Source of the DNA: Anaerolineales bacterium
GTDB lineage: Bacteria > Chloroflexota > Anaerolineae > Anaerolineales > Villigracilaceae
Direction: 5' to 3'
Length of the DNA stretch: 64,000 bases
Assembly (NCBI GenBank): GCA_046328875.1
Contig: JAXLVS010000001.1
Coordinates: forward strand, 2,513,315 to 2,577,314
In this document: positions 1 to 64,000 of the stretch, in pieces
Numbering within the stretch: the first letter of the stretch is position 1
How the letters are laid out: each line of letters opens with the position of its first letter
The notes under the pieces: generated by a model
The model's input: the letters and a program-made list of their open reading frames with translations, nothing else
Told to the model about the DNA's origin: nothing
Database searches by the model: none
Program-made: the position numbers and the translations under genes

Positions 1-244
1 CAATCTTTAGCTCAGCTACATCTTTTCCATGAAGAAGGACTTTTCCACTGCGCTCTCCACGGTAACTGCGGGGAATGAGGCCATTGATAGAGCGCGCTAA
101 GGTAGTCTTGCCGCATCCGCTTGAACCAGCAATTAAAAGCAACTCGCCCTGCTTAAGCTCGAACGAGATGTTCTCGATCGCAAGCTCGGGGCGGGTACGA
201 TACTTAAACGATAGGTTTTCAACTACGAGGGGAGTCTCACTCAT
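1..244 (-). CDS. ECF/ABC transporter ATP-binding protein, N-terminal part only (runs off window start)
   Basis: Hand translation from ATG at 244: MSETPLVVENLSFKYRTRPELAIENISFELKQGELLLIAGSSGCGKTTLARSINGLIP; Walker A GSSGCGKT; the NGLIP motif is typical of EcfA/CbiO. Not in the ORF track. Confidence 0.85.
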   Translation of the reverse strand, partial: MSETPLVVENLSFKYRTRPELAIENISFELKQGELLLIAGSSGCGKTTLARSINGLIPRSYRGERSGKVLLHGKDVAELKI

Positions 245-365
245 GGGTGGGGTCAGTGCTCTCAGTTTTATTTGAATTCTTAATTCCAGCCCCTATTATC
301 AAGACAATAAATAGTACTGTCAAGTAGGAGATTAGACCATCATTTTAGGCTCAATTATTATTCAT

Positions 366-400
366 AAAAGCGCCCTGCCAAATGGTAGGGCGCTTCTCTT
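366..400 (-). terminator. Intrinsic terminator downstream of the Pmp3-family gene
   Basis: Stem AAGCGCCCTGCC-aaat-GGTAGGGCGCTT with A/T tracts on both sides, about 12 nt after the stop at 412. Confidence 0.75.
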
Positions 401-411
401 TCAGAAAAAAA

Positions 412-576
412 TTACATCAAAACCACATACAAGGCGTGCAGCACGCCAGGGATGCCACCTAAGAAGCACAGAACAATGTTGATCCAAAAGGCATTATCAA
501 TCTTACCGTTTTTCATATAAACACCTAACGGGGGAATAAAAATTGCTGCAATTACCTGCAAAGCTTTATTATCCAT
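412..576 (-). CDS. YqaE/Pmp3 (UPF0057) family small membrane proteolipid, 54 aa
   Basis: Hand translation MDNKALQVIAAIFIPPLGVYMKNGKIDNAFWINIVLCFLGGIPGVLHALYVVLM; family pattern PPLGV...FWINI.L..LG.IPG..HA; SD AGGAGAG upstream. Below the ORF-track size cutoff. Confidence 0.9.
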   Translation of the reverse strand: MDNKALQVIAAIFIPPLGVYMKNGKIDNAFWINIVLCFLGGIPGVLHALYVVLM

Positions 577-650
577 TCGACACTCTCCTATATATAAGTT
601 GGATTAAATACTTCTCAATTATACAATGTAATGTATATAAATATCATAAC

Positions 651-1871
651 TCAATCAGGCAATACTCTTGGAAAAACAACTTGAAACGCAGTCCCCTTCT
701 GCAAATCTGGGCGAAGGCGAATTTCACCTTTCAAAACATTCACAACTAAATTATGGACAATGGCCAGCCCAAGTCCTGTCCCGCCGCTGGCGCGAGCCGT
801 GGTGAAGAAAGGCTCAAAAATACGAGACTGTTCTTCCTTTGGAATTCCCCTGCCGTAATCCTGTACAGTCAAACGGTAATGTTTATCATCAGCAAGTTCA
901 ATGGTCACATCTACATCCCCGCCAATTCCATTGGGATAGGCATGCCGCTCGGTATTGGTCAATAAATTAATCAGAATCTGAGAAAGCACACCGCGATACC
1001 CAGCCCAGCTCTTTTGCTCAAAGGCTAACCTATTGACGAAGTTCACGCCGATCTGACTCCGCTTCAAGCTGACCAGCACCAAACTGACAGTTTCTTCCAC
1101 GGCTTCAGAGATATCGAACAATTCCTTTTGATCAGTCAATTGGCTGACCGATATTTTCTTAAAGTCCTGTACCAATCTGTGGGCACGTTCCACATTGCGC
1201 CGCATCAACTCCAGCGATTCGGCAATATCGGCAGCGCGTTGAATGGTGACTTCTTTAGGAGAAGCCAGTTCTCGAGCCATAATGCTTACTGCAGTATTGA
1301 TAATTCCCAAAGGGGTGTTGATCTCATGCGCTACACCTGCCACCATCTCAGTTAATGCGCGTTGTTTTTCAGCTTCCATCTGAGAAGCGAGAGTTCGCCG
1401 TGTCAACGTCTGCTCAAATTCACGGTCATTTGCTGCGCGTATTTGTTCACTCAAAGAAGAAAAAATCTCGATAATTTCTTCAGGGTTTGAGTTGCGGATA
1501 ATTTCAAGCATCAAGTCACGATCAATAGCAAGGAGGTCTGAATCCTCTAAGGCCGTCACTGTGGCCTGTCGCGGCTCCTTACTCAACATGGCAATTTCCC
1601 CAAATATTTCGCAGTCGGCCAATTCAGCCATAATGACATGCTCTCCATCCAAAACATCCTCACGCTCGATCTTTACCCTGCCTTTGAGAATCAAATACAT
1701 CGTCGCCGAATATTCCCCCTGCCGAAAAATAACAGAATTTGCATGTACACAAGTACTTGTTGCATTTTCAGAGATCACAGCTAATTGCTTCTCTGAAAAA
1801 GAGGCAAAAAACGGGGACTGTCTTAAAATTCCGAGGTGAAGAGCGCTTTGTTCTTTGGATAATGTTTGCAT
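651..1871 (-). CDS. Soluble sensor histidine kinase with N-terminal cyclic-nucleotide-binding domain
   Basis: cNMP cassette FGEIAMLSKEPRQAT; H-box VAHEINTPL; N box NLLTNTERHA; G boxes DYGRGI, FEPFFTT, GTGLGL; no transmembrane segment. Confidence 0.9.
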   Translation of the reverse strand: MQTLSKEQSALHLGILRQSPFFASFSEKQLAVISENATSTCVHANSVIFRQGEYSATMYLILKGRVKIEREDVLDGEHVIMAELADCEIFGEIAMLSKEPRQATVTALEDSDLLAIDRDLMLEIIRNSNPEEIIEIFSSLSEQIRAANDREFEQTLTRRTLASQMEAEKQRALTEMVAGVAHEINTPLGIINTAVSIMARELASPKEVTIQRAADIAESLELMRRNVERAHRLVQDFKKISVSQLTDQKELFDISEAVEETVSLVLVSLKRSQIGVNFVNRLAFEQKSWAGYRGVLSQILINLLTNTERHAYPNGIGGDVDVTIELADDKHYRLTVQDYGRGIPKEEQSRIFEPFFTTARASGGTGLGLAIVHNLVVNVLKGEIRLRPDLQKGTAFQVVFPRVLPD

Positions 1872-1918
1872 GTTTGGCCTGAACCGATCATTTCTAAAAT
1901 AACTTCACACGTATTGTA

Positions 1919-2878
1919 TTATTTCTTCTTTACCACTGCCTTCTTTGCAACCCTCTTAACAGGCTTTCTTGATTTCTGCTTTCCCATTGATTTTACAACT
2001 TTCTTCTGCAGAATTGCAGCCCTTTTTTCTTCATCTGTAATTCTCTTCCACAACGTGGAAAATACAAGGCCGCTCTTAAAGGTCAAATCTAGCAGGAGGC
2101 GCGGCATTACCATGGATGATTCCGCAGCATAAACATAATCTGCTGTAGTCTTTGTCTTCACAGTCTTTACTAATAAATTCCCCATTTCATCCACAGTCAA
2201 CTTATGCCCCTCAGGTGTTCGGATGGTCGGCGTTAAAACATCCAAACGACCAACAAGAGGTTTTAAATGCTCAGGATAATCACTCACCACAAGCTTTTTA
2301 TCAAAAATAAATCCCGTCACAGCCTCACCCTCTTGCGGGCCAGGCTCTCCAAACCAGCCAATTCCAGCTAAAAAATCTCTTCGAGAAGCAGAGTGCATCA
2401 ACATCCGTGTATTAGACATTTCAGTCATCAAGGCATACCAGCCTGTAAACCATTGACGCACACCACTTTTCACAAGTGAATACAATTTTTGCTCGTGCAA
2501 TTCCAACTTTGTGAAGTAGCCTGATATCTCATAATCATCGATCACTTTGCGCTCTGGCGCCACCCCAGGCTGCCCCGTACGAATATATAGTTGAACGGAG
2601 TGCCCTCCCGCCTCATTACGAATATATTCGCACAACTCCAACCCAGCTTTATCGCTTTCCATCACGACATCGATAAAGGCCACTGCCACAATTGGCTCAA
2701 TAGATCCCTGCAAAGTAAGAGGTCCTTCTAAAAGTTTGATCGCCTCCGCCTTGCTGCCAGCTGTATGGATTTTTATAGGCAGGCCATAAACCGTCACACT
2801 GCGCAATGCCAACCGCGTAACCGCCAGTACATCAGGGTCGTCATCCACAACCAGAATATTCCACTCATGAAAAAACAC
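1919..2878 (-). CDS. Response regulator receiver domain plus uncharacterised C-terminal domain
   Basis: ILVVDDD, AFIDVVME (phospho-Asp), IRTGQPG, YFTK; probable GTG start at 2878 after GGAGG; Lys-rich tail. Confidence 0.8.
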   Translation of the reverse strand: MFFHEWNILVVDDDPDVLAVTRLALRSVTVYGLPIKIHTAGSKAEAIKLLEGPLTLQGSIEPIVAVAFIDVVMESDKAGLELCEYIRNEAGGHSVQLYIRTGQPGVAPERKVIDDYEISGYFTKLELHEQKLYSLVKSGVRQWFTGWYALMTEMSNTRMLMHSASRRDFLAGIGWFGEPGPQEGEAVTGFIFDKKLVVSDYPEHLKPLVGRLDVLTPTIRTPEGHKLTVDEMGNLLVKTVKTKTTADYVYAAESSMVMPRLLLDLTFKSGLVFSTLWKRITDEEKRAAILQKKVVKSMGKQKSRKPVKRVAKKAVVKKK

Positions 2879-2906
2879 TGCAACCTCCAAACATAAACAG
2901 CAGGCG

Positions 2907-3941
2907 CTATTTCCTGATCACGCCGATCAATGCTTCATAATTTGCAGGAATAACCTTTGGGGATTTGAACGATTCAGTGATGACAGAGGGGTCTTTCATA
3001 CCATGACCAGTACATACCACAACAACCCGTTTGCCCTTCGCATCAAACTTCCCGACAGCGGATTCTGCCAACAAGCCAGCCAACCCTGCAGCAGACGCTG
3101 GCTCAACCCAAACCCCTTCCGAAGCTAAAATCTTCTGTGTGAACAAAATCTGCTCGTCTGATACAGCGATGATCCTGCCCTTCGACTCAGAAGCAGCATC
3201 CAGTGCTTGTTCGCCGCGAGCAGGCTTGCCTATACGAATAGCAGTCGCAATCGTCTCTGGTTTCTCAACAGGATGTCCTAACACAAGCGGAGCGGCGCCT
3301 GCAGCTTGTACGCCCAATACTTGCGGCAATCCCTTTTGGTATTGTTTAAAGCCAGCCCAATAAGAAGTAATGTTTCCCGCATTCCCTACTGGCAAACACA
3401 GCCAATCAGGCGCGGAGCCGAGATCATCACAAATTTCAAAGGCTCCTGTCTTCTGTCCTTCAATCCGGAATGGATTGATTGAATTGACCAATGCAATCGG
3501 AGTCTTTTGGGTGATCTCAACTACCAAAGTCAACGCATCATCAAAAGAACCTTGCACTTGAATCACCTCAGCCCCATAGGCAATAGCTCCAGCAAGCTTG
3601 CCAACGGCCACCTTGCCTTCTGGAATCAACACAATAGAACGAAGACCTGCGCGAGCTGCATAAGCCGCTGCAGAGGCTGCTGTATTGCCCGTGGATGCGC
3701 ATATCACCGTTTGTGCACCTCGGCCAACGGCTTCGCTGATGGCTGCGGTCATACCGCGGTCTTTGAAAGATCCAGTGGGATTCAATCCCTCGAATTTGAT
3801 GAATAATTCACAGCCTAATTCCCTGCTCAAACGCGGCATGGGAATTAATGGGGTATTTCCCTCGAGCAGGGAAATATTTTTTGTATAGGCGGGCAAGTCA
3901 AGATACTGCCCATAGCGATGAATCAAGCCTTGATAAGTCAT
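2907..3941 (-). CDS. thrC: Threonine synthase
   Basis: PLP motif NPTGSFKDRGM, CASTGNTAAS, PVGNAGNI, EPASAAG; likely start MTYQGLI at 3941 with SD GGAG. Confidence 0.95.
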   Translation of the reverse strand: MTYQGLIHRYGQYLDLPAYTKNISLLEGNTPLIPMPRLSRELGCELFIKFEGLNPTGSFKDRGMTAAISEAVGRGAQTVICASTGNTAASAAAYAARAGLRSIVLIPEGKVAVGKLAGAIAYGAEVIQVQGSFDDALTLVVEITQKTPIALVNSINPFRIEGQKTGAFEICDDLGSAPDWLCLPVGNAGNITSYWAGFKQYQKGLPQVLGVQAAGAAPLVLGHPVEKPETIATAIRIGKPARGEQALDAASESKGRIIAVSDEQILFTQKILASEGVWVEPASAAGLAGLLAESAVGKFDAKGKRVVVVCTGHGMKDPSVITESFKSPKVIPANYEALIGVIRK

Positions 3942-4026
3942 GTCTACTCCAAAGTTAAGAATGAGGCGATTATACCTATCGCGGTCACAAATTGCATTAA
4001 ATATGCAATTTGTAGCGCAGGTATTA

Positions 4027-4032
4027 TATAAT
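4027..4032 (+). promoter_or_regulatory. -10 element of a probably leaderless thrB transcript
   Basis: TATAAT 6 nt upstream of the ATG at 4039; no SD in between. Confidence 0.55.
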
Positions 4033-4038
4033 GTCCCC

Positions 4039-4923
4039 ATGATAAAAATTCGAGTCCCCGCCACCTCTGCCAATTTAGGCCCAGGCTTTGATTGTCTGGG
4101 CCTCGCTTTGAATATCTGGAATGAAGTTTCTTTTGAACCTGCCGAAAAACTGTCTTATCATGTCACTGGTGAGGGTGCAGAAAAATTAAATAAAGGCACT
4201 CGAAACTTGCTAACAAAGGCGTATGCGTTCCTGCATGAAACTTGTGGACACAAGATGAACGGAGTACAAATTTGCGCTGACAACGGTATTCTGATGAGCA
4301 GCGGCCTCGGCTCCAGTGCAGCAGCGATTGTAGCTGGACTATTTGGCGCCAACGAAATGCTTGGGAAACCGCTGAGCACCAAAGAGCTTTTACAACTTGC
4401 GACGAGTATGGAAGGCCACCCAGACAATGTGGCGCCTGCTCTGCTTGGTGGATTGGTAGTTTCGGTCATGGCACACGAAGAAATTATTACGAAGCGATAT
4501 GAAGTCCCTGAGTTTACTGTGGTGATTGTAAAGCCGCTCGTAGATTGGCCAACTCGTACAGCTCGCGCTGTACTTCCAAAATCCGTTTCACGCGCAGATG
4601 CTATTCACAACATCGGGCGTGCCGCTCTGGTTATTGACGCGTTACGCGATGGTAATTTTGATCTCCTACAAAAAGTTATGGATGACCGCATACACCAACC
4701 CTATCGGCTAAAACATATTGCAGGCGGTATGGCAGCATATAAGACCGCCAAAAGCTTTGGTGCGGCGGCACTTTCGGGGGCAGGTCCTTCCATCATCAAC
4801 TTTGTACCATCCGAAAAAGCAGGACAAGCTTGCCAGGCTATTGCACGAGTGTTTCAAGAACGGGGAATCGAAACAAGAGAATTGATTACATCTCCCACCA
4901 TAAAGGGAGTTCACAGAATATAA
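4039..4923 (+). CDS. thrB: Homoserine kinase (GHMP family)
   Basis: MIKIRVPATSANLGPGFD, GLGSSAAAI, EGHPDNVAPA, LSGAGPS. Confidence 0.95.
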   Translation: MIKIRVPATSANLGPGFDCLGLALNIWNEVSFEPAEKLSYHVTGEGAEKLNKGTRNLLTKAYAFLHETCGHKMNGVQICADNGILMSSGLGSSAAAIVAGLFGANEMLGKPLSTKELLQLATSMEGHPDNVAPALLGGLVVSVMAHEEIITKRYEVPEFTVVIVKPLVDWPTRTARAVLPKSVSRADAIHNIGRAALVIDALRDGNFDLLQKVMDDRIHQPYRLKHIAGGMAAYKTAKSFGAAALSGAGPSIINFVPSEKAGQACQAIARVFQERGIETRELITSPTIKGVHRI

Positions 4924-4953
4924 AACTTCCGACCAAATTGGTCGGAAGTTTTT
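4922..4953. terminator. Bidirectional terminator between convergent thrB and terC
   Basis: AAAACTTCCGACC-aaatt-GGTCGGAAGTTTT. Confidence 0.8.
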
Positions 4954-4963
4954 CTAAGCTAAT

Positions 4964-5800
4964 TTATTTCTTTTTCTCTTTTGGCTTGGTCTTTCCAGCA
5001 GGGTTAACTTTTGCTGGAACTGGGATTGGCTGTAATTCTACTTTTGCCGCCTTTGTCTCCTTGTATGGTTCGCGCAAGTTGACAGGTTTCACATGAGAAT
5101 CGCGTACTCGCAAATTGATCATTTCAACAAAAATAGAGAAACCCATTGCAAAGTAGACATATCCCTTCGGGACTTCCTGACCAAATCCATCCAAGATAAG
5201 TGTGAGGCCAATCATGAGCAAGAAACTGAGCGCAAGCATTTTCACGGTCGGGTGATTTTCCACAAATTCGCCAATCGGACCTGATAGGAAGATCATAACG
5301 CCCGCGGCAGCGATCACAGCAATGATCATAATCATAAGTTCCTTGGACATTCCCACTGCGGTAATAACTGAATCCAATGAAAAAACAACATCCAACAACA
5401 TGATTTGAATGATCACACTGACAAAATTAGCAGCTACTTTTGCAGAAGCATGTCCTTCCTGACCTTCAAGCTTTTCATGAATTTCTGACGTGCTTTTATA
5501 AAGAAGGAATAAACCGCCTGCAATCAAGATCAGGTTATGACCTGAAAAGCCAAAACCGAATATTGAAAACAAAGGTTCTTCGAGGCTAATGATCCACGAA
5601 AGGGAAAGAAGCAACAAAATACGAGAAAAAACCGCAAGAATAATACCCGTCGTTCGAGCACGCGATTGGTCTTGCTTGGGTAATTTCCCTGCCAAGATGG
5701 ATATAAAAATAATGTTATCCACCCCAAGGACCAGTTCAAGTACGATCAAAGTGACAAGGGCAACCCAAGACTCTGGTGAAGATATCCAACTAAAATTCAC
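4964..5800 (-). CDS. TerC family integral membrane protein
   Basis: LELVLGVDNIIFI, DVVFSLDSVITAVG, YFAMGFS; multiple hydrophobic helices. Confidence 0.9.
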   Translation of the reverse strand: MNFSWISSPESWVALVTLIVLELVLGVDNIIFISILAGKLPKQDQSRARTTGIILAVFSRILLLLSLSWIISLEEPLFSIFGFGFSGHNLILIAGGLFLLYKSTSEIHEKLEGQEGHASAKVAANFVSVIIQIMLLDVVFSLDSVITAVGMSKELMIMIIAVIAAAGVMIFLSGPIGEFVENHPTVKMLALSFLLMIGLTLILDGFGQEVPKGYVYFAMGFSIFVEMINLRVRDSHVKPVNLREPYKETKAAKVELQPIPVPAKVNPAGKTKPKEKKK

Positions 5801-5940
5801 GTTCTACACTCCTCAAAAAGAATAATTTCATTTTAATTGGATTTTGAAGATTTGGGTATGTAAAAACTCGAAGGTAAAACCTCCGAGTTTAGTCTACTTA
5901 ATGTTGAATAAGTCATTGATTACGTACCAACTTCAATACA

Positions 5941-6696
5941 TCAACTGAGTGACTTGTTCCGTTCTGTATCTAAAACCGCCCATTTGGAATTTAGCGGGTC
6001 AAAACGGACGTAGACCTTTTTACCAACCGAATATTTTTCAACGGCAGAATCCACGATCAAAACATCACCTTCGGCTTGAAAGACAGAACCGCTTTTCGGG
6101 GTGACATCAAAAACCATGTGCTTAGCACGTGATTGTTTTAGCGGATATGGAAGATCTAGGTCATCTACACGGGTGATGACGGCTTCTGCGGGCTCACCGC
6201 GTTTTTTAAGTTCTTCATTACCTTCGGTCAATTTATTAAATTCGCCTCGGCGATGATTGAGCATGGCCTCTTCATGCTGATTATCGTCATGGTCATAAGC
6301 GATACGCGACAAGTTGTTTGGATCGTAGACAATCCATATTTTCTGCCCTGCAAATCCAACCAACTCACCTCCCACAACAGCATAGTGTTTTTGATGGATC
6401 AAATTCCGAAAACCCGCACGAAAGTGGCCACGTCCTTCTGGCTGAACCTCAACTTCAAAATCAACGGTATGAGTTACGTCACTTCCTTCAATACGCTTGG
6501 CAGAAAGAATAGTGGCGGGCGCTAATAATCCACCTCCATCCAGAATGGCTTTATGTTCCGCCTGTGCTTTTTTTGCAGTCGCCGCCCTTTTCTTTGTAAA
6601 AGCGGTGATCAAAAGAAAAATCGGAGTTGCAAAAACCAGAAGAATCCCAGCAAGGCAAGCATAAGCGCCAATTGTTGACCAAATTGAATTATCCAT
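5941..6696 (-). CDS. Single-pass membrane protein with two related beta-rich (DUF3592-like) repeats
   Basis: N-terminal TM; repeated pattern APATI..EVEVQPEG..YDPNN / AEAVI..FDVTPKSG..FDPLN; start MDNSIW after SD GGAG. Confidence 0.6.
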   Translation of the reverse strand: MDNSIWSTIGAYACLAGILLVFATPIFLLITAFTKKRAATAKKAQAEHKAILDGGGLLAPATILSAKRIEGSDVTHTVDFEVEVQPEGRGHFRAGFRNLIHQKHYAVVGGELVGFAGQKIWIVYDPNNLSRIAYDHDDNQHEEAMLNHRRGEFNKLTEGNEELKKRGEPAEAVITRVDDLDLPYPLKQSRAKHMVFDVTPKSGSVFQAEGDVLIVDSAVEKYSVGKKVYVRFDPLNSKWAVLDTERNKSLS

Positions 6697-6713
6697 TAAT
6701 AAATCTCCATAAA

Positions 6714-6748
6714 AAAATACACCCAATCGAAACGATTGAGTGTATTTT
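6714..6748 (-). terminator. Intrinsic terminator ending the beta-oxidation operon
   Basis: AAAATACACCCAATCG-aaa-CGATTGAGTGTATTTT just after the SCP2 stop. Confidence 0.7.
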
Positions 6749-6766
6749 ACGATAAAATTTGTCTAG

Positions 6767-7093
6767 TTACTTGATCTTGAACATCTGCGTAAGTTTCATT
6801 GCAAGATTCAAATCGCCTGCGAGCTTCAACTTACCAGCCATGAAGGCTTGCATTCCGTCAAGCTCGCCAGTGAAGATTTTTACATAATCAGCAGAGTCGG
6901 CGGTGAGAGTCATCTTGGGAGTGGCAAAGGTTCCTTGTGCAACTTCAACTTTTCCATCCTTGATCGTGGCGTACCATTCTCCAGGTTCTGCGCCTGTGAA
7001 CTTGAATTGAATTGTGGCGTCCAAGCCTGCGGCTTTTTCTGGGATGAATGCGCCAGGCATTTTGGACATGAGATCTGCTACGGTTAGTGCCAT
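6767..7093 (-). CDS. SCP2 sterol/lipid-binding domain protein
   Basis: IQFKFTG, LDGMQAFMAGKLKLAGDLNLAMKL; start MALTV at 7093 after SD AGGAG. Confidence 0.9.
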   Translation of the reverse strand: MALTVADLMSKMPGAFIPEKAAGLDATIQFKFTGAEPGEWYATIKDGKVEVAQGTFATPKMTLTADSADYVKIFTGELDGMQAFMAGKLKLAGDLNLAMKLTQMFKIK

Positions 7094-7114
7094 TGTTATT
7101 TCTCCTATTTTTTT

Positions 7115-7184
7115 GTAGAGGCGGGGTTTTCCCACCCAAATCTATTATAACTACATCATAAGGGCGAGGAGACCTCGCCCCTAT
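7115..7184. repeat. REP/REPIN-like paired palindromic element
   Basis: GTAGAGGCGGGGTTTTCCCACCC...AGGGCGAGGAGACCTCGCCCCTAT, a degenerate GTAGGGGCG..CGCCC / GGGCG..CGCCCCTAC pair. Confidence 0.6.
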
Positions 7185-7188
7185 ATTA

Positions 7189-8376
7189 TTAATTTTGCAA
7201 ATTCTCAAAGATCGCTGCAGCACCCATACCACCGCCAATGCACATGGTGACCATACCATACTTAGACTTGCGGCGACCCATTTCATAGATCAATTGGGTG
7301 GTGAGTTTGGAGCCTGTGCAGCCGAGGGGATGTCCGAGGGCAATTGCGCCACCGTTGACATTAACTTTTTCGGGGTCAATTTCAAGGGTTTGCATAACTG
7401 CTAATGATTGAGCAGCGAAGGCTTCATTCAATTCTATCAGGTCAATGTCGTTCAACGAAAGACCAGCGATTTTGACAGCCTTCGGGATGGCAGCAATGGG
7501 ACCAATTCCCATTAATTCTGGTGGGACGCCTCCCACGGCAAAGGAAACGAATCGAGCCAATGGTTTGAGTCCCAACTCGTGAGCCTTCTCTGCCGACATG
7601 ACCATCACAGCCGAAGCCCCGTCAGACATTTGGGAAGAGTTCCCAGCGGTGACCATGCCGCCTTCTTTGAAAGCAGGCCGCAGCTTGGAAAGACCGTCGA
7701 GCGTTGAATCGCCGCGCGGGCCTTCATCCCGTTTCACAGTGAAGGCACGCTTCACGGCTTTGCCGTCCACATATTCAACGACTTCCACATCAAGCGGAAT
7801 GAGCTCAGGATCGAAGATGCCAGAGTCAACAGCATGGGCGGCTTTCTGATTGCTCTTGAGTGCGAATTCATCTTGCTGTTCGCGGGTGATGCCATACTTG
7901 ACTGAAACATTTTCCGCGGTGAGACCCATGTTGGTGTAATACTGCGGCAGATCCTGCGCGAACTGCGGATTGGGCGAAAACTTGTAGCCCATCATCGGCA
8001 CCATGGACATGGATTCAACACCCGCGCCAATGCCAATCTCGATCTGTCCCGCTTGAATTGCATTCGCCACATGCGCAATGGACTGCACGCCTGACGAGCA
8101 ATAGCGGTTGATGGTTTCGGCGGGCACGGTGTCTGGCAAACCAGCGCGGATGGAAATTGTGCGCGCCACATTCATGCCCTGTTCACCTTCGGGGAATGCA
8201 CAACCAAAGACGATATCTTCAATTTGAGCAGGGTCAAGATTCGGTGTGCGCTTCAATAACTCCTGAAGAACTGCCGAGCCCATTTCATCGGGACGAACCG
8301 TTGCAAGTCCGCCGCGTTTTGCTTTTCCAACAGGGGTACGTACTGCGCTAACGATAACTGCTTCTCGAGTTGTCAT
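7189..8376 (-). CDS. fadA: Acetyl-CoA C-acyltransferase (thiolase)
   Basis: NRYCSSG (catalytic Cys), [18 protein letters not shown]. Confidence 0.95.
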
Positions 8377-8430
8377 TTGTTTATCTCCTTTGGAGAGTGG
8401 AAAGTAGGTTTACTCACCACTTTCAACTTT

Positions 8431-10812
8431 CTAGTTTCTAAGCGGTTTACCCGTCTGCAAAATGCTCCACATTCTCGCCTGAGTCTTTTCCTCGCCACAC
8501 AGAGACAGGAATGCTTCACGCTCCAAATCCAAAATATATTGCTCGCTCACCCAGGTCGGCTTGGACAAGTCGCCGCCAGCCATAACATACGCAAGTTTGG
8601 AGGCAATGTACGAGTCGTATTCGGTAATGTAATTGCCTTCCTTGAATGCCCATGCGCCAATCTTCATCGCACCGTACATGTCACGACCAGGCGCATAGAT
8701 CAACTCTGGCGCGGGCGGACGATATCCAGACGCGGCCATGTGCAATGCTTCTTTCTTGGCTTCGGTCAGCAAATGATCTCGATTGATCACAACTCGATCC
8801 TGCGGGCCTAAAATTCCCATGCCGCGCGCTTCTTCGGCAGACACAGCTACTTTGGCTTGACCAATTTGCAAGAACGCCTTTTGAATGAACGGGAATGTCT
8901 CAGCGCTTTCAACTTTGGCAGCGGGGTTGATAATGCGGCGCATATATTCTTTTGTGCCTGCACCCGCAGGGATCACGCCCGCACCAAGTTCCACCAAACC
9001 GATATAAGTCTCAGCAGCCGCAACGACTCTCGAACCGTGCATGGTAATTTCACAACCACCACCGAGAGCAAGTCCTGCAGGAGCGATAACCACAGGTTTG
9101 GGTGAATAGCGCATCCGCATATTCAAACCCTGCAATCTGCGGATCGCGCCATCGAGCTGATCCCACATGCCTTGTTGAGCAGCGACCACGACCATGAACA
9201 AATTTGCACCCGCACTAAAGTTATCCGCTTCACTGCCGATGACCAGACCATCGAATTCATTTTCAAGTCTATCCAACGCTTCGGAAGCGACCGCAAAGAT
9301 ATCGTCATCGAGCGCGTTCATCTTGGTGTGGAATTCAACCAGCGCAACGCCATCGCCAATATCATACAACGACGCGCCCGCATTCTTGCTGATCTCTTTC
9401 TTCGTACCGCGTAAATCCTTCAAGAACACAAAGCCTTCACTGGCCTTGAACTTCACATACTTCTTTTTAGACACATCGTACGCGCCAACTTTGTTATCGC
9501 CCTTGTATTGATAGAAGGTCTCAACACCGTTCTTCAACATTTCGTCCACCCATTTCGCGGCGGGGTATCCTTCGGCCTTCATACGCTTCACGGTCTCTTT
9601 CACGCCGAGCATGTCCCAAATCTCGAACGGGCCAGCATCGTGCATGAAACCCCAGCGGACCGCATCATCAATCGGCTTGGCAGTATCCGCGACTTCGGGG
9701 ATGAGAGTGGAGACGTACTGGAAACTTTGATAGGTCAACGCCTTGACTAACTTCGCCGCTTTGTCATCCGCCTCAAGCATGACCTTGAGCCTGTCACCCA
9801 ACCCTTCGACATCTTTCGCCGCCTTGACAGAGTCAAAGCGCGGCTTGCCCGCAGGGACATGCTCCATCGTATTCAGATCAAGCGAATAGAATTGCTTCTT
9901 TCCTTCAGCGTCGCGCACTTCCTTGTAAAAGCCAACTTTGGTTTTATTGCCAAGCCACTTGCGCTCCAATAACGTGTCCATCAACTTGCGAGGCTTTTCA
10001 GCGGCGAGATATTTCTGTCCGAGTTTATCGTGCGCGATCAACGGCGCAAGGTTCTTACCCACGTGATCCCACACATCCACACCGACCAGATCTATCAGCC
10101 TGAACGTTGCCGTTTTGGGCCGACCCATTAAAGGTCCAGTAATAGCGTCCACTTCGTCAACGGTATATTCGTTGTTGAGGATAAAGTCCATTGCGAAGGC
10201 ACCCGTTCCAAACGCAACTCGATTCCCAATAAAGTTCGGAGTGTCTTTGCAAAGCACCACGCCTTTGCCTAAGTCAAATTCACCGAAATGCATGAAGAAT
10301 TCAGTGACATCCTTGGCTGTGTCTGCGGTTGGAATGATCTCCAACAATTTGAGATAACGCGGCGGATTGAAGAAATGTGTGCCGAGGAAATGCTGCTTGA
10401 AGCCCTTCGAGCGGCCCTCAGCAATCGCCTTCACAGGAATACCAGACGTATTTGTCGAAACAATTGTGTTCGGCTTGCGAATTTCGTCAATACGCGCCAT
10501 CAAGTCTTGTTTGATCTTGAGGTTTTCGACAATGGCTTCGCAGACCCAATCCGCATCAGCAACCGCGCTGAAATCATCCTCAAGATTTCCAAGCGTGACG
10601 AGAGTTTTCAAGTCCGCACCCATTAAGTTGGCGGGCTTGGCTTTGATACAACGATCCCAACCTTCTTTGACGATCTTATTTTTATCAGGCGAGTCTTTCG
10701 CGACAATGTCGAGCAAGGTCACAGGCACGCCGATATTCGCAAGGTGCGCTGCAATGGCTGCACCCATTGTGCCCGAGCCGATGACAACTGCTTTGTGGAT
10801 GTGATATTTCAT
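8431..10812 (-). CDS. fadN: 3-hydroxyacyl-CoA dehydrogenase/enoyl-CoA hydratase fusion (FadN-like)
   Basis: GSGTMGAAIA, STNTSGI, HFFNPPRY, then crotonase FSAGANL, GGGCE, ELGAGVIP; start MKYHIH at 10812 with SD GAGG. Confidence 0.9.
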   Translation of the reverse strand: MKYHIHKAVVIGSGTMGAAIAAHLANIGVPVTLLDIVAKDSPDKNKIVKEGWDRCIKAKPANLMGADLKTLVTLGNLEDDFSAVADADWVCEAIVENLKIKQDLMARIDEIRKPNTIVSTNTSGIPVKAIAEGRSKGFKQHFLGTHFFNPPRYLKLLEIIPTADTAKDVTEFFMHFGEFDLGKGVVLCKDTPNFIGNRVAFGTGAFAMDFILNNEYTVDEVDAITGPLMGRPKTATFRLIDLVGVDVWDHVGKNLAPLIAHDKLGQKYLAAEKPRKLMDTLLERKWLGNKTKVGFYKEVRDAEGKKQFYSLDLNTMEHVPAGKPRFDSVKAAKDVEGLGDRLKVMLEADDKAAKLVKALTYQSFQYVSTLIPEVADTAKPIDDAVRWGFMHDAGPFEIWDMLGVKETVKRMKAEGYPAAKWVDEMLKNGVETFYQYKGDNKVGAYDVSKKKYVKFKASEGFVFLKDLRGTKKEISKNAGASLYDIGDGVALVEFHTKMNALDDDIFAVASEALDRLENEFDGLVIGSEADNFSAGANLFMVVVAAQQGMWDQLDGAIRRLQGLNMRMRYSPKPVVIAPAGLALGGGCEITMHGSRVVAAAETYIGLVELGAGVIPAGAGTKEYMRRIINPAAKVESAETFPFIQKAFLQIGQAKVAVSAEEARGMGILGPQDRVVINRDHLLTEAKKEALHMAASGYRPPAPELIYAPGRDMYGAMKIGAWAFKEGNYITEYDSYIASKLAYVMAGGDLSKPTWVSEQYILDLEREAFLSLCGEEKTQARMWSILQTGKPLRN

Positions 10813-10814
10813 GA

Positions 10815-12074
10815 TTACCTCAACTCTGCGCCCGTGTAACCCAAAATCTGACGAGCCACCACGAGACGATTGATTTGACCTGTACCTTCGTAAATATCTG
10901 TGATCTTGGCATCGCGGAACCATTTCTCAAGTAGGAAATCGCGGCTGTAGCCAAGCGGTCCCAAAATTTCAACGGCTTTCTGCGTGACCTTCGTAGTCAC
11001 ATCGCCAGCCTTTACCTTGCTCATAGAAGACTCAAGCGCGTTCGGCTTTTTATTGTCCGCCATCCAAACCGCTTTCAAGACCATCAACCATGCAGAGCGA
11101 AGTTGGATATCTATATCGATCACGTCGCGTTCGATGGATGTTAGCTTGTTGCGTGGCAGCCCATAGCGGACTTCGACGCCGTTTTCCTTCAACTTCTCTT
11201 TGAGGAATTCGAGCGCGGCTCTTGCCACACCGATACCTGATGCTGCTACGAGAGGCCGAGTCGCATCGAAAGTAGCCATCGCGCCCTTGAAGCCTGTCGT
11301 GGTCTTTTCAACTGTCGGGCTGCCCAATACGTTCTCATACGGCACGCGAGCATCCACCAGTGAGATCGCGGCTGTATCGCTGGCGCGGATACCGAGCTTG
11401 TGTTCAAGCTTGGTGATCGTCACGCCAGGCGTGCCACTCTCGACAACGAAAGCACGCATTCCAGAGCGTCCTGCGGACGGGTCAATGCTTGCCCAGACAA
11501 CGATAAAGCCTTTGCCAAGTTTTTCATATTCAACAAATGATTTATCCCCGCCCGTGACGAATATCTTCTCGCCGTTGATGACCCACTCTTTTGTGGCTTC
11601 ATCCAACACAGCACGGGTGCGGATCGCGGAAGTGTCCGAGCCTGCGCCAGGTTCGGTCATGCACATGGCCGCATAGGTCGGCTTGTCATCATTGAAGCGG
11701 GCAAGAAACTTGGCTTTCTGTTCTGGGGAACCAGCAGCTTGAACAGCCGCTGCACCGAGTCCACCACCAGGAGTGATAAGGTAATAGCCTACGTCGCCCC
11801 ATGAAAGCATTTCAATTTGAGATGCTAATTTCTGATATCCAATTGGAGGTCGCTTCTCGGCGCCTTCCTTTGGTTTTTCTTCTGTCACGGTTAATCCGCC
11901 GCCACCGCCCATGGAACGCATGGCAGAGTGCATAAATTCTACATAGTCCCATGGAATAGCGTGTTCGTTCTCGTCAAATTCACGGGAGGTGGTGCGCATC
12001 ATATTTTCGGCAACAGAGTGTAGCATGGTCTGCATCTGCAAAATCGGTTTGGGGGTTTCGAAATCAATAGTCAT
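10815..12074 (-). CDS. Acyl-CoA dehydrogenase, catalytic subunit (FadE23-like)
   Basis: CMTEPGAGSD, INGEKIF, KLGIRASDTA, RDAKITDIYEGT (catalytic Glu present). Confidence 0.9.
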   Translation of the reverse strand: MTIDFETPKPILQMQTMLHSVAENMMRTTSREFDENEHAIPWDYVEFMHSAMRSMGGGGGLTVTEEKPKEGAEKRPPIGYQKLASQIEMLSWGDVGYYLITPGGGLGAAAVQAAGSPEQKAKFLARFNDDKPTYAAMCMTEPGAGSDTSAIRTRAVLDEATKEWVINGEKIFVTGGDKSFVEYEKLGKGFIVVWASIDPSAGRSGMRAFVVESGTPGVTITKLEHKLGIRASDTAAISLVDARVPYENVLGSPTVEKTTTGFKGAMATFDATRPLVAASGIGVARAALEFLKEKLKENGVEVRYGLPRNKLTSIERDVIDIDIQLRSAWLMVLKAVWMADNKKPNALESSMSKVKAGDVTTKVTQKAVEILGPLGYSRDFLLEKWFRDAKITDIYEGTGQINRLVVARQILGYTGAELR

Positions 12075-12096
12075 GGTTGTATCTCCTACTCTGTAT

Positions 12097-12135
12097 GAGA
12101 TTGCTTCGTCGGGCTAAAGCCCTCCTCGCAATGAC
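12097..12135. repeat. REP-like intergenic element
   Basis: GAGATTGCTTCGTCGGGCTAAAGCCCTCCTCGCAATGAC; matches from memory the GAGATTGCTTCG...CTCGCAATGAC repeat family; inner hairpin GGGCT-AA-AGCCC. Confidence 0.65.
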
Positions 12136-12138
12136 GAA

Positions 12139-13227
12139 TTAAACGATTGCCAGCCCTAAAAGCATCGCAAAGCCACGGCCGTTGCGGAGGAGCAGCTCAA
12201 CGGGGTTCTCACGAATATAGCCATGTCCACCGTAGATTTGCACGCCTCGGTCCGTGACCATCAGAGCCATGTCCGCTGCACCTGTTTGGGCGAGGTATGC
12301 GGCGACATTGGCATCTTCTTTATTATTGTCCAATTTCCACGCGGCTTCCCAAGCGAGCAGACGAATACCTTCCATTTCAGTTGCCATCTCCGCAAGAAAG
12401 AAGGCAATGGCTTGCTTCTGGGCGATCTTCACCCCGAAGGCATCACGTTCTTTTGCATAGCTCTTTGCATATTCAAAGGATGACCTTGCCACGCCCAAAG
12501 CAGTTGCAGCAGAGGCAATGCGCATCGAAGACAGAATCAATTCAAAGTTATGTCCAGAAGCGCCACCAAGGCGGCTGGCAAAGACATTCTCTAATTTGAC
12601 TCGGTACATGGGCAAAGCATTCAATCCCATCAATTTTTCGCGTTCTTCTGAAACGCTCAATCCGGAGGTTCCTTTTGAAACAATGAAGCCTTGCGTCTCG
12701 CCATCGAGGTTGGCGTAGACTATCATGGCTTCAGCATCTTTCGCAAAGGGGACAAAAATCTTCTCACCGTTGAGGATGTAATTGCTGCCATCAGATTTTG
12801 CTGTAGTCTTGAGCGCATTTGGGTCGAAGTCGAAACTCATTTCCATAAGCGCGGACGTGTAGGGTGCCCATTCGCCGCCGACGATCTTAGGAAGGTATAG
12901 CTGTTTTTGTTCTTCGCTGCCGCCAAGCAAAATAGGCGTGGCGAAAAGAGAAGGAGTCATAACGGAAAGCGCGCCCGCGAGATCACCAAAGGCCATCTCT
13001 TCCACCGCCAGCACACCAGTGACCGCAGAACGGTCACCAAAGCCACCGTAGGCTTCAGGAATTGAGGCTTGCAACAAACCGATCTCCCAACCCTTGCTGA
13101 CCAGCTTCTTCGGAAACTCGTGACCTTCTTCGGCATCATGAGCCGCAGGGCGAAGGTCATTTGCGGCATACTTCCCCACCGCGTCCACCAACATTTGTTG
13201 CTCTTCATTTGGTTCAAACGAATACAT
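12139..13227 (-). CDS. Acyl-CoA dehydrogenase-like subunit (FadE24-like), lacking the C-terminal catalytic segment
   Basis: LNGEKIFV, FGVKIAQKQAIAF, QIYGGHGY; ends soon after RNGRG with no YEG motif; start MYSFEP after SD AAGGAG. Confidence 0.85.
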   Translation of the reverse strand: MYSFEPNEEQQMLVDAVGKYAANDLRPAAHDAEEGHEFPKKLVSKGWEIGLLQASIPEAYGGFGDRSAVTGVLAVEEMAFGDLAGALSVMTPSLFATPILLGGSEEQKQLYLPKIVGGEWAPYTSALMEMSFDFDPNALKTTAKSDGSNYILNGEKIFVPFAKDAEAMIVYANLDGETQGFIVSKGTSGLSVSEEREKLMGLNALPMYRVKLENVFASRLGGASGHNFELILSSMRIASAATALGVARSSFEYAKSYAKERDAFGVKIAQKQAIAFFLAEMATEMEGIRLLAWEAAWKLDNNKEDANVAAYLAQTGAADMALMVTDRGVQIYGGHGYIRENPVELLLRNGRGFAMLLGLAIV

Positions 13228-13312
13228 TTCTCTGCTCTCCTTTTTGGTGAAAGTAGACATGCAAACAAGTATTCAAGTCCTTGTTTTCGTATCTACGCGT
13301 TTCCAGATTCAT

Positions 13313-13876
13313 TTACTTCAACATGCCCTTCAACACAAAATCAGAATACTCATCTGCAATCTGCTCAATGGTTTTGCCGCCCTCGGGGCTGTACCAGGTA
13401 AGTGTCCAATTCATTACACCCATTAAGGCACGCACGGCAAGGCCAGGGTCTTTCAACTCAAAGACCTTGGCTTGAATGCCTTCATTAACAACATCCCGCC
13501 ATAATCCTTCAAACTTGTCGCGTTGAGGGACATGACGGGCATGTGATTTTTTATCGAGTGAACGATGTTCAAATAAAAGGACGGCAGTGAGATCGCCGTT
13601 TTCAGCAAGCGCAGATAAATAAGCGCGGATCATTTGTCGGAGTTTTTGGTCGGCGGGAATATTTTGAGTGGAGATGGCGGCGATATGATCGGTCAACATC
13701 ACGAGGGCGCGGTCAAGAAGCGCAAGCAAAATTTCCTGCTTGGACGTGACGTGATGATACAGGCTGGCCTTTTGCAGGTTCACCGCATCCGCAATGGCAG
13801 ACATGGAAGCGCCATGAAAACCTTTCTGGCGGAACACCTGCGCAGCGGCATCGAGAATGTCATCTCTGGTCATCAC
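13313..13876 (-). CDS. TetR/AcrR family regulator with KstR2/PfmR-type C-terminal domain
   Basis: ILDAAAQVFRQKGFHGASMSAIA..KASLYHHV; GVMNWTLTWYSPEG; heads the beta-oxidation operon. Confidence 0.9.
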   Translation of the reverse strand: MMTRDDILDAAAQVFRQKGFHGASMSAIADAVNLQKASLYHHVTSKQEILLALLDRALVMLTDHIAAISTQNIPADQKLRQMIRAYLSALAENGDLTAVLLFEHRSLDKKSHARHVPQRDKFEGLWRDVVNEGIQAKVFELKDPGLAVRALMGVMNWTLTWYSPEGGKTIEQIADEYSDFVLKGMLK

Positions 13877-13887
13877 TTCTCCTTCCC

Positions 13888-13903
13888 TACCGAACGGTAG
13901 GTA
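13888..13903. promoter_or_regulatory. Putative TetR operator (PfmR-like pseudo-palindrome)
   Basis: TACCGAACGGTAGGTA, 12 nt upstream of the tetR start; one mismatch on either strand to the Thermus PfmR consensus TACCGACCGNTNGGTN as I recall it. Confidence 0.6.
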
Positions 13904-14108
13904 GGGATAGTTTACCCCTCTCCCACAAACGCGTCAAGAGAATTTCTGCCTTAAAATAAACTATCCCAACAGGTTTTGTTGGGACGGATGCAAACAAGAA
14001 CCAAGTATAAATATTACTCAACAATCTTCCAGCCTATTAAAAAATAGGAAGCTAATAAAATATCAAAGCAATTTATTCACTTAAGAAGATAAAATTCAAT
14101 CAACTTTG

Positions 14109-14334
14109 ATGAATCAAGAATCGCCCCCCCCTCCTCCGACAATTGCTCGAGCGCCTTGAGCGTATCTCCGCCGATTCATATTGGGCGCACCGTGCCAGCG
14201 GAGTCCGCGGATCACTGCTGAGGATGTTAGAAATGCTGGAAAATGACACCCCAGTTTCTGGGGCTGAGTTGAAACGTTTGATCGATCTGGGATTCGTTTT
14301 GCTTGAAAAAGCAGCAAAAGAGAAAATCAGGTAA
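14109..14334 (+). pseudogene. Small hypothetical gene whose ATG is out of frame across a C8 tract
   Basis: ATG at 14109 joins the 14143-14334 ORF if one C of the run at 14124-14131 is removed, giving MNQESPPLLRQLLERLERISADSYWAHRASG; the alternative is an intact TTG start at 14143. Confidence 0.4.
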
Positions 14335-14359
14335 ATATTTCTTTGTACTGCAGAAATTT

Positions 14360-15778
14360 TTACTTGAAAATTCGATCAATTTCAAATTTTCCCACTTCCA
14401 CGATCAAATCATCACGAGAAATTTCATTTGCAAGCTTAACACCTGGCAAGCCAGTCAAGGGATCAATAATGGCAAAGCCCACTGTATATTTTCCATTTTC
14501 AAGCCCCACTATCGGTAATAAAAGCTCAGTAGAATATATCTGGTTCGGAAGTATTTTGCGTAAATCCATTTCCAATGGATATGAACCTACAACCATACCG
14601 TTTTTATCAAATAAATACACCATAGTCGGCCAGTCATAATAAAATGGGGCAATTCCATCATTTGAAAAACTAATCTTGATCTGCGCTTCTTTCCCAAACC
14701 TTACAGAGAGCGGCATTTCAACATGATGAACGTATAAACGGTATCCAATCGTAGAAAGTACCTGATCGATTCCGCCTTGTAAGTCTCCACTTAACTTGAC
14801 ATCATATGGACCACCTGGCCCAATAAAGGTTGTATGTGACTTACGCAATAGCTGAAGTGTTGTTTCAAGGTCAGTGCCATACATCTTTTCATTACTGACA
14901 TCAGGCGCTTGCTCACCACCTACAGGCGCCAATTCCCATCCACCAAGCATTGGCACAATCGTGTTATTTTCACCTGGCAAATACACGCCGCCATTTTCAA
15001 TCCAATGCAGCCAGCCATTCGTGTGTTCAACATTTCCAGTCATATCATTGAACAACCCTAAACTTAAGTCCCGCGCTATCGTAAATGGACGCCGCATTAG
15101 AAGATGTACACCAGGAAATGCATTTAGGTAATGATAAACATATATATTCCGAATATTCTCTGGAGGCAATTGCCTTAACTCAGAAGATATGTGCCATTCG
15201 CCCCAGTGTCCAAGACTCCCTAATTCTACAAAGGCAAAAAAGCCGTCTTTTCCATACCGATTACCCAGCACATTTATAGCTAGTTGATGGTACTTAATCA
15301 ATATTGGGTTTGAATAGTTGGGGCTAAAACCTTTTCCATATTGGTTATCATAAAACTCCCCATCCTTATTTATTTTTTCAAATAACCAATCAGGGATGTC
15401 CATATGAGCATCTCCTCTTGGAACATCAATAACAAATCGAAAAACGACCCTTTTCCCCTCCTGACGCCAACGAGCTAATTGTTGTCCCTTCTCAAATGTG
15501 TCGAAATCAAATATCCCTTCTTGAGGCTCAAAATCTCTCCATATTAAATCTGCATAGACAAGGGTGTGAGGCTGGTATATATCTTTTGAATTCGCCCACG
15601 GTGCCCACCCCATCAAAGGGTTTATGATGGGATGGGCGGCCGAATTAAAGTATAAAGTTTGTTTATTCAACTTGGTATATGAATTAAAAGCCAAAGGCGT
15701 TACCAATAAACACAAAATCATTAAGCAGAAAATAGCGCCAACAAAGGTGCGTTTTCTACCTACACCATTACGATTCAT
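14360..15778 (-). CDS. Membrane-anchored DUF4832-domain glycoside hydrolase-like protein
   Basis: N-terminal TM; WRDFEPQEGIFDF, VVFRF, GSLGHWGEWH, PVGGE, IGYRL; C-terminal Ig-like part with GIAPFYYDWP; likely start MNRNG at 15778. Confidence 0.7.
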   Translation of the reverse strand: MNRNGVGRKRTFVGAIFCLMILCLLVTPLAFNSYTKLNKQTLYFNSAAHPIINPLMGWAPWANSKDIYQPHTLVYADLIWRDFEPQEGIFDFDTFEKGQQLARWRQEGKRVVFRFVIDVPRGDAHMDIPDWLFEKINKDGEFYDNQYGKGFSPNYSNPILIKYHQLAINVLGNRYGKDGFFAFVELGSLGHWGEWHISSELRQLPPENIRNIYVYHYLNAFPGVHLLMRRPFTIARDLSLGLFNDMTGNVEHTNGWLHWIENGGVYLPGENNTIVPMLGGWELAPVGGEQAPDVSNEKMYGTDLETTLQLLRKSHTTFIGPGGPYDVKLSGDLQGGIDQVLSTIGYRLYVHHVEMPLSVRFGKEAQIKISFSNDGIAPFYYDWPTMVYLFDKNGMVVGSYPLEMDLRKILPNQIYSTELLLPIVGLENGKYTVGFAIIDPLTGLPGVKLANEISRDDLIVEVGKFEIDRIFK

Positions 15779-15794
15779 AATCAGTTTTTTTAAT

Positions 15795-16772
15795 TTATTT
15801 CCATGGTGCAATAATGGAGGGTGTTTCTGCATCAGCTGCATGTCCAAGATAAGGAAGGCCCCAAGCATCAGCCATGGTCCTGAGCAATGAATAATGGTTA
15901 TAAGGTGTGTCGTCTTCAAATCCTTTTTTTACTTCAGGAGATATAAAGACAACAGGTACACGACCACCTGCATCATCTTCGGGCAACCCACAGCAGCCTT
16001 CGTCACCATCCCCTTCTTCAAACATAAGCACGACAAGATAGTTGCTACTATCAGCGTCCAGAGCTGGAATAAGAACATCAAGCTGACGAGAAAGCCATTT
16101 ATCGGCAACACCTACGCTGCAATCATGTCCATCATTACAAATATTAGGAGTGATAAAAATGAAATTTGGAAGCGCATTGGCATCAATATCTGCTTTAAGC
16201 TCAGTGAATGGAACCACACTCTTTTCACACCGAGGTTTATCCAAGCGGATGGGGTCAAAATAAACAAAGGGATTATGTTTTTGTTCGTAGCTATCCTCGC
16301 TGCCAATATAACAAGGCTCTGGCATATCCTCCTGATATGTCTTCCAAGTCCGCCCACTGGCTTCTATCAAGTCTGGCAAACTGGTAGCATTAAAAAAACA
16401 ATCTGTGCAATTCTCAGTAATATCAAACGTTTCTCCACTCATCAAAGCAATGTAATTAGGAAGGCTTGGGTGTTTAACGCCATAATAATGTGTGAGTAAA
16501 GTGTATTGGTCTGCAAGCCCATTAAAAGTAGGCATAAGTGGACTAGATAGACTTTCATCAGATGCCCAGTTTTCGAAAATAATGATAACAATATGATCAA
16601 AATTTGGCACCTGTGCTTTAGACTCAGATGCCCCATCTACTGGTGGGGCATCGTTAGTTGGGGCAAGAGTTGTATCAGTAGGCAATGGAGCAGGTGTCGG
16701 AGTAACATTTGAGCCGCAAGCTGCAAGAACCAGCGCAAGAATCAACGTAAAAATTTTTTGAAAACGAGACAT
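15795..16772 (-). CDS. Lipoprotein phosphoesterase (alkaline-phosphatase superfamily, SapM/AcpA-like)
   Basis: Lipobox LVLAAC; HIVIIIFEN, HPSLPNYIALMSG (Ser nucleophile), KHNPF, NDGHD, HYSLLRT. Confidence 0.85.
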   Translation of the reverse strand: MSRFQKIFTLILALVLAACGSNVTPTPAPLPTDTTLAPTNDAPPVDGASESKAQVPNFDHIVIIIFENWASDESLSSPLMPTFNGLADQYTLLTHYYGVKHPSLPNYIALMSGETFDITENCTDCFFNATSLPDLIEASGRTWKTYQEDMPEPCYIGSEDSYEQKHNPFVYFDPIRLDKPRCEKSVVPFTELKADIDANALPNFIFITPNICNDGHDCSVGVADKWLSRQLDVLIPALDADSSNYLVVLMFEEGDGDEGCCGLPEDDAGGRVPVVFISPEVKKGFEDDTPYNHYSLLRTMADAWGLPYLGHAADAETPSIIAPWK

Positions 16773-16813
16773 GGTATCCTGAAATTAATCTGAACAAAAT
16801 TTAGAGAACATCA

Positions 16814-16855
16814 AAAAATCAAGCCGCTTTATTTAAATAAAGCGGCTTGATTTTT
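16814..16855. terminator. 42-bp perfect palindrome, probable terminator
   Basis: AAAAATCAAGCCGCTTTATTT|AAATAAAGCGGCTTGATTTTT, overlapping the DUF4956 stop codon. Confidence 0.75.
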
Positions 16856-17522
16856 AGCCATTATATTCTCCTGCATACTGAATCAGAGCTACATCAGTTA
16901 CTGCAGGTAAGTTTTTCAAAGTGTCCATAAAAGAAGTGTTGTTATTTTTTACAACAATCTCAACGGCAAGCTCGACGCTATCCTTGCGAACTGTTTTGGA
17001 TTTAATCTGAAACCGATTCGCACGTAAGATTCGGCGCACTTCATCTCCAATCGTTGCATCTTCACCAGAGTAATGAATAAGCAGAATAAATATTTCACGA
17101 GAGACGGATTTCCTGCCAATTGTCGCCAGCATAAGAATAACTATAACTGCACCCGTCAAAGCCAGATAATGAAGCTTAGCGCCGATAGTAATACCGCTAC
17201 CTACAGCCCAAAAAAGGAAAATAATATCTGCAGGATCCTTAATAGCAGTTCTATAACGGACAATACTCAGCGCACCAACCATGCCTAATGATAGTGCGAT
17301 ATTGGAGCTAATAGCCAATGTAATCATCGTAGTTAGAATCGTCAGGAGAGCCAGAGAAACTGAAAAAGCCTGGTTGTACACAACGCCACGAAACGACAAT
17401 TGGTATACATAATATATTAATAACCCGACGGCAAAAGATGCCAACAACGCTACAATGATGGGAGTCAATGTAGCCAACGCCCCCGAAAGATCAACCTGCA
17501 AAAACTTTAAGAGATTTTCCAT
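16854..17522 (-). CDS. DUF4956 family membrane protein
   Basis: SNIALSLGMVGALSIVRYRTAIKDP motif; about 5 hydrophobic helices plus a C-terminal ACT-like soluble domain. Confidence 0.85.
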   Translation of the reverse strand: MENLLKFLQVDLSGALATLTPIIVALLASFAVGLLIYYVYQLSFRGVVYNQAFSVSLALLTILTTMITLAISSNIALSLGMVGALSIVRYRTAIKDPADIIFLFWAVGSGITIGAKLHYLALTGAVIVILMLATIGRKSVSREIFILLIHYSGEDATIGDEVRRILRANRFQIKSKTVRKDSVELAVEIVVKNNNTSFMDTLKNLPAVTDVALIQYAGEYNG

Positions 17523-17546
17523 AATTTATTCCTTTCAAGATTTTTA

Positions 17547-18248
17547 TTAAACGTGAGAATATCTTCGGTGAATTGTCTTATCACAGCAAAGTATATATTT
17601 TGAAACCTCTGTATAATTAGCAGCATTGGAGGGCAATATTCTACGGATAATGCTTGGCAAAAATTCCGTAAATTTCACTTCCATCACTAGTAACCCTGGG
17701 TCCATTGTTTCAACCGTAGGCATATCTGCATCGAAAATATCAAAACCATCCACACCAGCTCGAATATTTTTATCAAATGTTATTCGAACATCCCCGGCTG
17801 CCATGACATACGGCTCGCGCTCATAATCAACCACAACCCTTGGGCGCATCAATTTAGAAACACATTCATGATAAAAAACTTTCAGCAAATCACTAGAATT
17901 CTTCAGAAGCACACTGTAGTCGCCCTGAATAACACCATATACTTGCTCTTTTGTCATCAATGATGATATTTTGTGGTTATATTGGCCAATCTTATTCTTT
18001 TTCTCAAAATTTATTCTTTTATCCGAATTGTTGTAAATTCGAATTCGATGTTTCGCTCTTTTTAGAATGCCAGCGTACTTATCCTCATATGAACTGTTGT
18101 TGTAATCATCAAAATACAAGCTGCGGACAGTATAAGATCCATCAGATGCCACATTAGCATCACTTGAAAGTACACTCTTTAATCTGGAACTGATCAAAGC
18201 GTGGTCTTGATAATTGATAATATATTTCATTTCATGTCGATATGCCAT
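17547..18248 (-). CDS. VTC-domain (polyphosphate polymerase-like, CYTH/TTM fold) protein
   Basis: RHEMKY, VRSLYFDD, KHRIRIY, FEKKNK, YEREPY, RITFD, MEVKF, SKY. Confidence 0.85.
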   Translation of the reverse strand: MAYRHEMKYIINYQDHALISSRLKSVLSSDANVASDGSYTVRSLYFDDYNNSSYEDKYAGILKRAKHRIRIYNNSDKRINFEKKNKIGQYNHKISSLMTKEQVYGVIQGDYSVLLKNSSDLLKVFYHECVSKLMRPRVVVDYEREPYVMAAGDVRITFDKNIRAGVDGFDIFDADMPTVETMDPGLLVMEVKFTEFLPSIIRRILPSNAANYTEVSKYILCCDKTIHRRYSHV

Positions 18249-18438
18249 CTTCAAAACCTGCCTATCTTAATCAAAGAATACTTTGCTTCATTAAGAAGTA
18301 AATATCCAACACCCAAATATATATTAAATCGGATTGGTATTCTACCAAATTCATTAAGCAGTTTCATCAAAGTATGTCCTTATAATTTCTTCACAAAGCT
18401 TTAAAGCTTATCATACATATACTCATACCAAGCTCAAT

Positions 18439-20241
18439 TTATTTTGAATTTTCCGTTACATCCCCATCAGGCGTAATAGTAAACAATTTCAGGCCGCCAT
18501 AAGGGTAACCATCAGCGTCTTCATAATCATCAAAGGCGTATTGAACTTTACCCGCTTCGTTGACAGCTAATACACGCCAAAAATAATTTCCCGGATCAAA
18601 AAGAGGGACATCAAGAGTTGTCACATTGACTGTGTCTGCTTGGTAAATAATACTAGTAAAACGTGGATCTCGACTCACTTCAAAATGGTATGTAATACTC
18701 TGAGGTGTGAAATTGTAAGCCTCCTCCCATTCAAACGTTAATACACCTGCAGAGACAACAGGAGTACCCAAATAGAAAGGCATCGGCATATTCAACGTTT
18801 CTAAATACAAATTATAGTTATTTTGAATCTCTGAAGGAATTAAAGAGTATGAGGAATTAAATTCAGCTTTGCTCCCAGGTAAATATCTTACGTCTGGAAG
18901 ACTAAATATAATCGGTTCGACGACAGGTCTGTAAATATCTAGTAAACTTTGAATCCTTTCGGGTGTTAATATTGTTATCAATTCATTCATCTTATCCGTT
19001 AATTTTTGACGATATACATCCGATCTCATAACGCGGTTATGAAGAATCCCACCCCAATAATTTGCAATCCCTACTTCCCAAGGTAAGTAAGGATACTCTC
19101 CAGCTTCCGTCCGCCTCTGGCGAAAAAGAGAATCATCATAATCCCACGGTAAAAAATACCATTTCTCACTATTTTGAGGGCTGTACAGAAAAAAGTTTTG
19201 ATTCTGAGTATCAACATTACCAACTAAAATATTAAACGCCATCCACGTAAAATAATTATCCGAATCAAAATATTTCTCAAACGATTGTTCAATAGGTATT
19301 TCTTCGTTGGTAATATCATCCAACATCTGAATAAGTTTAGAATGATCCCTACTTCCTTTAATCTCCAATCGATGTGAAAATTCTGCTTCATTGTAAAGTG
19401 GGTCATCTGCCATACGAATTTGATCAGCATAGCGATCGAACTCAAATGAGGTTGCTTTATATAATTGAGCATTACGATCAAGCAGATGATTTTTCAAGAA
19501 CGTTTTATTAACTTGCTCTACCTGAGTAAACAAGCCCAAGTCCACAAATTTTGTACTTACTGGAGTTGCAGTCTCGTCCTTTACATACAAATGCACAAAC
19601 TGTGTTCGAAGGCTAAGCATGTTAGGAACCAACTTCATCAAATCAAAGCTGAGTTTATTTCTTATGCGGGAGATATCGTAAATATGCTTATTAAGCGCAA
19701 ACGTAGTTTGTCCACGCCAATTACCTGCTCCTTCAAACAGTTCTATTTTGTAAGACTTTTGATGCTTAGAAGAAGAAGAGGAAGCTCCACGAATTTGAAT
19801 GGTTCCATTTGGCACCACAGCCCCATACCCTAATTCACCTGGCAGCGGTCCACTCTCATCTCCAAACTGAACAATTACCTCTGCTTCGCCAACAATATCA
19901 TTTGCTGAACGAGAACCATTGGTCCACTTACTAAAAGCGTTTACCTCTGTCCAAGTGTAATTAGTATTCTCCAACAAATTCCCTTTTCGAGCCGTAATAT
20001 ATACAACTACCACTGAACCAGGGTCATCATACTGAAATACGTTCTTATTATCCTGAAGCGGCAGGTCATTAATATTAACAATCGGAGCAAATGCAACAGG
20101 AGTTGTGGCAATAGGGACAGGAGTAATCGGGGTGGCAGCTTTATCTTTAACAATTTCCGATGTAGTGACAAGGCTGCCTAAAGAAACAAACAGCAAAAAT
20201 AACACCAGCATGCCTAATGCTATTTTTGATATTCGTATCAT
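18439..20241 (-). CDS. cotH: CotH-family kinase 2, N-terminal membrane anchor, C-terminal beta-sandwich
   Basis: IQIRGASS, KSYKIEL, NKLSFDL, GLFTQVE, NILVGNVD, LPWDYD. Confidence 0.85.
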   Translation of the reverse strand: MIRISKIALGMLVLFLLFVSLGSLVTTSEIVKDKAATPITPVPIATTPVAFAPIVNINDLPLQDNKNVFQYDDPGSVVVVYITARKGNLLENTNYTWTEVNAFSKWTNGSRSANDIVGEAEVIVQFGDESGPLPGELGYGAVVPNGTIQIRGASSSSSKHQKSYKIELFEGAGNWRGQTTFALNKHIYDISRIRNKLSFDLMKLVPNMLSLRTQFVHLYVKDETATPVSTKFVDLGLFTQVEQVNKTFLKNHLLDRNAQLYKATSFEFDRYADQIRMADDPLYNEAEFSHRLEIKGSRDHSKLIQMLDDITNEEIPIEQSFEKYFDSDNYFTWMAFNILVGNVDTQNQNFFLYSPQNSEKWYFLPWDYDDSLFRQRRTEAGEYPYLPWEVGIANYWGGILHNRVMRSDVYRQKLTDKMNELITILTPERIQSLLDIYRPVVEPIIFSLPDVRYLPGSKAEFNSSYSLIPSEIQNNYNLYLETLNMPMPFYLGTPVVSAGVLTFEWEEAYNFTPQSITYHFEVSRDPRFTSIIYQADTVNVTTLDVPLFDPGNYFWRVLAVNEAGKVQYAFDDYEDADGYPYGGLKLFTITPDGDVTENSK

Positions 20242-22022
20242 TCTAGCACCTCACCATCTGGAGTTACGTAAAATCGTTTTACGCCTGGGTGAGATCGAGA
20301 GTCGGTATCATAATATTTATCAAACGGATATTGTGAATATCCGGAAGTATTAGTCGCTACTACGCCCCAGAAATATTCTCCAGGACTTAACATATCAACC
20401 TGAATATTTGTCGTATTTGTTAAAACTTGATCAAATACAACATCATTAAATGCCCAATCCTTCGCTATTTGAAAATGGTAGGAAATATCCTCCCCATTAA
20501 AATCATGGGATTCGTCCCAAGCGAATGATAATTTTCCATCGCTAAGTGTCGGCTCTCCAAGATAAAATGGCATGGGCTTTTTCAACGATTCAACATATAA
20601 ATTGTAATTAGTCTCGACATCGCCTGGTATTAAATTTGCTATCAGATGGGATTGTGAGGGATCTGAAGGCATATAATAATTATCAGGTAACACCTGCGTA
20701 TATTGATCAACCACCGGCTGGTAAAGCTTAATTAAATTTTCTATCCGTTGAGGCGTTAATATTTCCTTCACTTCAAGGACTTTTTCATCCAGGGTCTTTC
20801 TATATTTTTCGACGCTCAAAACCCTTCTATGTAAAACCACTCCCCAGTAATTTGACACCCCGTTTTCCCACGGTGCAATACTATATGAAACAAGGTTGGG
20901 TTGATTCTGTAATGGGAACGCATCATCGTAATCCCATGGAATAAAATACCACTTAGTTCCATTCTTAGGGCTATAAAGAAAATAATTCTGCGACTGTGTA
21001 TCGATATTACCAACAAGGATATTAAAAGCCATCCAAGTAAAATAGTTATCTGAATTAAAATATTTTTCGAAAGTCTGCTCTATTGGTATGTCATAATTAT
21101 TGACGTCATCCAAAAGTTGAATAAGCTTAGCATGATCCTTATTCCCCTTGATCTCTAATCGTAAAGAAAAAGAGTCTGCGTCATAAAGTGAATCAGTTAC
21201 CAAACGTATCTGATCAGCATATCGATAAAACTCAAAATCATTCGCTTTATAAAATTGGCCATCACGGTCCAGATGGCGGCTTTCAAGGAACCGCTTATTC
21301 GGTTGCTCTACCTGAGTAAACAAACCATAATCCACAAATTCAGTTTGTACTGGATCAGAAGTCTCATCTTTTACATAAACATGAACAAACTGGGTGCGAA
21401 GACTGATCATGTCAGGAATATCTTTCAACAAGTCAAAGCTAAGTTTATTTCTAAATCTTGAGCCATCATATATATGCTTATTAAGATTGATCGTAGATTG
21501 ACCGCGCCACGTACCCGCATTATTAAACAGCTCTACTTTGTAAGATTTCTGTGGCGCAAGTGAAGTAGTTGCACCCCGAATCTGTATAGTACCATTTGGT
21601 GTTAAAGCACCGTACCCCACTTCCCCTGGCAATGGACCAGTCTCATTTCCGAATTGTACAATCGCCTCTGCTTTCCCTACCTCAACAACCTTATCTTCCA
21701 ACTCCCAATACTTAGTAAAGTCGTTGATCTGTTGCCATGTGTAATCCGTCTTATCAGAAGAGTTCCCTTTTCTTATTGTTAAATACATTGTCACCACTGA
21801 ACCAGGGCTATCATTTTGGTACACAACCGGATTGTCCTGAAACGGAAGGTCATCAATATTCCCAGCAGTTTCAACAGGTGCCCCGTATAAGGGTGTGGCG
21901 ATCAACGTAGCAACCGTCAAGTTCTTATCAATAGCTGCACCAGAAGGCAAACTATTGACTGAAACATATATCAGAAATAATGCAGCAAGAATTATTATAG
22001 TTATACGAAAAATACGTCTCAT
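20238..22022 (-). CDS. cotH: CotH-family kinase 1, N-terminal membrane anchor, C-terminal beta-sandwich
   Basis: IQIRGATT, KSYKVEL, NKLSFDL, GLFTQVE, NILVGNID, IPWDYD; 4-nt overlap with the paralogue. Confidence 0.85.
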   Translation of the reverse strand: MRRIFRITIIILAALFLIYVSVNSLPSGAAIDKNLTVATLIATPLYGAPVETAGNIDDLPFQDNPVVYQNDSPGSVVTMYLTIRKGNSSDKTDYTWQQINDFTKYWELEDKVVEVGKAEAIVQFGNETGPLPGEVGYGALTPNGTIQIRGATTSLAPQKSYKVELFNNAGTWRGQSTINLNKHIYDGSRFRNKLSFDLLKDIPDMISLRTQFVHVYVKDETSDPVQTEFVDYGLFTQVEQPNKRFLESRHLDRDGQFYKANDFEFYRYADQIRLVTDSLYDADSFSLRLEIKGNKDHAKLIQLLDDVNNYDIPIEQTFEKYFNSDNYFTWMAFNILVGNIDTQSQNYFLYSPKNGTKWYFIPWDYDDAFPLQNQPNLVSYSIAPWENGVSNYWGVVLHRRVLSVEKYRKTLDEKVLEVKEILTPQRIENLIKLYQPVVDQYTQVLPDNYYMPSDPSQSHLIANLIPGDVETNYNLYVESLKKPMPFYLGEPTLSDGKLSFAWDESHDFNGEDISYHFQIAKDWAFNDVVFDQVLTNTTNIQVDMLSPGEYFWGVVATNTSGYSQYPFDKYYDTDSRSHPGVKRFYVTPDGEVLE

Positions 22023-22052
22023 TCAAGGTACCTCATTGAAAATAAAATCCAT

Positions 22053-23489
22053 TTAAGAATCAAGCCTATCAGCCAAACGCGTTAAAAAGCTCTTTTTCTG
22101 CACAAAAAACACTGGTTGTTTCGTAAATATATAGTAATCAAGACGGTCGGTATAAGAGAATAAAAGGCGTAACGCTACTATGTATAATACAACTCCAGCT
22201 AAAACAAAACCGAAGCCATAATAAGCTTGTGATAAGGAAATCGTATATAAAGTCACCAAGGTGTTGACCACAAAAAAAGAGGAGACAGCCCATAAAGCAT
22301 CAGTATTACTTGAAAAATAAAGCAGGAAAAGCATTAGCACATTTCCTATCGCGTAAATACCATACCCGACGCAAAGAACGCGAAACATTTCAATCATACT
22401 GGCAGTAAAACCCAGCTTGAGATATGACAACATTTCACCAACTAATGTAATTGAGAACAGTGTTATGAAAATCTGCTGTATTGCCAAAAAGAAAATTTCC
22501 TGCTTAAGAACATCCAACATATCATCATAAGCTTTTTCAATATTACTTAAAGAGCCATCCCCATTTAACAAGCTAAAATACAAACGATATTTGGGGTAAA
22601 AATTCACCTCAACTGAGGTAACAAAGTTAACTGTTGTTACAAGGCTGGTCATAAACGCCAAAAGCGCGGGGATGTCATGCCTGGGTGCATGGTAAAAAAG
22701 CCCATCCACTTGAATGCCCCATGGGCTTGTCCACATCAACAATAGATGAATAAAAAGGCCGAGTGTGGAAAAAAAGCCAACAAAGGGCAGTTGAGGGTAT
22801 TTATCTATCCATTCAAGAAACTTAAATGGGCTTCCTGATCCCATGGGAAAAAATTCATGTAACACAATTGTAAAGTCAACGATCAAGACCCCGTAGGCTA
22901 CGCAAGTACCAGCGAGTAAAGAGGCGACAACTTCGTATTTCAAGAAGATAAAAATAAGACTTACCAATAAGCCACTTACTATTCCTATCAAGAAGCCAAG
23001 TAAGATTCCACGATATTCTTTTACTGCAGATATATAGCTGATCTGAATCCAAGCTACAACTCCTTCGCAAAACAGAATAAAGGAATATAAGCCATATGTA
23101 AAATCCAACTTGCTAATTATAAGGAATGCAACCCACATCACTGAGCCAATAACCAGGAAAAACGAAATCGCACCATACATAGATGGCAAAACTCTTTCAT
23201 GGGCATCTATGTAGAGCATATCAGCGACAAATCTTGATAACACAAAAAGAAGAGAGCTGGTCAGGATGAGCGAAAACAACAAAGAGTATGTAATGATTAC
23301 TACTATCAGATCTTGCTGATGTATAGATGCGCCACCAAAAGTCGAAATATACCTTGCGCCTAAAAGAAAAAGCGCTCCCATCAACATGGGACCGGCCACT
23401 ACCAAGCTGGCATATAGATTTGCCCTGGCTTGCAACAATAAGCCTTTCTTTGCAAAGAGCTTTTTTAACTCAAATCCGATTCCTGCCAT
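22053..23489 (-). CDS. pelG: Pel exopolysaccharide exporter (MATE/flippase-like)
   Basis: Starts MAGIGFELKKL; RFVADMLY; FYPKYRLYF; about 12 TM helices; follows pelF. Confidence 0.92.
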   Translation of the reverse strand: MAGIGFELKKLFAKKGLLLQARANLYASLVVAGPMLMGALFLLGARYISTFGGASIHQQDLIVVIITYSLLFSLILTSSLLFVLSRFVADMLYIDAHERVLPSMYGAISFFLVIGSVMWVAFLIISKLDFTYGLYSFILFCEGVVAWIQISYISAVKEYRGILLGFLIGIVSGLLVSLIFIFLKYEVVASLLAGTCVAYGVLIVDFTIVLHEFFPMGSGSPFKFLEWIDKYPQLPFVGFFSTLGLFIHLLLMWTSPWGIQVDGLFYHAPRHDIPALLAFMTSLVTTVNFVTSVEVNFYPKYRLYFSLLNGDGSLSNIEKAYDDMLDVLKQEIFFLAIQQIFITLFSITLVGEMLSYLKLGFTASMIEMFRVLCVGYGIYAIGNVLMLFLLYFSSNTDALWAVSSFFVVNTLVTLYTISLSQAYYGFGFVLAGVVLYIVALRLLFSYTDRLDYYIFTKQPVFFVQKKSFLTRLADRLDS

Positions 23490-24892
23490 TGGGAAATTGC
23501 CCTTTCATATACGTTTAAATACTGATCGATCATATTGTTGATATCAAAATACTTCTTAACTCTTTTTTGTCCTGCCTCACCCATCTGCTTTCTTTTTTCT
23601 TCATTCAAGCACATCTCAAGCAAGGCCTGATATAGTTTCGATTGATGCATGGGTGGAACACAAATTCCAGCATGCCCAAAATTATCACCAACATCACCTT
23701 CAATAAGATCACGACAACTACCAACATCTGTCGTAACTACAGGTCGCTTCGCCGCCATGGATTCCAAGACTGCAAAAGGCTGACCTTCTGAAATACTCGT
23801 TAAAATCGTAAAATCTATTTTCTCAAGATAGCTCGTTGTCCTGACTGTGCCTGGAATGATAATGTCTTTAATTTGCAAGTACTCAATTAAATCTAAACAT
23901 TCTTGGTGATATTCTTCATCATCCACGCCACCAATAATGTGCAAACGAGCATTCTCGACATCTTGTTTTAATCGTGAGAAGGTATAGATAAGGGTTTTGA
24001 GATCTTTGATTGGAGCAAACCGTGCAATAATCGCAATATCTATCCAACCATCTTTCGGTTTATCAGGAATAGAAATAAAAGATTCAAGGTGAAGGCCATT
24101 TCCAACCACATCACACTTGTCTTCTGGACAGCCCAGCTCCTGCTGCACAAGGCTTGCACGGCGATACAAACTGGTAACTCTATGAGCTCGCGTATAGGCA
24201 AGCCGTGCAAACATAAAAAACATAGAGATCCACAAATCTTTAAAATATGACTTCACCCAATCAGACCGTAAAATCTCCTCTTCTCTTTCTCTTGTGTAAA
24301 TACCATGCTCTGTTAAAACAAAAGGTTTATTGTATTTCATAGAGGCTAAAGCAGCTAAAACACCTGCGTAGCCAGTTGAAGGGCTATGGTAAAGGTCTGC
24401 CTCGGGCATAGGCTGGCCAATTAGATAAAGCAAAGGTAAAAACATTGAACGAATTGTCCAGAAAAGGTCTTTAAAACCAGCAAAAGGATAATCATCTCTT
24501 GTGTAGTCTTTTAGGATTTTTAAAAACTCTTCGCTCAAGAAAAATTCCACTGGCTTATTTGATTGCAAGTTGAAACTATCAAGTATCACTCGCCAATCCG
24601 GATCGCCACTTCGGATCATTTTGGACATCGCTTCTCTTTCCGCCGCGGTGAATTTTAAATTTGGATTTTTATTAATACGCAAGTTAAATGAAGCACTTAA
24701 AAAGTTTTCATGTACAGTAACCACGTTTGAGGGGAGCTCATAAGCAAACTTTCCTGCCTGACCTTCTTGATCCGTTATCGTCCACAAAACGAATTCATGA
24801 TCTGGCAAAGCGCGGATATATCCATCAACCCACGTGGAAACTCCGCCACGAACATACGGATAACTACCTTCAAGAATAAAACAAATCTTCAA
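23465..24892 (-). CDS. pelF: Pel GT4 glycosyltransferase
   Basis: EGSYPYVRGGVSTW, TGYAG, TEHGIYTRERE, IKDLKT, SISEGQPFAVLE (EX7E). Confidence 0.95.
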   Translation of the reverse strand: MKICFILEGSYPYVRGGVSTWVDGYIRALPDHEFVLWTITDQEGQAGKFAYELPSNVVTVHENFLSASFNLRINKNPNLKFTAAEREAMSKMIRSGDPDWRVILDSFNLQSNKPVEFFLSEEFLKILKDYTRDDYPFAGFKDLFWTIRSMFLPLLYLIGQPMPEADLYHSPSTGYAGVLAALASMKYNKPFVLTEHGIYTREREEEILRSDWVKSYFKDLWISMFFMFARLAYTRAHRVTSLYRRASLVQQELGCPEDKCDVVGNGLHLESFISIPDKPKDGWIDIAIIARFAPIKDLKTLIYTFSRLKQDVENARLHIIGGVDDEEYHQECLDLIEYLQIKDIIIPGTVRTTSYLEKIDFTILTSISEGQPFAVLESMAAKRPVVTTDVGSCRDLIEGDVGDNFGHAGICVPPMHQSKLYQALLEMCLNEEKRKQMGEAGQKRVKKYFDINNMIDQYLNVYERAISQWQESDLS

Positions 24893-24895
24893 CTC

Positions 24896-26746
24896 TTACT
24901 CCTCAAAAAATATGGTAACGCTCGACTTAGTAGCTTGAACCAAATAAAGATCTGTAGAAATTTGAGTAATAACGCCGCCTTCAATTGACGAAGGATTTTT
25001 TGTAGAACGTAACATCAACCAGGCTTCGTCATAAAAATTACCGAAGGTTATTTCGAGGTTCCCGTTATTATCATGTGTTTCCATCGCAAGACGCGCAAAA
25101 CGTTGGACAGCCATCGCACCTTCTCGCCCGGTCATGTTTCGCAAGCCAGGTGCAGAATCCTTAAGCCATTGTAAAAATCTATCATATTGATCCTTAAGGT
25201 CTGGCCAACCTTTCTCAGCACCACGATCAGGATCAAGAAGATCATCAGGATGGAGAAAGTGGGTATTAACATAGTGCATACGAAGCTCATTTATAGCTGC
25301 CCACTGCATATATTCATCATCATAAATATTGTATCCAGAAATAACCCGTGGAAACTCAATAATTCCATCTGATGCCTCAGTAAATTCCTGCACATACTCC
25401 TGCGCATCTTCATCTGGGATGTAAATACTTGCAATATATTTTAAGTCAGGTATGACCAAAGGAAGCCAACGACGAGCGTCCGAACAAAGAATGTTCGATG
25501 GCGGCATATATCCAAGGAATTTATAATTAGGGAATACAGAATTTCCATAAGTAAAGACTTCACTCAAAGAAAGTTGTTCTGATTCTGTGTCTGGCCAAGA
25601 AGGGTAACCCTTTGAAGCATTTACATCATTGTCGTCAGTACAGAATGGAACATGATTATGCCCATGGAAAATAATTTCACCGCCGGCCGCAAGCAGGGAT
25701 CTACCAAAATATTTATGAGTTTCAGGTTCTAACTGTTTCACCAACGGAGGCGTAACTACCTGTGTATATGTCTCTATCATCCCCCCTGTATACCTAATAT
25801 CATACTTGGTAGCTAGCTTCTCCATATCTGGCCACCAAACTTCTCTATAAAAGGTCGCGGTGTCCATATCATAGAATCGTGTTATGTAATCATCCGATCC
25901 CTCAGGCAAAGGAGCAGGAAAGTCGTCAATATAAAAAATAGAGCTATTGATAACCGGATAAACAAAAACATCACTCAAAAGACTATAAGATGCAGCAAGT
26001 ACGCCTCTGGCAGCCTTATCTCCAAACTGATCAGAGTTAATAAATACAATACGTCCCTTACCATTATCGCACTGCCAGAGAAGGGGAATCTTGTTGCCGT
26101 CGGCACTTGTCAAATGAACTGTACAAGCATCGTTCAATTCGACGGGGTAACTGGTACCATTAATAAACTGCAAACCAAGCTTCGTGCCTTTCGCCCCAGG
26201 GAACAAGTCTGTGACAAACTCGACTCCCTTTGCTGATGCTAGTTCACCAGCCGAGCTTACAATACCCAACTTTCGATAATTTAACGTGAAGGTGCTTGAT
26301 GGGTCTGGGCGAATAGCAAATAATACTTTTCCACCGCTATCTACCCAATTCATGATGGAAGCTGTTTGTGATTCCAAATTAGATATATCCAACACTGCAA
26401 AAACTACAGTTTTGTACTTTGACAAATCGATCTTGTTGGGTGCGTCCACATCATAAACGTCATACTTAACCCGCATACTATCCAAGACCGCAAATACATC
26501 ATCGACCAAAATCCCCATATATTTATCAGTATTTTGTGAGTTTATTATCACCAAAGCGTCAACCGGCTTATCAGGAAAAAAGTTCTTCACTTCAATAATA
26601 TCATCCGGTAAAAATTGTTTTGATTGGTAATATTTAGAACTGACTTCATAAGTTATACCAGTCCTCTGAATAAACAGAGTTCCAGCCAACGCAACCAACA
26701 AAACTAATGGCAAAAGAATAAGAGAAAAGCTATAGCTGTGCTTCAT
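24896..26746 (-). CDS. pelA: DUF2194 polysaccharide deacetylase (monoderm PelA deacetylase-like)
   Basis: N-terminal TM; YIDDFPAP, HGHNH, YMPPSN, FLHPDD (CE4-like motifs); TAATG coupling to the upstream gene at 26746. Confidence 0.8.
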   Translation of the reverse strand: MKHSYSFSLILLPLVLLVALAGTLFIQRTGITYEVSSKYYQSKQFLPDDIIEVKNFFPDKPVDALVIINSQNTDKYMGILVDDVFAVLDSMRVKYDVYDVDAPNKIDLSKYKTVVFAVLDISNLESQTASIMNWVDSGGKVLFAIRPDPSSTFTLNYRKLGIVSSAGELASAKGVEFVTDLFPGAKGTKLGLQFINGTSYPVELNDACTVHLTSADGNKIPLLWQCDNGKGRIVFINSDQFGDKAARGVLAASYSLLSDVFVYPVINSSIFYIDDFPAPLPEGSDDYITRFYDMDTATFYREVWWPDMEKLATKYDIRYTGGMIETYTQVVTPPLVKQLEPETHKYFGRSLLAAGGEIIFHGHNHVPFCTDDNDVNASKGYPSWPDTESEQLSLSEVFTYGNSVFPNYKFLGYMPPSNILCSDARRWLPLVIPDLKYIASIYIPDEDAQEYVQEFTEASDGIIEFPRVISGYNIYDDEYMQWAAINELRMHYVNTHFLHPDDLLDPDRGAEKGWPDLKDQYDRFLQWLKDSAPGLRNMTGREGAMAVQRFARLAMETHDNNGNLEITFGNFYDEAWLMLRSTKNPSSIEGGVITQISTDLYLVQATKSSVTIFFEE

Positions 26747-27660
26747 TACACTATCTCCTCTGTCCAAATCTTGACCTGTTCTTTTCCATCTCTAGTCCAG
26801 TTGATCTTTTGATTTCTCATGCTCGAAATAATCTCCTGCAATTTATTACCGTCCCGACCATTAACACACACGCGAATAGACTCGATCCAGGAGCGCTCAT
26901 CCGTTGGCCAATTTAGTATCAAATAATCCCCAATTTCAAATGCAGAGTTAAATTCTGCAAGTTCAATACAATTCCGTAATTTCTTTATTATTATATTTCT
27001 GTCGTTTTTCGCTTTTTCAAGCTTTTGATCTAGAACCTTGGAGTAAACAATGCGAAGATTTTTCAATAAATGTAATTCCAAGAGGCCGCTTTCTATATAT
27101 TTCTCTAACGTATCGATATACTCATCTAATGTGCTTGAATCATCAGGATTGTTTTCCACTGCAACTGCCAGCTTTTGAATGGACAACTGAAAATCTTTTT
27201 GCGCCTTTGAAATCGTGGTCGTAGCATAATGTGAAGTTTCTACATCGTCGTTGTACTTTGCTATATTCAAAATATCCAAGTATTTAAGAGGGTCAGTATA
27301 CAGAGTTTCAAGCATGAATCTTCGACGCACTTTAACATCGTTAATTAAAATTGCCTCTTCCAATGGCACAATGTCTCCATTCTCATGAAAACTTTTCAAG
27401 GTCACCCACAAAATATCGTCTCCCAAAGTAAGGGGCTCAAGTTCTACAGGCTTGGATGCTTGCTTATTCCAAATGTTCAATGCCTCGATCACTATAGCCG
27501 TAACAGGACCAAATATGGGGACAAAAAATATAAGAAGAATTTGCTCTTTTCGAAGGTGAGACTTTCCAGAATATATAAATACAGAATATCCTATGGTGAG
27601 TAGGATATGAAAACTTAGCACAATCAATTCAATTTGAATTTTCACCAATCTCTTCTCCAA
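26746..27660 (-). CDS. pelE: PelE-like protein (two N-terminal TMs, helical/TPR-like C-terminus)
   Basis: Position between pelD and pelA; VPLEEAIL, ETSHYA; the start may instead be TTG/GTG at 27648/27645. Confidence 0.65.
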   Translation of the reverse strand: MEKRLVKIQIELIVLSFHILLTIGYSVFIYSGKSHLRKEQILLIFFVPIFGPVTAIVIEALNIWNKQASKPVELEPLTLGDDILWVTLKSFHENGDIVPLEEAILINDVKVRRRFMLETLYTDPLKYLDILNIAKYNDDVETSHYATTTISKAQKDFQLSIQKLAVAVENNPDDSSTLDEYIDTLEKYIESGLLELHLLKNLRIVYSKVLDQKLEKAKNDRNIIIKKLRNCIELAEFNSAFEIGDYLILNWPTDERSWIESIRVCVNGRDGNKLQEIISSMRNQKINWTRDGKEQVKIWTEEIV

Positions 27661-27686
27661 AAAGTTACAAAAAGCAATTCCATTAA

Positions 27687-29861
27687 TTACTCTAGCGGAA
27701 TCTCGTAGGCATCTATCAACCTGCTCTTAACACCCAACTTATCTAAACGTTCGACCACTTCCAAAGAAGCTTGTTTATCAGCTTGCGATAACAAGATATA
27801 GGAAATACCATTTTTTAACATTCCGACAACGTCTGCCGAGCGTATTCCAAGTGAAATTTTGGAATATTTTTTCTGAACATCAACTTCAGATTCTTGAAGC
27901 ATAATTACCTGAAAGTCAGATATCTTATTTTTCTTCATTTCAAGGCGAACTCTTAATGTGTCAATAAAAGCATTATGATTCAATATTCTAGTGGCAGGCA
28001 GGTACATTCTTTCATAATTCGCGTCTAAGAACAAAGTCGCCCGCACCAAAGAGGCTTCGATCATTCCGCAAATCACTTTAAATAGGTTGTAATAATATGT
28101 GGAATATTGCTCAAAATCAGCTGACCAGATCACAACCATTGCCACAGGCACATTAAATGGATAAGAGTTATTTAGGACCGGGGCGATATATGCAGGATAA
28201 TTTTCTAGCAGGGCTGCGTTTTGGAATATTTTTCCCTGCTCAATACTTTCAAGTGCTTCAGGGTAATCAGATAACTTTAACGACTTCGCAACAGCTACAT
28301 TCATCTCTGCAGAATTCACCTCAAGCCTTGCGAAGGCCCGGTTACTATCCAACGAATAGATTGCAATATTTTTATTATCCATCAGCTCTTCAAGGATATT
28401 TAGCGCTCTGAAGTAAACTGCGTGTTCTTGTAGTTCATCAAGTTCACGCGTAATAGTAAATATTTTTCCAAAACTATCACGGTACCCAATCAAACGTTCA
28501 CGAAACTCATCTTTAAGATCTCTGACTTCGTTAAAGACTTCATACAAAAAGGAATATTTCTCCAAAACGAGATCGTATTGTTTCTTACCGTACAGAATAT
28601 TATTTTCAGTCTTATCGTGGTTATAGCCCGTGATCAAGCCTATAGCAAAATAAAGCACAAAAGGAAACCAGTTTCCTACATTATAGACAAGCAACTTCCA
28701 GTCCACACCTAAACCTAGCCATGTATAAAGCACAAAAATACTTACAAGCACAGATGCATATAGACCGAATTGAAGGCCATAAATGGATCCCATAATCACA
28801 ACATACACCAAACGAAAATCCACATATTGAAACTGAATAAGAGTGCCAGTTAATTGGCTTAAATACATGGCAGCTAAGCCGCCCAAAACTAATTCTGTCC
28901 ATTTTAGAAAAGTTGGGTGTTCAGACAGTCGATCAAACAATCTAAAAATTGCAGACTTTTTCTTTACTAACCCTTTTGGAGTTGTATCAACAAAGTCTTC
29001 CAGTTCAGTAGCAAGGTCATGAACCTCATACCAATCAAACAATCTCTTTGCAGCTGCTACAGTTACTGGTTTTGTAGAAGCAGCCTTTTTATCTACATCA
29101 TCAGCATAAGTTACATTTTCATAATGCTTGCTTAGTAATCCAACAAGTTCGGAATACTTTATCAATTTAGAAGATGACAAATTTACAACCAAAGACTCAG
29201 TTGAATATTCATCATCAATAGCGCGCTTTATAAAATCGATAACATCTTCTGCATGTACAAAGCTGCAGAGAGTATCTGGGGAGCCCGGAAGTAGGATCTC
29301 CCCTTTCTGATTTCCATCCCTTATCAGCCGATAAAACAAACCAGCCTTCTCGTCGAGTCCGTACACATATGGCAGGCGCAATATGGTGAGATTCATATCG
29401 AATTCATCTCGATAAATCCTGCAATATCGCTCACCGACAGACAAAGTAAAGCCATTGATCGAAGAAGGCTGTGGCATGGTTTCTTCAAGCGTGTCTGGCG
29501 CATCGCCATAGACTTCAGTAGACGAAACGAAAAAGAATCTGCGTATCCCGCCCTTTTTACAAAGCTCTAAAGTATTTCTCAACCCATCAAGTTGCTGTCC
29601 AACATGAAATTCATCTTCAGAACCGTCAAGCAACTCTTCTCTAGTGGAAAGGTAGAGAACAATATCGAATTTATAGGAAGAAAGCGCATCACGGAAAATC
29701 TTTTCAGATGGATTTATTGAATGCAAAACTATACTATCCACCTTAATGTCCAAATCGCTCGCATTATATGAAGCCAACACAACTTTGTTCTTCTCTTTAA
29801 TAAATTCTTTAGCCAGAGGTACAGCAAGAGAAGAAAGATTTCCCGTTATCAGTATATTCAC
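27687..29861 (-). CDS. pelD: Degenerate SDR epimerase domain fused to PelD-like receptor (TMs, GAF, degenerate GGDEF)
   Basis: SDR scaffold (ILITG, FVSSTEVYG, ILRLPYVYG) with altered motifs; 4 TMs; FRERLIGYRDSFGKI coiled coil; GAF; C-terminal RSAD (RxxD I-site). Confidence 0.8.
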   Translation of the reverse strand: MNILITGNLSSLAVPLAKEFIKEKNKVVLASYNASDLDIKVDSIVLHSINPSEKIFRDALSSYKFDIVLYLSTREELLDGSEDEFHVGQQLDGLRNTLELCKKGGIRRFFFVSSTEVYGDAPDTLEETMPQPSSINGFTLSVGERYCRIYRDEFDMNLTILRLPYVYGLDEKAGLFYRLIRDGNQKGEILLPGSPDTLCSFVHAEDVIDFIKRAIDDEYSTESLVVNLSSSKLIKYSELVGLLSKHYENVTYADDVDKKAASTKPVTVAAAKRLFDWYEVHDLATELEDFVDTTPKGLVKKKSAIFRLFDRLSEHPTFLKWTELVLGGLAAMYLSQLTGTLIQFQYVDFRLVYVVIMGSIYGLQFGLYASVLVSIFVLYTWLGLGVDWKLLVYNVGNWFPFVLYFAIGLITGYNHDKTENNILYGKKQYDLVLEKYSFLYEVFNEVRDLKDEFRERLIGYRDSFGKIFTITRELDELQEHAVYFRALNILEELMDNKNIAIYSLDSNRAFARLEVNSAEMNVAVAKSLKLSDYPEALESIEQGKIFQNAALLENYPAYIAPVLNNSYPFNVPVAMVVIWSADFEQYSTYYYNLFKVICGMIEASLVRATLFLDANYERMYLPATRILNHNAFIDTLRVRLEMKKNKISDFQVIMLQESEVDVQKKYSKISLGIRSADVVGMLKNGISYILLSQADKQASLEVVERLDKLGVKSRLIDAYEIPLE

Positions 29862-30293
29862 AACAAATCCTTCCTTTTCCTAATAATAGAAGCAATAAAA
29901 TTTCGGCGAAATTAATCGTATAGCTGACAAGTAGTATTGCAGCCAAAAATATTCAAAGATGAGAGAAGCAACTTTTAATAAAAAATATTACAATCACAAA
30001 ATCGTAACACTTAAAGCTGGCTCTCTCAGAAAAAAGTATTTGTAAAGCAAGTGAATGTAATTAAAACAGCTATTGTAAATAATTGCACAACTAATAATAG
30101 GCTAAATATACAACCAAGAAATAAAAATATCAATAATTTTTGTATTTTAACATGAAAGAGACAGATTGGCTCCACTTTACAGGTGCATTTTTTCATTCCT
30201 GGAACATTAAGTCGCTAAAAAACCAGTAAAAGGTTCGTTCTTTTTGTAAGAACTCCTTCAAAAACTCCGTCCAAACCGCTAGGAGACGAAAAA

Positions 30294-31505
30294 ATGTCCG
30301 ACCAAAACGAACTATTTAGTCTAACCCCTTCCGTTATAAGTGTATATAGTACAAATTGGTGCCCAGACTGTAAGCGCGCAAAGAAATTTCTTGCCGAACA
30401 TCGTGTCCAATATGAAAGCATTGACATCGAAGCTGTCGCAGAGGGGATTTCATTTGTGGAAAGCATTAATAATGGAATGCGTATCATCCCCACTATTATT
30501 TTTCCAGATGGAGAGATTTTAGTAGAGCCATCCAATGCGCAACTCGCACAAAAACTGGGATTACAAACGAAGGCCAAGCGTGAATTTTATGATGTGATCA
30601 TTATTGGTGGTGGCCCTGCGGGGCTTACAGCGTCGCTCTACCTTGCCCGTGAAGGACTTGATGTGCTGGTAATTGAAAAGGCTGGCCTTGGAGGACAAGC
30701 GGGTATCACACAGATCTTGGATAATTTCCCTGGGTTCGATGAAGGGATTACAGGAGCAGAATTCTCTGATAGGTTAGGAAGGCAAGCACGGAAATTTGGT
30801 GTTGAAGTTTTGCAGGCCCAAGAAATAAATGAAATTGAACAAGATGATGAGTTTCACATTGTCCGTACCAACTCTGGAGACCACTATCATAGCAAAGCAG
30901 TCTTGTTAGCCACTGGAGCTCGCTATCGCCGCCTCGAAATCCCAGGGGAAGATGAACTGATCGGCATCAATGTTCATTTCTGTGCTACATGTGATGGCGC
31001 ATTCTATAAAGGCAAAAAAGTCCTCGTTGTTGGGGGGGGAAATAGCGGATTTGAAGAGGGCCTCTTCCTTACAAAGTTTGCAACGCAGGTGGATATATTG
31101 GTGAATTCTCAGGAACCCAAAGCCAGTAAGATATTACAGGATAAAGTTGCTGAAAAAGAGAACATGAACGTTCTACTTAATCAAACCATCCTTGAGTTAA
31201 AAGGAACGAAAAAACTCGAGTCACTTCTTGTGAAGGATAATTCGACCAACGAAATTAGAGAACTTAATTACGATGGCGTATTTGTTTTTATTGGATTAAC
31301 CCCAAATAACGATCTATTAAGAGAAAAAGCGGAATTGGATAATTGGGGCTTTATAAAGGCTACCCAATTGATGACAAGTATCCCAGGCATTTTTGCCGCT
31401 GGAGATGTGCGATCAGGAGCGACAAAGCAAGCTGCTTCTGCTGCTGGTGAAGGAGCCTCCGCTGCAATTGCAATTCGGGAATATTTAAAAACAGTGAACG
31501 GGTAA
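30294..31505 (+). CDS. trxB: Glutaredoxin/NrdH-like domain fused to thioredoxin reductase
   Basis: N-terminal WCPDC redoxin; GGGPAGLTA, CATCDG, GGGNSG, GIFAAGD. Confidence 0.88.
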   Translation: MSDQNELFSLTPSVISVYSTNWCPDCKRAKKFLAEHRVQYESIDIEAVAEGISFVESINNGMRIIPTIIFPDGEILVEPSNAQLAQKLGLQTKAKREFYDVIIIGGGPAGLTASLYLAREGLDVLVIEKAGLGGQAGITQILDNFPGFDEGITGAEFSDRLGRQARKFGVEVLQAQEINEIEQDDEFHIVRTNSGDHYHSKAVLLATGARYRRLEIPGEDELIGINVHFCATCDGAFYKGKKVLVVGGGNSGFEEGLFLTKFATQVDILVNSQEPKASKILQDKVAEKENMNVLLNQTILELKGTKKLESLLVKDNSTNEIRELNYDGVFVFIGLTPNNDLLREKAELDNWGFIKATQLMTSIPGIFAAGDVRSGATKQAASAAGEGASAAIAIREYLKTVNG

Positions 31506-31549
31506 AATACCCGAACTGACATAAAACAATTCAATTTAGGAGAACTCTC

Positions 31550-31828
31550 TTGAACGACCTCTACAATACAAACCCATCGCAGATCGTTATGTATGCAACA
31601 GAATACTGTCCAGACTGTCATCGAGCAAAGGCATTCTTTGAGGCAAACAACATCGAGTACCTACGAGTTGGGCTAGAAGGTAACGAAGAAGCTACAAATT
31701 TCGTTATGAAAATCAACCATGGAAACAAAAGTGTTCCTACAATAGTATTTCCAAACGGCTCAATTTTGGTTGAACCAGGTTGGGGAGAACTTCGTGAAGT
31801 GATAGAAAAAATTACTCCTTCAAAATAA
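31550..31828 (+). CDS. Standalone glutaredoxin/mycoredoxin-like protein
   Basis: YCPDC, SVPTIVFPNGSILVEP; similar to the N-terminal domain of the upstream fusion; TTG start after AGGAG. Confidence 0.85.
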   Translation: MNDLYNTNPSQIVMYATEYCPDCHRAKAFFEANNIEYLRVGLEGNEEATNFVMKINHGNKSVPTIVFPNGSILVEPGWGELREVIEKITPSK

Positions 31829-31831
31829 CGG

Positions 31832-31875
31832 AAACAAAAACAGTCCCACATTTTTTACTGGGACTGTTTTTGTTT
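31832..31875 (+). terminator. Intrinsic terminator
   Basis: AAACAAAAACAGTCCCA...TGGGACTGTTTTTGTTT. Confidence 0.75.
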
Positions 31876-31922
31876 AAATGCTTTTATTTCTTCAGCATTA
31901 TTCACAGGTGTATAATAGAAAA

Positions 31923-32594
31923 ATGAAGAAATTAATTTTCTTTCTTTTTTTAGCGCTATGTACCAGCTCGTGTGAAGGTTGGAATGTTGCTCCTCAACCA
32001 TTTCCAGTTTGGACGGCTATTTCTTCCTCAACACCAGGTATTCTTACACCCACACCATTCATAATACCTCCCCCCATTTTTGGAACAACTTCAACTCCAT
32101 CTTCAAATGTAACCGTCATTTCACCTGTAACTCCTGAAAATTCAGTTACACCATCCTTTACCCCTACATTTACCGCTGCTCCTCCCACAGAAACAGTTAC
32201 ATCTGCCCCTGTATTATCTGTGAATCTTGTCATCTTAGGCTGTAACACAAGCATTGACATAGTCCACGGCATGGGCGAAGTAACAAATGCCTTCGTGACT
32301 GTACAAAACAACGGCACAATAGACCTTCCCAACACCTGCGCCATCCTCAGAGCCATTGATGAAGATCGGGAACACCCAGACAAAAAAGGCTGCGTGAGTA
32401 ACCTCCCAGCTCAAAATCAAGTAAACCTAAAATTGACCGTCGATTCGCAGTACAAAGTAGATACCATTATCCAAGTCGATGTGAATTCAAATGAAACAAC
32501 CCTGCTTCGTTTAGACAAACAGTCCTGTAGAGATATTGGGCTCTTCGGCGGCGCTCCATCAGATCTCGGCGTAATAAAGCCACTTACGCCCTAA
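31923..32594 (+). CDS. Lipoprotein with Pro/Thr-rich linker and Cys-containing Ig-like domain
   Basis: MKKLIFFLFLALCTSSC lipobox; TPT/PP linker; TATAAT 6 nt upstream of the ATG. Confidence 0.7.
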   Translation: MKKLIFFLFLALCTSSCEGWNVAPQPFPVWTAISSSTPGILTPTPFIIPPPIFGTTSTPSSNVTVISPVTPENSVTPSFTPTFTAAPPTETVTSAPVLSVNLVILGCNTSIDIVHGMGEVTNAFVTVQNNGTIDLPNTCAILRAIDEDREHPDKKGCVSNLPAQNQVNLKLTVDSQYKVDTIIQVDVNSNETTLLRLDKQSCRDIGLFGGAPSDLGVIKPLTP

Positions 32595-32656
32595 ATAGCA
32601 GCTTTTACCTCAGGGTAACAAGCCCAAAATTGCACTTTTCCTTGTATAATAAAAAT

Positions 32657-33121
32657 ATGGCACTCCCACAACCTGAACAACAACCCCCTCCTCCTCCACA
32701 GCTCACTCCTGAACAAATTGCGGAGTTGCGCGAACAAGAGCGCAAGCAGAAGACCCTTATCGCAAGCATTATTGGCGGTGTCGTTCTTATTCTTGTCTTG
32801 TTAGGCGTTGCAATCTACTTTTTGATGCAACCAACCGCCCCAACCGATAAGATACGTGATGTCTTTATCATTGTTGTAGCTTTGGAATCCCTGATCATTG
32901 GGGTTGCGCTCATTGTTCTTATCGTACAGCTTGCAAGCCTCATCAACCTACTCCAAAATGAAGTTCGTCCCATTCTCAACGCCACCAACGAAACCGTAAA
33001 CACTTTGCGAGGCACTGCTGAATTCCTTGGTGAAAATGTAGTTGAGCCAGTTATCAAACTCAATGGATATTTAGCTGGTCTCAAGCGTATGTTAGAATTA
33101 TTAGGCGTTAAGCCTAAGTAA
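32657..33121 (+). CDS. YtxG/DUF948-like membrane protein
   Basis: Two TMs followed by an amphipathic helix (NEVRPILNATNETV); directly upstream of a YtxH gene; TATAAT 6 nt upstream. Confidence 0.55.
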   Translation: MALPQPEQQPPPPPQLTPEQIAELREQERKQKTLIASIIGGVVLILVLLGVAIYFLMQPTAPTDKIRDVFIIVVALESLIIGVALIVLIVQLASLINLLQNEVRPILNATNETVNTLRGTAEFLGENVVEPVIKLNGYLAGLKRMLELLGVKPK

Positions 33122-33175
33122 CAAACAAGGTGATGTTCACCTGAATCAATCATAAAATATCAAAGGAGAAATACC

Positions 33176-33523
33176 ATGTCTGACCATGATGAATTTGGAG
33201 CCTTTCTTGTAGGATTTGTAGTCGGCGGCCTTACAGGCGCTGTGGTAGCCCTGCTCTTTGCACCTCAATCTGGAGAGGAAACTCGTGCGCTGATCAAGGA
33301 TAAATCCATTGAGCTGCGTGACCGCGCCTCTCAGTCGGCCGAAGAAGTTCTCGCCCGCGCAGAAGCCGCCGCCGCAGAAGCCCGCCAGCGAGCTGATGAA
33401 CTCACTAAGGAAGCCCGCCAACGCGCCACAGAGCTTGCCAACGAAGTTCGTGAACGTGGCAAAGGCGCAATCGAAGCTGTCCGCAAACCCAAGAAAGACA
33501 GCGGCGAAGCAACTGCTGCATAA
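33176..33523 (+). CDS. YtxH domain protein
   Basis: FLVGFVVGGLTGAVVALLFAPQSGEETR followed by a coiled coil. Confidence 0.9.
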   Translation: MSDHDEFGAFLVGFVVGGLTGAVVALLFAPQSGEETRALIKDKSIELRDRASQSAEEVLARAEAAAAEARQRADELTKEARQRATELANEVRERGKGAIEAVRKPKKDSGEATAA

Positions 33524-33540
33524 GCAAAACCGTTCACAGG

Positions 33541-33578
33541 CAAGGGTTTGACGAACAAGTCAAACCCTTGTTTTATTT
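33541..33578 (+). terminator. Intrinsic terminator
   Basis: CAAGGGTTTGAC-gaacaa-GTCAAACCCTTG-TTTTATTT. Confidence 0.75.
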
Positions 33579-34202
33579 ATGAAACTCATCCCGCGCTTTA
33601 TGCGATTGTTTTTCCACCTGCTCTATCATCCATTTGCATTCACCTACGACCTCGTAGCCGCTACAGTCTCATTTGGAAATTGGAAGAACTGGGTCTATAG
33701 CATTCTTCCATTCATCAAAGGTACATACATTCTAGAGATGGGACATGGTCCCGGTCATCTGCAGCGCCTCCTTCTAGACAGTGGACTGGCCACTGTCGCG
33801 ATAGACGAATCTACACAAATGGGCAGGATCGCCAAGCGCCGCCTCGGCGCATCCCAAAAGCTAACCCGTGGACTCGCACAGGCCTTGCCCTATCAAAGCG
33901 GGATATTCGATACCATCATCTCAACTTTCCCAACAGAGTACATCTTTCAAGAAAAGACTCTCTCCGAGGTAAAGAGATGCCTTTCGGACGGAGGCAGGCT
34001 TATCGTTCTGCCTGTGGCGTTCCCAAAGAGTGGATTCCTCCAATGGCTGTACAAAGTCACAGGCGAAAGCCCAGCCGAATTGACAGAGTCCATCAAAACA
34101 AGAAGCTTGCAACCATTTCTTAATGCAGGGTTTCAAGCAGAAGTTGAAATAGTTGAAGTAAAATCGAGCACATTGTTGGTTATTATTGCACAGAAGGATT
34201 GA
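33579..34202 (+). CDS. Class I SAM-dependent methyltransferase
   Basis: ILEMGHGPG motif I; FDTIISTF; LSDGGRL. Confidence 0.8.
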   Translation: MKLIPRFMRLFFHLLYHPFAFTYDLVAATVSFGNWKNWVYSILPFIKGTYILEMGHGPGHLQRLLLDSGLATVAIDESTQMGRIAKRRLGASQKLTRGLAQALPYQSGIFDTIISTFPTEYIFQEKTLSEVKRCLSDGGRLIVLPVAFPKSGFLQWLYKVTGESPAELTESIKTRSLQPFLNAGFQAEVEIVEVKSSTLLVIIAQKD

Positions 34203-34213
34203 AAGGAATTTAA

Positions 34214-34852
34214 ATGCTAAAGAAATTACGTGAACCAGTTAACAGTCTCACCCATTGGGCAGGCGCGATCCTTGGTCTTGCTGGGTTGATCGCCCTTCTT
34301 ATTGTCGGTTGGAGCACTCCAGCCAAGGTTATTTCGTTGACAATTTACGGCATCAGTCTGATCGCCATGTTCTCCGCCAGCGCTACGTATCACATGGTGC
34401 AAGTCAAGGACAAGGTACTCGAGATCTTCCGCAAAGTTGACCATGCCGCAATTTTTCTTCTGATCGCAGGAACCTACACCCCATTCTGCGTGAATGCCTT
34501 TACTGGCTTTTGGAAGTGGGGCATGTTGAGCATCATTTGGTCGCTGGCGATTATTGGGATCGTGGTGAAGGTTTTCTATATTGGTGCGCCGCGCTGGTTG
34601 AATGCGGGTATCTATGTGTTCATGGGCTGGCTTTGTGTCACTGCCAGTGGACAGTTGCTTGCCGCATTGCCTACCTGGGTGTTCGTCTGGTTGATCATTG
34701 GTGGCGTGGTGTACACGCTTGGTGCGGTGGTGTATTCTACAAAAATCTTTAACTTCAAACCTGGCGTATTCGGCTTTCATGAAGTTTGGCACATCTTTGT
34801 CTTGCTGGCTGCAGCAGCTCATTTTGTAGCAGTGCTTGGAGTGGCACTCTAA
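34214..34852 (+). CDS. PAQR/hemolysin III family membrane protein
   Basis: NSLTHW, SATYH, DHAAIFLLIAGTYTP, FHEVWHIFV. Confidence 0.92.
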   Translation: MLKKLREPVNSLTHWAGAILGLAGLIALLIVGWSTPAKVISLTIYGISLIAMFSASATYHMVQVKDKVLEIFRKVDHAAIFLLIAGTYTPFCVNAFTGFWKWGMLSIIWSLAIIGIVVKVFYIGAPRWLNAGIYVFMGWLCVTASGQLLAALPTWVFVWLIIGGVVYTLGAVVYSTKIFNFKPGVFGFHEVWHIFVLLAAAAHFVAVLGVAL

Positions 34853-34864
34853 TTTTGTTTTGAT

Positions 34865-34895
34865 CTATTGGCGAGGGCGTTACCCTCGCCAATAG
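34865..34895. terminator. Hairpin after the PAQR gene
   Basis: CTATTGGCGAGGG-cgtta-CCCTCGCCAATAG; no U-tract on the + strand. Confidence 0.5.
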
Positions 34896-34931
34896 AAAAG
34901 TACAACGCACAAAACGCAGGGAGTTTTCAAT

Positions 34932-35684
34932 ATGTTTTTTGGCTTTGATCTCAAAGAAATCTTAATGTTCCCATTCAAAGATGAGGAATCACGCAAGCAT
35001 CTCCTCATTGGCGGGCTGGTCTCAATCGCAGCATTTTTCATTCCCATCCTTCCCTATTTCTTTTTACTTGGGTATGCCGTCATCATTGCAAGGCAAGTGT
35101 TGAAAGGCGAACAGCCACATATGGTTCCTTGGGAGGATTGGGGCGGTATGTTCAAAGACGGCGCAAAGCTTTTTGGCGTCCGTATAATCTACTCTCTTCC
35201 CATCCTGATCTTCGCGGTACCTCTTATGATAGGTGGGATGGCCATGCCATTCATTGCAGGAAATATGGATAGCGGAAACGCCGACACCCTATTTGCATTA
35301 TTCTCTGTGCTCATGGTCGGCTCTATGTGCATTATTATCCCGCTCTCCATTCCACTGGTAGTCATTATTCCTGCCTCCGAAATGCATGTGATCGAAAAAA
35401 ATGATTTCACAGCAGCATTTCAATTCAAGGAATGGTGGCCTGTTTTGCGCGCAAACCTTGGCGGCTTCATCGTTGCCTTTGGCATTTATTACGTAGTCTC
35501 TTTTGCTTTGATGATCGTGATCCAAATCATTGCCGCTACTTTTATCCTTGCCTGCCTCATGATTGTCCTCATCCCCGCCATGACGATCTATATGACCCTG
35601 ATCATGTATGCTACCTCCGCCATCGCCTACAGAGATGGCAAAGTTAAACTCTCTCAAAGCGAACTTACCCCACAAACTTTATAA
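34932..35684 (+). CDS. DUF4013 family membrane protein
   Basis: FPFKD, FLLGY, PWEDWGGMFKDG, AAFQFKE. Confidence 0.75.
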   Translation: MFFGFDLKEILMFPFKDEESRKHLLIGGLVSIAAFFIPILPYFFLLGYAVIIARQVLKGEQPHMVPWEDWGGMFKDGAKLFGVRIIYSLPILIFAVPLMIGGMAMPFIAGNMDSGNADTLFALFSVLMVGSMCIIIPLSIPLVVIIPASEMHVIEKNDFTAAFQFKEWWPVLRANLGGFIVAFGIYYVVSFALMIVIQIIAATFILACLMIVLIPAMTIYMTLIMYATSAIAYRDGKVKLSQSELTPQTL

Positions 35685-35688
35685 ATTT

Positions 35689-37071
35689 ATGCGCCCCCTT
35701 GAAATCCTTATATCTGTTTTACTTGTAGCTTATTTAATCTGGCCACATCCGCGTCCATTTATCATTCGCCTTGCGCCTGCTTTGGCGTTAGTCTTCACTC
35801 TCCTTCACTTTGGTCTGGAAGGCTATCGCTGGCAGATGGTTCCACTCTACGTGCTGACGACTCTGCTCACAATCAGTAGCTTGAGCAAGATATCTGGCAC
35901 CGCGGACTGGAAGCCACTCGCCTCTTACTTGACTTTGATCCTGCTTGCGCTTTCAACAGCAGTTCCCTATCTGTTACCTGTTCCTAAAATCCCTACCCCC
36001 AGTGGACCTTATCAGATCGGCACAGCTATTTATGAAATGACTGATTCCTCTCGCCAGGAAATTTATTCTGGCAAGGATGAAGCTCGCCGCTTTATGATCC
36101 AGATTTGGTATCCCGCCGAAGTGAAAAGTTCAGATGTCCGTGCTCCGTGGATGTCTAACGCTGCGATCTATGCTCCTGCCATTGCAACATATATCGGTTT
36201 GCCATCTTTCTTTCTTGATCATCTTGCATTGGTTGAAATCCCTGCATACAAAGATGCGCAAGTTACAACAAGTGATGGCGGTTTCCCTGTCATTCTCTTC
36301 TCCCATGGCTGGAATGGATTCAACGCGCAAAATACAGGTCAGGCACTTGAGTTGGCAAGCCATGGATATGTGGTGGTTGGCGTTCAGCATACTTATGGTG
36401 CAGTCACCACTGTTTTCCCTGATGGAACGATTGCACCGAACAACCCTAAAGCATTGCCAGAAGATGCAGAAGACCCAAACTATGAAGTGGTAGCCCGAAA
36501 GCTGGTCAATGAATGGGCTGGAGATTTATCCTTTGTATTGGATCAACTGTCAGATTGGGATAGTGAAGCGGGCAATTCATTTGAAGGCAAGTTAGATTTG
36601 GAGCGCGTCGGAGTTTATGGTCACTCCACAGGCGGCGGTGCAGCCATCCAATTTTGCGGCACCGACCCGCGTTGCAAAGCCGTGCTCGGTATGGATCCTT
36701 TCATGCGCCCTGTTTCGGCAGAGGTGATCGAAAATGGCTTATCGCAACCATCTTTTTTTATGTTTAGCCAAGGCTGGGCCGACCTCACCGATAGCAAAAA
36801 TAACCAGCTTTTCAATCAGTTTTTCCCAAACGCCTCTAATAACAAAGGTGTAATAAAGATCGAGGGAACAAAACATTTTGATTTTAGCGACTTGCCCTTG
36901 CTTTCGCCCATTGCCCCTCAACTTGGTTTGAAAGGGCCGTTGAATGGAAAAACTGTGATCAAGATCGTAAATACGTACCTGCTCGATTTCTTTGAAATGA
37001 CATTGAACAATACTCCATCTAACCTATTCGGGAGTTCGAGCCCATTCCCAGAAGTGAAATTACTGAAATAG
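35689..37071 (+). CDS. Membrane-anchored alpha/beta hydrolase (PAF-acetylhydrolase/dienelactone hydrolase-like)
   Basis: N-terminal TMs; PTPSGPYQIG, FSHGWNG, GHSTGG (nucleophile elbow), MDP, HFDFSD. Confidence 0.85.
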   Translation: MRPLEILISVLLVAYLIWPHPRPFIIRLAPALALVFTLLHFGLEGYRWQMVPLYVLTTLLTISSLSKISGTADWKPLASYLTLILLALSTAVPYLLPVPKIPTPSGPYQIGTAIYEMTDSSRQEIYSGKDEARRFMIQIWYPAEVKSSDVRAPWMSNAAIYAPAIATYIGLPSFFLDHLALVEIPAYKDAQVTTSDGGFPVILFSHGWNGFNAQNTGQALELASHGYVVVGVQHTYGAVTTVFPDGTIAPNNPKALPEDAEDPNYEVVARKLVNEWAGDLSFVLDQLSDWDSEAGNSFEGKLDLERVGVYGHSTGGGAAIQFCGTDPRCKAVLGMDPFMRPVSAEVIENGLSQPSFFMFSQGWADLTDSKNNQLFNQFFPNASNNKGVIKIEGTKHFDFSDLPLLSPIAPQLGLKGPLNGKTVIKIVNTYLLDFFEMTLNNTPSNLFGSSSPFPEVKLLK

Positions 37072-37086
37072 TTGGAGAAGATCAAA

Positions 37087-37536
37087 ATGTTCAACAAACG
37101 GTTCAAACTCCAGCCGCCATACTTTTTATATATGGCCCTTTTAGGAATTGGCGGGTTATTTTTTATTTATCGCGGATTCGTGATTGGAAGCTCTGAACCT
37201 TTGTTGATAGGTGTGGTTCTGTTTGTAATAGCAGTAGTGTGTTGGTTGTTACAATTCGCACCCGTTCCCAAAGTTGGCGAAACTGTGGAAACTGAAATAG
37301 CAAAGTTATTTCCTGTTGAATCTAGAAGCAAGGTCATCAATTTGTTGACTGACGGATTTACAGGTTACCAAGCAGATAATATCCATCTCGATATGCTAAA
37401 GATCGCACAAGGCGATATGGACAGACTAAAGAAACTTTCTCGGGCATTAAATCACCAGAGTGATTTTCGGGATGCATATCCCATACTTGAAGATATAAAC
37501 AGGGAATTGAATAAAAATGAAAATAGACAAACGTAA
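37087..37536 (+). CDS. Hypothetical two-TM protein
   Basis: Open frame, two hydrophobic helices and a helical soluble tail. Confidence 0.6.
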   Translation: MFNKRFKLQPPYFLYMALLGIGGLFFIYRGFVIGSSEPLLIGVVLFVIAVVCWLLQFAPVPKVGETVETEIAKLFPVESRSKVINLLTDGFTGYQADNIHLDMLKIAQGDMDRLKKLSRALNHQSDFRDAYPILEDINRELNKNENRQT

Positions 37537-37684
37537 AGCATCAGGTGCGTTCTTACTGTTGGGAATGACATTTCTAGTTCTTGGCTTCGCCACAGATAAT
37601 ACGACTTTCAGTTGGGCGGCAGTGCTCTTTGTACTCACCTCTCTCTTATTGGGCGGGCGCTGGATGAGGCCAAGAAAAAGATAG
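37517..37684 (+). CDS. Small two-TM membrane protein, 55 aa
   Basis: Hand translation MKIDKRKASGAFLLLGMTFLVLGFATDNTTFSWAAVLFVLTSLLLGGRWMRPRKR; fills the gap between flanking genes; basic ends on both sides. Confidence 0.65.
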   Translation: MKIDKRKASGAFLLLGMTFLVLGFATDNTTFSWAAVLFVLTSLLLGGRWMRPRKR

Positions 37685-37714
37685 TGCTTCAAATAAACAA
37701 TAAAAGGATACGAT

Positions 37715-38200
37715 ATGGGAAAACGGGAAGAAATTCTAAAAGCGTACGAAAAATCGCGCGCAATCATGATGGCACAGCTTGACGAGATTGATAAGAACAG
37801 GAAAATTTATCCGCTGTGGACAATTCGCGAGATCATCGCTCATCTTTCAGGGTGGGACGATGCGGCCATTGGCTATCTCACTGCAATATTAAAAGGCGAA
37901 GTTCCACCAACACCCGCCATGCGGGGGACAACTGTTTATAATGACGAAACGGTCAGCACCCGTGAAGGGTTAAATTACGAGCAGATATTACGGGAGTACA
38001 CTGGGACACGCGCCAAACTGATCTCACTAATACAATCTGCTTCTGACGAAGCACTTCAGAAAAAATCCATCCTTCCCTGGGGAGGAGATGGCTCATTTGA
38101 AGATATGGCCAATATTTTTATCCCGCATGAAATTGAACACGCGGAAGATGTGAAGAAGTTGATCGAAGAAGAGAAACAAAAACGTATTAAGGCATCTTGA
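37715..38200 (+). CDS. DinB/DfsB (ClbS-like) four-helix bundle protein
   Basis: WTIREIIAHLSGWD and a C-terminal HEIEH. Confidence 0.8.
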   Translation: MGKREEILKAYEKSRAIMMAQLDEIDKNRKIYPLWTIREIIAHLSGWDDAAIGYLTAILKGEVPPTPAMRGTTVYNDETVSTREGLNYEQILREYTGTRAKLISLIQSASDEALQKKSILPWGGDGSFEDMANIFIPHEIEHAEDVKKLIEEEKQKRIKAS

Positions 38201-38256
38201 GTTAACGTATTTTCAGTAAACTGCTTTAGTAATATTTATTCTGGAAAGGAAATAGT

Positions 38257-38649
38257 ATGGCTACGAAACCCGCTTTGGACTTGAAATTGGTTGAAGAATT
38301 TGTAGGCGTTTCCCATGGAAACTTTGAACGAGTAAAGGAGCTGCTGGCACAGGAACCTGCACTCGTCAATGCGACGTGGGACTGGGGTGGCGGCGATTTT
38401 GAAACCGCTCTGGGCGCGGCCTCTCACATGGGAAATAAAGCCATTGCCAATTTTCTGCTGGAAAATGGTGCCCGTATTGATATTTTTGCGGCCGCCATGC
38501 TTGGCAAACTGGAAATTGTCAAAGCAGCATTGTCGCTATACCCAGATGCTATTGACACGCCTGGCCCACATGGTATTCCGCTGATCGACCACGCGGAAGC
38601 AGGTGGCGCAGAAGCAAAAGCAGTTGTTGAATTTCTAAATAGTTTGTAA
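38257..38649 (+). CDS. Ankyrin-repeat protein
   Basis: ETALGAASHMGNKAIANFLLENGA; AAAMLGKLEIVK. Confidence 0.8.
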   Translation: MATKPALDLKLVEEFVGVSHGNFERVKELLAQEPALVNATWDWGGGDFETALGAASHMGNKAIANFLLENGARIDIFAAAMLGKLEIVKAALSLYPDAIDTPGPHGIPLIDHAEAGGAEAKAVVEFLNSL

Positions 38650-38650
38650 C

Positions 38651-38684
38651 AAAAATGGCAATCCTGAAATGGATTGCCATTTTT
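38651..38684 (+). terminator. Intrinsic terminator
   Basis: AAAAATGGCAATCC-tgaaat-GGATTGCCATTTTT. Confidence 0.75.
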
Positions 38685-38752
38685 AGTACTAAAGGGTTCT
38701 TAGAAAAAAGTGCGCTCCCTGCTACAATTTAAAATAATTACAAGGAGAATAG

Positions 38753-39502
38753 ATGAACAAAAGAACCCGCCTCACTGTTAGTGTACTTGCCGCCGTATTT
38801 TTACTGGCCTGCGCATGTCCTGTAAGCAGCTTGCCCATGCTTAATCAGACACCGACACCCTTCCCAACAAACATTCCTGTTATCCCTACTGTTCCCGTTG
38901 TTCCCACCGTCGCCGTTGTGCCGCCTTCGTCCAATGTTTTGTTGACTGACGACTTTAATGTTCAAAGCCCTGAATTTGAGACGTATACCGATGAAAACGG
39001 AACCGTTGAAACAAGAGACGGCGTTTACCTGGTGCGTGCCATTAGCGACCTCTGGCATTGGGGTAAATCCACAAGTGAGTTCGAAAATACTGTAGCTGAG
39101 TTTGATGTAACCATGATCAGCGGCCCATCAAACAACAACGCAGGTTTTGGTATCGTATGCCGTCTCACAGAGCGCGAAGACACCTCTGTGGATGGGTATA
39201 TGTTAGCAATCAGCGGTGATGGGTATTACACCATCCGCAGCGTGACCGCCAGCAATATGAGTCCGCTGGTAGATTGGACCTATTCAGATGCGGTCCACCA
39301 AGGTATTGTGCTCAACCATGTTCGAGCCACTTGTAATGGTGACCAGCTAAAACTTGAAGTGAACGGCCAGTTGGTCGCAGAAGCAAACACAATTGCAGGC
39401 GGCGCAACTACTGGGGCACTTGCTTTCTCAGCAATTTCATTTGAAGATGCCGAAAAGACAGCCGAAGTCCACTTTGATAATCTGATCGTAAGCCAACCAT
39501 AA
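38753..39502 (+). CDS. Lipoprotein with concanavalin/LamG-like beta-sandwich domain
   Basis: FLLACAC lipobox, Pro/Thr linker, DDF...FGIVCR...NHVRATCNGDQLKLEVNGQLV...VHFDNL. Confidence 0.7.
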   Translation: MNKRTRLTVSVLAAVFLLACACPVSSLPMLNQTPTPFPTNIPVIPTVPVVPTVAVVPPSSNVLLTDDFNVQSPEFETYTDENGTVETRDGVYLVRAISDLWHWGKSTSEFENTVAEFDVTMISGPSNNNAGFGIVCRLTEREDTSVDGYMLAISGDGYYTIRSVTASNMSPLVDWTYSDAVHQGIVLNHVRATCNGDQLKLEVNGQLVAEANTIAGGATTGALAFSAISFEDAEKTAEVHFDNLIVSQP

Positions 39503-39515
39503 ATTTGTACAAAAT

Positions 39516-39548
39516 AAAAGAAGTCCGCTAAATAAGCGGACTTCTTTT
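39516..39548. terminator. Bidirectional terminator between convergent genes
   Basis: AAAAGAAGTCCGCT-aaata-AGCGGACTTCTTTT. Confidence 0.8.
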
Positions 39549-39550
39549 AT

Positions 39551-40522
39551 TTAACTTTCCAGGCGCATTTTTTGCCTGCGAAAGGCAGCACTAAATATCC
39601 GTTCGAAGAAGCCTTTATAGCCGTCCTTATCATACAAGATCATATAATCCGCAGGGCCATACTCCTTGGGCTGAAGCATGATTGCTGGATTAGGGTTAAT
39701 CTCCAAAATGAATAATTCGCCCTTAGCATTCATGCGGATATCGCAACGGCCATAACCTGCGATTCCCATAGCAAGGAACATGCGTCTGCCAGTATCTTGC
39801 AAGCGCGCTACCAGTTCGGGGTCGGTTACTTCTTTAAAATCAAATGGCACATCGTAATTCCATTTGATATCTGTATGCCAAAACTCCTCATTTGGAGGGA
39901 AGATCAATTCGGCAGGTGGATATGCAAACGGCTGATCTGGATTTTCGGAATTCTCAACCACTAACACATTGAATTCCTTTCCGACGATAAATTCCTCCAT
40001 GCGGGCGGCCCCAAATTCGGAACAAATTCGCTTCACCTGCGCGAGAACCTGTTCCATATTCTCAGCACGAGATTCCTTTATCATCCCCATGCTGCCATAG
40101 CTTTTCGGATGCTTGACCATAATCGGGAAGCGCAGGTTCTTCGCTAATTTTTCTGCCTCTTCCACAGTCTTAACTTGATATCCTTTGGCAAAACCAATTC
40201 CATTTGCGTCTGCAACAGCCTGCATTTCTTCACGGGTAGGGTCAAAGCAATTCGAGTCTGCACCGGTAAAGGGAAGCTTGAGCTTCTCCAGAGCATCCAC
40301 TACTTCAATAGCCTCATACCCAAATTCATCATCTTCCAGATCTTCAAACTCATATCCTTCACAGACATTCAGAAAAAGATCGAATTTCTTGCTTTCAGCC
40401 AACGCACGTATCTTATCCATCACGGGCGCGGTCAAGGTAACCATTTCCCATTCATAATCTTTTAAAAATGAGGATGGGTCAAAATCAGCAATCACTTCAT
40501 CGGAAAGAACACAAAGACGCAT
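39551..40522 (-). CDS. ATP-grasp ligase (D-Ala-D-Ala ligase-like, specificity unknown)
   Basis: FPIMVKHP..GSMG, EEFIVGKEF, GYGRCDIR, ILEINPNP; no Ddl N-terminal FGG.S.E motif. Confidence 0.75.
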   Translation of the reverse strand: MRLCVLSDEVIADFDPSSFLKDYEWEMVTLTAPVMDKIRALAESKKFDLFLNVCEGYEFEDLEDDEFGYEAIEVVDALEKLKLPFTGADSNCFDPTREEMQAVADANGIGFAKGYQVKTVEEAEKLAKNLRFPIMVKHPKSYGSMGMIKESRAENMEQVLAQVKRICSEFGAARMEEFIVGKEFNVLVVENSENPDQPFAYPPAELIFPPNEEFWHTDIKWNYDVPFDFKEVTDPELVARLQDTGRRMFLAMGIAGYGRCDIRMNAKGELFILEINPNPAIMLQPKEYGPADYMILYDKDGYKGFFERIFSAAFRRQKMRLES

Positions 40523-40581
40523 CAGTTCACCTCGTTTCGTTTGCAACATTATCATATAAAATCTACATCCACACAATGTTT

Positions 40582-40618
40582 AAACAAAAAGAGCGGTAAT
40601 TAGCCGCTCTTTTTGTTT
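40582..40618 (-). terminator. Terminator ending the amino-sugar operon
   Basis: AAACAAAAAGAGCGG-taattag-CCGCTCTTTTTGTTT. Confidence 0.75.
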
Positions 40619-41654
40619 ACTTCGTCTCTGTCACTTTACGGATGCTGCGAGGCCGCTCTGTGTTGTAGCCTTTTGCCCGCGTTAGATGATAAGCAAACAT
40701 TTGGGCAGGAAGAATACAAATCAACGGAGAAAGCCATTCAGGCACATCAGATGGAATGTTCAATGGAAGGGTCGCCAAAGAAAGCGCTCGTTTATCATTC
40801 GAGATGACAACCAATTCAGCGAGCAACTCCTTGTGCAAGCGCTTCAACATCTCATACATTGAATCAAACACTTTACCCTTTGGAGATATCGCCAACACTG
40901 GGAAGCCACTTTCGAGCATGGCAATTGGACCATGCTGAAAATCAGCCGAAGAATAGGGCTCTGCTTTCACATAAGCTAATTCCTTCAACTTCAACGCCCA
41001 CTCAAAAGCAGTAGAATAATTGAAGCCACGGCCCAACACAACGGTTTGATCCATGTAACGGTATCGTTCAGCTGATCGTGATATGAGAGCATCATGCTTC
41101 AACATTGCCTTCATCCAACGCGGCACCTTTGCCAATTCCGCCCAACGCGCTTTATTCCCATTCAGAGCTGTGGAAAGCATGGCAATAGTCATCAACTCAG
41201 TTGTGTATGTCTTTGTCGCCGCAACAGCTTTTTCTTTACCAGCTTGAATATCCAAAACAAAATCTGCAGCATTTGCAAGCGGCGATTTTGAATCGTTCGT
41301 AATCGCAAGCGTTAAACAATTTTGCTTCTTCCCTTCATCCAACACACTGACAATATCAGGGGATTGACCTGATTGTGATATCCCGACCACCAGCGCATTT
41401 TTCAACGTTGGCGGCTGCTTGTAATATGTAAACAATGATGGAGTTGCCAACGCCAGCGGAAGACCATTTAATGCACCAAGTAAATAATTGGCATAACGGC
41501 CAGCATTATCGGAGGTGCCACGTGCTGCAAGGAAGACATATTGAATATCTCGTTTACGAACAGCAATGGCGATCTTCTCCACTGCTTTCTTTTGCGAACT
41601 AAGCAACGACTCGATACGTTCTGGCTGTTCGGTAATTTCAGAATATAAAGACAT
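40617..41654 (-). CDS. Double-SIS protein (GlmS C-terminal-like; probable isomerising glucosamine-6-P deaminase)
   Basis: ARGTSDNA, ISQSGQSPD, AVAATKTY, EWALKLKE, FQHGP, KVTET; no glutaminase domain. Confidence 0.85.
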   Translation of the reverse strand: MSLYSEITEQPERIESLLSSQKKAVEKIAIAVRKRDIQYVFLAARGTSDNAGRYANYLLGALNGLPLALATPSLFTYYKQPPTLKNALVVGISQSGQSPDIVSVLDEGKKQNCLTLAITNDSKSPLANAADFVLDIQAGKEKAVAATKTYTTELMTIAMLSTALNGNKARWAELAKVPRWMKAMLKHDALISRSAERYRYMDQTVVLGRGFNYSTAFEWALKLKELAYVKAEPYSSADFQHGPIAMLESGFPVLAISPKGKVFDSMYEMLKRLHKELLAELVVISNDKRALSLATLPLNIPSDVPEWLSPLICILPAQMFAYHLTRAKGYNTERPRSIRKVTETK

Positions 41655-41662
41655 AAATTTCT

Positions 41663-43261
41663 CTATTTTGAATAAGCAACCGCTTCGGCCAACCCGGGAA
41701 TTGATACTGGCAATTGACCAGTCATCTCCCCGAAGCCAAAGAGCGCGAGTGCCACAGCACGCATGGATGGTTCCAAAATGCTATATGTGCAAACAAAGGT
41801 AGGTGCCTTTGGAAATTTTGCAAGATCATACGGTAAACGCATTGCAACGACAATCACTGGCTTGCCCAACCCCAACAACTGACGAACAAATTCTGCTTGT
41901 TTCTCTTCTGCACATGCGTTGATCGTTCCAATAACTATCAGGTCATAGCTGCGAATACGCTTCAACGTTACAGATATATCCTCATCACTGGGTGCGTATG
42001 GAATCTTGAATTCATCGGTGTGTGCATGGAATTCACGAATGGATTCGGCCAGCTTAGGTTGAATGTAGGAAGATGTATCTGCTGGTGTAAGGTCTTGTGG
42101 GACAGGGATGACAACAGCGATACGCTTGTCAGCATCTAGTTTGATGGGCAGGTATTTATATTGGTCGCAAACTAGGGTAATGGATTTTTCTGCAATCTCA
42201 TTAGCAACCTGCATGTGTTCAGCAGATTGGATGACACTCAAGTCAGGTGTGGAAGAATTTTCTGCCAGCCATTTTTTCAGGCGCGCAATCCGAGCTGCAG
42301 AAGTTTGCAACTCCTCCATCCCCAACTCACCAGACTGTGCTCCGCTCAGGAGTGCTTCATAAGCACGAGTTTGGTCCATTGGGTCACTGGTGACGAGCAG
42401 CAAATCTGCGCCTGCTTTTGCAGCACGCAATGAGTCTTCACGCAGCAATTCACCTTGACGAATAGCGTGCATGTCCATTGCATCAGTGACGACAACGCCG
42501 TCAAAACCGAGTTCTCGGCGTAATAAGCCGTTGATAATATTTGAAGATAAAGTAGCAGGCGGGGCATCGGGGCCATCGATGGAGGGAATGCCGAGGTGAG
42601 CGGTCATCACCAGTTTGGCATCTGCTTTCAGGGCGGCATGAAACGGAGGCAATTCCACAGAGGAGAGTCGCTCACGCGAGTGTGGAACAGTTGTCAGGCC
42701 AATGTGTGAATCGCTGGCCGTATCTCCATGACCAGGAAAATGCTTGACAGTGGCAGCCACACCTTGAGATTGAATCCCCTCGATCATGGCGGCGGCCAGT
42801 TCGCCAACTAAAGTGGGATCTTCACCGAATGAACGAATACCAACGACAGGGTTATTTGGGTTGACGTTGACGTCGGCGCAAGGCGCGTAATTGACATTGA
42901 TGCCCAGAGCGGCCATTTCACGTCCAAGCACTTCCCCTGCTTTGCGTGCCAACTCTTTTGACCGTGTAGCGCCAATCGCCATATTTCCTGGCAATGGCGT
43001 GCCATCACCAACCGCCATGAGTTGCCCGCCTTCCTGATCCGTAGCGATGATCAACAGAGGCAGACCAAGTTCACGAGCAAGGCGTTGAAGAGAAGCATTC
43101 AACTCTTTGAGTTGTGCAAGCGTTCCAATATTGAGACTGCGAAAAAGTGAAATTCCGCTCGGAGAATATTTCTTAAACGCGTTTACGATTTCGGGCGAGG
43201 GTGTTTCCTTGCCGTGGAATGCGAGTAAAAGTTTTTGTCCTACAAGATGTTCGAGATCCAC
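41663..43261 (-). CDS. nagZ: GH3 beta-N-acetylhexosaminidase
   Basis: DQEGG, RSFGED, KHFPGHGDTASDSH (Asp-His dyad), VTDAMDM. Confidence 0.9.
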   Translation of the reverse strand: MDLEHLVGQKLLLAFHGKETPSPEIVNAFKKYSPSGISLFRSLNIGTLAQLKELNASLQRLARELGLPLLIIATDQEGGQLMAVGDGTPLPGNMAIGATRSKELARKAGEVLGREMAALGINVNYAPCADVNVNPNNPVVGIRSFGEDPTLVGELAAAMIEGIQSQGVAATVKHFPGHGDTASDSHIGLTTVPHSRERLSSVELPPFHAALKADAKLVMTAHLGIPSIDGPDAPPATLSSNIINGLLRRELGFDGVVVTDAMDMHAIRQGELLREDSLRAAKAGADLLLVTSDPMDQTRAYEALLSGAQSGELGMEELQTSAARIARLKKWLAENSSTPDLSVIQSAEHMQVANEIAEKSITLVCDQYKYLPIKLDADKRIAVVIPVPQDLTPADTSSYIQPKLAESIREFHAHTDEFKIPYAPSDEDISVTLKRIRSYDLIVIGTINACAEEKQAEFVRQLLGLGKPVIVVAMRLPYDLAKFPKAPTFVCTYSILEPSMRAVALALFGFGEMTGQLPVSIPGLAEAVAYSK

Positions 43262-43262
43262 A

Positions 43263-44105
43263 TTAACCTTTCAGACCAGAAACAACAACACTTTCAAGAA
43301 TAAAGCGCTGGGCAAAGAAAAATACAATGATAAGGGGAACGGTGGTGAGCACAGCTGCGGTCATAATGGTCGGCCATTGCTGCACCGTGTTGTTGATGTT
43401 GTACAACGTTGATACGTAAACAGGCAGTGTGTAAAGGTCAACGGTCTGCAAATACATCAACGGTGTGAGAAGACTGTTCCATAAGCCAACAAAAAGGAAA
43501 GTGGCAACAGTAGCTAGTGGAGCTTTGACCAGCGGCAAAATAATCTCCCACCAGATTTGAATGTGATTGGCTCCATCCACAAAAGCAGACTCATCCAGTT
43601 CTTTGGGTATTTGCGCCATGGATTGCCGCAGTAAAAATATCATAGCCGCGCCACCCGCAAAATAGCCTGGGATAATAAGCGGGTTGAAGGTTCCAATCCA
43701 ATTCAGCTTGTTGAAGAAAACATATTGAGGAACGATGAGCGCCTGGGGCGGAATCATCATCGTGGAGAGCATCAGGAAAAATACAACATTCTTTCCTGGC
43801 CATTCAATACGGCTGAAGGCATATGCCACTGCGGCAATGGAGATCAATGTCCCAACCAATGCGAGAGTGACATAAAAGACAGAGTTGAAATAGGATCGTA
43901 GGAAATCTTGATTTTGGAAAATGCTTGTATAGGCATTGAGAGTTGGGTGACTAGGAACTAAGACGATGCCAGGGGAGTTTGTCTCTTCCAAAGTCTTCAA
44001 GGAGGAAGAGATCATCCAGAAGAGGGGGAAACTCATCAACACAGTGGCACCTGTGAGAACGACATAGAGCAAAATGCTTTTGAGCATGGGTAAATATTTT
44101 TTCAT
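43263..44105 (-). CDS. Carbohydrate ABC transporter permease (MalG-like)
   Basis: EAA loop PKELDESAFVDGA; LWNSLLTPL. Confidence 0.92.
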   Translation of the reverse strand: MKKYLPMLKSILLYVVLTGATVLMSFPLFWMISSSLKTLEETNSPGIVLVPSHPTLNAYTSIFQNQDFLRSYFNSVFYVTLALVGTLISIAAVAYAFSRIEWPGKNVVFFLMLSTMMIPPQALIVPQYVFFNKLNWIGTFNPLIIPGYFAGGAAMIFLLRQSMAQIPKELDESAFVDGANHIQIWWEIILPLVKAPLATVATFLFVGLWNSLLTPLMYLQTVDLYTLPVYVSTLYNINNTVQQWPTIMTAAVLTTVPLIIVFFFAQRFILESVVVSGLKG

Positions 44106-44114
44106 TTTGCTCTC

Positions 44115-45269
44115 CTAATACACATCATACGTAACCCAGCGATCCTGAAGTCTAAACTGGATCACTGTAACGATCAAAATAATAACGAGAATCACCCACG
44201 AAATTGCAGAACCGTAACCGATCTCAAAATGACTGAAGCTCTTCTGCCATAGATAATAGACCATGGAAATGGTAGAAGAGACGAGCGGTTGATTATCGCG
44301 ATAAAGCACAAAAATCGGCTCAAAAATTTGCAGGGAACTGATCATGCCAACGACCAGATTGTAAAAAATGTATGGCGTAAGCAACGGGAAGGATATCTTC
44401 CAGAAGCGCTGCCAACCTGTAGCCCCATCCACCTCGGCGGCTTCATGCAATTCCTTGGGAATATTGTTCAAGCCTGCAAGGAAGATCAACATCATGGCGC
44501 CGCAACCCCAAACCATCAACAAGACAACGGACATCTTTGTCCATAAAGGACTTTGTACCCAGAGCGGAACGCGGTTATCCGCTGGAAAGCCTGCCTCCAA
44601 CAATTTGTTAAGCAAGTTGAATTTACCAGTATTGATTCCCAAAAAGACAGCAGAAGCAAGTTCCTGCACATAGATGACTGAGCGGTTCACATAATTAAGC
44701 GGCGGAAATGCAGTTGTAGCAGCACGGATTATCTGGTTGATGATGCCAGTACCTGTGTTCAACATCAAACGCCAGCACAACAAAACGGCGGTATTAAAAC
44801 CAAGAATAACAGGGAGATAAAATGCCATGCGGAAGACACGCTCACCGCGCATCTTTTGGTTAAGCATGACTGCAAGAAATAATGCCACGGCCATTTGCAA
44901 AGGCAGGCCGATCACGGTCAAATACAGTGTGTTGACAATAGATGCACGAAAACTATCGTCATTAAATAATAGGTCAGAATAATTTTTGAAGCCGATCCAA
45001 TTTGCAGGTTCATTGGATGTCACCCGATAGTCCGTAAAGCTCCAATACAGAGAAAAAGCCATCGGGACGATCACGAAGATAATGAAACCTACGATCCATG
45101 GCGCAGCAAAGAAATAACCTGCAAACGTATTTTCCTGATTTTTTGGGGATGCACCACGCAGCCTTACGATCGTCCGGGCAAGAAACCCCAACCCATAGCA
45201 ACTTGCAACAATAAACACGACCGCCAAAACAGCAGTGACCAACACATTCAGATATGGATTTTCAGGCAT
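44115..45269 (-). CDS. Carbohydrate ABC transporter permease (MalF-like)
   Basis: IPKELHEAAEVDGA; start MPENP after SD GGAGG. Confidence 0.9.
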   Translation of the reverse strand: MPENPYLNVLVTAVLAVVFIVASCYGLGFLARTIVRLRGASPKNQENTFAGYFFAAPWIVGFIIFVIVPMAFSLYWSFTDYRVTSNEPANWIGFKNYSDLLFNDDSFRASIVNTLYLTVIGLPLQMAVALFLAVMLNQKMRGERVFRMAFYLPVILGFNTAVLLCWRLMLNTGTGIINQIIRAATTAFPPLNYVNRSVIYVQELASAVFLGINTGKFNLLNKLLEAGFPADNRVPLWVQSPLWTKMSVVLLMVWGCGAMMLIFLAGLNNIPKELHEAAEVDGATGWQRFWKISFPLLTPYIFYNLVVGMISSLQIFEPIFVLYRDNQPLVSSTISMVYYLWQKSFSHFEIGYGSAISWVILVIILIVTVIQFRLQDRWVTYDVY

Positions 45270-45294
45270 GGGCACTTCCTCCAAAAGATAAAGG

Positions 45295-45328
45295 AAAGGT
45301 TGGGTGGAGAAATCTCCACCCAACCTTT
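45295..45328 (-). terminator. Stem-loop between binding protein and permease genes
   Basis: AAAGGTTGGGTGGAGA..TCTCCACCCAACCTTT; position typical of an mRNA-stabilising or attenuating hairpin. Confidence 0.65.
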
Positions 45329-45344
45329 AGTATAAGCCAGCAGC

Positions 45345-46718
45345 TTACTTGAGAGCAGCGCTGTATTCTTCTTGAATCTTGGCAACAACTTCTTCGGGAG
45401 TAAGTTCTTCGGTGATCAACTTGCCAAGGGCATCCTGCATGATGGTGGAGAGCTTGGCAGCTTCCTTGATACCTGCGAAACCAACACCGTACTTGGAGGC
45501 CAATTCAGCTTCGCGCTGAAGTTGCGGGGAGTCTGCAACAAAGCCATATTGAGAATCGTTGCGGGCAGGGATCAGGCCCATGGTCTGATTCCACTTGTTG
45601 TTCGCTTCCTTGGAGAAAGCCATCTTCAACCATTCCGCGGCGAGTTCTTTGTTGGGGCTGTAATCAGCAACAGCCAACCAGTCATTGAAGGCGAGCACAA
45701 CAGGCTTGCTGTTGGGGAAGTTCTCAGGATCGCCATAGAAAGGTTCAATAGTGATGTTGTCCCAGATCGGGCGGTCAAAGGCAGGAGCAGCCCAACCAGA
45801 GTGAGCGAGACATACTGCGCCATTATCCTTACCAGAAGCATCGTCCTTATCGATAACAGAGCCCTGTCCAGTGGGGAGGGAACCAACTGCATCAGCAGCG
45901 GGACCATATGTGGCGGTGCGCATGTCAGCAAGGAACTGAGTAGCAGCTAAAGCTTCGGGGGAATCGAAGTTGGGGGTGCCATCGGCCTTGTAGAGTTCGC
46001 CGCCGAGGGAGTAGTACACCAACAACCACCATTGCCAGTCAGCCATGGAAGCGGCATCAACTGGAACAAGCGCTTGCTGAGTCAAGGAATTTGTAGCGGG
46101 GTCAATTACGCTGTTTTCCTTGGCAAATGTGATCCAGTCAGCAAAGTTCTTCTGAGGGACGGTGCCTTTGGCCAAGTCAGTGCGGCAGAATACATAGCGA
46201 GGAGCAGTGAAGATCGGGAGGCCGCGAAGTTTGCCATCATACTTGGCATTTTCAAGTGCGGGTCCGAAATTCGAGATTTCATCCCAAGCGCCAGCACCGA
46301 GGTAGGGATCCATATCCGCAAGGCTTTGGCCGTAAAGGGTATTCATCTCAGAACCAAGGTTGATGATGTCAGGGCCTTCGCCAGCAGCGAAGAAACCACT
46401 GAAAGTGGTGTCCCAGCCAGACCAAGTACCTTCAGTAATCTCAACGGTTACGCCAGGGTGAGCTGCTTCAAAAGCAGGGTTGATATCGCTCTTGAGCCAG
46501 GCAATTGTGTCGGGGGTGTAATCGAGCAAGTAGATCTTCAATGTTGTAGCTTCACCAGAAGCAGCAGGGGCTTCGGTTGCAGCAGGAGCCTCAGTTGCTG
46601 CAGGGGCTTCCGTAGCAGCAGCGGGAGCTTCGGTTGCAGCAGCAGGAGCGCCACAAGCCGAAAGTACGAGGCTGGCCAAAATAATGATGGACAGCAGGGC
46701 TAACATTTTCTTTTGCAT
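45345..46718 (-). CDS. Sugar ABC substrate-binding lipoprotein
   Basis: LVLSAC lipobox; GEGPDII, GLPIFTAPRYVFCRTDL, FDSPEAL. Confidence 0.9.
   Translation of the reverse strand: MQKKMLALLSIIILASLVLSACGAPAAATEAPAAATEAPAATEAPAATEAPAASGEATTLKIYLLDYTPDTIAWLKSDINPAFEAAHPGVTVEITEGTWSGWDTTFSGFFAAGEGPDIINLGSEMNTLYGQSLADMDPYLGAGAWDEISNFGPALENAKYDGKLRGLPIFTAPRYVFCRTDLAKGTVPQKNFADWITFAKENSVIDPATNSLTQQALVPVDAASMADWQWWLLVYYSLGGELYKADGTPNFDSPEALAATQFLADMRTATYGPAADAVGSLPTGQGSVIDKDDASGKDNGAVCLAHSGWAAPAFDRPIWDNITIEPFYGDPENFPNSKPVVLAFNDWLAVADYSPNKELAAEWLKMAFSKEANNKWNQTMGLIPARNDSQYGFVADSPQLQREAELASKYGVGFAGIKEAAKLSTIMQDALGKLITEELTPEEVVAKIQEEYSAALK
46561..46650 (-). repeat. Coding tandem repeat (ATEAPA x4 linker)
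   Basis: APAAATEAPAAATEAPAATEAPAATEAPAA after the lipobox. Confidence 0.85.
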
Positions 46719-46834
46719 CTTTCTTCTCCTTGTGTATTAATTCGATATTTTTTCGAGCAAATTTGTTTCATGTAAGCAACGTATCGGTCCCTCATCCTCC
46801 TTTCTGCTGGATGATTGAAAAATCCAGGAAATGG

Positions 46835-47686
46835 TTAACTCATCCTGCCGATACGTGCAGTTACATCCTGTGCAAAGCGTTGAATAAACTCCTGCGTGAA
46901 CTCAGCGGGATTTTTCCCAGCGTCATTCATTAAAGGCGTCATATCCATCGCGTAAGACAGCCCGGTCGTGGCGTCCACACCATGCGACTCAAAGTACGTG
47001 GCATTGGCACGGCGGCGCCCCATCGAAGCAAGGTCATAGCGTTTTCCCCCAGCGATCTGCGAATCAAACACACCTAATAAAGCGAACTGCAGATTTTCAT
47101 GATCAGAGACATTCATCAGTACTTTATCTGGATCAACCATCCAATCCAGTGCACGCCAGACTTCACACCCAACGACTCTTTCGGGACGTTCAACCTGATC
47201 CAGTTTTCTCAGGGCGTTAATTACCCTGAGAGCTACACCAACGTGCGTGTCGTGCTTATCTGCAAGATTATGCGTGTACACCACCTGAGGCTTCGTGGCG
47301 CGCAATAACGCAACCAGATCTTCCACAGGTTCATTTCTCGAAACATCTTTGATGATCTTGCTGGGCATATCCAGCATCACTTGTGCGGAGAACTCCCCCA
47401 CATAAGCAGCCTTGCGCTGTTCCTTAAAGCGGACAAGGCGCATGTCATCGTCACTGTAATCCGCATACAGAGCATCTCGCGGAGAACCGCGCCCGTCAGT
47501 CACAACGACACCCGTAAACCATTTATCCTTCTGCTGAAAGCATTCAAGAATTGGCTGAGCAGACATGATCTCAATGTCATCCTGATGCGCGGCAATACAC
47601 AAGTGCGTGGTGCGTGCAAGCGCCTCTTCCACAGGCGTATTATCTGGAACATAAATTTCGGCAGTATCTAAGTGAAACTTCATCAT
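46835..47686 (-). CDS. PIG-L/LmbE family N-deacetylase
   Basis: AAHQDDIE (HxDD), VTDG, RFKEQ, HDTH. Confidence 0.88.
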   Translation of the reverse strand: MMKFHLDTAEIYVPDNTPVEEALARTTHLCIAAHQDDIEIMSAQPILECFQQKDKWFTGVVVTDGRGSPRDALYADYSDDDMRLVRFKEQRKAAYVGEFSAQVMLDMPSKIIKDVSRNEPVEDLVALLRATKPQVVYTHNLADKHDTHVGVALRVINALRKLDQVERPERVVGCEVWRALDWMVDPDKVLMNVSDHENLQFALLGVFDSQIAGGKRYDLASMGRRRANATYFESHGVDATTGLSYAMDMTPLMNDAGKNPAEFTQEFIQRFAQDVTARIGRMS

Positions 47687-47692
47687 TAATTC

Positions 47693-49078
47693 CTATTCAA
47701 CAACTGGCAAACTCGCCGCTGCAACAGACTGGCCCACGCGGCGTATTTTTTCATCAGGCAAATGCAATTCGATCTTCCCAACTAACTCAGGGAATTCCGC
47801 CTCAAACACTTTCTTCGCGCCTTCGAGCAACAAGTCACCACCACGGCCAGAGGTACAACGGCCAAGGATTAGAACGTGCTTGATATCATAAAAATCCGCG
47901 TAGTGAGCAATGCCATAGCCAAGGTACACGCCCATGCTCTGCCAAATCTTCAACGCGCCTTCATGACCTGCATCCAATTTTTCCTGCACGAACTTCAACT
48001 TCTCGGCATCGGTCACATCCACTGGAATTTCAATTCCCGCTTTAGGTGCAAGGCGGAAAACACACTGCTGTGAAAAATAAGAAGCGCCGCAACCCTTGTC
48101 ATCAGACCATTCTTCCACGGGAGCCTTCGGGCTGTAATCAATCGGTGCAAAAGCCAATTCATTCAGCCAACCCATAATGTGACCTTCCATATTCACATAA
48201 CCTGCCGCTTCGCTGGAGCCGAGAGCAATTCCTAAAATCCCGTTATCTTCAATAGACATGGAACCTGCCAACGCAGTCACATCGCCATCGTTGATAACTT
48301 CCAAAGGCACACCTAATTCATCGCGAATGCGCAGGAACATATTTTTAATTTCGCTGAATTGCTCCTGAGGAATTCCGCGAAACAACGAAGCCACCATCGG
48401 ACGGTTATCAATATAAATACCTGCAGAGCTGCCACCAATTGCATCCACGCGCGGCATTTTGCTCGCAGCAGTTTTCAGTGCAGTCATCACTTCGCGATAG
48501 TGATATTCGGGATCAGAATTTTTGCGCGGCTCCCAAATCACTTCCTCGCTATAAATGGGATTCCCATCTACTACGGCGCTAACTTTGCGATCAGAGGCGC
48601 CGAGGTCAAACCCAATGCGATGACCCTGCAAATTGCGGCCGAGCAGTTTCCCCGTCTCACGCGAAGCGGGCACTTCATCCACACCGCAAGAGACAACGGA
48701 AAATTCCTTTTCGTACACCTGAGTCCCCATAAAGTGAAAATCAAATTTTTGCTCACCATTATTGCTATATACACTCTTCAAATATTCAGCAATCTTTGGC
48801 GAACCACCGACATGCAACGTATGTCCGCCGCGCTGCCAGAGCAAAAACTTAACGATGCGTTCAATATATTGAAAATTAGATTCGAAATTCGGATGACCTT
48901 CAGGATAAACTTTGGTCTCAAAGCGAGACACTTCGCCGCCGCTTCTTTCCACGCCGATCACTGTTCGCACACCAACAGACTCAACCTCACGCTGAAAATT
49001 TTGATTCGCCAAAATCGCAGGGCGAAAATCTTCATCCAATGGAGGTAACACTTGCGGAAGAACCAACTTCAAAGACAT
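47693..49078 (-). CDS. ROK-family sugar kinase with long N-terminal extension
   Basis: GFDLGASD, INDGDVTALA, LGSSEAAG, ELAF; no HTH and no CxCGxxGC zinc motif. Confidence 0.75.
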   Translation of the reverse strand: MSLKLVLPQVLPPLDEDFRPAILANQNFQREVESVGVRTVIGVERSGGEVSRFETKVYPEGHPNFESNFQYIERIVKFLLWQRGGHTLHVGGSPKIAEYLKSVYSNNGEQKFDFHFMGTQVYEKEFSVVSCGVDEVPASRETGKLLGRNLQGHRIGFDLGASDRKVSAVVDGNPIYSEEVIWEPRKNSDPEYHYREVMTALKTAASKMPRVDAIGGSSAGIYIDNRPMVASLFRGIPQEQFSEIKNMFLRIRDELGVPLEVINDGDVTALAGSMSIEDNGILGIALGSSEAAGYVNMEGHIMGWLNELAFAPIDYSPKAPVEEWSDDKGCGASYFSQQCVFRLAPKAGIEIPVDVTDAEKLKFVQEKLDAGHEGALKIWQSMGVYLGYGIAHYADFYDIKHVLILGRCTSGRGGDLLLEGAKKVFEAEFPELVGKIELHLPDEKIRRVGQSVAAASLPVVE

Positions 49079-50226
49079 TAATTTTCCTCGTTGAATAAAA
49101 GGGAATAATCATCAAGCAGCAAAAATGCGGAAGCGCCGAGGATACAAGCGCGATAATCCAATTTGCCGATCTCAAGTTTTGTGCTCTCAGCCATGCGTGT
49201 CAATGCACCTGTCTGCATGGACGAGCTAACTGCTTCCAACCACTCATCGCCGAAGCGTGTCATATCGCCTGTGAGGACGATTTTTTGAATATTTAGGATA
49301 CCGATCAAATTCGCGAGCGATGTACCGAGGTAATGACCTGCTTTTCCAACAACAGCGGTTGCCTTGGAATTCCCAGATTGAAACGATGAAATGACATCGT
49401 CCAAGGAATCCATTTTCATTTGCTGAACAACCGCCCGCGCACTGGAGAGGGTTTCTAAACAGCCGCGTTTGCCGCAACGGCAGAGCTCGCCATTTTCCTG
49501 CACAACCACGTGACCAATTTCGCCCGCGCCGCCGCCATCTCCCTGAAAGAGCTGTCCATCGATCAAAATACCTGCGCCAATACCATGCTTGACGTTAACC
49601 ACGATCAGGTTTTCATCAGGCACATGGTTGCCACCATATACGTATTCACCAATGGCAGTCGCTTGGCTGTCATTCAAAACAGAAACGGGGAGTTTGTATT
49701 TCTTCTGGAGCAATTGACCAAGTGGCAGATCCTGCCAAGCAAGATTTACTGCATTGACCACAATCCCATCACGGGTATTGATAAGGCCTGGAGCGCCCAC
49801 ACCAATGCCAACGATGGGTTTTAATTTTTTCCGAATAAGCTGGTCTAGGAGTTTGTAAACAATTTCAAGCGCATTTTCGCCATTGTCATCATGAACAGGC
49901 GCTTCGACAAGTTCCTTGATCTCGCCCCGTAAGTTGACCACTGCCCCAATGAATTTATCTTGTGCCAAGTTCAAGCCGATCAAATAGCGCGAGTCAGCTA
50001 CGATGCTGAGCAAGATGGGCGATTTTCCGCCAATAGACTCACCGCGTCCAACTTCTTCCACCAAACCTTCAGCAAGCAAGCCGTTGACCACATCCGAGAC
50101 CGTAGTGCGTGTGAGATTGGTTACACGCGCTACTTCGGCACGGCTGATCGACTCGTTGACAAAGATCGTCCGCAGGACAAGATCGCGATTATGCTGTTTG
50201 GTTTGTTGGTGAGTTGCTTTTTTCAT
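49078..50226 (-). CDS. ROK-family transcriptional regulator (NagC/XylR-like)
   Basis: HTH ISRAEVARVTNLTRTTVS; GEIGH; CRCGKRGCLE; TAATG coupling to the kinase gene. Confidence 0.92.
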   Translation of the reverse strand: MKKATHQQTKQHNRDLVLRTIFVNESISRAEVARVTNLTRTTVSDVVNGLLAEGLVEEVGRGESIGGKSPILLSIVADSRYLIGLNLAQDKFIGAVVNLRGEIKELVEAPVHDDNGENALEIVYKLLDQLIRKKLKPIVGIGVGAPGLINTRDGIVVNAVNLAWQDLPLGQLLQKKYKLPVSVLNDSQATAIGEYVYGGNHVPDENLIVVNVKHGIGAGILIDGQLFQGDGGGAGEIGHVVVQENGELCRCGKRGCLETLSSARAVVQQMKMDSLDDVISSFQSGNSKATAVVGKAGHYLGTSLANLIGILNIQKIVLTGDMTRFGDEWLEAVSSSMQTGALTRMAESTKLEIGKLDYRACILGASAFLLLDDYSLLFNEEN

Positions 50227-50336
50227 AGCTAACGAAAAATCCTTGAAACCTAATTTCTTGAATTTATGTCTACACGCAGAACCAAAACTACTAACTAGCA
50301 TAAAATACTTTGTAAATTCACTGGACTAACAAACTC

Positions 50337-50365
50337 ATTTTACAGATTCCCCCACAATAAGTCAA
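50337..50365 (-). promoter_or_regulatory. Sigma70-type promoter for the amino-sugar operon
   Basis: TTGACT-17 nt-TAAAAT on the minus strand. Confidence 0.65.
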
Positions 50366-50375
50366 GGCCCAATCC

Positions 50376-50404
50376 TTGACAAAAAATTTAGTCTTGGCTA
50401 AAAT
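50376..50404 (+). promoter_or_regulatory. Sigma70-type promoter for the metal operon
   Basis: TTGACA-17 nt-TAAAAT. Confidence 0.75.
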
Positions 50405-50426
50405 AAATTTAGCTTAGACTAAATTT
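50384..50426. promoter_or_regulatory. Tandem DtxR/MntR-type operators
   Basis: AAATTTAGTCTTGGCTAAAATA (50384-50405) and AAATTTAGCTTAGACTAAATTT (50405-50426), offset by 21 bp, covering the -10 and +1 of an operon that encodes DtxR proteins. Confidence 0.75.
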
Positions 50427-50436
50427 TAGGTGAACT

Positions 50437-51123
50437 ATGAATGCAATCCAAATTACTGGTCTGCTCGCAATTCTTGGTGCAATCCTCTACGCTATTGGTG
50501 ATACCTTTCTCCTCGCGAACAAAGTGGACATCAACCACTATCCAAAACTTGTGCCGTTTAAAAAATTGCTTTCAGATACTGAAAAATTCGTCTCCATCCC
50601 TTCCGGAAAAATGATGTGGGGTGCGCTACTCGGTGTCTTTTCAACACCACTCATAATGGCAGGTTTCTGGCATATCTATGAAGGATTATCAGGAGCCAAT
50701 CAGATACTTAGAGCAATTATTTTCTTCCTGTTTGTCATCGCATCGGTGACCGGCGCATTCGTACATGGCTCATTCTTTTATGCAGGCGAATATGTCAAAG
50801 CGCTGAACGCAGTCAGTGAAGATTCACAAAACGTGATCGTTGAATTATTCAACCGCCACCGCCAGGTGCTTATCATCACCTATGCTCCCCTGCTCATCAT
50901 GGTCATCATTGCATCTGGGTTATTTTCCATGGCAGTCATTACAAGTCAAACTCTTTTCCCTGCGTGGATGGCAGCGATCAACCCAGTCACAATGACCATT
51001 GTCTGGCTTTTACTTAAACGAATTCTGCCAGCCTTCATGACAGACCCACTTGAAGGTGCAGGCTTCAACGTTGCTTACTTTGTATTTTTTGTTTGCACAA
51101 CCATCACTCTTTGGAGCGCATAA
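50437..51123 (+). CDS. Multi-pass membrane protein (DUF6796-like)
   Basis: About 6 hydrophobic helices; YAIGDTFL, VHGSF, WMAAINP; the family assignment is from memory. Confidence 0.55.
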   Translation: MNAIQITGLLAILGAILYAIGDTFLLANKVDINHYPKLVPFKKLLSDTEKFVSIPSGKMMWGALLGVFSTPLIMAGFWHIYEGLSGANQILRAIIFFLFVIASVTGAFVHGSFFYAGEYVKALNAVSEDSQNVIVELFNRHRQVLIITYAPLLIMVIIASGLFSMAVITSQTLFPAWMAAINPVTMTIVWLLLKRILPAFMTDPLEGAGFNVAYFVFFVCTTITLWSA

Positions 51124-51129
51124 ATAAAA

Positions 51130-51807
51130 ATGGAACAAACCCTCACCAACTCCATTCAGGACTATCTGAAAAATATCTACGAACTCACTGAAAATGGTGA
51201 GAGTGCAAGCACCAATGCACTTGCATCCAGGCTTAATGTCAAACCTGCATCTGTGACTGGCATGGTGCAAAAATTAGCATCAGCAAAACCTGCACTCGTT
51301 GAGTATCAAAAACATCAGGGCGTGACATTGACCAATGATGGAAAAAAGGCAGCACTGGAAGTGATCCGCCACCACCGATTATTGGAAACATGGCTCGTGC
51401 AAACACTCGGCTACACATGGGACGAAGTCCATGCGGAGGCAGAAAAGCTGGAGCACGTCATCTCGGAGGATTTCGAGAGACGCATCGCCGCCGCCATGGG
51501 ACATCCGCTTCGCGACCCACACGGAGAGTTGATCCCCACTGCCGATCTTAAGATGCCGTTGGATGATTCGACTCCGCTCTCCTCGCTTCGCACCAATCAA
51601 TGTGGGACGATCCAATACGTAAAAGCCACAGACGCAGATCTACTCAAATACTTTGAGAATCTCGGGTTGATTCCTGGAACAGAAATAGAAGTAAAAGACT
51701 ACTCCCCCTTTGACCATAACCTGACCATCAAGATCGGGCGCAAGTCTGTTGTGCTCGGATTGAACATCACAAGCAAAATATATGTAAAAGAAAAACAAAC
51801 AAGTTAG
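51130..51807 (+). CDS. DtxR/MntR-family metal-dependent repressor with C-terminal FeoA/SH3 domain
   Basis: QDYLK, PASVTGMVQKL, HHRLLETWL, VHAEAEKLEH, DPHGELIP, LGLIPG. Confidence 0.93.
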   Translation: MEQTLTNSIQDYLKNIYELTENGESASTNALASRLNVKPASVTGMVQKLASAKPALVEYQKHQGVTLTNDGKKAALEVIRHHRLLETWLVQTLGYTWDEVHAEAEKLEHVISEDFERRIAAAMGHPLRDPHGELIPTADLKMPLDDSTPLSSLRTNQCGTIQYVKATDADLLKYFENLGLIPGTEIEVKDYSPFDHNLTIKIGRKSVVLGLNITSKIYVKEKQTS

Positions 51808-51834
51808 CAAAAAGAATATTTTTAGAAGTAACCA

Positions 51835-52434
51835 ATGAACGAAAACATTTTCCGTACTTTAGCCGCGTTGACTCTTTTTACTGGAATAGGCATCTCAAGC
51901 TACTTTCGTATAAAAGCAGATAAAGAAACAGGCGAGAAAATCTCCCGCAAAGTAGACGGTTCTGTCATGATGAACATCATTAAATTCCTTGGGCTGGCTT
52001 TATGGTTAAGCCCGATCATTTATTTGATAAACCCAAAGTGGATGGCTTGGTCCAAGATCGGGCTACCAGAATCCATGCGCTGGCTAGGAATTGGCATTGC
52101 AATTGTCAATGATGTGTTACTGTATTGGCTGTTTAGCAGCATCGGCAGCGGAATCTCTCCCACCAGCGCCACCCGCAAAGAACATAAACTATCCACTAGC
52201 GGACCGTACCGCTGGGTTCGGCATCCGCTTTACACCGTGGGGGCCGTGCTATTCATTTCATTTGGAATGATGGCCGACAACTGGTTTATCGCAGTCTTGG
52301 GAATTTTAGCTTTCATCGCTATGGCAAAACGAACGCCGCAAGAAGAAGCCAATCTCATCGAAAAATTTGGTGACGAATACAAGGAATACATGAAACACAC
52401 AGGACGATTTTTACCAAAACTAGGAAGCAAATAA
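51835..52434 (+). CDS. ICMT/PEMT-family membrane methyltransferase
   Basis: GPYRWVRHPLY, EEANLIEKFGDEYKEYM. Confidence 0.85.
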   Translation: MNENIFRTLAALTLFTGIGISSYFRIKADKETGEKISRKVDGSVMMNIIKFLGLALWLSPIIYLINPKWMAWSKIGLPESMRWLGIGIAIVNDVLLYWLFSSIGSGISPTSATRKEHKLSTSGPYRWVRHPLYTVGAVLFISFGMMADNWFIAVLGILAFIAMAKRTPQEEANLIEKFGDEYKEYMKHTGRFLPKLGSK

Positions 52435-52436
52435 TT

Positions 52437-53441
52437 ATGACTATGACCGTTTGGCTCGTACTGGCAATCCTTTTGATTTCCGCAATTTTCATCCCGCGCG
52501 TAGGACTTATCGCGATCTATAAAACCTATCGCGCTGCTAGAGAACGTGAATTAGTGGAAGATGCGCTCAAACATTTGCTTGACCGTGAACAACATGGAAG
52601 GCAGGCATCTCCCGAATCATTGGCAGGTACATTGAACTTGCAACGAAGCCGAGTTACCCGCCTAATTGAGGATATGGAAACTCAAGGCCTGCTCGAATCA
52701 CGCGGCATGAATCTACACCTCACCACACAAGGTGAAAGATGGGCGCTGCATGTTGTCCGTGCGCACCGTTTATGGGAACGTTATCTCACAGACGAAGCGC
52801 GCATGCCACTGGGAAAGATCCATGGCGAATCGGAAAGACGCGAACACTCGCTCACGGAAGCACAGCTTAATGATCTGGATGCGGCTCTGGGCCACCCGAC
52901 TCGTGACCCACATGGCGATCCAATCCCTACCCGTGAGGGGACTCTGCTCAAGGCGGAGGGAATGCCGTTGACGGCGTGGCAGGATGAAGGTCCAGCACGG
53001 ATCGTGCACCTTGAAGATGAGCCTGCCTTAGCGTTTGAACAAATCTTGGCAGCAGGACTCCGTTTGGGGCAAACCATCCGCATATTGGATCGAAGTCCTC
53101 AACGAATATTGTTGACTGACGGCGAAACCGAATTCCGTCTTGCACCTGCTGTTGCAGCCAATGTGAGTGTGGCGCCGCTCCCTGAAAGTGAAGTTGCTAA
53201 AGCGAACTCGATCCCATTGGCTGAGTTGACGTATGACCAACGTGCCGAGATCGTAGTGCTGGATGAAGCTGTGCAAGGGTTTACGCGCAGACGATTTTTG
53301 GATCTTGGGTTGACACCCGGTACGGTAATCTACCCTGAATTACAAAATTTCTTTGGCGACCCGCGTGCCTACCGTGTGCGTGGAACATTGATAGCACTGC
53401 GAAAAGATCAGGCGGCGCAGATCTGGGTGAAGCCTGTGTAA
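52437..53441 (+). CDS. Membrane-anchored DtxR-like protein fused to two FeoA domains
   Basis: N-terminal hydrophobic helix; EDALKHL, HRLWERYL, IHGESERREH, DPHGDPIP; FeoA LAAGLRLG and RRRFLDLGLTPG..GDPRAYRVRG. Confidence 0.8.
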   Translation: MTMTVWLVLAILLISAIFIPRVGLIAIYKTYRAARERELVEDALKHLLDREQHGRQASPESLAGTLNLQRSRVTRLIEDMETQGLLESRGMNLHLTTQGERWALHVVRAHRLWERYLTDEARMPLGKIHGESERREHSLTEAQLNDLDAALGHPTRDPHGDPIPTREGTLLKAEGMPLTAWQDEGPARIVHLEDEPALAFEQILAAGLRLGQTIRILDRSPQRILLTDGETEFRLAPAVAANVSVAPLPESEVAKANSIPLAELTYDQRAEIVVLDEAVQGFTRRRFLDLGLTPGTVIYPELQNFFGDPRAYRVRGTLIALRKDQAAQIWVKPV

Positions 53442-53516
53442 TACACGCGGAAACAAGTAGACAAACACAAAACGTGTACGCAATTATTTATTTACGAACT
53501 TTTGAAAAGAGAAACT

Positions 53517-54353
53517 ATGACAAATACAAAAACTGTACTCCCTACCGAACATTGTGAGACCTGTCCTGCATTTACTCAGCTGGAGCAGATGGGAATCAAA
53601 GTTGGAGATTTTGACCGAGTAGTAGCGCTAGCAGGAAACCCGAATACAGGAAAATCCACGCTATTCAATGCGTTAACTGGGTTAAAGCAACATACTGGCA
53701 ACTGGCCAGGCAAAACTGTGACGCGCGCTGAAGGTGGTTTTGAGTTTAACAAGATGCGTTACAAGTTAGTTGACCTGCCTGGGACTTATTCGCTGCTTTC
53801 TGCATCACAAGATGAGGAAGTGGCTCGCGATTTTATTTTGTTCGGACAGCCAAGCTGCACGATTGTAGTATGTGATGCAACATCGCTGGAAAGAAATTTA
53901 AACCTCGTTTTACAAGTTATGGAAATTACCGAACATGTTGTTGTTGCAATCAACCTCATGGATGAAGCAAAACGAAAAGGTCTCGAAGTAGACGCACGTT
54001 CCTTGAGCCGTGACCTCGGCATTCCCGCCATTGCGATCACCGCTAGAACTGGCGAAGGGATTCATACTCTGTTGGGTGCAGTTTCAGATGTGATCGAAGG
54101 AAAAGTTGAGACCAAGCCTTTACGCGTGAATGGCACACCTGAATTTCAAAAGGCTGTAAATGAACTGGTGCCAATGATCGAACAAATGGCACCTGGGATT
54201 CCGAATGCACGCTGGCTTGCGATTCGCCTTTTGGATGGTGACGCACGCGTACAAAAAGCATTGTCCACTGGTGAGTTGGGAGATATTGTCTCGCGTCAAC
54301 AGCGGGCAGATGTGCAATTTAGCGGGAAGATGTCAGTTGAAGGAAGGCAATAA
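53517..54353 (+). CDS. feoB: FeoB N-terminal GTPase/helical domain (split gene)
   Basis: GNPNTGKS, GNWPGKTV, DLPG, NLMD, TARTGEG; N-terminal CETC. Confidence 0.88.
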   Translation: MTNTKTVLPTEHCETCPAFTQLEQMGIKVGDFDRVVALAGNPNTGKSTLFNALTGLKQHTGNWPGKTVTRAEGGFEFNKMRYKLVDLPGTYSLLSASQDEEVARDFILFGQPSCTIVVCDATSLERNLNLVLQVMEITEHVVVAINLMDEAKRKGLEVDARSLSRDLGIPAIAITARTGEGIHTLLGAVSDVIEGKVETKPLRVNGTPEFQKAVNELVPMIEQMAPGIPNARWLAIRLLDGDARVQKALSTGELGDIVSRQQRADVQFSGKMSVEGRQ

Positions 54354-54356
54354 TTT

Positions 54357-55745
54357 ATGGAAGCAAATGAAATTTTAGCAAAAGCAGAAGCATTAAGAAA
54401 CGGCCTCTCCACGGGATTCCGCGACGAAATCGTAAAATCACTTTACACAGAAGCAGAGACCATCGCAAGACGAGCCGTAAAAACCGCTTCAGATAAAAAA
54501 TATGATTTTGACCAAAAAATAGACCGCCTCGTCACTTCGCCTTATGCGGGACTGCCCATTATGTTGCTCTTGCTCGGCCTCGTTATCTGGCTGACAGTCT
54601 CAGGCGCCAACGTGGTTTCAAACTGGATCGCCATCGTGCTGTTCGGCATTGGTGACTATGGACGAGCGCTCTTCAACCAGATCGGTATGCCGTGGTGGAT
54701 CACAGGCTTCGTTTGGGATGGTGTGTATCTTGGGCTTGCGTGGGTTGTCAGTGTGATGCTGCCGCCGATGATGATCTTCTTCCCAGCTTTCACATTTTTG
54801 GAAGACCTCGGCTATCTGCCACGTGTGGCGTTCAATATGGATTGGCTATTCAAGAAAACAGGTGCGCATGGCAAACAATCTTTGACGATGGCAATGGGAT
54901 TTGGATGCAACGCAGCAGGTGTGATCGCGACTCGCGTGATCGACTCTCCACGTGAACGATTGATCGCCATCCTGACCAATAACTTTGTCCCATGCAATGG
55001 GCGCTTCCCAACTTTGATTATGCTTGCTACTGTTTTCGTGGCAGCGTCCTTCCCCCCAGCATTGACCTCTTTCGTAGCCGCTGGGACAGTTGTCGGCGTT
55101 GTGTTGATCGGTGTGATGTTCACATTTCTCGCGTCGTGGGTATTATCCAAAACTGTCTTGAAAGGCGAAGCATCCGCCTTCACATTGGAACTACCTCCCT
55201 ACCGCAGACCCAACGTCAGCCGCATACTGTATACATCCATCATTGACCGTACCATCTTCGTACTGTGGCGCGCCATGCAAACTGCCGCTCCTGCGGGCGC
55301 GATCATTTGGATCCTTGCGAACATCCACATTGGAGACTCAAATCTTGCACGTGCAATCGCAGATTGGCTCAATCCCTTTGGCTTGCTGCTCGGATTAGAC
55401 GGCGTGATCCTTTTAGCATACATCATCGCCATTCCTGCAAATGAAATTGTCGTCCCGACCATGATGATGGTGTACATGGGCGCTGGCATGATGGTTAATG
55501 GGCCAACTTCAAACCATGCGATCTTTGACTTGCTTGTCAACGGCAATGGCTGGACCATGCTTACAGCAGTCAATTTGATGTTGTTCGCGCTGCTGCACAA
55601 TCCGTGCGCCACAACGATCATGACGATTTACAAAGAAACCAAATCACTCAAGTGGGCGACATTAAGCGTTGTAATGACTTTAGGAACTGCATTTTTAGTT
55701 ACATTCTTAACTGCAAGTGTCGCAAGATTGTTAGGTTGGGCATAA
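54357..55745 (+). CDS. feoB: FeoB membrane (Gate) domain (split gene)
   Basis: LEDLGYLPRVAF, MGFGCNA, PCNGR, LELPPYRRP, PANE, PCATT. Confidence 0.88.
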   Translation: MEANEILAKAEALRNGLSTGFRDEIVKSLYTEAETIARRAVKTASDKKYDFDQKIDRLVTSPYAGLPIMLLLLGLVIWLTVSGANVVSNWIAIVLFGIGDYGRALFNQIGMPWWITGFVWDGVYLGLAWVVSVMLPPMMIFFPAFTFLEDLGYLPRVAFNMDWLFKKTGAHGKQSLTMAMGFGCNAAGVIATRVIDSPRERLIAILTNNFVPCNGRFPTLIMLATVFVAASFPPALTSFVAAGTVVGVVLIGVMFTFLASWVLSKTVLKGEASAFTLELPPYRRPNVSRILYTSIIDRTIFVLWRAMQTAAPAGAIIWILANIHIGDSNLARAIADWLNPFGLLLGLDGVILLAYIIAIPANEIVVPTMMMVYMGAGMMVNGPTSNHAIFDLLVNGNGWTMLTAVNLMLFALLHNPCATTIMTIYKETKSLKWATLSVVMTLGTAFLVTFLTASVARLLGWA

Positions 55746-55757
55746 TAGCAAGACAAA

Positions 55758-55801
55758 AACTAACAGTCTTTGTGACTTGAAATTGCACGAGACTGTTAGT
55801 T
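55758..55801. repeat. Intergenic inverted repeat between feoB and the oxidase gene
   Basis: AACTAACAGTCT-20 nt-AGACTGTTAGTT. Confidence 0.55.
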
Positions 55802-55831
55802 CAAATTTATTAGTTACATTTAGAGGTGATT

Positions 55832-56872
55832 ATGAAGAACAAATTTTCAAGAAGAGATCTTATCAAATTAGGTGGGTTTGGAATTTTAACAGCGGCGGGA
55901 AGCGTGGCTCTCACAAACCTCACACCCGCCGAAAAGGCAGACCACAAATCACATTTATTACAAACTCCCACTCCAATGGATCATGGAGTTCTGCCTGGAA
56001 CAGGAGATGTGAACCATGAAAGAAATGGCTTCAACCCAGGCGAGACTCTTTATGACTTTGACTATGGTTCTGTTTCAACACTCCCCAACGGCCAAACCTT
56101 GCGTGAGTATGAAATCGTCACGGTCAATAAAAATATTGAAGTAGTTCCAGGGATTGATTTCATCGCATGGACATATAACGGACGCATCCCAGGTCCCACG
56201 ATTCGTGCCACCGAAGGCGACCGAATTCGCATCCACTTCAAGAATGGGAGCGACCATCCGCACTCCATGCACTTTCATGGATTTCACCCCGGTGAAATGG
56301 ATGGCGTGCCAGGCACAGGTCCCGGGGGAATGGTGAACCCAGGCGAAGAGTTTATTTATGAATTCGATGCGGAACCGTTCGGGCTGCATTTGTATCATTG
56401 CCATGTTTTCCCATTAGCACGCCACATCGCTAAAGGACTTTACGGCGCGTTCATCGTTGACCCAAAAGATGGCCGCCCGCCTGTAGACAAGGAAATGGTC
56501 ATGGTCATGAACGGGATTGATATAGACTTTGACAACGTGAACGACTTCTATGCAGTTAATGGAATTCCTTTTTATTATCAAAACCATCCCATTCAAATCA
56601 AAGTCGGTGAAACAGTTCGTATTTATCTCGTCAACATTCTTGAATTCGATATCATAAACTCCTTTCATCTCCACGCGAATTTCTTTCACTACTATCCTAC
56701 GGGCACCAGCCTAACGCCATCAGATTTTACAGATACTATCATTCAAGGTCAGGCACAACGTGGCATTCTGGAATTCAGCTACAAACATCCTGGCATGTAT
56801 ATGTTCCACGCTCATGTGACCGAGTTCGCAGAACTCGGCTGGAACGGTATGTTTGAAGTGCTTCCAGCGTAA
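55832..56872 (+). CDS. Tat-exported two-domain multicopper oxidase (type C pattern)
   Basis: SRRDLIK Tat signal; HSMHFHG, YHCHV..RHIAKGL in domain 1; NSFHLHAN, MFHAH in domain 2 (no T1 Cys). Confidence 0.88.
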   Translation: MKNKFSRRDLIKLGGFGILTAAGSVALTNLTPAEKADHKSHLLQTPTPMDHGVLPGTGDVNHERNGFNPGETLYDFDYGSVSTLPNGQTLREYEIVTVNKNIEVVPGIDFIAWTYNGRIPGPTIRATEGDRIRIHFKNGSDHPHSMHFHGFHPGEMDGVPGTGPGGMVNPGEEFIYEFDAEPFGLHLYHCHVFPLARHIAKGLYGAFIVDPKDGRPPVDKEMVMVMNGIDIDFDNVNDFYAVNGIPFYYQNHPIQIKVGETVRIYLVNILEFDIINSFHLHANFFHYYPTGTSLTPSDFTDTIIQGQAQRGILEFSYKHPGMYMFHAHVTEFAELGWNGMFEVLPA

Positions 56873-56876
56873 GGAG

Positions 56877-58076
56877 ATGCCGACAATGACCGAACAATCA
56901 TCCGTTACGACAAAGAGCCGCTTCACTTATCAGACCCTTATACTGCTTCTGATCCCAATCATTCTCCTCGCTGGAGTTATTGTCCTCTTTCTAAAAACAG
57001 GCGGTGGACTTGAGCTCCACTCTCCTGCGCCTATTGAAAACCTGACGATCGAAAGATATCACCTTGAGCGGGGACATATTGAATTGCACGTTCAAAATAA
57101 CGGCCCCGCTCCATTGACCATTGCGCAAGTCATCGTCAATGATGCAGTCATGCCATTCGAAGTTTCTCCTAACGCCACCATTCCCCGACTCGGCAAAGCG
57201 TTCATCATGATCAACTACGCGTGGACTGCAGGCGAAGCATACGGCGTGCGTATCTTCACCAGTAACGCCATTCCATTTGATGTGGCAATCCCTGTCGCAT
57301 TTGCAACACCTGCGCCAGAAACAAAGACTTTCTGGGGCTTCACTCTTATCGGTCTATACGTTGGCGTCATCCCGATATTCCTTGGGATTTTCTGGCTTCC
57401 AGCACTTCGAGCCCTTGGCAAACAGTGGATGACCTTTCTGATGGCCGTGACAACAGGCCTGCTGCTATTCCTTGGCATAGACACTCTTGTAGAGGCGCTA
57501 GATCAAGCGAAAGATGTTCCTTCTACATTCCAAGGGATTGGGCTGATTGGCATTGGTGTAGTTGCCACTTACTTGCTTCTTGATATGATCGGCAACTTAA
57601 AATCTTCTGACCGATCCGAAGTGTCCCAACGACTCAATATTGCATGGAGAATTGCATTGGGTATTGGTGTCCACAACCTTGGCGAAGGTCTTGCAATTGG
57701 CGCAGCTTACAACGTAGGAGAAATTTCTTTAGGCACGTTCCTTGTAGTTGGCTTCATCATTCAAAACATCACCGAAGGGCTTGGCATCATCTCCCCCATC
57801 TTGCGTGATCGACCAAATATTCGCCAACTCGCGTTGTTGGGCTTGCTTGGTGGTGGTCCAGCCGTCCTCGGCGCATGGATCGGCGGATACACGCCCTCAC
57901 CCTTTCTTGCAGTCCTTTTCCTAGCAGTTGGCACTGGTGCCATCTTCCAAGTGGCGGTTGAAATCGCAAAGATGATCCAGAAAGACAACGCAAAACAACC
58001 CATGCCAGGGTTTATCTTTAGTGGTGTAGTTACTGGTATGTGTCTGCTTTGGGTGACAGGTCTACTGATTAAATAG
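56877..58076 (+). CDS. ZIP-family metal transporter with extracytoplasmic Ig-like N-terminal domain
   Basis: GIGVHNLGEGLAIG, IQNITEGLGI; N-terminal TM plus a beta-rich domain. Confidence 0.8.
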   Translation: MPTMTEQSSVTTKSRFTYQTLILLLIPIILLAGVIVLFLKTGGGLELHSPAPIENLTIERYHLERGHIELHVQNNGPAPLTIAQVIVNDAVMPFEVSPNATIPRLGKAFIMINYAWTAGEAYGVRIFTSNAIPFDVAIPVAFATPAPETKTFWGFTLIGLYVGVIPIFLGIFWLPALRALGKQWMTFLMAVTTGLLLFLGIDTLVEALDQAKDVPSTFQGIGLIGIGVVATYLLLDMIGNLKSSDRSEVSQRLNIAWRIALGIGVHNLGEGLAIGAAYNVGEISLGTFLVVGFIIQNITEGLGIISPILRDRPNIRQLALLGLLGGGPAVLGAWIGGYTPSPFLAVLFLAVGTGAIFQVAVEIAKMIQKDNAKQPMPGFIFSGVVTGMCLLWVTGLLIK

Positions 58077-58096
58077 TGTTTTCATTGGAAAAAGAA

Positions 58097-58633
58097 ATGA
58101 AACAAAACACGCTCACAAAAATTCTGATAGCCTTGAGTGCCGTGATGACAATTCTTGCGGGAATAATCCATCTATGGGTCGTACCCGAGCATTTGGAACA
58201 CGCTCCCGCTCATGGAATATTCTTCCTGATCGTAAGCATTGCTCAGATTACCTGGAGCATTTTTGTCTGGCGGAAACCATCCGAAACATTGTATTACATA
58301 GGTGCTTTGATGTCAGGCTGGTTGATCGTCCTATATGCAATCACGCGCTTGTTTCCACCACCTTTCAGCGATGGTTGGCCTGAAATAGTAGATTTGATAG
58401 GACTGGTATGCGAGCTATTTGAGTTTATGGCCATGTTCACTCTGCTTATTCTTATCTTTCGCAGCCAAGCCCAAAAGACAGGTTACTTTATTGCCTTGCT
58501 AATCGCCGTGCTAATTGTGCTGCTCTCTTTTGCATCAAGCGTAGCCACATACCGCATAGCACGCGCGTCCGAACCGCTCTTCCCCTGGCTCTCAAGCACA
58601 GGCGAAGAGGTGCATCACGATGGAAGTCATTAG
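58097..58633 (+). CDS. His-containing multi-pass membrane protein
   Basis: GIIHLWVVPEHLEHAPAHGIFF; C-terminal VHHDGSH. Confidence 0.6.
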   Translation: MKQNTLTKILIALSAVMTILAGIIHLWVVPEHLEHAPAHGIFFLIVSIAQITWSIFVWRKPSETLYYIGALMSGWLIVLYAITRLFPPPFSDGWPEIVDLIGLVCELFEFMAMFTLLILIFRSQAQKTGYFIALLIAVLIVLLSFASSVATYRIARASEPLFPWLSSTGEEVHHDGSH

Positions 58634-58654
58634 GAATATTCAAGTATCTTATGT

Positions 58655-58685
58655 AAATTTGGCGCTGGTACCCAGCGCCAAATTT
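58655..58685 (+). terminator. Terminator ending the DtxR operon
   Basis: AAATTTGGCGCTGG..CCAGCGCCAAATTT followed by T-rich sequence. Confidence 0.75.
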
Positions 58686-58708
58686 TTATTTAATACAAAA
58701 TTCAACTA

Positions 58709-58757
58709 TTGACGATTCATATCTTTTCAAGTAATATATGAACAGTTGCTCATATAT
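58709..58757 (+). promoter_or_regulatory. Promoter with overlapping SmtB/CzrA-type operator
   Basis: TTGACG-17-TAATAT; inverted repeat ATATATGAACA-GT-TGCTCATATAT at 58734-58757. Confidence 0.75.
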
Positions 58758-58766
58758 TCATATGTC

Positions 58767-59057
58767 ATGAAACTTACTGAACTTAAAGCCATCCAACTTG
58801 CTGAACTATTCAGCGCCCTCAGCGATGCCAGCCGTGTACGCATCATTTCCCTTCTTATGGAAGGTGAAAAGAGCGTCAGTTCCCTGGCCGAAGACCTCAA
58901 AATGACCGAGTCTGCTGTCTCGCATCAGCTACGCGGGTTGCGACAAATGCATCTCGTGCGCGCGAGAAAATCTGGCAGGCAGGTTTTTTATTCTTTGGAT
59001 GATGACCATGTCTCACGATTATTCTCACTTGGCCTCGATCATGTTCAGCACGGATAA
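58767..59057 (+). CDS. ArsR/SmtB repressor with alpha5 Zn/Co site
   Basis: ALSDASRVRI, SAVSHQLRGLR; DxH-x10-H-x2-H pattern in DDHVSRLFSLGLDHVQH. Confidence 0.9.
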   Translation: MKLTELKAIQLAELFSALSDASRVRIISLLMEGEKSVSSLAEDLKMTESAVSHQLRGLRQMHLVRARKSGRQVFYSLDDDHVSRLFSLGLDHVQHG

Positions 59058-59063
59058 ACAAGA

Positions 59064-59654
59064 ATGCAAATCTTTCTCATTACCTACTTAATTTTATTTT
59101 TAGGGTTGGCAATGATCTTGCCATCCTATCGTGTTTGGAAAACAACAGGCGTCAATCCTTACAAGCTCGGCAAATCCGAGTCCGCGCATGATTACATCGG
59201 TGTCCTCTTTCGCTTCGCCTTGGTCGCCATTGCTCTTGTTGTGGCATTATTTGTCTTTCTGCCAAACTTGTACAAATATCTCGTGCCAATCTCTTATTTG
59301 AGCAGTGGAATACTTATCAGCCTAGGCGAGATTTTATTGATCATTGCAATCGTATGGGTGCTCATCGCTCAAATCAATATGCAAAAATCCTGGCGCATTG
59401 GCATCGACGAAGATGTAAAAACTCCATTGATCCAAAATGGACTCTATAAGTTTTCACGAAATCCGATCTTTTTAGGAATGCGAGTCATGTTATTGGGCAT
59501 TTTTCTTATCCTTCCAAGTGCAGCCACCCTTGTCATTCTCGTCGTTGGTGACTTGCTTATCCAAATTCAAGTCCGCCTCGAAGAGGAATTTCTAAGCCGT
59601 TCCCACGGTACACTCTACCGCACATATCAAAAACAAGTTCGCCGCTGGATATAA
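59064..59654 (+). CDS. ICMT/PEMT-family membrane methyltransferase
   Basis: SWRIGID, GLYKFSRNPIFLG, EEEFL..HG..YRTY. Confidence 0.85.
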   Translation: MQIFLITYLILFLGLAMILPSYRVWKTTGVNPYKLGKSESAHDYIGVLFRFALVAIALVVALFVFLPNLYKYLVPISYLSSGILISLGEILLIIAIVWVLIAQINMQKSWRIGIDEDVKTPLIQNGLYKFSRNPIFLGMRVMLLGIFLILPSAATLVILVVGDLLIQIQVRLEEEFLSRSHGTLYRTYQKQVRRWI

Positions 59655-59657
59655 ACT

Positions 59658-60602
59658 ATGCACAATCATACTCATTCACACATTGGCGACCTCGCTAACC
59701 AAACCACCAAACGGCTCATGCTGTCCCTCTCGCTTACCGCAGGCTTTGTGCTTGTGGAAGTCATTGCAGGCATATTCGGAAACAGCCTCGCGCTGCTTAC
59801 AGATGCCGCGCACAACTTTACTGATGTGATTGCGCTTGGGTTAAGTTGGTACGCGCTGAGGCTTGCCACCAAACCTGCCAACGCAGGCAAAACGTTTGGC
59901 TATCATCGCGTTGGGATTCTCGTCGCGTTGGTCAACTCCACAACACTGATTTTGATCGCACTTGGGATCTTCTATGAAGCCTATCGCCGCTTCCTTGCCC
60001 CGCCCGAAGTTGATTCAGTTATTCTGATAGGAGTCGGCACTTTAGCATTTTTCATCAATGCTGGTACTGCATGGCTTGTTCAAAAAGGAAGTGAACATGA
60101 CCTCAACTTACGCAGTACCTTCCTGCACTTGATGGGAGATGTCATGTCCACGCTGGGAGCTGTAATCGCAGGTGTAATCATTTATTTCACCCAATGGAAC
60201 TGGCTCGACCCGCTTGTCAGTGTATTGATCGGCGGATTCATTCTGTGGAACGCATGGAGCATCCTACGGCAATCCATCCACATTTTGTTGGAAAGCACCC
60301 CAGAAAATATTGATATGCAGGAAATGGTGACAAAGATCGAAACCGTGGAAGGCGTGCGTGGAGTTCATGATTTGCATGTCTGGAGTATCAATGAAAACCT
60401 GCGCATGCTTTCCGCTCATGTCGTTACAGATGACATCTCCATAAGAGACTGCACATCTATTCAACAAAACATCAACGAATTACTTGCACATGGCTACGAT
60501 ATCCAACATGCTACTTTACAGATCGAATGCGAAGGATGTGCGCATGGTTTGCTCTACTGCGATTTTGATGAAAGAAGACATCAGCACCACATTGAAGTCT
60601 GA
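59658..60602 (+). CDS. czcD: Cation diffusion facilitator (Zn/Co/Cd efflux)
   Basis: His-rich N-terminus; LLTDAAHNFTD, FLHLMGD, VHDLHVW, HATLQIE. Confidence 0.92.
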   Translation: MHNHTHSHIGDLANQTTKRLMLSLSLTAGFVLVEVIAGIFGNSLALLTDAAHNFTDVIALGLSWYALRLATKPANAGKTFGYHRVGILVALVNSTTLILIALGIFYEAYRRFLAPPEVDSVILIGVGTLAFFINAGTAWLVQKGSEHDLNLRSTFLHLMGDVMSTLGAVIAGVIIYFTQWNWLDPLVSVLIGGFILWNAWSILRQSIHILLESTPENIDMQEMVTKIETVEGVRGVHDLHVWSINENLRMLSAHVVTDDISIRDCTSIQQNINELLAHGYDIQHATLQIECEGCAHGLLYCDFDERRHQHHIEV

Positions 60603-60606
60603 TATT

Positions 60607-61020
60607 ATGCCTATCTCTTCTGTTTACGCAAAGACCATAAACGTCCCAAACTCTGCCATTGACGAGAATGGACATGTTAACAACGTGACCTATGTGCAGT
60701 GGATGCAGGACATCGCTGTGGAACATTATGCATCCATTGGTGGTATTGAAGCTCAAGGGCCAGAGGCTACCTGGGTGGTACGCGAACACAAGATCGAATA
60801 TCTTTTACCCGCATTCGAAAATGAAGAAATTGAGATCAAAACATGGGTAGAGAATGTCCGCCGAGTTCGGTCTCTCAGAAAGTACGAATTCATCCGCAAA
60901 GTGGATGGCAAAACGCTAGTACGTGGTGAAACCGATTGGGTGTTTTTGGATATAAAAACAGGCAGTCCGCGGGCAGTTACGGAACGAGTGATAAATGCAT
61001 TCTCCACCAGTCAGGATTAA
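60607..61020 (+). CDS. Acyl-CoA/acyl-ACP thioesterase (hotdog fold)
   Basis: IDENGHVNNVTY, WVVREHKIEY, ETDWVF. Confidence 0.88.
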   Translation: MPISSVYAKTINVPNSAIDENGHVNNVTYVQWMQDIAVEHYASIGGIEAQGPEATWVVREHKIEYLLPAFENEEIEIKTWVENVRRVRSLRKYEFIRKVDGKTLVRGETDWVFLDIKTGSPRAVTERVINAFSTSQD

Positions 61021-61023
61021 ATA

Positions 61024-62043
61024 TCATCCTTCAGGTGTCGGGGCCATATTTACAGCAGGCAGTAATTCAAAATAATAGCGAAAATACGGCAAGTAGCCAG
61101 CAGTAAATTCAACTGGAGCTAGAAAATAGGAACTAACCCAATTCCCTTCCAAAGGCGCATACTTGTCTTCACTTTGATTACCCGATATCCTAACCCATTG
61201 ATTATCAATAGACCGCGCATCGATAATGACACAGTCTTGAATTTGCAATGTCCCTACAGCATTACAACTATTATTTGGACAAGTTCTAACATTCAGTCCA
61301 TATCGGTTAGTGACGCAATACAGACCTTTCTGCACACTTTCAGGAATATAGACTTGTAATTTCTCAAAATCGAGTGGACGGAATTGCTCCGCGGCCACCC
61401 AGCCAAGTTCGTGCTGACCATATTCTTCCTTCTCTTGATTTGGCGCAATTCTTATCCATGAATTATCTGGCATTCGATAATCAAATAACAAACAATCTGG
61501 ATTACTTAAATTATTCAAATTCTCAAGAATTGAATGCAGTGGATAATTTTCATTGGGACCATCCCTGACCATAATGCTATAAAAATTGGCGCAAAACAAT
61601 TCAGTTGATACTTCCACTGAAGAAGTTCCCGTGGGTAGAAGCGGAGTTGGAGTTTGTGTTTGATTGCTTGTAATAATGGTAGATAAAGACAAGGAAGTTG
61701 TGGGTGTAATAGTCGGTTCAGGAGGGATAGAAACCTGTTCAGTTATGCTTGGAGATGCTGTCATTTGGGCCAATTGTGTTTCTAAAAAAGATAGGGTGGG
61801 GTTTACTTCAGATGTTTCTTTCACTATAGTAGAAGATGTGGAACTTGGAGGGAAATATTGCAGAATAAAACCACCAACAATAAACAAGGCGCCCACAACC
61901 GCTAACTGGGTCGATTGCGCTGGGGTCAGTTGAATCTTCACTTTCTCCAAGGCTATATTTTTAATAATAGCAAGGAGAACCATTCCACCACCTATTAGCA
62001 AAGCAACAGCAGGGAAACCAGCCGCTTTAATGAAATCAATCAT
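61024..62043 (-). CDS. Membrane protein with S/T/P linker and two SH3b-like domains
   Basis: Two N-terminal TMs; MVRDGPNENY..WIRI and LNVRTCPNNSC..WVRI..WVSS. Confidence 0.65.
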   Translation of the reverse strand: MIDFIKAAGFPAVALLIGGGMVLLAIIKNIALEKVKIQLTPAQSTQLAVVGALFIVGGFILQYFPPSSTSSTIVKETSEVNPTLSFLETQLAQMTASPSITEQVSIPPEPTITPTTSLSLSTIITSNQTQTPTPLLPTGTSSVEVSTELFCANFYSIMVRDGPNENYPLHSILENLNNLSNPDCLLFDYRMPDNSWIRIAPNQEKEEYGQHELGWVAAEQFRPLDFEKLQVYIPESVQKGLYCVTNRYGLNVRTCPNNSCNAVGTLQIQDCVIIDARSIDNQWVRISGNQSEDKYAPLEGNWVSSYFLAPVEFTAGYLPYFRYYFELLPAVNMAPTPEG

Positions 62044-62113
62044 CCGAGTATTCCTCCTTATGGAGATTATACGCGCAAATATTTTGAAGAGCCCGTTTTA
62101 AAGCCTGCAAAAT

Positions 62114-63280
62114 TCATACTGATAGCAGCTTTTCATATACCTTTACCAGTTTTTTTTGCGATTCGTGCCATGTGAATTTTGCCAACGCTCTTTCAGAAGC
62201 CGAATTCGCCAATCGTTTCGAAAGCTCAAAGTCATTTAACAAAGCAAGGGTTTGGCGGGCAAGGTCATTAGGATCATTTGGAGAGAAGAGCAAGGCATCC
62301 ACATCTTCGTGGACAAGTTCGCGCACGATTGGCATATTTGAAGCCAACATCGGGCGGCCCGCAGCCATATATTCCAATAGCTTTATGGGACATGCCCCCT
62401 GAGTGACGTTCCTATCATTCAAACCGAGTGGCGCCACACAAATATCCGCCTCGGCGATCAAAGCAGGGACTTCATGGTGCGGCACCGCTGGCTGCACAGT
62501 GACATGATCTTCAACTCCTAATTTTCGAATTTGCTTGGCAAGCATTTTACGTTGGCGTGAACGTCCACGTCCAACGATCTGAAGACGAACTAACTGCTGT
62601 TCGAGAATTCGCGGCAGCGATTTAATGACAATTTCCAAGCCCTGCCAATCGGCAAGGGTGCCGATATATAGCAAAGTAGGAACGCGTTCACCACGGGGCG
62701 GCAATGGGGTTGCAGAAAAATCTGAAGGGCTGACCCCATTCGGGATAACAGTCACCAGCTTTCGGTTTAGTCCGAGCGAGGCGATATAGTCACGAGTCAC
62801 TCGAGAGGGGCAGATGATCGCGTCGCTTAAGTACAGAGTCGCAATTTCCTGTTCCTTTATTTTTGAAAGCAATTCAGAATCCAAGCCAGGGTAATGGTAC
62901 TTAAGCTCAATGGATGGAAGTCCATTCACTTCAAAAATCGTTTTATAGCCATACTTCCTTTTGTTCTGCGCGATCTGAAATCCATCCCAAATATTTCGAA
63001 AATGTACAACATCATAGTCATGATGGAGAGCAAGGTGAGAGGATATAGCCTTTCCAAAATGCACGGCACGGGCCAGAAAATTTTGCGAAAGATCCTGTGA
63101 AATGCGGGTGAGGCGCGCTCCATCAATAGTATCTTCGGGGGGGAGCAGTCCATCGTTTGGGGTGATAAGATGGACGTCAAATTGAGCGTTGACCAGTCCG
63201 CGAATATTGTGCAAAATATGGGTTGATGCGCCCTTTGGGCTTGGTACAATATCGAAGGCTGTATAGAGTATGTTTGGCAT
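62114..63280 (-). CDS. GT4 glycosyltransferase
   Basis: GASTHI, VIPNGV, YIGTLADWQG, CPIKLLEYMAAG; likely start MPNIL at 63280. Confidence 0.88.
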   Translation of the reverse strand: MPNILYTAFDIVPSPKGASTHILHNIRGLVNAQFDVHLITPNDGLLPPEDTIDGARLTRISQDLSQNFLARAVHFGKAISSHLALHHDYDVVHFRNIWDGFQIAQNKRKYGYKTIFEVNGLPSIELKYHYPGLDSELLSKIKEQEIATLYLSDAIICPSRVTRDYIASLGLNRKLVTVIPNGVSPSDFSATPLPPRGERVPTLLYIGTLADWQGLEIVIKSLPRILEQQLVRLQIVGRGRSRQRKMLAKQIRKLGVEDHVTVQPAVPHHEVPALIAEADICVAPLGLNDRNVTQGACPIKLLEYMAAGRPMLASNMPIVRELVHEDVDALLFSPNDPNDLARQTLALLNDFELSKRLANSASERALAKFTWHESQKKLVKVYEKLLSV

Positions 63281-63317
63281 TGCTCGAATTATATCGCTTG
63301 TCTTACTGGAGGATTGA

Positions 63318-64000
63318 ATGGTTGTAATTTGCGGAATCATCCTTGTCATTGTGCTGCTGTTCTTTTACCTATTAAATACGGCGCGCAAAAAGACACCCCC
63401 ACCCAGCACAACGGGCAAAAAGGATTACACCCCTGTTTATATTTCCATTGCCGATAAACCAGATTCAATTATGCGCGGCATGGATAAGTTTGTAAAAGAA
63501 GTACAAAAGACTGAGTCAGCTGGCGATAAATGGCGCTGGATTCCCATGATCATTTTTATTGTTGGAGTGGGGCTCGTGGCGATAGACGGACTTTTATTTG
63601 TACTCGGATATGTTTCCTTCATCTTTACCATAGGTGCAATCTGCTTATGGATAGCCGCATTTATCATGGCTCGCAGTTTGCGAAAAAGCGACTCAAAAGA
63701 TTTTTCGCCGCGCTATTTCGGCACCAAGGAGATGCTGCGTACGCTTCGCGACGACCTGAAACCTGGTGCTACCTTTTTAGGGCATCTTGATCTGACAGGA
63801 GCCATGCTTCAAACCAAGGTTGCTCGCGAAACAAAAGACACGCGTGACCGCACCACCCAGCACTTTAGCGATACATGGCTTTCTCTGAAAGCCAAGCTTT
63901 ATGATGGCAATATCTTACGTGTTTCCGCCACACAGAAATCCAAGAATAGAAAATCGTATTGGAAAAGAAGCCGCATCAGTGGAAAAATGAAAATGAAGCC
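63318..64000 (+). CDS. Hypothetical membrane protein, partial (runs off window end)
   Basis: Hand translation from ATG at 63318 (SD GGAGG): MVVICGIILVIVLLFLLPIKYG...KWRWIPMIIFIVGVGLVA...; no stop before 64000; not in the ORF track. Confidence 0.75.
   Translation, partial: MVVICGIILVIVLLFFYLLNTARKKTPPPSTTGKKDYTPVYISIADKPDSIMRGMDKFVKEVQKTESAGDKWRWIPMIIFIVGVGLVAIDGLLFVLGYVSFIFTIGAICLWIAAFIMARSLRKSDSKDFSPRYFGTKEMLRTLRDDLKPGATFLGHLDLTGAMLQTKVARETKDTRDRTTQHFSDTWLSLKAKLYDGNILRVSATQKSKNRKSYWKRSRISGKMKMK

Follow-up and report, generated by a model that had tools for sequence, protein, structure and literature searches.

A monoderm-type Pel operon with cotH, VTC and DUF4956 accessory genes on a low-GC island of an Anaerolineales bacterium

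The window, a 64,000-nucleotide stretch of the genome of an Anaerolineales bacterium, contains eleven closely packed minus-strand genes (29861-14360) in the order pelD-pelE-pelA_DA-pelF-pelG-cotH1-cotH2-VTC-DUF4956-PF04185 phosphoesterase-DUF4832. Open reading frames and profile searches agreed with the original prediction, in which eleven co-oriented genes had each been given a family, and a family match was returned for every gene except pelE, which lacks a Pfam model and was assigned by its slot and identity. The operon is enclosed by a low-GC island recognized by base composition (14000..32600), where GC content is 0.389 within the cluster, compared with 0.47-0.48 for flanking DNA, and GC3 of 0.31-0.40 for cluster genes against 0.53-0.57 for flank genes. 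The chromosomal site of the Chloroflexota cluster varies from genome to genome, and the operon was acquired horizontally by its Chloroflexota host. The locus is almost certainly a Pel synthase operon of monoderm type (pelD of class III, pelE, pelA_DA, pelF and pelG) with the published 'accessory group 2' architecture, which reached its host, a wastewater bacterium of the Anaerolineales (Chloroflexota), by way of a low-GC island.

The class III pelD (27687..29861, minus strand as are all genes below; class definition from PMC7890745) encodes a degenerate SDR domain, a transmembrane region and a C-terminal domain with an RxxD motif. Its N-terminal Epimerase/SDR domain (PF01370, E=2e-19, residues 3-217) carries TGNLSSLA instead of the GxxGxxG cofactor motif, and alignment to 6ZL6 showed both the catalytic Tyr and Lys to be substituted; a DUF4118 match was weak. 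The C-terminal motif reads IRSAD, with the Arg present in 57/57 and the Asp in 56/57 PelD proteins from loci carrying both pel and the cotH-VTC-DUF4956 triad. The product of pelE (26746..27660), 304 aa with two N-terminal hydrophobic segments, occupies the same slot as PelE elsewhere and is 26-61% identical to the same-slot gene of other pel loci, while the profile search matched it to no Pfam family. The deacetylase-type pelA_DA (24896..26746, start corrected to 26746) encodes a DUF2194 protein (PF09960, E=4.9e-146) with an N-terminal membrane anchor. The GT4 glycosyltransferase gene pelF (23465..24892) was identified by the NCBIfam equivalog NF038011 (324 bits vs a cutoff of 100) and combines DUF3492 with Glycos_transf_1. 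The exporter-like PelG (22053..23489; PF16933, E=1.9e-117) has 12 hydrophobic segments in keeping with a 12-TM protein. Gene families and their order thus bear out the monoderm pelDEAFG synthase layout that had been proposed.

Downstream of the core lie two paralogous genes for membrane-anchored CotH-family kinases, cotH1 (20238..22022; PF08757, E=4.8e-64), with an N-terminal anchor at residues 4-22 and a C-terminal beta-rich domain, and cotH2 (18439..20241; PF08757, E=1e-65), whose product is 55% identical to CotH1. Alignment of CotH1 with B. cereus CotH (5JD9), in which the catalytic residues are D228/D251, placed both catalytic Asp 23 residues apart; CotH2 likewise has both, and shares the motifs GNVDT...PWDYDD. 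An N-terminal anchor was found in 31/35 CotH proteins of three subtypes. CotH had been described beforehand as an extracytoplasmic kinase. This does not hold for the founding CotH, since it works on the spore coat within the mother cell, but the CotH proteins of the locus are predicted to be ecto-enzymes because of their N-terminal anchors. CotH resembles the glycan kinases Fam20B and POMK, which are of the same broad fold class and phosphorylate sugars; the CotH enzymes characterized so far are exclusively Ser/Thr protein kinases.

The VTC-domain protein (17547..18248, start corrected to 18248), a soluble candidate polyphosphate polymerase of 233 aa, matched PF09359 with E=1.1e-37 and, in a profile comparison, Vtc4 (3G3Q) with E=3.9e-9. 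All residues aligning with the catalytic tunnel of Vtc4 are retained, with the invariant K8, R68, R70, K84, E190, S216 and K217 aligned to Vtc4 K200, R264, R266, K281, E426, S457 and K458. No TM segment was found in this protein or in any of 34 VTC proteins. The adjacent DUF4956 gene (16854..17522; PF16316, E=7e-11) encodes a membrane protein with 3-5 TM helices and a C-terminal domain whose secondary structure is beta-alpha-beta-beta-alpha-beta in a low-confidence AF2 model. Topology prediction gave 3-4 TM segments for DUF4956. No similarity of this protein to the channel helices of Vtc1/Vtc4 or to any solved structure was detected; its homologs are labelled YhiD/MgtC-like in some sources, and published work compares it with MgtC, a protein that does not form a channel. 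According to predicted topology the group straddles the membrane, with VTC inside, DUF4956 in the membrane, and CotH and the phosphoesterase outside.

The PF04185 phosphoesterase (15795..16772; E=5.5e-34; 325 aa) is a lipoprotein with the lipobox LAAC and belongs to the SapM/AcpA/PLC type of the alkaline-phosphatase superfamily; homologs are labelled phosphatidylinositol-3-phosphatase, acid phosphatase or phospholipase C in several sources. A fold search with a model of pLDDT 67 ranked non-specific phospholipases C on top (E=6e-9, TM about 0.45-0.5). Orthologs occupy the same slot in three loci (L001, L121 and L123), and in a further one (L002) that slot holds a PF04185 protein only 25% identical. 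Recruitment of the family to this slot thus involved two divergent forms, whereas paralogs at other places in Anaerolineales genomes stand alone. A phosphatase had been proposed as part of a Pel-phosphate system, but it is not a general component, being present in 2/69 surveyed pel-linked loci and a few metagenomic Anaerolineales contigs. The last gene (14360..15778) encodes a DUF4832 protein (PF16116, E=2.7e-19) with an N-terminal anchor, a predicted TIM-barrel glycoside hydrolase domain and a beta-sandwich. Its start is most likely the ATG at 15778 rather than the TTG at 15919; the resulting length of 472 aa is that of its homologs. Its anticipated role as a hydrolase accords with the S. intermedius counterpart SIR_1591, described in PMC12345266 as an active hydrolase that disperses Pel aggregates.

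The three overlapping or abutting junctions expected earlier were all read in the sequence: TAATG at 26746 joining the pelE stop to the pelA_DA start, a 25-nt overlap of pelF and pelG (23465-23489), and an ATGA overlap of cotH1 and cotH2 (20238-20241). A 30-nt spacer with an internal GAGG separates pelG from cotH1. The longest gap, 184 nt between cotH2 and VTC (18255..18438), holds weak promoter-like sites. Terminator-like hairpins were found in none of the operon's intergenic gaps, this one included. Such a hairpin, 7 pairs (5 G-C) followed by a T-rich tail, lies 3' of the last gene (14248..14264, minus strand). The best sigma-70-like match 5' of pelD is TTGATA-17-TATATT (30105..30133, minus strand), a consensus match only; the region as a whole contains fewer promoter-like sites than its shuffles, and promoters of Chloroflexota may depart from the sigma-70 consensus. 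Sludge metatranscriptomes contain fragments of the locus, and no transcript piece in them spans the pelG-cotH1 or cotH2-VTC junction.

This arrangement of genes is not due to chance, being shared by over 60 species-level genomes from three phyla (Chloroflexota, Bacillota and Actinomycetota). A neighbourhood survey confirmed the suspected linkage of cotH-VTC-DUF4956 to pelFG: PelF, PelG and CotH were present in 66/66 pel-clade loci, defined by a VTC at least 44% identical to that of the window and an upstream flank of at least 8 kb. DUF4956 lies directly 3' of VTC in 111/111 loci, and CotH falls inside the flank in 95/99. The triad is also found at C. perfringens NELoc-2 and within non-pel glycan loci (GT2, GT1, Bac_transf, Polysacc_synt, GtrA, epimerases) of Lachnospiraceae and others, some adjoining BspA-type LRR surface proteins; its occurrence in non-pel glycan loci contradicts a published claim on cotH-VTC-DUF4956.

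The architecture had been thought uncharacterized, but in the loci of Gram-positive bacteria described by Whitfield et al. 2020 (PMC7112168) pelDEA_DAFG already adjoins genes for CotH, a poly-P polymerase, DUF4956 and DUF4832, and Raju et al. 2025 supplied the genetics. Upon deletion of the S. intermedius accessory genes, none of the four was needed for Pel synthesis, and loss of cotH or DUF4956 lowered aggregation and altered Pel levels (Raju et al. 2025). An anti-(GalNAc)3 antibody still binds the S. intermedius polymer, and PelA_H still disperses it. In the abstract of PMC12345266, only the deletions of SIR_1592 (DUF4956) and SIR_1594 (CotH) are named as reducing aggregation, that of VTC not being among them. 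What is new here is the Anaerolineales host, the low-GC island, the duplicated cotH, the recruited SapM/PLC-like secreted phosphoesterase, found in just a few Anaerolineales, the triad in non-pel glycan loci, and the distribution of the module over both sides of the membrane with every known catalytic residue of CotH and VTC intact.

By homology with characterized systems, PelF would polymerize UDP-GalNAc, and PelG, PelE and PelD would carry the chain over the single membrane, with transport under c-di-GMP control probably exerted through the PelD RxxD site. Outside, PelA_DA would partially de-N-acetylate the chain into a cationic GalNAc/GalN polymer, which the anchored DUF4832 hydrolase may trim or release. 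The soluble tunnel enzyme VTC could convert cytoplasmic ATP into polyphosphate or another energy-rich phosphate species; DUF4956, the constant partner and the only integral membrane component of the module, may couple this product to the outer face, where the two anchored CotH ecto-kinases would phosphorylate exported polymer or matrix. Phosphorylation would place negative charge on a cationic glycan, tuning cohesion and cell association, and in the Anaerolineales subclade the lipoprotein phosphoesterase, on that outer side too, may counteract this by removing or recycling phosphate. The module would be portable, sister versions being plugged into other surface-glycan pathways.

As a whole, a Pel operon with a membrane-spanning phosphate-transfer module is the best explanation, held with somewhat less than even confidence; that cotH-VTC-DUF4956 forms one such module acting on exported polymer or matrix is a doubtful, if possible, reading of the gene content. 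It is favored by the family assignments, the retained catalytic residues, the topology, VTC-DUF4956 adjacency, pel linkage, the non-pel glycan loci, phosphoesterase recruitment, tight junctions, transcript fragments, the cotH/DUF4956 deletion phenotypes and SIR_1591 activity. Against it count the Ser/Thr protein-kinase activity of characterized CotH enzymes, the dispensability of the S. intermedius accessory genes for a Pel still recognized by anti-(GalNAc)3, a DUF4956 with no detectable similarity to Vtc1/Vtc4 channel helices and likened to the non-channel MgtC, and the lack of transcript pieces across the pelG-cotH1 and cotH2-VTC junctions. A Pel phosphorylated or decorated with polyP outside the membrane is plausible because of the topology and portability of the module, but is weakened because no significant change of aggregation is reported for the VTC deletion in S. 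intermedius; since that deletion does not phenocopy those of cotH and DUF4956 there, VTC is argued against as the obligatory donor source.

In a reading much like that of Whitfield 2020 and Raju 2025, CotH might instead be an ecto or secreted Ser/Thr kinase of surface or matrix proteins, exposed Pel machinery (PelA_DA), neighbouring cells or host proteins, with VTC and DUF4956 serving phosphate/polyP homeostasis and Pel left unphosphorylated. The known protein-kinase activity of CotH enzymes, an FN3-like C-terminal domain typical of protein interaction, the BspA-type neighbours of some non-pel triads and the quantitative, modulator-like phenotypes in S. intermedius point that way. However, no candidate protein substrate is conserved and co-encoded across pel-, GT2- and Wzx/Wzy-type loci, where glycan-synthesis genes are the only constant neighbours; furthermore, CotH is predicted to be outside the membrane and so cannot stand in for c-di-GMP in controlling the cytoplasmic PelD domains, and the window's PelD retains its RxxD site. 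This account is possible, though on the unlikely side.

In Pseudomonas, cationic Pel is cross-linked by eDNA. By comparison, the module product could be extracellular polyP, made by VTC and released with the aid of DUF4956, whose negative charge would cross-link the cationic, partly deacetylated Pel, with the phosphoesterase recycling it and CotH separate. Intact VTC catalytic residues, the invariable pairing of VTC with a membrane protein, the cationic nature of Pel (PMC9135694) and PPK-independent extracellular polyP in some Gram-positive bacteria are consistent with this, but it leaves the near-constant CotH unexplained, cationic polymers would not be expected from several of the host glycan loci, extracellular polyP is produced in the B. 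cereus group although no VTC homolog is present, and VTC is absent from the deletions reported to reduce aggregation in S. intermedius; it is judged improbable. That the accessory genes are mere passengers on the same mobile island, unconnected to the polysaccharide, is most improbable: the low-GC cluster, its shifting chromosomal site and the dispensability of these genes for Pel synthesis would fit, but the order kept over three phyla, the translationally coupled junctions, the independent embedding of the triad in other glycan operons and the two Pel-related mutant phenotypes already reported, of cotH and DUF4956, would not.

Several known systems share parts of this machinery. In the yeast VTC complex, polyP synthesis by Vtc4 is coupled to passage of the chain across a membrane; the tunnel domain with all its aligned catalytic residues is common to both, as is an obligatory membrane partner, here the next gene. 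The locus VTC, a candidate polymerase, differs in lacking an SPX domain and fused transmembrane helices, and its partner DUF4956 lacks detectable similarity to the Vtc1/Vtc4 helices. A PF08757 kinase domain in which both catalytic Asp are present is common to the Bacillus spore-coat CotH and the locus CotH, but the latter adds a membrane anchor at its N terminus and a beta-sandwich at its C terminus, and genes of its type sit in glycan operons of non-sporulating bacteria. M. tuberculosis SapM, Francisella AcpA and bacterial and fungal non-specific phospholipases C share family (PF04185) and fold with the phosphoesterase, which in contrast is a short (325 aa) lipoprotein within an exopolysaccharide operon. 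In phosphoethanolamine cellulose (BcsG/BcsEFG; mentioned in PMC7890745), operon accessory genes likewise add a phosphate-containing group to a synthase-dependent exopolysaccharide on the outside of the membrane, by analogy only, since BcsG is a lipid-donor transferase and not a kinase/polyP system. B. cereus ATCC 10987 has the same five-gene monoderm core, pelDEA_DAFG without pelB or pelC, under c-di-GMP control through PelD; according to the literature, its PelD is of class I without an SDR domain, it has no cotH, VTC, DUF4956 or DUF4832, and it divergently encodes a PelA_H-type hydrolase and galE. The S. intermedius operon, pelDEA_DAFG with SIR_1594-1591, has the same families in the same order from the degenerate-SDR pelD to DUF4832. 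The PelD of the locus, of class III, retains a degenerate GGDEF-like end bearing RxxD that is missing from the class IV PelD of S. intermedius; the locus also has two cotH genes against one, adds the PF04185 phosphoesterase between DUF4956 and DUF4832, and resides on a low-GC island in a Chloroflexota host.

Eleven open reading frames share one orientation between 29861 and 14360 on the minus strand, in the order pelD, pelE, pelA_DA, pelF, pelG, cotH1, cotH2, VTC, DUF4956, phosphoesterase and DUF4832, and Pfam and NCBIfam scans confirmed the gene identities assigned in the original prediction. PelF, a GT4 protein, matches the NCBIfam equivalog NF038011 with 324 bits against a cutoff of 100 and carries PF11997 (DUF3492, N-terminal) and PF00534; PelG, encoded by the adjoining gene, matches PF16933 (E=1.9e-117) and has twelve hydrophobic segments, while PelA_DA is covered over its full length by PF09960 (DUF2194, E=4.9e-146). 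No family model exists for pelE, whose product has two N-terminal hydrophobic segments and matches the same-slot gene of other pel loci. The genes downstream of pelG include two for CotH proteins (PF08757, E=5e-64 and 1e-65), one for a VTC-domain protein (PF09359, E=1e-37) and one for a phosphoesterase (PF04185, E=5.5e-34). No pelB or pelC outer-membrane export gene was found among the eleven cluster genes, all of which are accounted for, or in the scanned flanks, where TetR and beta-oxidation genes border the cluster at one end and a thioredoxin-reductase-like gene at the other. The presence of PelF, PelG and a DUF2194-type PelA_DA, with no pelB or pelC, agrees with a predicted monoderm Pel system.

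The tight gene junctions that had been described earlier also hold on reading of the sequence: pelE and pelA_DA meet in TAATG, pelF and pelG overlap by 25 nt, and cotH1 and cotH2 are joined by ATGA. The gap between pelG and cotH1 is 30 nt (22023-22052) with GAGG inside. The longest gap, 184 nt between cotH2 and VTC (18255-18438), contains two weak promoter-like matches and no terminator-like hairpin, and since it is the only long spacer of the operon, VTC, DUF4956, phosphoesterase and DUF4832 may be expressed as a separate sub-operon too. Of the promoter-like sites, the best is found upstream of pelD; 3' of the last gene there is a terminator-like hairpin. Starts were revised from homolog lengths for VTC (18248), pelA_DA (26746) and DUF4832 (15778); a 519-aa DUF4832 ORF from a TTG at 15919 was ruled out on account of a 125-nt overlap with the phosphoesterase gene and because homologs measure 462-477 aa. 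In two sludge metatranscriptomes, low-depth contigs with 95-100% identity, for which DNA carry-over is possible, cover fragments of eight of the eleven genes (pelD, pelA, pelF, pelG, cotH1, cotH2, phosphoesterase and DUF4832). No transcript piece across pelG-cotH1 or cotH2-VTC was found in these two low-depth data sets, and the operon structure is predicted from gene spacing alone.

PelD is homologous to the PelD of other pel loci, with a weak DUF4118 match. Its SDR domain is degenerate, as judged from an altered cofactor motif (TGNLSSLA) and replacement of the catalytic Tyr and Lys, and its C-terminal RxxD is invariant among 57 distinct PelD proteins of loci with both pel and the cotH-VTC-DUF4956 triad. 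Neither Pfam nor PDB sequence search detected the GAF and GGDEF folds; among PDB sequences only SDR enzymes were matched, P. aeruginosa PelD being out of sequence reach. A degenerate SDR domain together with RxxD points to the class III architecture among the PelD classes I-IV defined by Whitfield and Howell 2021 (PMC7890745), and this predicted architecture suggests that c-di-GMP control is retained. About three quarters of Gram-positive PelD proteins are SDR-extended, a kind that comes with accessory genes (PMC7890745).

The linkage of the triad to pel was surveyed in two scans of one-genome-per-species contigs, from which 116 distinct loci were collected; a VTC relative was present in at least 594 genomes. 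The second scan, with a VTC profile, added mainly near-identical Collinsella loci, so that counts rose with diversity unchanged. Where the flank was long enough, the gene directly after VTC was DUF4956 in 111 of 111 loci, and 95 of 99 loci had a CotH gene in the flank. Wherever VTC was at least 44% identical to that of the window and at least 8 kb of upstream sequence was available (66 loci), PelF, PelG and CotH were all present. Since these 66 loci span Chloroflexota, Bacillota and Actinomycetota, the predicted association of cotH-VTC-DUF4956 with pelFG exceeds chance. Most pel-linked loci carry a single cotH, with 2-3 copies in Anaerolineales and a few Lachnospiraceae; a fourth CotH interval counted in one locus (L013) probably reflects frameshift-split genes. 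In an Anaerolineales contig (L120, 8225-10001), the second cotH is broken into two ORFs, of 365 and 186 aa, and has the look of a decaying paralog, which suggests that extra CotH copies are partly redundant. A DUF4832 gene was seen in 16 of 69 pel-linked loci; the Collinsella pel and triad loci L047-L117 have none within flank, which recalls the bifidobacterial variant with a DGC/PDE gene in its place.

With more distant VTC relatives, 14 of 16 loci were without pel, and 12 of the 14 keep CotH beside VTC-DUF4956. Such triads lie in L014, L015, L017, L018, L019 and L026 (about 250-18050 each), in L034/L035, and in L021, L023, L025, L028, L033, L036 and L039. In Lachnospiraceae the triad is part of a co-oriented locus with GT2, GtrA, phosphomutase, nucleotidyltransferase and a priming Bac_transf; other non-pel triads sit in a Wzx/Wzy-type locus. 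Among 115 neighbours in 12 non-pel loci, the commonest after CotH were GT2, GT1, epimerases, Polysacc_synt, DegT and Bac_transf. The non-pel triad loci, either with GT2, GtrA, LPG_synthase_TM, nucleotidyltransferase and Bac_transf or of the Wzx/Wzy type, carry two further CotH subtypes. In the C. perfringens locus NELoc-2, a chitin-synthase-like gene has VTC, CotH and a gene for a 222-aa membrane protein nearby. Because triads are embedded in glycan loci without pel, the triad is a portable module of surface-glycan loci that is not exclusive to Pel. This conflicts with Raju et al. (PMC12345266), who state that the three genes are arranged in this way in pel loci only.

CotH1 and CotH2 are 55% identical, and both align to B. 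cereus CotH (5JD9) with two Asp kept, 23 residues apart; mutation of these two Asp, D228 and D251, inactivates B. subtilis CotH. The VTC protein alone found no match in the PDB with phmmer, and a profile of 16 bacterial sequences was needed to match the Vtc4 catalytic domain 3G3Q (E=3.9e-9). The invariant VTC residues K8, R68, R70, K84, E190, S216 and K217 align with Vtc4 K200, R264, R266, K281, E426, S457 and K458 in the numbering offset of entry 8I6V, which we take to be residues of the catalytic tunnel. Compared with the eukaryotic Vtc1/2/3/4 complex, the window protein has 233 aa and lacks SPX, any other domain and any TM segment; it may work like VTC without being a member of the eukaryotic complex type. 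A DUF4956 profile matched no PDB sequence, neither VTC subunits nor MgtC. An AF2 model of DUF4956 built from 35 homologs was dropped from fold search at pLDDT 55, and secondary structure alone was used. The literature searched yielded no work on the function of bacterial VTC-domain proteins or of DUF4956.

An N-terminal hydrophobic anchor is predicted in 31 of 35 CotH proteins of three subtypes, as well as on PelA_DA and DUF4832, while the phosphoesterase carries a lipobox; hydrophobic segments number 3-4 in DUF4956 and are present in none of 34 VTC proteins. These anchors, segments and lipobox place VTC in the cytoplasm, DUF4956 in the membrane, and CotH and the phosphoesterase at the outer face, a predicted division of the module over the membrane. 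The DUF4832 gene occupies the same slot as in published operons, and its product matches PF16116 (E=2.7e-19) at residues 287-492 of the 519-aa ORF, or about 240-445 counted from the preferred ATG. By analogy with SIR_1591 of Streptococcus intermedius, for which alone activity has been shown, it is a predicted Pel hydrolase of TIM-barrel plus beta-sandwich form; a search against PDB sequences gave no match.

The phosphoesterase belongs to the PF04185 (AcpA/SapM/PLC) family of the alkaline-phosphatase superfamily, and Foldseek with its AF2 model (pLDDT 67) ranks non-specific phospholipases C first (E=6e-9). E67, N68, S103, H216, D217 and H293 are invariant in 40 homologs and are consistent with an active site; sources label such homologs as PI3P phosphatase, acid phosphatase or PLC. 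The gene is present in 2 of 69 surveyed pel-linked loci and in some Anaerolineales contigs from metagenomes. Copies with 64% identity or more always lie between DUF4956 and DUF4832, copies at 59-63% are stand-alone genes in an unrelated conserved neighbourhood, and a second PF04185 protein, 25% identical, fills the same slot in another Chloroflexota MAG. This restricted occurrence, fixed slot, stand-alone paralogs and divergent second protein argue for lineage-specific recruitment of a secreted phosphoesterase into the module and the predicted CotH compartment, possibly on two occasions. The stand-alone paralogs in two Anaerolineales contigs (L124, 8001-8990; L125, 8001-8987) lie near endonuclease V, a cNMP-binding histidine kinase and URO-D, and a similar cNMP-binding histidine kinase is encoded at 651-1871 of the window. 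A contig binned as 'Flavobacteriales' (L003) has the same cotH-cotH-VTC-DUF4956-phosphoesterase sequence as the Chloroflexota MAG L002, probably through a binning error.

The closest VTC and DUF4956 homologs, 60-91% identical, are found in Anaerolineales and Chloroflexota MAGs, in two of which TetR and beta-oxidation genes with 76-90% identity flank the same cluster, in the same place and in synteny. These neighbours, at 7189-13876 directly downstream of the cluster and syntenic in L001 and L002, comprise a thiolase, a fused 3-hydroxyacyl-CoA dehydrogenase/enoyl-CoA hydratase, two acyl-CoA dehydrogenases and TetR. The sequence occurs in DNA runs from wastewater, bioreactor-sludge and activated-sludge metagenomes and in one groundwater metagenome run. 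GC is 0.389 in the cluster against 0.47-0.48 in the flanks, and GC3 is 0.31-0.40 against 0.53-0.57; a GC deficit of 8-14 points recurs in every Chloroflexota locus examined and is absent from Bacillota and Actinomycetota loci. In other Anaerolineales the cluster also lies between different neighbours. The deficit in these Chloroflexota loci and the differing neighbours argue that the Chloroflexota pel cluster is an island acquired from a low-GC donor. There are no tRNA genes in the window, no convincing att repeat was found, and no integrase domain was present in the subset of flanking ORFs scanned. An exact 14-nt direct repeat (ATAAAATATCAAAG) at 14055-14068 and 33152-33165 brackets the low-GC stretch, about one such pair being expected by chance. 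The low-GC stretch runs past pelD (29862-32600) over a glutaredoxin-fused thioredoxin-reductase-like gene (30294-31505, plus strand) and an ORF without family (31878-32594), both of which may belong to the same acquired island. Farther away, at 39551-49078 on the minus strand, an ATP-grasp ligase-like gene, a SIS-domain protein, GH3, two ABC permeases, a solute-binding protein and a PIG-L-type deacetylase look like a locus for amino-sugar/oligosaccharide uptake and processing.

By homology, PelF would polymerise GalNAc, PelG, PelE and PelD would export the chain, PelA_DA would deacetylate the polymer and DUF4832 would cleave it. For the genes added to this core, a membrane-spanning phosphotransfer module is favoured, in which VTC would act in the cytoplasm to produce polyP or an activated phosphate, DUF4956 would link this product to the outer face, CotH ecto-kinases would phosphorylate the exported polymer or matrix with a VTC-derived or another donor, and the phosphoesterase would oppose or recycle the phosphorylation. 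Arguments for phosphotransfer are the compartment split, the intact catalytic residues, the invariable VTC-DUF4956 pairing with a near-constant CotH, and the need of an enzyme anchored outside a monoderm cell for a donor there. Phosphorylation of the glycan itself by the module, and hence phospho-Pel here, is possible yet doubtful, since no Pel is known to contain phosphate and no similarity was detected between DUF4956 and the channel subunits of VTC. The version in which VTC and DUF4956 form a polyP synthase-exporter that feeds an extracellular phosphoryl donor to glycan-phosphorylating CotH ecto-kinases is unlikely.

Characterised CotH enzymes are protein kinases, which speaks against glycan phosphorylation, and CotH may tentatively be read as an ecto protein kinase; several kinds of glycan operons host the triad with no conserved protein substrate, which argues for the phosphotransfer reading. 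Exported polyP might instead act as an ionic cross-linker of cationic Pel, which is improbable. That the accessory genes are mere passengers is hardly credible. Raju et al. (bioRxiv 2024; mBio 2025; PMC12345266) deleted the four accessory genes in S. intermedius and found none required for Pel synthesis, with loss of SIR_1594 (CotH) or SIR_1592 (DUF4956) lowering aggregation and altering Pel levels. In their work the DUF4832 protein showed hydrolase activity and dispersed Pel aggregates, and the hypotheses they put forward were protein phosphorylation and phosphate metabolism. The deletions for which they report a significant drop in aggregation do not include that of VTC, which to that extent does not phenocopy the cotH and DUF4956 deletions, a further point against glycan phosphorylation. 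The favoured phosphotransfer module, if true, would reveal a new chemistry by which glycans are modified outside the cell and would give the eukaryotic VTC polyP machinery a bacterial counterpart, with relevance to the unexplained extracellular polyP of Gram-positive bacteria. The polyP-donor version, if true, would mean a portable and previously unrecognised addition of phosphate outside the cell to monoderm surface polysaccharides (Pel here, other polymers in sister loci), reversible in some Anaerolineales through a dedicated secreted phosphoesterase. If phosphotransfer is false, the locus simply adds another example to an operon type already described.

Pel ranks among the most widespread polysaccharides of biofilms, and filamentous Anaerolineales abound in activated sludge, in which the formation of flocs is affected by the chemistry of the matrix. 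Phospho-Pel is better tested in cultivable carriers than in the uncultured window organism. Cultured strains with pel and the triad include Faecalibacterium prausnitzii UT1 (L044) and several Collinsella aerofaciens isolates (L055, L063, L077, L112, L117), while Butyrivibrio fibrisolvens 16/4 (L028) has the triad without pel; all are candidate experimental systems. The question of the cotH-VTC-DUF4956 role raised in PMC12345266 is sharpened by the membrane-spanning layout with intact CotH and VTC catalytic residues, by portability between unrelated glycan pathways and by phosphoesterase recruitment in one lineage.

The observation behind the original prediction and the linkage it proposed stand, and its interpretation is supported in part, but its belief that the arrangement was unexplored does not, since the arrangement was published in 2020 and its genetics in 2025. 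Whitfield et al. 2020 (PMC7112168) described, from streptococci and clostridia, a 'second accessory gene group' that is contiguous with pelDEA_DAFG and consists of cotH, a poly-phosphate polymerase gene, DUF4956 and DUF4832; bifidobacteria have a variant, and the group correlates with an N-terminal degenerate epimerase domain on PelD. The window has this group, with cotH, VTC, DUF4956 and DUF4832 contiguous downstream of pelG and an SDR-extended PelD. No paper combining pelF, pelG and Chloroflexi was found in the literature searched. To the published type the present analysis adds the portability of the triad, its predicted across-membrane layout with intact active sites, the recruitment of the phosphoesterase and the island nature of the Chloroflexota cluster. 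Compared with that operon type, the locus as predicted here differs in its new phylum, its duplicated cotH and its added phosphoesterase.

Follow-up and report, generated by a model that had tools for sequence, protein, structure and literature searches.

Gene content of the locus

The window, as we call the whole 64,000-nucleotide stretch of DNA that was analysed, carries an operon on its minus strand with the gene order pelD-E-A(DA)-F-G, cotH, cotH, VTC, DUF4956, phosphoesterase lipoprotein, DUF4832. The operon lies on a low-GC island; the two cotH paralogs and the VTC and DUF4956 reading frames, near its 3' end at 16854-22022, were all recovered where the preliminary description had placed them. 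The first gene encodes a PelD-like protein (27687..29861) with an N-terminal SDR/epimerase domain (Pfam Epimerase, 70 bits), a membrane segment (hydrophobic block at residues 354-386) and a C-terminal region, and related loci have orthologs at the same position. It is followed by a small PelE-like membrane protein (26746..27660) with two N-terminal hydrophobic helices, for which the Pfam scan gave no family above cut-off; in related loci, phmmer found its orthologs lying, as here, between pelD and pelA(DA). Next come an exported PelA deacetylase-like protein with an N-terminal anchor (24896..26767; Pfam DUF2194, 488 bits), the glycosyltransferase PelF with DUF3492 and GT4 regions (23465..24892; Pfam DUF3492, 259 bits, and Glycos_transf_1, 80 bits) and the polytopic membrane protein PelG (22053..23489; Pfam PelG, 393 bits).

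The two CotH proteins are tandem paralogs of 55% identity, each combining a signal anchor, a CotH kinase domain and a C-terminal beta-rich domain. Paralog 1 (20238..22022, minus strand; Pfam CotH, 217 bits) has a transmembrane segment at residues 4-22 and the motifs GNID at 338, NYFLY at 346 and WDYD at 363 (D341/N346/D364); in paralog 2 (18439..20241, minus strand; 223 bits) the segment lies at residues 7-25 and the motifs are GNVD at 341, NFFLY at 349 and WDYD at 366. Motif and topology analysis confirmed what had been described for both, a single N-terminal hydrophobic anchor and the NxD and WDYD motifs; basic residues (MRRIFR... and MIRISK...) precede each anchor. In the alignment of paralog 2 to B. 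cereus CotH (5jd9; E = 7e-15), both catalytic aspartates are matched, those of the B. cereus 'NFD' and 'WDYD' motifs, which lie 23 residues apart. B. subtilis CotH is inactivated by mutation of D228 and D251, which are also 23 residues apart; as the spacing is equal and the offset constant at four residues, we infer that the window pair corresponds to D228/D251. The window proteins thus share with Bacillus spore-coat CotH (5jd9) the kinase domain and these residues, but an N-terminal anchor directs their export, in place of assembly in the mother cell, and they are about 240 residues longer and have no spore-coat context. Identity to plasmid-borne CotH proteins of Bacillus, Brevibacillus and Alicyclobacillus, presumably of the spore-coat type and spanning just the kinase core, is only about 25%.

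Downstream of DUF4956 lies a gene for an exported phosphoesterase-family lipoprotein of the acid phosphatase/phospholipase C type (15795..16772, minus strand; PF04185, 118 bits), with the lipobox LAAC at residue 16 and weak NCBIfam matches to acid phosphatase and PC-PLC; an ortholog occupies the same position in loci L001, L003 and L004. The last gene encodes a membrane-anchored DUF4832 protein (14360..15778, minus strand; Pfam DUF4832, 70 bits) whose transmembrane segment spans residues 59-77, numbered on the long reading frame; translation probably begins at Met 15778 rather than at the TTG at 15919. It is the counterpart of Streptococcus intermedius SIR_1591, for which glycoside hydrolase activity has been demonstrated (PMC12345266). 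A weak terminator-like hairpin with a 7-bp stem and five GC pairs lies 3' of this gene (14248..14264, minus strand), found in a consensus scan whose total count of such sites was not above the shuffled expectation.

This gene arrangement is not new. Whitfield et al. 2020 (PMC7112168) described cotH, a poly-phosphate polymerase gene, DUF4956 and DUF4832 as an accessory group of Gram-positive pelDEA(DA)FG operons and found that the PelD epimerase N-terminus correlates with the cotH/PPP/DUF4956 genes, and the accessory genes SIR_1594-SIR_1591 have been deleted in S. intermedius (mBio 2025, PMC12345266). The earlier remark that no functional assignment was known is therefore right about function, but the cluster itself was already in the literature. 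The window shares with both reports the same genes and order directly downstream of pelG, a PelD with an N-terminal epimerase/SDR domain, exported CotH with a C-terminal beta-rich domain, soluble VTC and multi-pass DUF4956 with an ACT-like domain. It differs in its host, an Anaerolineales-like member of the Chloroflexota from wastewater rather than Bacillota or Actinomycetota, in the tandem duplication of cotH, in the phosphoesterase lipoprotein between DUF4956 and DUF4832 and in its position on a low-GC island. The CotH/CotH/VTC/DUF4956 genes are best explained as the accessory module belonging to a horizontally acquired Pel exopolysaccharide operon of Gram-positive type.

The VTC protein and its membrane partner

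The VTC protein (17547..18254, minus strand) matches the Pfam VTC family, a Vtc4-like triphosphate-tunnel polyphosphate polymerase domain, at 130 bits against a cut-off of 23, and at E <= 0.01 Pfam reported no other family. Because its homologs are 233 residues long, the true start is likely the ATG at 18248. The protein was initially described as soluble with ExK, RSLYFD and EVKF motifs; these are present (HEMK at residue 7, giving E8-x-K10; RSLYFD at 44; EVKF at 192), and no hydrophobic segment was found. In a profile comparison with the yeast Vtc4 catalytic domain (3g3q; E = 1.9e-4), R70, R72 and E192 align to R264, R266 and E426, whose mutation has been used to inactivate yeast VTC, and the equivalents of K281, Y359, R361, R373, S457 and K458 are likewise aligned. 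All of these are invariant among homologs of only 22-28% identity, in which R70, R72 and E192 are accompanied by 22 more invariant residues. Some homologs have long, very basic, disordered N-terminal tails. E8, within R-x-E-x-K, is also invariant in the bacterial proteins; yeast Vtc4 presumably has a threonine here, so that the bacterial motif is nearer the classical ExExK.

DUF4956 (16854..17522, minus strand; Pfam DUF4956, 42.5 bits, cut-off 30.6) is a membrane protein of about five transmembrane helices with an ACT-like domain. Its hydrophobic segments fall between residues 18 and 135, and a low-confidence AF2 model, one of two that were both of poor quality, has five helices (12-135) followed by an ACT-like beta-alpha-beta-beta-alpha-beta unit (144-215). 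Basic residues after TM1, TM3 and TM5 would place this tail in the cytoplasm by the positive-inside rule, in keeping with the polytopic protein and cytoplasmic ACT-like tail first proposed. On its own, the tunnel domain of yeast Vtc4 works slowly; it has to be coupled to a membrane channel with a ring of basic residues around its cytoplasmic entrance. The most conserved helix of DUF4956 carries an invariant R89-x-R91-x3-K95 cluster at its predicted cytoplasmic end, and no conserved basic residue was found within the predicted membrane core. Homology to the Vtc1/Vtc4 membrane domain was rejected (hhalign against Vtc1, 0.4% probability), so any likeness to the yeast channel is one of analogy only.

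Profile similarity instead suggests that DUF4956 is a distant relative of MgtC/YhiD. Ten of 13 DUF4956 relatives weakly match MgtC, and hhalign with E. coli YhiD gave 51% probability (E = 1.5e-4); the window protein itself fails to reach the MgtC Pfam model. Similar size, several transmembrane helices, a C-terminal ACT-like domain and weak sequence similarity across TM3-TM5 are shared with MgtC/SapB/YhiD, whereas the pairing with a VTC gene, found in every case, and an invariant motif, SLGMVGALSIVR-x-RT, are DUF4956's own. In Salmonella, MgtC has been tied to phosphate homeostasis and acts on other proteins, which it binds and regulates, rather than serving as a channel (PMC12345266).

Pairing and partners in other loci

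VTC is followed by DUF4956 in all 145 evaluable loci (80 of 80 from genomes and 65 of 65 from metagenomes), and the median gap of 14 nt suggests co-translation. That the two form a functional pair is strongly supported. As in the yeast VTC complex (3g3q, 7ytj, 8i6v), a VTC-family tunnel domain, with equivalents of all nine Vtc4 residues named above, has a membrane protein as its obligate partner; in contrast, the window VTC chain has neither SPX nor a DUF202-type membrane domain, and the putative destination is the cell exterior rather than the vacuole. Of the original proposal that VTC and DUF4956 are a split analogue of Vtc4 and its channel, the pairing thus stands and a relationship to Vtc1 does not.

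In the window's clade, CotH adjoins the pair in 78 of the 79 related genome loci that could be evaluated, so the grouping is not chance. Every full-length CotH in the 80 genome loci has a transmembrane anchor or lipobox, as do the sampled other partners, purple acid phosphatase and Cthe_2159; all adjacent partners whose N-terminus was examined are exported. These anchors and lipoboxes bear out the membrane-spanning layout first suggested, in which an enzyme in the cytoplasm and a protein in the membrane are joined to exported partners. A sister clade has a different partner in 28 of 37 loci, Cthe_2159, an exported non-kinase named a carbohydrate-binding domain protein in Pfam, and six of the 37 have none. 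Fuelling CotH is therefore not the core pair's general purpose. OmpR-type two-component systems adjoin the pair in 17 of 30 sister-clade loci.

The CotH/VTC/DUF4956 trio is also independent of pel, which contradicts the 2025 mBio paper (PMC12345266): it occurs without pel in Paenibacillus, in C. perfringens NELoc-2 and in other polysaccharide loci carried by plasmids of Pseudobutyrivibrio and Planococcus. Among seven Paenibacillus trio loci, a divergent gene for an exported purple acid phosphatase is present in six, and one locus of the seven lacks EPS genes within 8 kb. Exported phosphatases thus recur beside the module in two unrelated forms. In NELoc-2 (PMC2879425) and the Planococcus maritimus plasmid locus, VTC, DUF4956 (222-226 residues) and CotH again stand beside a polysaccharide synthase, but here it is not Pel: a chitin-synthase-like GT2 takes its place, together with a HEAT-repeat protein. 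The VTC-DUF4956 pair of NELoc-2 is duplicated around a resolvase, and its DUF4956 membrane protein is annotated 'tubulin/FtsZ'.

Possible roles of the module

We tentatively favor a model in which VTC-DUF4956 exports polyphosphate to extracytoplasmic CotH clients, and consider it possible while short of probable. Its core would be an obligate pair of a cytoplasmic Vtc4-like tunnel enzyme and an MgtC-like membrane protein with an ACT-like domain. Held at the inner face of the membrane by DUF4956, VTC would polymerize phosphate from ATP into polyphosphate, and the pair would pass polymer or phosphoryl groups to the outer face. In the window's version of the cassette, two membrane-anchored CotH kinases would be the clients, phosphorylating, or attaching phosphate polymer to, nascent partly deacetylated Pel or a surface or matrix protein. 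The neighboring phosphoesterase lipoprotein may trim or recycle phosphate, and the DUF4832 hydrolase may cleave Pel. Export of polyphosphate by VTC-DUF4956 is plausible, and its role as phosphoryl donor for CotH is speculative; we infer polyphosphate as the product, its passage via DUF4956, its use by CotH and the identity of the CotH substrate. We know of no CotH-fold kinase that uses polyphosphate, and among the papers searched none was a biochemical study of DUF4956 or of a VTC-domain protein from bacteria.

The S. intermedius mutants bear on this model in both directions. Deleting the VTC gene had no reported phenotype, whereas deleting DUF4956 gave more Pel and deleting CotH less, with altered aggregation in both (PMC12345266). 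These phenotypes are not predicted by a simple linear pathway and partly argue against polyphosphate as the CotH donor. In favor of the export model we counted the make-up of the operon with its Pfam assignments, the conserved Vtc4 residues, the strict pairing, the adjacency of CotH, the exported partners, the occurrence of the trio without pel, the need of the yeast tunnel domain for a membrane channel, the recurrent phosphatases, the DUF4956 basic cluster and the fact that the DUF4956 and CotH deletions change Pel level and aggregation. Against it we counted an MgtC-like DUF4956 that is unrelated to Vtc1 and has no conserved basic residue in the membrane core, a VTC deletion without reported effect, the opposite outcomes of the other two deletions, and a sister-clade partner that is a non-kinase (Cthe_2159) or absent.

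A regulatory module, which we think rather unlikely, would involve no polymer export. As a membrane-bound binding and regulatory protein like Salmonella MgtC, DUF4956 would use its ACT-like domain to sense a ligand in the cytoplasm, VTC would make or hydrolyze a phosphate compound that stays in the cytoplasm, and CotH would phosphorylate a surface or synthase-associated protein, together tuning polysaccharide output or envelope and phosphate homeostasis. The distant similarity to MgtC/YhiD and the two-component systems of the sister clade point this way, the opposite Pel phenotypes fit regulators better than a supply chain, and the S. intermedius authors themselves suggest that polyphosphate may remain cytoplasmic and that the genes may serve phosphate metabolism or regulation (PMC12345266). 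However, regulation leaves unexplained the consistent linkage to exported partners of unrelated folds and the recurrent exported phosphatases, and the module can also be found where there is no polysaccharide synthase for it to regulate.

It is unlikely that polyphosphate is instead a matrix component, exported as a polyanion to cross-link the cationic, partly deacetylated Pel or, in other versions, to bind Ca2+ and beta-helix proteins, with CotH working on another substrate as a conventional ATP-dependent kinase that makes no use of polyphosphate. The evidence for a membrane-coupled polymerase applies equally here, the operon has a PelA-type deacetylase, the alternative partner Cthe_2159 is named for carbohydrate binding rather than kinase activity, and the basic tails of some VTC homologs would bind a polyanion. 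Yet the module also occurs where neither pel nor other EPS genes are present, this reading does not account for where an exported kinase gets its ATP, and deletion of VTC in S. intermedius did not visibly change aggregation (PMC12345266).

Finally, it is improbable that VTC is another triphosphate-tunnel enzyme (an inorganic triphosphatase, NTP phosphohydrolase or cyclase) in a module unrelated to polyphosphate: its basic tunnel residues are common to such enzymes, so that their conservation alone is no proof of polymerase chemistry, its invariant E8 approaches the classical motif and its Vtc4 match is only at the profile level, but VTC is the sole Pfam family it matches at E <= 0.01 and all of the aligned Vtc4 catalytic residues are kept.

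Four genes at the end of a pel operon

The interval 16854-22022 holds four minus-strand open reading frames, which encode two CotH proteins (PF08757; CotH1 at 20238-22022, 217 bits in Pfam, and CotH2 at 18439-20241, 223 bits), a Vtc4-like tunnel-domain protein (VTC, PF09359; 17547-18254, 130 bits against a cut-off of 23) and a DUF4956 protein (16854-17522, 42.5 bits against a cut-off of 30.6). NCBIfam has no model for any of the four. On the same strand, contiguous and co-directional, lie genes for a PelD-like protein with an SDR/epimerase N-terminus (27687-29861; Pfam Epimerase), a PelE-like protein assigned from its position and orthology (26746-27660), the PelA deacetylase (24896-26767; DUF2194), PelF (23465-24892; DUF3492 plus GT4) and PelG (22053-23489; Pfam PelG). 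Downstream of pelG, the cotH, polyphosphate (polyP) polymerase and DUF4956 genes are followed by a gene for a phosphoesterase-family lipoprotein 3' of DUF4956 (15795-16772, minus strand; PF04185, lipobox LAAC) and then by a DUF4832 gene (14360-15778, minus strand; Pfam DUF4832). The accessory genes have the same order in related loci such as L002, L008 and L059. The four genes are thus the tail of a longer pel operon.

Groups of this kind have been described before. Whitfield et al. (2020) reported that streptococci, clostridia and bifidobacteria have, adjoining pelDEA(DA)FG, an accessory group of a CotH-like kinase, a poly-phosphate polymerase, DUF4956 and DUF4832, whose occurrence goes together with a PelD that bears an epimerase domain (PMC7112168). 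The window matches these Gram-positive-type Pel operons in gene content, gene order and the epimerase N-terminus of PelD, and differs from the published accessory groups in its Chloroflexota host, its duplicated CotH and its extra phosphoesterase. A study of Streptococcus intermedius, released as a preprint and then in mBio in 2025, describes SIR_1594 as an exported CotH with an FN3 domain, SIR_1593 as a cytoplasmic VTC-like polymerase, SIR_1592 as an MgtC-like protein with four transmembrane (TM) helices and an ACT domain, and SIR_1591 as a DUF4832 protein that is an active glycoside hydrolase; each of the four genes was deleted (PMC12345266). The statement in the preliminary description that no functional assignment is known is fair for function, but the cluster itself and its first genetics are already published (PMC7112168, PMC12345266).

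The cluster (about 14000-30200) has a GC content of 0.37-0.40, compared to 0.45-0.51 in its flanks. At one end it borders on a beta-oxidation operon with a TetR regulator, and at the other end on a gene for a thioredoxin-reductase/glutaredoxin fusion. From this we conclude that the cluster is probably a horizontally acquired island. The window contains no tRNA gene, and there is no integrase among the two open reading frames checked at each cluster boundary. The nearest homologs come from Anaerolineales metagenome-assembled genomes, and the locus is present in wastewater, activated-sludge and groundwater metagenomes; the runs listed are all of the DNA type, with none of RNA. A scan for promoters and terminators gave no more sites than expected from shuffled sequence. 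The sole sizeable gap inside the accessory module, 184 nt between CotH2 and VTC (18255-18438), holds two weak sigma-70-like matches, so VTC and DUF4956 may have a promoter of their own as well. The longest DUF4832 reading frame (14360-15919, minus strand) opens with a TTG at 15919 and shares 125 nt with the phosphoesterase gene. The methionine at 15778, after which come basic residues and then a TM segment, is the more likely start.

The encoded proteins

CotH1 and CotH2 are tandem paralogs (55% identical), each with a single N-terminal hydrophobic segment after basic residues. The motifs lie at 341 (GNVD) and 366 (WDYD) in CotH2 and at 338 (GNID) and 363 (WDYD) in CotH1, and both hydropathy and motif positions agree with the N-terminal anchors and intact NxD and WDYD motifs first read from the sequence. 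CotH2 matches Bacillus cereus CotH (5jd9) with an E-value of 7e-15, and D344/D367 of CotH2 and D341/D364 of CotH1 align to the aspartates of its 'NFD' and 'WDYD' motifs, 23 residues apart. Mutating either D228 or D251, which are likewise 23 residues apart, inactivates B. subtilis CotH; from this identical spacing and a constant 4-residue offset, we infer that the aspartate pairs are equivalent. A plasmid search with CotH gave three matches, which contain the kinase core alone, belong to spore-forming genera and are presumed to be of the spore-coat type.

The VTC protein is a single domain of 235 amino acids without a hydrophobic segment, and its Pfam match spans 2-232 of 235 profile positions. 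The preliminary description had called it soluble with ExK, RSLYFD and EVKF motifs, and all of them were found (HEMK, giving E8-x-K10; RSLYFD at 44; EVKF at 192). Searching the PDB with the single sequence produced chance matches only, and a profile was needed to reach Vtc4: one built from 26 homologs matches the catalytic domain of yeast Vtc4 (3g3q) with an E-value of 1.9e-4. In this alignment R70/R72 and E192 of the window protein correspond to Vtc4 R264/R266 and E426, two anchors on which the Vtc4 numbering offset of 185 was checked; yeast VTC is inactivated when these Vtc4 residues are mutated (PMC9911596). R70, R72, E192 and the residues of the further pairs below, together with R6, E8 and K10, are invariant in alignments A1 and A4, one of which contains homologs just 22-28% identical to its first sequence. 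The further pairs (window/Vtc4) are K86/K281, Y144/Y359, R146/R361, R157/R373, S218/S457 and K219/K458, and we take these Vtc4 residues to have catalytic roles.

The window protein thus shares with yeast Vtc4 the tunnel domain and the R264/R266/E426 equivalents, but unlike eukaryotic Vtc2, Vtc3 and Vtc4 it has no SPX sensor and no C-terminal DUF202 membrane domain. Our literature search found no biochemical characterisation of any bacterial VTC-domain protein. Weighing the retained catalytic residues against these absences, we assign the protein as a Vtc4-like tunnel enzyme that is likely to be a polyP polymerase. An AlphaFold2 model of it (pLDDT 51, from a shallow alignment of close homologs) was too poor for a fold search. 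No fusion of VTC to DUF4956 or CotH turned up in the top 150 of the 7049 representative clusters. Approximately 30 of these 150 representatives, such as P0247, P0248, P0250, P0265 and P0328, are 360-620 amino acids long. In ten long ones that we scanned the VTC domain is C-terminal, behind an extension of 140-400 residues that matches no Pfam family except in P0243, apparently a chimeric call. Five of the sequences were read; their tails are of low complexity and strongly basic (R/K/P/Q-rich), and such tails would bind a polyanion such as polyP.

Hydropathy shows DUF4956 to be polytopic. Its AlphaFold2 model, built from a shallow alignment, has five helices (12-135) followed by a beta-alpha-beta-beta-alpha-beta arrangement (144-215) with an ACT-like layout; because its pLDDT is 53 (pTM 0.27), too low to search for similar folds or analyse a pore, we used its secondary structure alone. 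Positive charges after TM1, TM3 and TM5 would put the tail in the cytoplasm, and these three lines of evidence bear out the earlier picture of a polytopic protein with a cytoplasmic ACT-like tail. The family has a near-invariant SLGMVGALSIVR-x-RT-x2-KDP-x-D stretch, from which an R-x-R-x3-K cluster is placed at the cytoplasmic end of TM3.

VTC and DUF4956 had also been proposed to form a split analogue of the Vtc4 catalytic domain plus its membrane channel. In sequence, DUF4956 showed no relation to Vtc1. Aligned with hhalign to Vtc1 (a sequence identical to 8i6v_A), its profile scored a probability of 0.4%; a PDB profile search returned nothing meaningful and no VTC chain, and a lenient Pfam scan gave no DUF202 match. 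These results speak against a Vtc1-type (DUF202) channel homolog. In the same kind of comparison, Escherichia coli YhiD of the MgtC family scored 51% (E-value 1.5e-4, 63 columns), and the MgtC model PF02308 has sub-threshold matches in 10 of 13 DUF4956 relatives (best E-value 1.9e-4), with none in the window protein itself. DUF4956 also shares with MgtC, SapB and YhiD the order of N-terminal TM helices and then a predicted cytoplasmic ACT-like domain. By sequence comparison, then, DUF4956 appears to be a divergent MgtC-like protein and not a Vtc1 homolog, which makes the split-Vtc4 picture an analogy at most.

An invariant gene pair with exchangeable partners

Scanning one genome per species and annotating the results with phmmer yielded 80 loci. 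DUF4956 lies directly after VTC in all 80, with a median gap of 14 nt (30 nt or less in 66/80), CotH adjoins the pair in 78 of the 79 evaluable loci, and pel genes are present in 60 of the 68 loci evaluable for them. A TM segment at the N-terminus or a lipobox occurs in every full-length CotH of these genomes. Co-location by chance or through a binning artefact was rejected on the synteny counts.

Several individual loci deserve mention. L004 (CAYHFJ010000176.1), binned as 'uncultured Flavobacteriales', reads CotH-CotH-VTC-DUF4956-phosphoesterase; its VTC is 65% identical to that of the window and its gene order is that of Anaerolineales loci, and the bin assignment is probably wrong. In Butyrivibrio sp. 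YAB3001 (L032, 9980-11382), neither CotH, Cthe_2159 nor pel genes lie near the VTC-DUF4956 pair, whose neighbors are a PGA_cap capsule-synthesis gene and the TrkA/TrkH potassium-uptake genes. The module is repeatedly accompanied by exported phosphatases of two unrelated kinds. One, the PF04185 lipoprotein, is found in the window and in L001, L003 and L004, all Anaerolineales-type loci; the other is the purple-acid-phosphatase-like protein of Paenibacillus loci described below.

The trio of CotH, VTC and DUF4956 also occurs without pel genes. Seven Paenibacillus loci (L072, L075-L080) have this arrangement, six of them (L072, L076-L080) with a divergent purple-acid-phosphatase-like gene whose product carries an N-terminal membrane anchor; in P. 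glacialis, no polysaccharide gene lies within about 8 kb of the trio. On a Pseudobutyrivibrio plasmid the trio sits inside a polysaccharide locus with GT2, GT4, acyl- and pyruvyl-transferase genes, and on a Planococcus plasmid (L082) it lies beside a HEAT-repeat protein and a chitin-synthase-like GT2. Clostridium perfringens NELoc-2 has the layout of the Planococcus locus, with a membrane protein annotated "tubulin/FtsZ" (PMC2879425). CP4_0461 and CP4_0464, the 222-226 amino acid 'tubulin/FtsZ GTPase' membrane proteins encoded after each NELoc-2 VTC gene (PMC2879425), are almost certainly mis-named DUF4956 proteins, given their size, predicted localisation, position and the equivalent locus in Planococcus. 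These contexts show that the trio is not restricted to pel. The authors of the S. intermedius study found no three-gene group outside pel loci (PMC12345266), a statement contradicted by L072, L075-L080, L081, L082 and NELoc-2.

A second scan, which covered metagenomes and started from a divergent VTC of Paenibacillus cellulosilyticus, recovered a sister clade (L085-L164). Here too DUF4956 follows VTC in every evaluable locus (65/65), so that the pairing noted in the preliminary description holds throughout both sets. The neighboring gene belongs to the Cthe_2159 family (PF14262) in 28 of 37 evaluable loci, is CotH in three and is neither in six. The Cthe_2159-family gene is located downstream, in the place of CotH, as it is in L083 (NZ_CP054613 525078-543734) at 8935-12353, and the one such protein we checked has a lipoprotein signal. 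An OmpR-type two-component system, consisting of a response regulator and a histidine kinase, is nearby in 17/30 sister-clade loci. We found nothing in the literature linking Cthe_2159 to VTC or DUF4956. Because the pairing persists while the partners differ, we conclude that VTC and DUF4956 are the invariant unit, for which CotH is one option among two or more exported partners.

Proposed phosphate chemistry across the membrane

The same pattern recurs among these loci. The tunnel enzyme is cytoplasmic and tightly coupled to a membrane protein, the partner is exported, and an exported phosphatase is often present too. This recurrence favors a system that carries phosphate chemistry from one side of the membrane to the other, in keeping with the trans-membrane logic originally proposed; the feature was real and correctly read, and its suggested mechanism is partly supported. 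On its own, the tunnel domain of yeast Vtc4 works slowly, and it presumably depends on a membrane channel, with basic residues around its mouth, to draw off the growing chain. By analogy, the conserved basic cluster of DUF4956 could take the role of this mouth. Our best explanation, which we put forward tentatively and at less than even likelihood, is that VTC-DUF4956 would make polyP at the membrane and deliver it outward, that the two CotH kinases would spend it on, or attach it to, Pel or surface proteins, and that the phosphoesterase lipoprotein would recycle the phosphate.

Several observations count against this explanation. The membrane core of DUF4956 contains no conserved basic residues, most partners in the sister clade are not kinases, and we know of no kinase of the CotH fold that uses polyP. 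DUF4956 resembles the MgtC family, whose cited example, that of Salmonella, is a binding regulator and no channel. In S. intermedius, moreover, deleting SIR_1592 increased Pel and deleting SIR_1594 decreased it, with no change reported for SIR_1593 (PMC12345266). Aggregation in artificial sputum was reduced by deletion of SIR_1592 and of SIR_1594, and the authors suggested that polyP may remain cytoplasmic (PMC12345266).

A purely regulatory module would suit the MgtC likeness and the opposite effects on Pel, and would leave the exported phosphatases to one side; we regard it as rather unlikely. PolyP might instead be a matrix polyanion, with CotH acting independently, a reading compatible with the exchange of CotH for other partners, and one that we judge unlikely. 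That the VTC protein is a tunnel enzyme other than a polymerase is highly improbable in view of its catalytic residues.

The export explanation can also be widened, so that VTC and DUF4956 would be a widespread bacterial polyP synthase-exporter, with a membrane part of other descent than the eukaryotic VTC channel, and exported CotH proteins would spend surface polyP rather than ATP, or transfer the polymer to Pel, other exopolysaccharides or surface proteins. We consider this version improbable. If true, it would solve the energy supply of extracytoplasmic kinases. Should the export mechanism be right, it would offer a means of powering kinase chemistry outside the cell and would add a second, membrane-coupled bacterial polyP route to PPK1/PPK2. 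Pel and other biofilm polysaccharides could then carry, or be cross-linked by, phosphate polymers, affecting how biofilms are built and attacked in streptococci, clostridia and sludge Chloroflexi. Mechanism aside, VTC-DUF4956 is a two-gene cassette that stays constant while its exported partners can be exchanged, and its presence beyond pel loci corrects a statement in the 2025 S. intermedius paper. These results also point to simpler experimental systems, such as the four-gene unit of Paenibacillus.

Follow-up and report, generated by a model that had tools for sequence, protein, structure and literature searches.

The closest described relative of the protein considered here is PgMntR (PG1044) of Porphyromonas gingivalis, which was reported in 2016 as belonging to a “DtxR subfamily with two FeoA domains” and is encoded in the operon of FeoB2, an Mn2+ importer (PMC4805248). 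PgMntR is a dimer that binds three Mn(II) or two Fe(II) ions per monomer with high affinity, and it has been read as a repressor from a weak, metal-independent gel shift (PMC4805248). As it shifted a 385-bp fragment of its own operon promoter, and not two control DNAs, the family has some affinity for DNA; however, the shift required 700-1000 nM protein and survived 1 mM EDTA without metal, and DNA binding was abolished by removing the basic second FeoA domain, with the operator remaining unmapped (PMC4805248). A preliminary description of the locus analyzed below knew of no characterized example of its architecture; this has to be corrected, since PgMntR is a biochemically characterized member of the family, albeit one without the N-terminal helix (PMC4805248).

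Further parallels come from other partners of FeoB, from Mn repressors, and from ABC importers. FeoA proper, a soluble single-domain protein of ~8 kDa, binds NFeoB and stabilizes its GTP form (PMC8980893), and every Feo operon has FeoA or a FeoA-like domain according to published surveys (PMC8749426). Fusions such as the FeoAB of Bacteroides fragilis make the tethering of FeoA near the G-domain a recurrent solution (PMC8980893), whereas DtxR-fused FeoA proteins were deliberately excluded from the published survey of FeoA architectures. In Gammaproteobacteria, FeoC, a small winged-helix protein formerly presumed to be a regulator, in fact interacts with the G-domain of FeoB and regulates how stable the transporter is. 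Among the repressors, DR2539-type proteins are soluble and read the operator TTTAG-N6-CTAAA via an Ala-Pro turn and the neighboring residues of helix alpha3 (Ser/Thr/Arg/Lys), a wing Tyr, and Tyr12. Finally, in the ABC importers with ModC and MetN, a cytoplasmic regulator-related substrate-binding module closes the importer when substrate builds up (trans-inhibition).

The window (the whole 64-kb stretch of DNA analyzed) contains the following features of a comparable system:

50376..50423, plus strand: operon promoter TTGACA-17-TAAAAT (50376-50404) with two MntR-type boxes (sequence pattern; likeness to the DR2539 operator)
51130..51807, plus strand: soluble canonical MntR/DtxR-type repressor (PF01325, PF02742, and FeoA; NF047407, 223.7 bits)
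52437..53441, plus strand: gene for a DtxR-FeoA-FeoA protein, predicted to be membrane anchored (ORF; PF02742; two PF04023; AlphaFold2 pLDDT 96; family search)
53502..54353, plus strand: feoB part 1, coding for the soluble G-domain and helical domain (PF02421, 1.4e-59; PF17910)
54357..55745, plus strand: feoB part 2, coding for the membrane permease with Gate and FeoB_C domains (Pfam; TIGR00437 positions 213-594)

The gene at 52437-53441 opens with an ATG 2 nt after the stop of the preceding gene, has an SD-like AGGAAG 5' of it, and codes for a product of 334 aa; the preliminary description had given this frame exactly the same ends. The protein has a domain order identical to that of PgMntR and, likewise, a gene for a FeoB-type transporter alongside. 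Full-length homologues of PgMntR include proteins from Roseiflexus, Anaerolinea, Melioribacter, and Ignavibacterium that carry the motifs of the 334-aa protein, namely, ED-x-LK, RAHRLWERYL, H-x-EDEP, and RRRLLDLG; the inclusion of PgMntR in the family rests on these shared motifs and on the published S1 Fig alignment (PMC4805248). The 334-aa protein is accordingly of the PgMntR type in combining a DtxR module with two FeoA domains and a FeoB-type transporter, but it departs from it in having a predicted TM helix instead of being soluble: PgMntR is without such a helix, and PMC4805248 mentions none in the homologues. Another difference lies at the primary metal site, where Cys108 of PgMntR corresponds to E133. 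In the literature, we found no description of a membrane-anchored DtxR-FeoA protein or of a split FeoB, and both the anchor and the loss of DNA-reading residues appear to be undescribed.

Within the 334-aa protein, a predicted N-terminal TM helix is followed by a full DtxR/MntR fold and then by two FeoA domains:

52440..52496, plus strand: predicted TM anchor, residues 2-20 (model helix 2-18; Kyte-Doolittle; family conservation; charge pattern)
52506..52592, plus strand: one continuous helix, residues 24-52 (DSSP of the AlphaFold2 model)
52593..52724, plus strand: winged helix-turn-helix, residues 53-96 (fold retained, DNA-reading residues gone)
52725..52946, plus strand: dimerization/metal-binding domain, residues 97-170 (PF02742; ligand positions; DR2539 ligand list)
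52959..53177, plus strand: first FeoA/SH3-like domain, residues 175-247 (NCBIfam MntR model; D194; model strands)
53211..53438, plus strand: second, canonical FeoA domain, residues 259-334 (PF04023; FeoA structures; invariant residues)

The AlphaFold2 model (pLDDT 96, pTM 0.84) predicts the complete fold of winged-helix, dimerization, and SH3 domains, and the structure that Foldseek ranks closest to it is 5zr6, an Mn repressor (TM-score 0.91, rmsd 1.9 Å). This fold is common to DR2539/MntR-type structures (8pvt, 8pw0, 5zr6; TM-score ~0.9), with 8pvt, 8pvz, and 8pw0 showing 40-41% identity to the first two domains in the Foldseek alignments. PF02742 matches residues 96-165 (5.5e-21), and the NCBIfam MntR model spans residues 38-247. 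The first FeoA/SH3-like domain, with strands at 187-247 in the model, is the usual C-terminal ancillary domain of DtxR proteins and bears H191-x-E193-D194-E195, in which the invariant D194 provides a metal ligand. FeoA is found by Pfam in two stretches, the last of which (259-333) covers positions 1-74 of the 74 in PF04023, as the preliminary description had it when it spoke of two FeoA domains, the final one canonical. This second domain resembles the solved FeoA structures 2k4y, 2k5l, and 2k5f, has R286, D289, G291, and R322 invariant, and is basic in the family (mean, +4.0). In contrast to the 8-kDa FeoA, the whole protein (~34 kDa) has four domains plus the TM helix, i.e., a sensor module and a putative membrane anchor; FeoA is here fused to a repressor chassis, as opposed to FeoB in the B. 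fragilis FeoAB. Relative to DR2539-type repressors, it lacks the DNA-reading residues, is predicted to be anchored, and has one extra FeoA domain.

The anchor is marked by hydropathy, conservation, and charge. By Kyte-Doolittle, the best 19-mer (from residue 7) scores 2.58, against 0.87 for the runner-up in the protein and a maximum of 0.64 in the soluble paralogue at 51130-51807. An equivalent helix is present in 124 of 150 representatives (33-57% identity) and in 63/73 loci, so that the hydrophobic N terminus of ~20 residues pointed out earlier is not a chance feature. It is conserved as a hydrophobic segment while its residues drift freely, and it ends in a conserved F-x-P..G-L break (P20, G23). 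On average across the family, 3.4 residues lie ahead of the helix, the hydrophobic run extends over 16-25 residues, and the net charge is -0.25 ahead of the helix versus +4.4 over the next 20 residues. Since this strongly basic stretch follows the hydrophobic run, the C-terminal part is placed in the cytoplasm, and we infer a single N-terminal TM helix with the N terminus outside and the remainder cytoplasmic. The preliminary description had allowed for a true start beyond the hydrophobic segment; a start codon 3' of it was rejected, as the stretch remains coding and hydrophobic in homologues at identities between 97% and 33%. An exported protein with a cleavable signal peptide was likewise rejected, given an n-region that is not basic, the run of 16-25 residues, and the +4.4 after it. 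In crossing the membrane once and placing a winged helix in the cytoplasm, the protein is reminiscent of ToxR and CadC; however, in those regulators the sensor domain is periplasmic and the DNA-reading surface is conserved, whereas here the helix begins at residue 2-4, leaving an outer tail of ~3 residues and no room for a periplasmic sensor domain, with sensing predicted to be cytoplasmic and the surface decayed. Past the anchor, residues 24-52 (~31% K/R in the family) form a basic linker (K29, R32, R35, R37) that merges into DtxR helix alpha1. The idea of a surface-lying amphipathic helix at residues 24-38 was unsupported, their hydrophobic moment not exceeding that of shuffles (mean z, 0.23), and they are simply a basic linker. 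Helix alpha1 bears E41-D42-A-L-K45-H46, with E41, D42, and K45 near-invariant across the family and D42 being a primary-site ligand.

The metal-binding apparatus is strongly retained. Of the DR2539 ligands at the primary site and the binuclear ancillary site, all 11 are kept (D42, E133, E136, H137, H110, E114, H129, D157, H159, D161, and D194), of which H110, E114, H129, E133, E136, H137, D157, H159, and D161 lie in the dimerization/metal domain, where PF02742 carries both ligand sets of DtxR/MntR proteins. D194 is the equivalent of the ancillary-site ligand D163 of DR2539, and the position of E133 is E, H, or D within the family. Over 60 diverse members from seven phyla, the 11 positions are conserved at 93-100%, which extends the earlier remark that H/E ligands are retained. 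FeoB2, whose operon includes the PgMntR gene, transports Mn, so that Mn2+ may be the metal here as well; we regard it as no less likely than Fe2+. One alternative is that the sensor module, placed where ions leave FeoB for the cytoplasm, serves as an acceptor or chaperone that takes the ion and buffers it or passes it on without regulating flux. The very high metal affinity of PgMntR, with three Mn(II) per monomer, and the presumed membrane position beside the permease would suit such a role; however, DtxR-type sites are without known precedent as transfer sites, a low-copy operon partner would offer little stoichiometric buffering, and on present observations the role would look the same as sensing, making this reading quite improbable.

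The winged helix presents a different picture. In the 34 loci holding both an anchored-family protein and a soluble MntR paralogue, entropy is 2.51 in the recognition helix and 2.13 in the wing of the anchored family, versus 1.49 and 1.63, respectively, in the paired soluble paralogues, whereas the metal domains are under equal constraint (1.43 versus 1.36). The winged helix has a mean net charge of -0.69 in the anchored family versus +2.63 in the paralogues (p=7e-6), the equivalent of the phosphate-contacting Tyr12 is Tyr in 0/60 family members, and PF01325, which matched 6/60 members, gives no match in the 334-aa protein. The winged-helix fold is present, though without the PF01325 signature and conserved DNA-contact residues of DtxR/MntR proteins; hence, the winged helix and dimerization domain reported earlier stand as fold and as H/E/D ligands, but not as a recognizable PF01325 domain. 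The anchored family has thus lost conservation and positive charge in its recognition helix, in its wing, and at the position of the Tyr that contacts phosphate. In DR2539, the residues immediately ahead of alpha1 contact the DNA backbone; in the model of the 334-aa protein this end extends as a helix toward the membrane, which also speaks for a role other than DNA reading. Against such a role stand the fully kept winged-helix fold, the three arginines that helix alpha3 of the 334-aa protein retains, and a linker that might leave space for DNA between membrane and protein.

The operator points to another reader. The TTTAG-N6-CTAAA boxes at 50387-50402 and 50408-50423, which overlap and then trail the promoter, resemble the DR2539 operator ATTTTAGTCGCGCCTAAAAT. 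Such boxes occur upstream of 34/66 related clusters, across phyla, against a background elsewhere of 0.010 per 260 bp (an enrichment of >50-fold). No exact box is found directly 5' of the 52437 gene or feoB, those at 50387-50423 being the only ones in the window. The soluble DtxR paralogue lies two genes upstream of the anchored one, as noted before, and its orthologues retain a P-A-S-V-T recognition helix and a K-Y-R-G wing. Operator-reading residues are kept by the soluble paralogues but absent from the anchored family, for which reason the operator is assigned to the paralogue at 51130-51807 as its likely reader. Metatranscriptome contigs cover related strains only thinly and in patches, enough to place the region in RNA libraries but too little to delimit the transcript.

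These observations bear on the possibility that the protein is a membrane-tethered, metal-dependent DtxR-type repressor that still binds DNA, perhaps its own operon promoter, with the second FeoA domain assisting the protein to fold or to hold on to DNA, the part suggested for it in PgMntR. The complete DtxR fold in a high-confidence model, the label “DtxR family transcriptional regulator” that public databases give to the family, and the selective shift by PgMntR of its own promoter fragment over two controls, with binding raised by Mn2+, speak for such a repressor, as do boxes upstream of many clusters without a nearby soluble paralogue (none lies within 7 kb in 36/73 loci). However, a canonical soluble paralogue is present in 37/73 loci, an operator conserved across phyla is difficult to square with a variable recognition helix and wing, the positive charge has vanished, the Tyr contact is lost in 60/60 members, and PF01325 is undetected. 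The PgMntR precedent is itself weak, metal independent, and reliant on the basic FeoA2 domain, and a tethered repressor would leave the constant succession of feoB and the missing feoA unexplained; we consider it unlikely. Of the two roles put forward in the preliminary description, “coupling flux to transcription” is thus disfavored, because the winged helix has lost its DNA-reading residues and positive charge, because soluble paralogues of the same locus keep those residues, and because the operator is conserved across phyla while the recognition helix of the anchored protein is not; “gating transport directly” is favored.

A latent regulator can also be envisaged, in which the anchor sequesters the protein until proteolysis releases DtxR-FeoA-FeoA as a soluble protein, with a cytoplasmic action resembling that of PgMntR. 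Helix-less members do exist, namely, PgMntR and four complete loci (L054, L066, L069, L074), which implies that the anchor is dispensable for the function of the family, and a conserved P..G break lies past the helix. Yet the clusters have no conserved protease gene, the freed form would still be without DNA-reading residues, and helix-less representatives share an equally degenerate winged helix, leaving proteolytic release very improbable. By the same token, the helix-less members were rejected as a separate subgroup of canonical repressors. Many helix-less representatives begin inside the basic linker, suggesting mis-called starts.

In this locus, feoB is naturally divided between the genes at 53502-54353 and at 54357-55745. 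The frame of part 1 opens with TTG at 53502, 60 nt downstream of the anchored gene; the likely start is the ATG at 53517, 75 nt past the stop, and homologues align from residue 6. At the junction of the parts, TAA is followed after 3 nt by ATG, with AAGGAAGG upstream. Split feoB recurs in 42/65 complete loci. The architecture survey proposed in the preliminary description recovered 342 clusters of the anchored architecture (50% identity, E<=1e-30) from at least seven phyla; its observation that the gene directly precedes feoB extends to all related loci, where the gene for the FeoB N-domain follows immediately in 73/73, often with overlapping stop and start. A free FeoA ORF, whose absence had also been remarked on, is not found in the 64-kb window, in which the soluble paralogue at 51130-51807 is the only other FeoA-bearing ORF; nor is one found in related loci, except for L072, an unfused order mntR - feoA - feoB with a split FeoB, a free FeoA, and no anchor. 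As with free FeoA and FeoAB, the protein contains a canonical FeoA domain of full length, here at its C-terminal end, and the gene stands in the place of feoA ahead of feoB. A strict tie of the anchor to split FeoB was rejected (36 anchored loci have a split and 20 a fused FeoB), as were genes for ICMT-like and DUF6796 proteins as conserved partners, each occurring in few loci only.

The obligate pairing with feoB and the split of soluble G-protein from permease in 42/65 complete loci are also what one would expect if the protein were a constitutive scaffold, an enlarged anchored FeoA that keeps the G-domain of FeoB, often a separate protein, at the permease, with metal sites that are structural and do no sensing; a split FeoB would imply a need for a tether. 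The metal-free dimerization of PgMntR, whose secondary structure is unaltered by metal, is in keeping with this. Conversely, the two exchangeable regulatory sites keep 11/11 ligands, at 93-100% across seven phyla, DtxR proteins are not known to have structural sites of this type, the anchor also accompanies unsplit FeoB (20 loci), and L072 combines a split FeoB and free FeoA with no anchor. We hold a constitutive scaffold to be rather improbable.

We propose instead, with slightly better than even confidence, that an exapted repressor now works as a FeoA that is anchored in the membrane, senses metal, and gates FeoB posttranslationally, transcription being left to the soluble MntR. Because a sensor without DNA reading is joined to a helper domain, the transporter is probably switched by the metal level of the cell. 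The protein would be the FeoA component of a Feo-type transporter, built on a repressor chassis blind to DNA, with the TM helix holding the dimeric DtxR/MntR sensing module, and the canonical FeoA in which it terminates, at the membrane. The FeoA domain may engage the FeoB G-domain, here a separate soluble polypeptide; such docking is suggested by gene order and by the behavior of FeoA domains elsewhere. Cytoplasmic Mn2+ or Fe2+ would fill the metal sites and so shift the sensor and FeoA domains, and plentiful metal would presumably lower import, amounting to fast feedback at the transporter itself, while operon transcription would be under the separate control of the soluble MntR paralogue at the two promoter boxes. 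FeoC, whose likeness is one of role and not claimed homology, provides an earlier case of a winged helix that serves FeoB instead of DNA, although it has no metal-sensing dimerization domain, FeoA domain, or anchor. The proposed mechanism would also work like the trans-inhibition of ModC/MetN; there, however, the module is part of the same chain as the ATPase subunit, whereas the present one is a separate anchored protein with a putative action on a G-protein-coupled permease. More specifically, a transcription factor chassis may have been turned into an allosteric valve, in which the metal-loaded, anchored DtxR dimer presents FeoA to, or withdraws it from, the FeoB G-protein, a version to which we give somewhat less than an even chance.

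The role of FeoA and the posttranslational control of Feo transport are long-standing questions, and the joining of FeoA to a well-understood metal switch provides a direct way to test how FeoA acts on FeoB. The recurrence of a separate G-domain gene in 42 loci also bears on NFeoB-only proteins without a TM region (as in FeoA-NFeoB fusions), which were earlier suspected to be sequencing errors. Given the “regulator” label in databases and the filtering of the FeoA survey, regulon predictions and Feo inventories may be wrong, with annotation possibly affected in Chloroflexota, Acidobacteriota, Bacteroidota, Ignavibacteriota, Gemmatimonadota, and other phyla; PgMntR, too, merits a second look, together with FeoB2, the Mn transporter of P. 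gingivalis, an oral pathogen. If the allosteric valve holds true, the published “repressor” PgMntR would really be the FeoA of the manganese transporter FeoB2, FeoB could exist as a three-piece machine of anchored sensor-FeoA, soluble G-protein, and permease, and in at least seven phyla the substrate would feed back within seconds to inhibit its own Feo/Meo-type importer.

The cluster around the target gene, which encodes the DtxR-FeoA-FeoA protein directly before feoB, is organized as follows.

47693-49078, minus strand: 461-aa protein abutting the ROK-family gene, no Pfam match
49078-50301, minus strand: ROK-family regulator with an N-terminal winged helix, divergent from the operon
50376-50404: strong operon promoter TTGACA-17-TAAAAT, the best sigma-70-like one of the region (11/12 matches)
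50387-50402 and 50408-50423: two exact TTTAG-N6-CTAAA palindromes, overlapping and following the promoter
50437-51123: DUF6796 membrane protein, first operon gene, directly behind the operator boxes
51130-51807, plus strand: soluble MntR/DtxR-type paralogue
51835-52434: ICMT/PEMT-family membrane protein resembling isoprenylcysteine carboxyl methyltransferases, located between the genes for the soluble MntR and the target
52437-53441, plus strand: target gene, ATG start, 334 aa
53502-54353: soluble G-domain protein of a feoB split in frame
54357-55745: FeoB permease, separated from the G-domain gene by TAA, 3 nt, ATG
55826-58076: two-domain multicopper oxidase with a Tat-like N-terminus (RRDLIKLGG) and ZIP-family metal transporter, with a 20-nt mutual overlap

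The target gene starts 2 nt after the stop of the preceding gene, with an SD-like AGGAAG 5' of its ATG. Pfam recovers a DtxR dimerisation/metal domain (residues 96-165, 5.5e-21) and matches FeoA over two segments, the latter of which (259-333) covers the full profile; the DNA-binding model PF01325 has no Pfam match in the target and matches the soluble paralogue clearly (9.6e-17). Residues 38-247 align to the NCBIfam model of Thermus-type MntR; hence, the first "FeoA" is the usual SH3-like ancillary domain of DtxR proteins, and only the second is an addition to the DtxR layout. The AlphaFold2 model, built on an alignment of 60 diverse homologues (pLDDT 96, pTM 0.84), has these elements.

Residues 2-18: helix
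Residues 19-23: break
Residues 24-52: single long helix, a basic linker running into DtxR helix alpha1
Residues 59-66 and 70-82: helices
Residues 86-95: wing
Thereafter: dimerisation helices, then two SH3 barrels

Foldseek matches of this model are Mn repressors and DtxR/IdeR-DNA complexes, the top one being 5zr6 (TM-score 0.91, rmsd 1.9 A). ORF call, Pfam, and model thus agree on the reading frame, the DtxR fold, and the two FeoA domains, the last canonical, of the preliminary description.

The hydrophobic N-terminus that had been noted behaves as a real membrane segment. Its Kyte-Doolittle maximum (19-residue window) is 2.58 against 0.87 for the remainder of the protein, and in relatives at 81-97% identity the segment stays hydrophobic while its sequence drifts. 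An exhaustive HMMER search over 1.84 billion cluster representatives returned 342 proteins with E<=1e-30, of which the top 150 are nearly all 325-365 aa long, with alignments beginning at residue 3-16 and 33-57% identity to the target for near-full-length proteins. This survey of the architecture found the anchored layout, with its N-terminal helix, in 124/150. In 118 members of full length, a mean of 3.4 residues (net charge -0.25) precedes the helix, and the first 20 residues behind it have a net charge of +4.4; the helix leads into a conserved F-x-P..G-L break and a linker rich in Arg/Lys. This charge pattern is that of a predicted N-out, C-in signal anchor. A cleaved signal peptide was rejected on the same charges.

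To assess the DNA-reading surface, we used as a matched control the 34 loci in which a family member occurs together with a soluble paralogue; overall divergence of the two is alike (44% versus 41% identity to references, respectively).

Table. Entropy and net charge of the family versus soluble paralogues in 34 matched loci
Entropy, metal/dimer domain: family 1.43; soluble paralogues 1.36
Entropy, recognition helix: family 2.51; soluble paralogues 1.49
Entropy, wing: family 2.13; soluble paralogues 1.63
Net charge, alpha2-alpha3-wing: family -0.69; soluble paralogues +2.63 (paired Wilcoxon p=7e-6)

The soluble paralogues retain a P-A-S-V-T..M..K-K-L helix and a K-Y-R-G wing, whereas the family in these loci has no consensus at recognition-helix and wing positions. 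In the target, Glu78-Asp79 replace two helix lysines of the paralogues; in 60/60 family members the equivalent of the DNA-backbone Tyr of DR2539, the Deinococcus Mn repressor, is Ala, Ile, Thr, or Ser, and PF01325 matches only 6/60. The winged helix first described therefore stands as a modeled fold but probably not as a DNA reader, its DNA-reading residues being lost.

The promoter boxes, which resemble the DR2539 operator ATTTTAGTCGCGCCTAAAAT, have no further exact copies elsewhere in the window. Of the related loci, 34/66 have a box with <=1 mismatch in the 250 bp that precede the first cluster gene, against a density elsewhere of 0.010 per 260 bp, an enrichment of >50-fold upstream of clusters from many phyla. 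As an operator kept so constant across phyla calls for a reading helix that is conserved too, the box points to the soluble MntR, which has one, as the predicted reader and not to the anchored protein. The residues right before alpha1 of DR2539 touch the DNA backbone; in the target model this end is extended by a helix running towards the membrane, so that the former DNA face would point at the bilayer. Two less likely rival readings are a tethered repressor and a proteolytically released regulator.

The sensor, on the other hand, is intact. DR2539, the nearest solved relative (40-41% identity over two domains in Foldseek alignments), has a primary site of D11, E102, E105, and H106 and a binuclear ancillary site of H79, E83, H98, D126, H128, and D130 plus D163 from the SH3 domain; the equivalents in the target are D42, E133, E136, and H137, and H110, E114, H129, D157, H159, D161, and D194. 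Across 60 members (31-56% identity), ten of the eleven positions are 93-100% conserved, and the eleventh is E, H, or D, each able to bind metal, which bears out the retained H/E ligands of the preliminary description. Devoid of Met or Cys, the set shows the manganese-type pattern, though such sites can also take Fe2+. The DNA-reading surface has thus decayed selectively beside a conserved sensor. Two further rivals, also less likely, are a constitutive scaffold and a metal acceptor.

When one genome was scanned for each species, 80 loci emerged, distributed over Chloroflexota, Acidobacteriota, Ignavibacteriota, Gemmatimonadota, Bacteroidota, Verrucomicrobiota, Calditrichota, and Actinomycetota, two being from cultured Maribacter strains. 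The adjacency to feoB holds throughout: in 73/73 loci that hold a family member, its gene is followed directly by a feoB N-domain gene, and the stop of the one often overlaps the start of the other. Searched with an HMM of the second FeoA domain, the 64 kb window has no free FeoA ORF, as had been stated, and among related loci only L072 (Actinomycetospora chlora, 6968-10246) has one. Hence, the target occupies the exact position of feoA, and according to published surveys no Feo operon is without a FeoA or FeoA-like domain (PMC8749426). Locus L072 has, in order, a soluble canonical DtxR/MntR gene, a free 79-aa feoA, and a split feoB, which looks like the state ancestral to the fusion. Of the 73 loci, 37 also contain a soluble canonical paralogue, which is directly upstream in 23. 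In a metatranscriptome contig from sludge, belonging to a related strain, 53441 is followed directly by 53509 and the 67 nt between them are absent; therefore, in some relatives the target stop abuts feoB without a spacer.

The feoB split recurs with intact ORFs in 42/65 complete related loci, from Chloroflexota, Ignavibacteriota, Bacteroidota, and some Acidobacteriota; Gemmatimonadota and other Acidobacteriota have the fused form. Proteins with NFeoB only and no TM region (FeoA-NFeoB fusions) have been suspected to be sequencing errors (PMC8980893). In the window, AAGGAAGG lies upstream of the permease-gene ATG. Three loci (L043, L061, and L071), all from MAGs that may be long-read assemblies, have several ORFs in place of an intact family gene, feoB, or both, and indel errors are as likely an explanation as real decay. 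The ICMT-like gene recurs in few relatives only (L001 and L071; weaker in L010 and L019), and the DUF6796 gene also lies beside the cluster in L001. The oxidase-ZIP pair is upstream of the cluster in L001 and downstream in the window, marking the neighborhood as a rearranging metal island.

The earlier statement that no characterised example is known needs correction: the architecture belongs to the known twin-FeoA DtxR subfamily, of which PgMntR of Porphyromonas gingivalis, whose gene shares an operon with that of the Mn transporter FeoB2, is a characterised member. The supplementary alignment of the PgMntR paper (PMC4805248) holds proteins from Roseiflexus, Anaerolinea, Melioribacter, Ignavibacterium, Cytophaga, and others, several with the target motifs and several visibly starting with a hydrophobic helix; PgMntR, unlike the target, has no such helix, and a membrane segment is mentioned nowhere in the paper. 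PgMntR is a dimer, each monomer of which binds three Mn(II) or two Fe(II). Its gel shift required 700-1000 nM protein on a 385-bp fragment, survived 1 mM EDTA, and was abolished by deleting the very basic second FeoA domain, with neither operator nor in vivo effect shown (PMC4805248). That domain is basic throughout the family (mean +4.0). We consider the shift weak support for a repressor role; it would also fit with PgMntR serving as FeoA to FeoB2. Transporters resembling FeoB2 have been suggested to form a "Meo" system, a manganese branch of Feo; for this reason the metal in the present case may be Mn2+, not Fe2+. DtxR-fused FeoA proteins were removed by hand from the largest FeoA architecture survey (PMC8980893), DtxR goes unmentioned in an evolutionary survey of Feo (PMC8749426), and our literature search found no description of the anchored form.

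Taking these findings together, we lean, by a modest margin of belief, towards the target acting as the FeoA of its transporter. The anchor would hold a dimeric metal sensor at the membrane, and the canonical FeoA domain would engage the FeoB G-domain; elsewhere, FeoA binds NFeoB nucleotide-dependently, stabilising the GTP form (PMC8980893). Metal loading of the conserved sites would shift the sensor and FeoA domains and lower import, while the soluble MntR would repress the operon at the palindromic boxes. A family-specific conserved patch in alpha1-alpha2 (E41, K45, H46, S61, and G64) may be a new protein contact, and FeoC offers a precedent for a winged helix serving FeoB instead of DNA. 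The sensor docked on FeoB that had first been imagined is thus supported in its anchor, feoA position, and intact sensor, and not in its lack of a characterised example. Feedback would then act at two tiers, one slow and one fast, through two copies of one ancient sensor. The membrane anchor, the selective DNA-surface decay beside an intact sensor, and the obligate replacement of feoA all appear new, and jointly suggest that the family has a function other than the published one.
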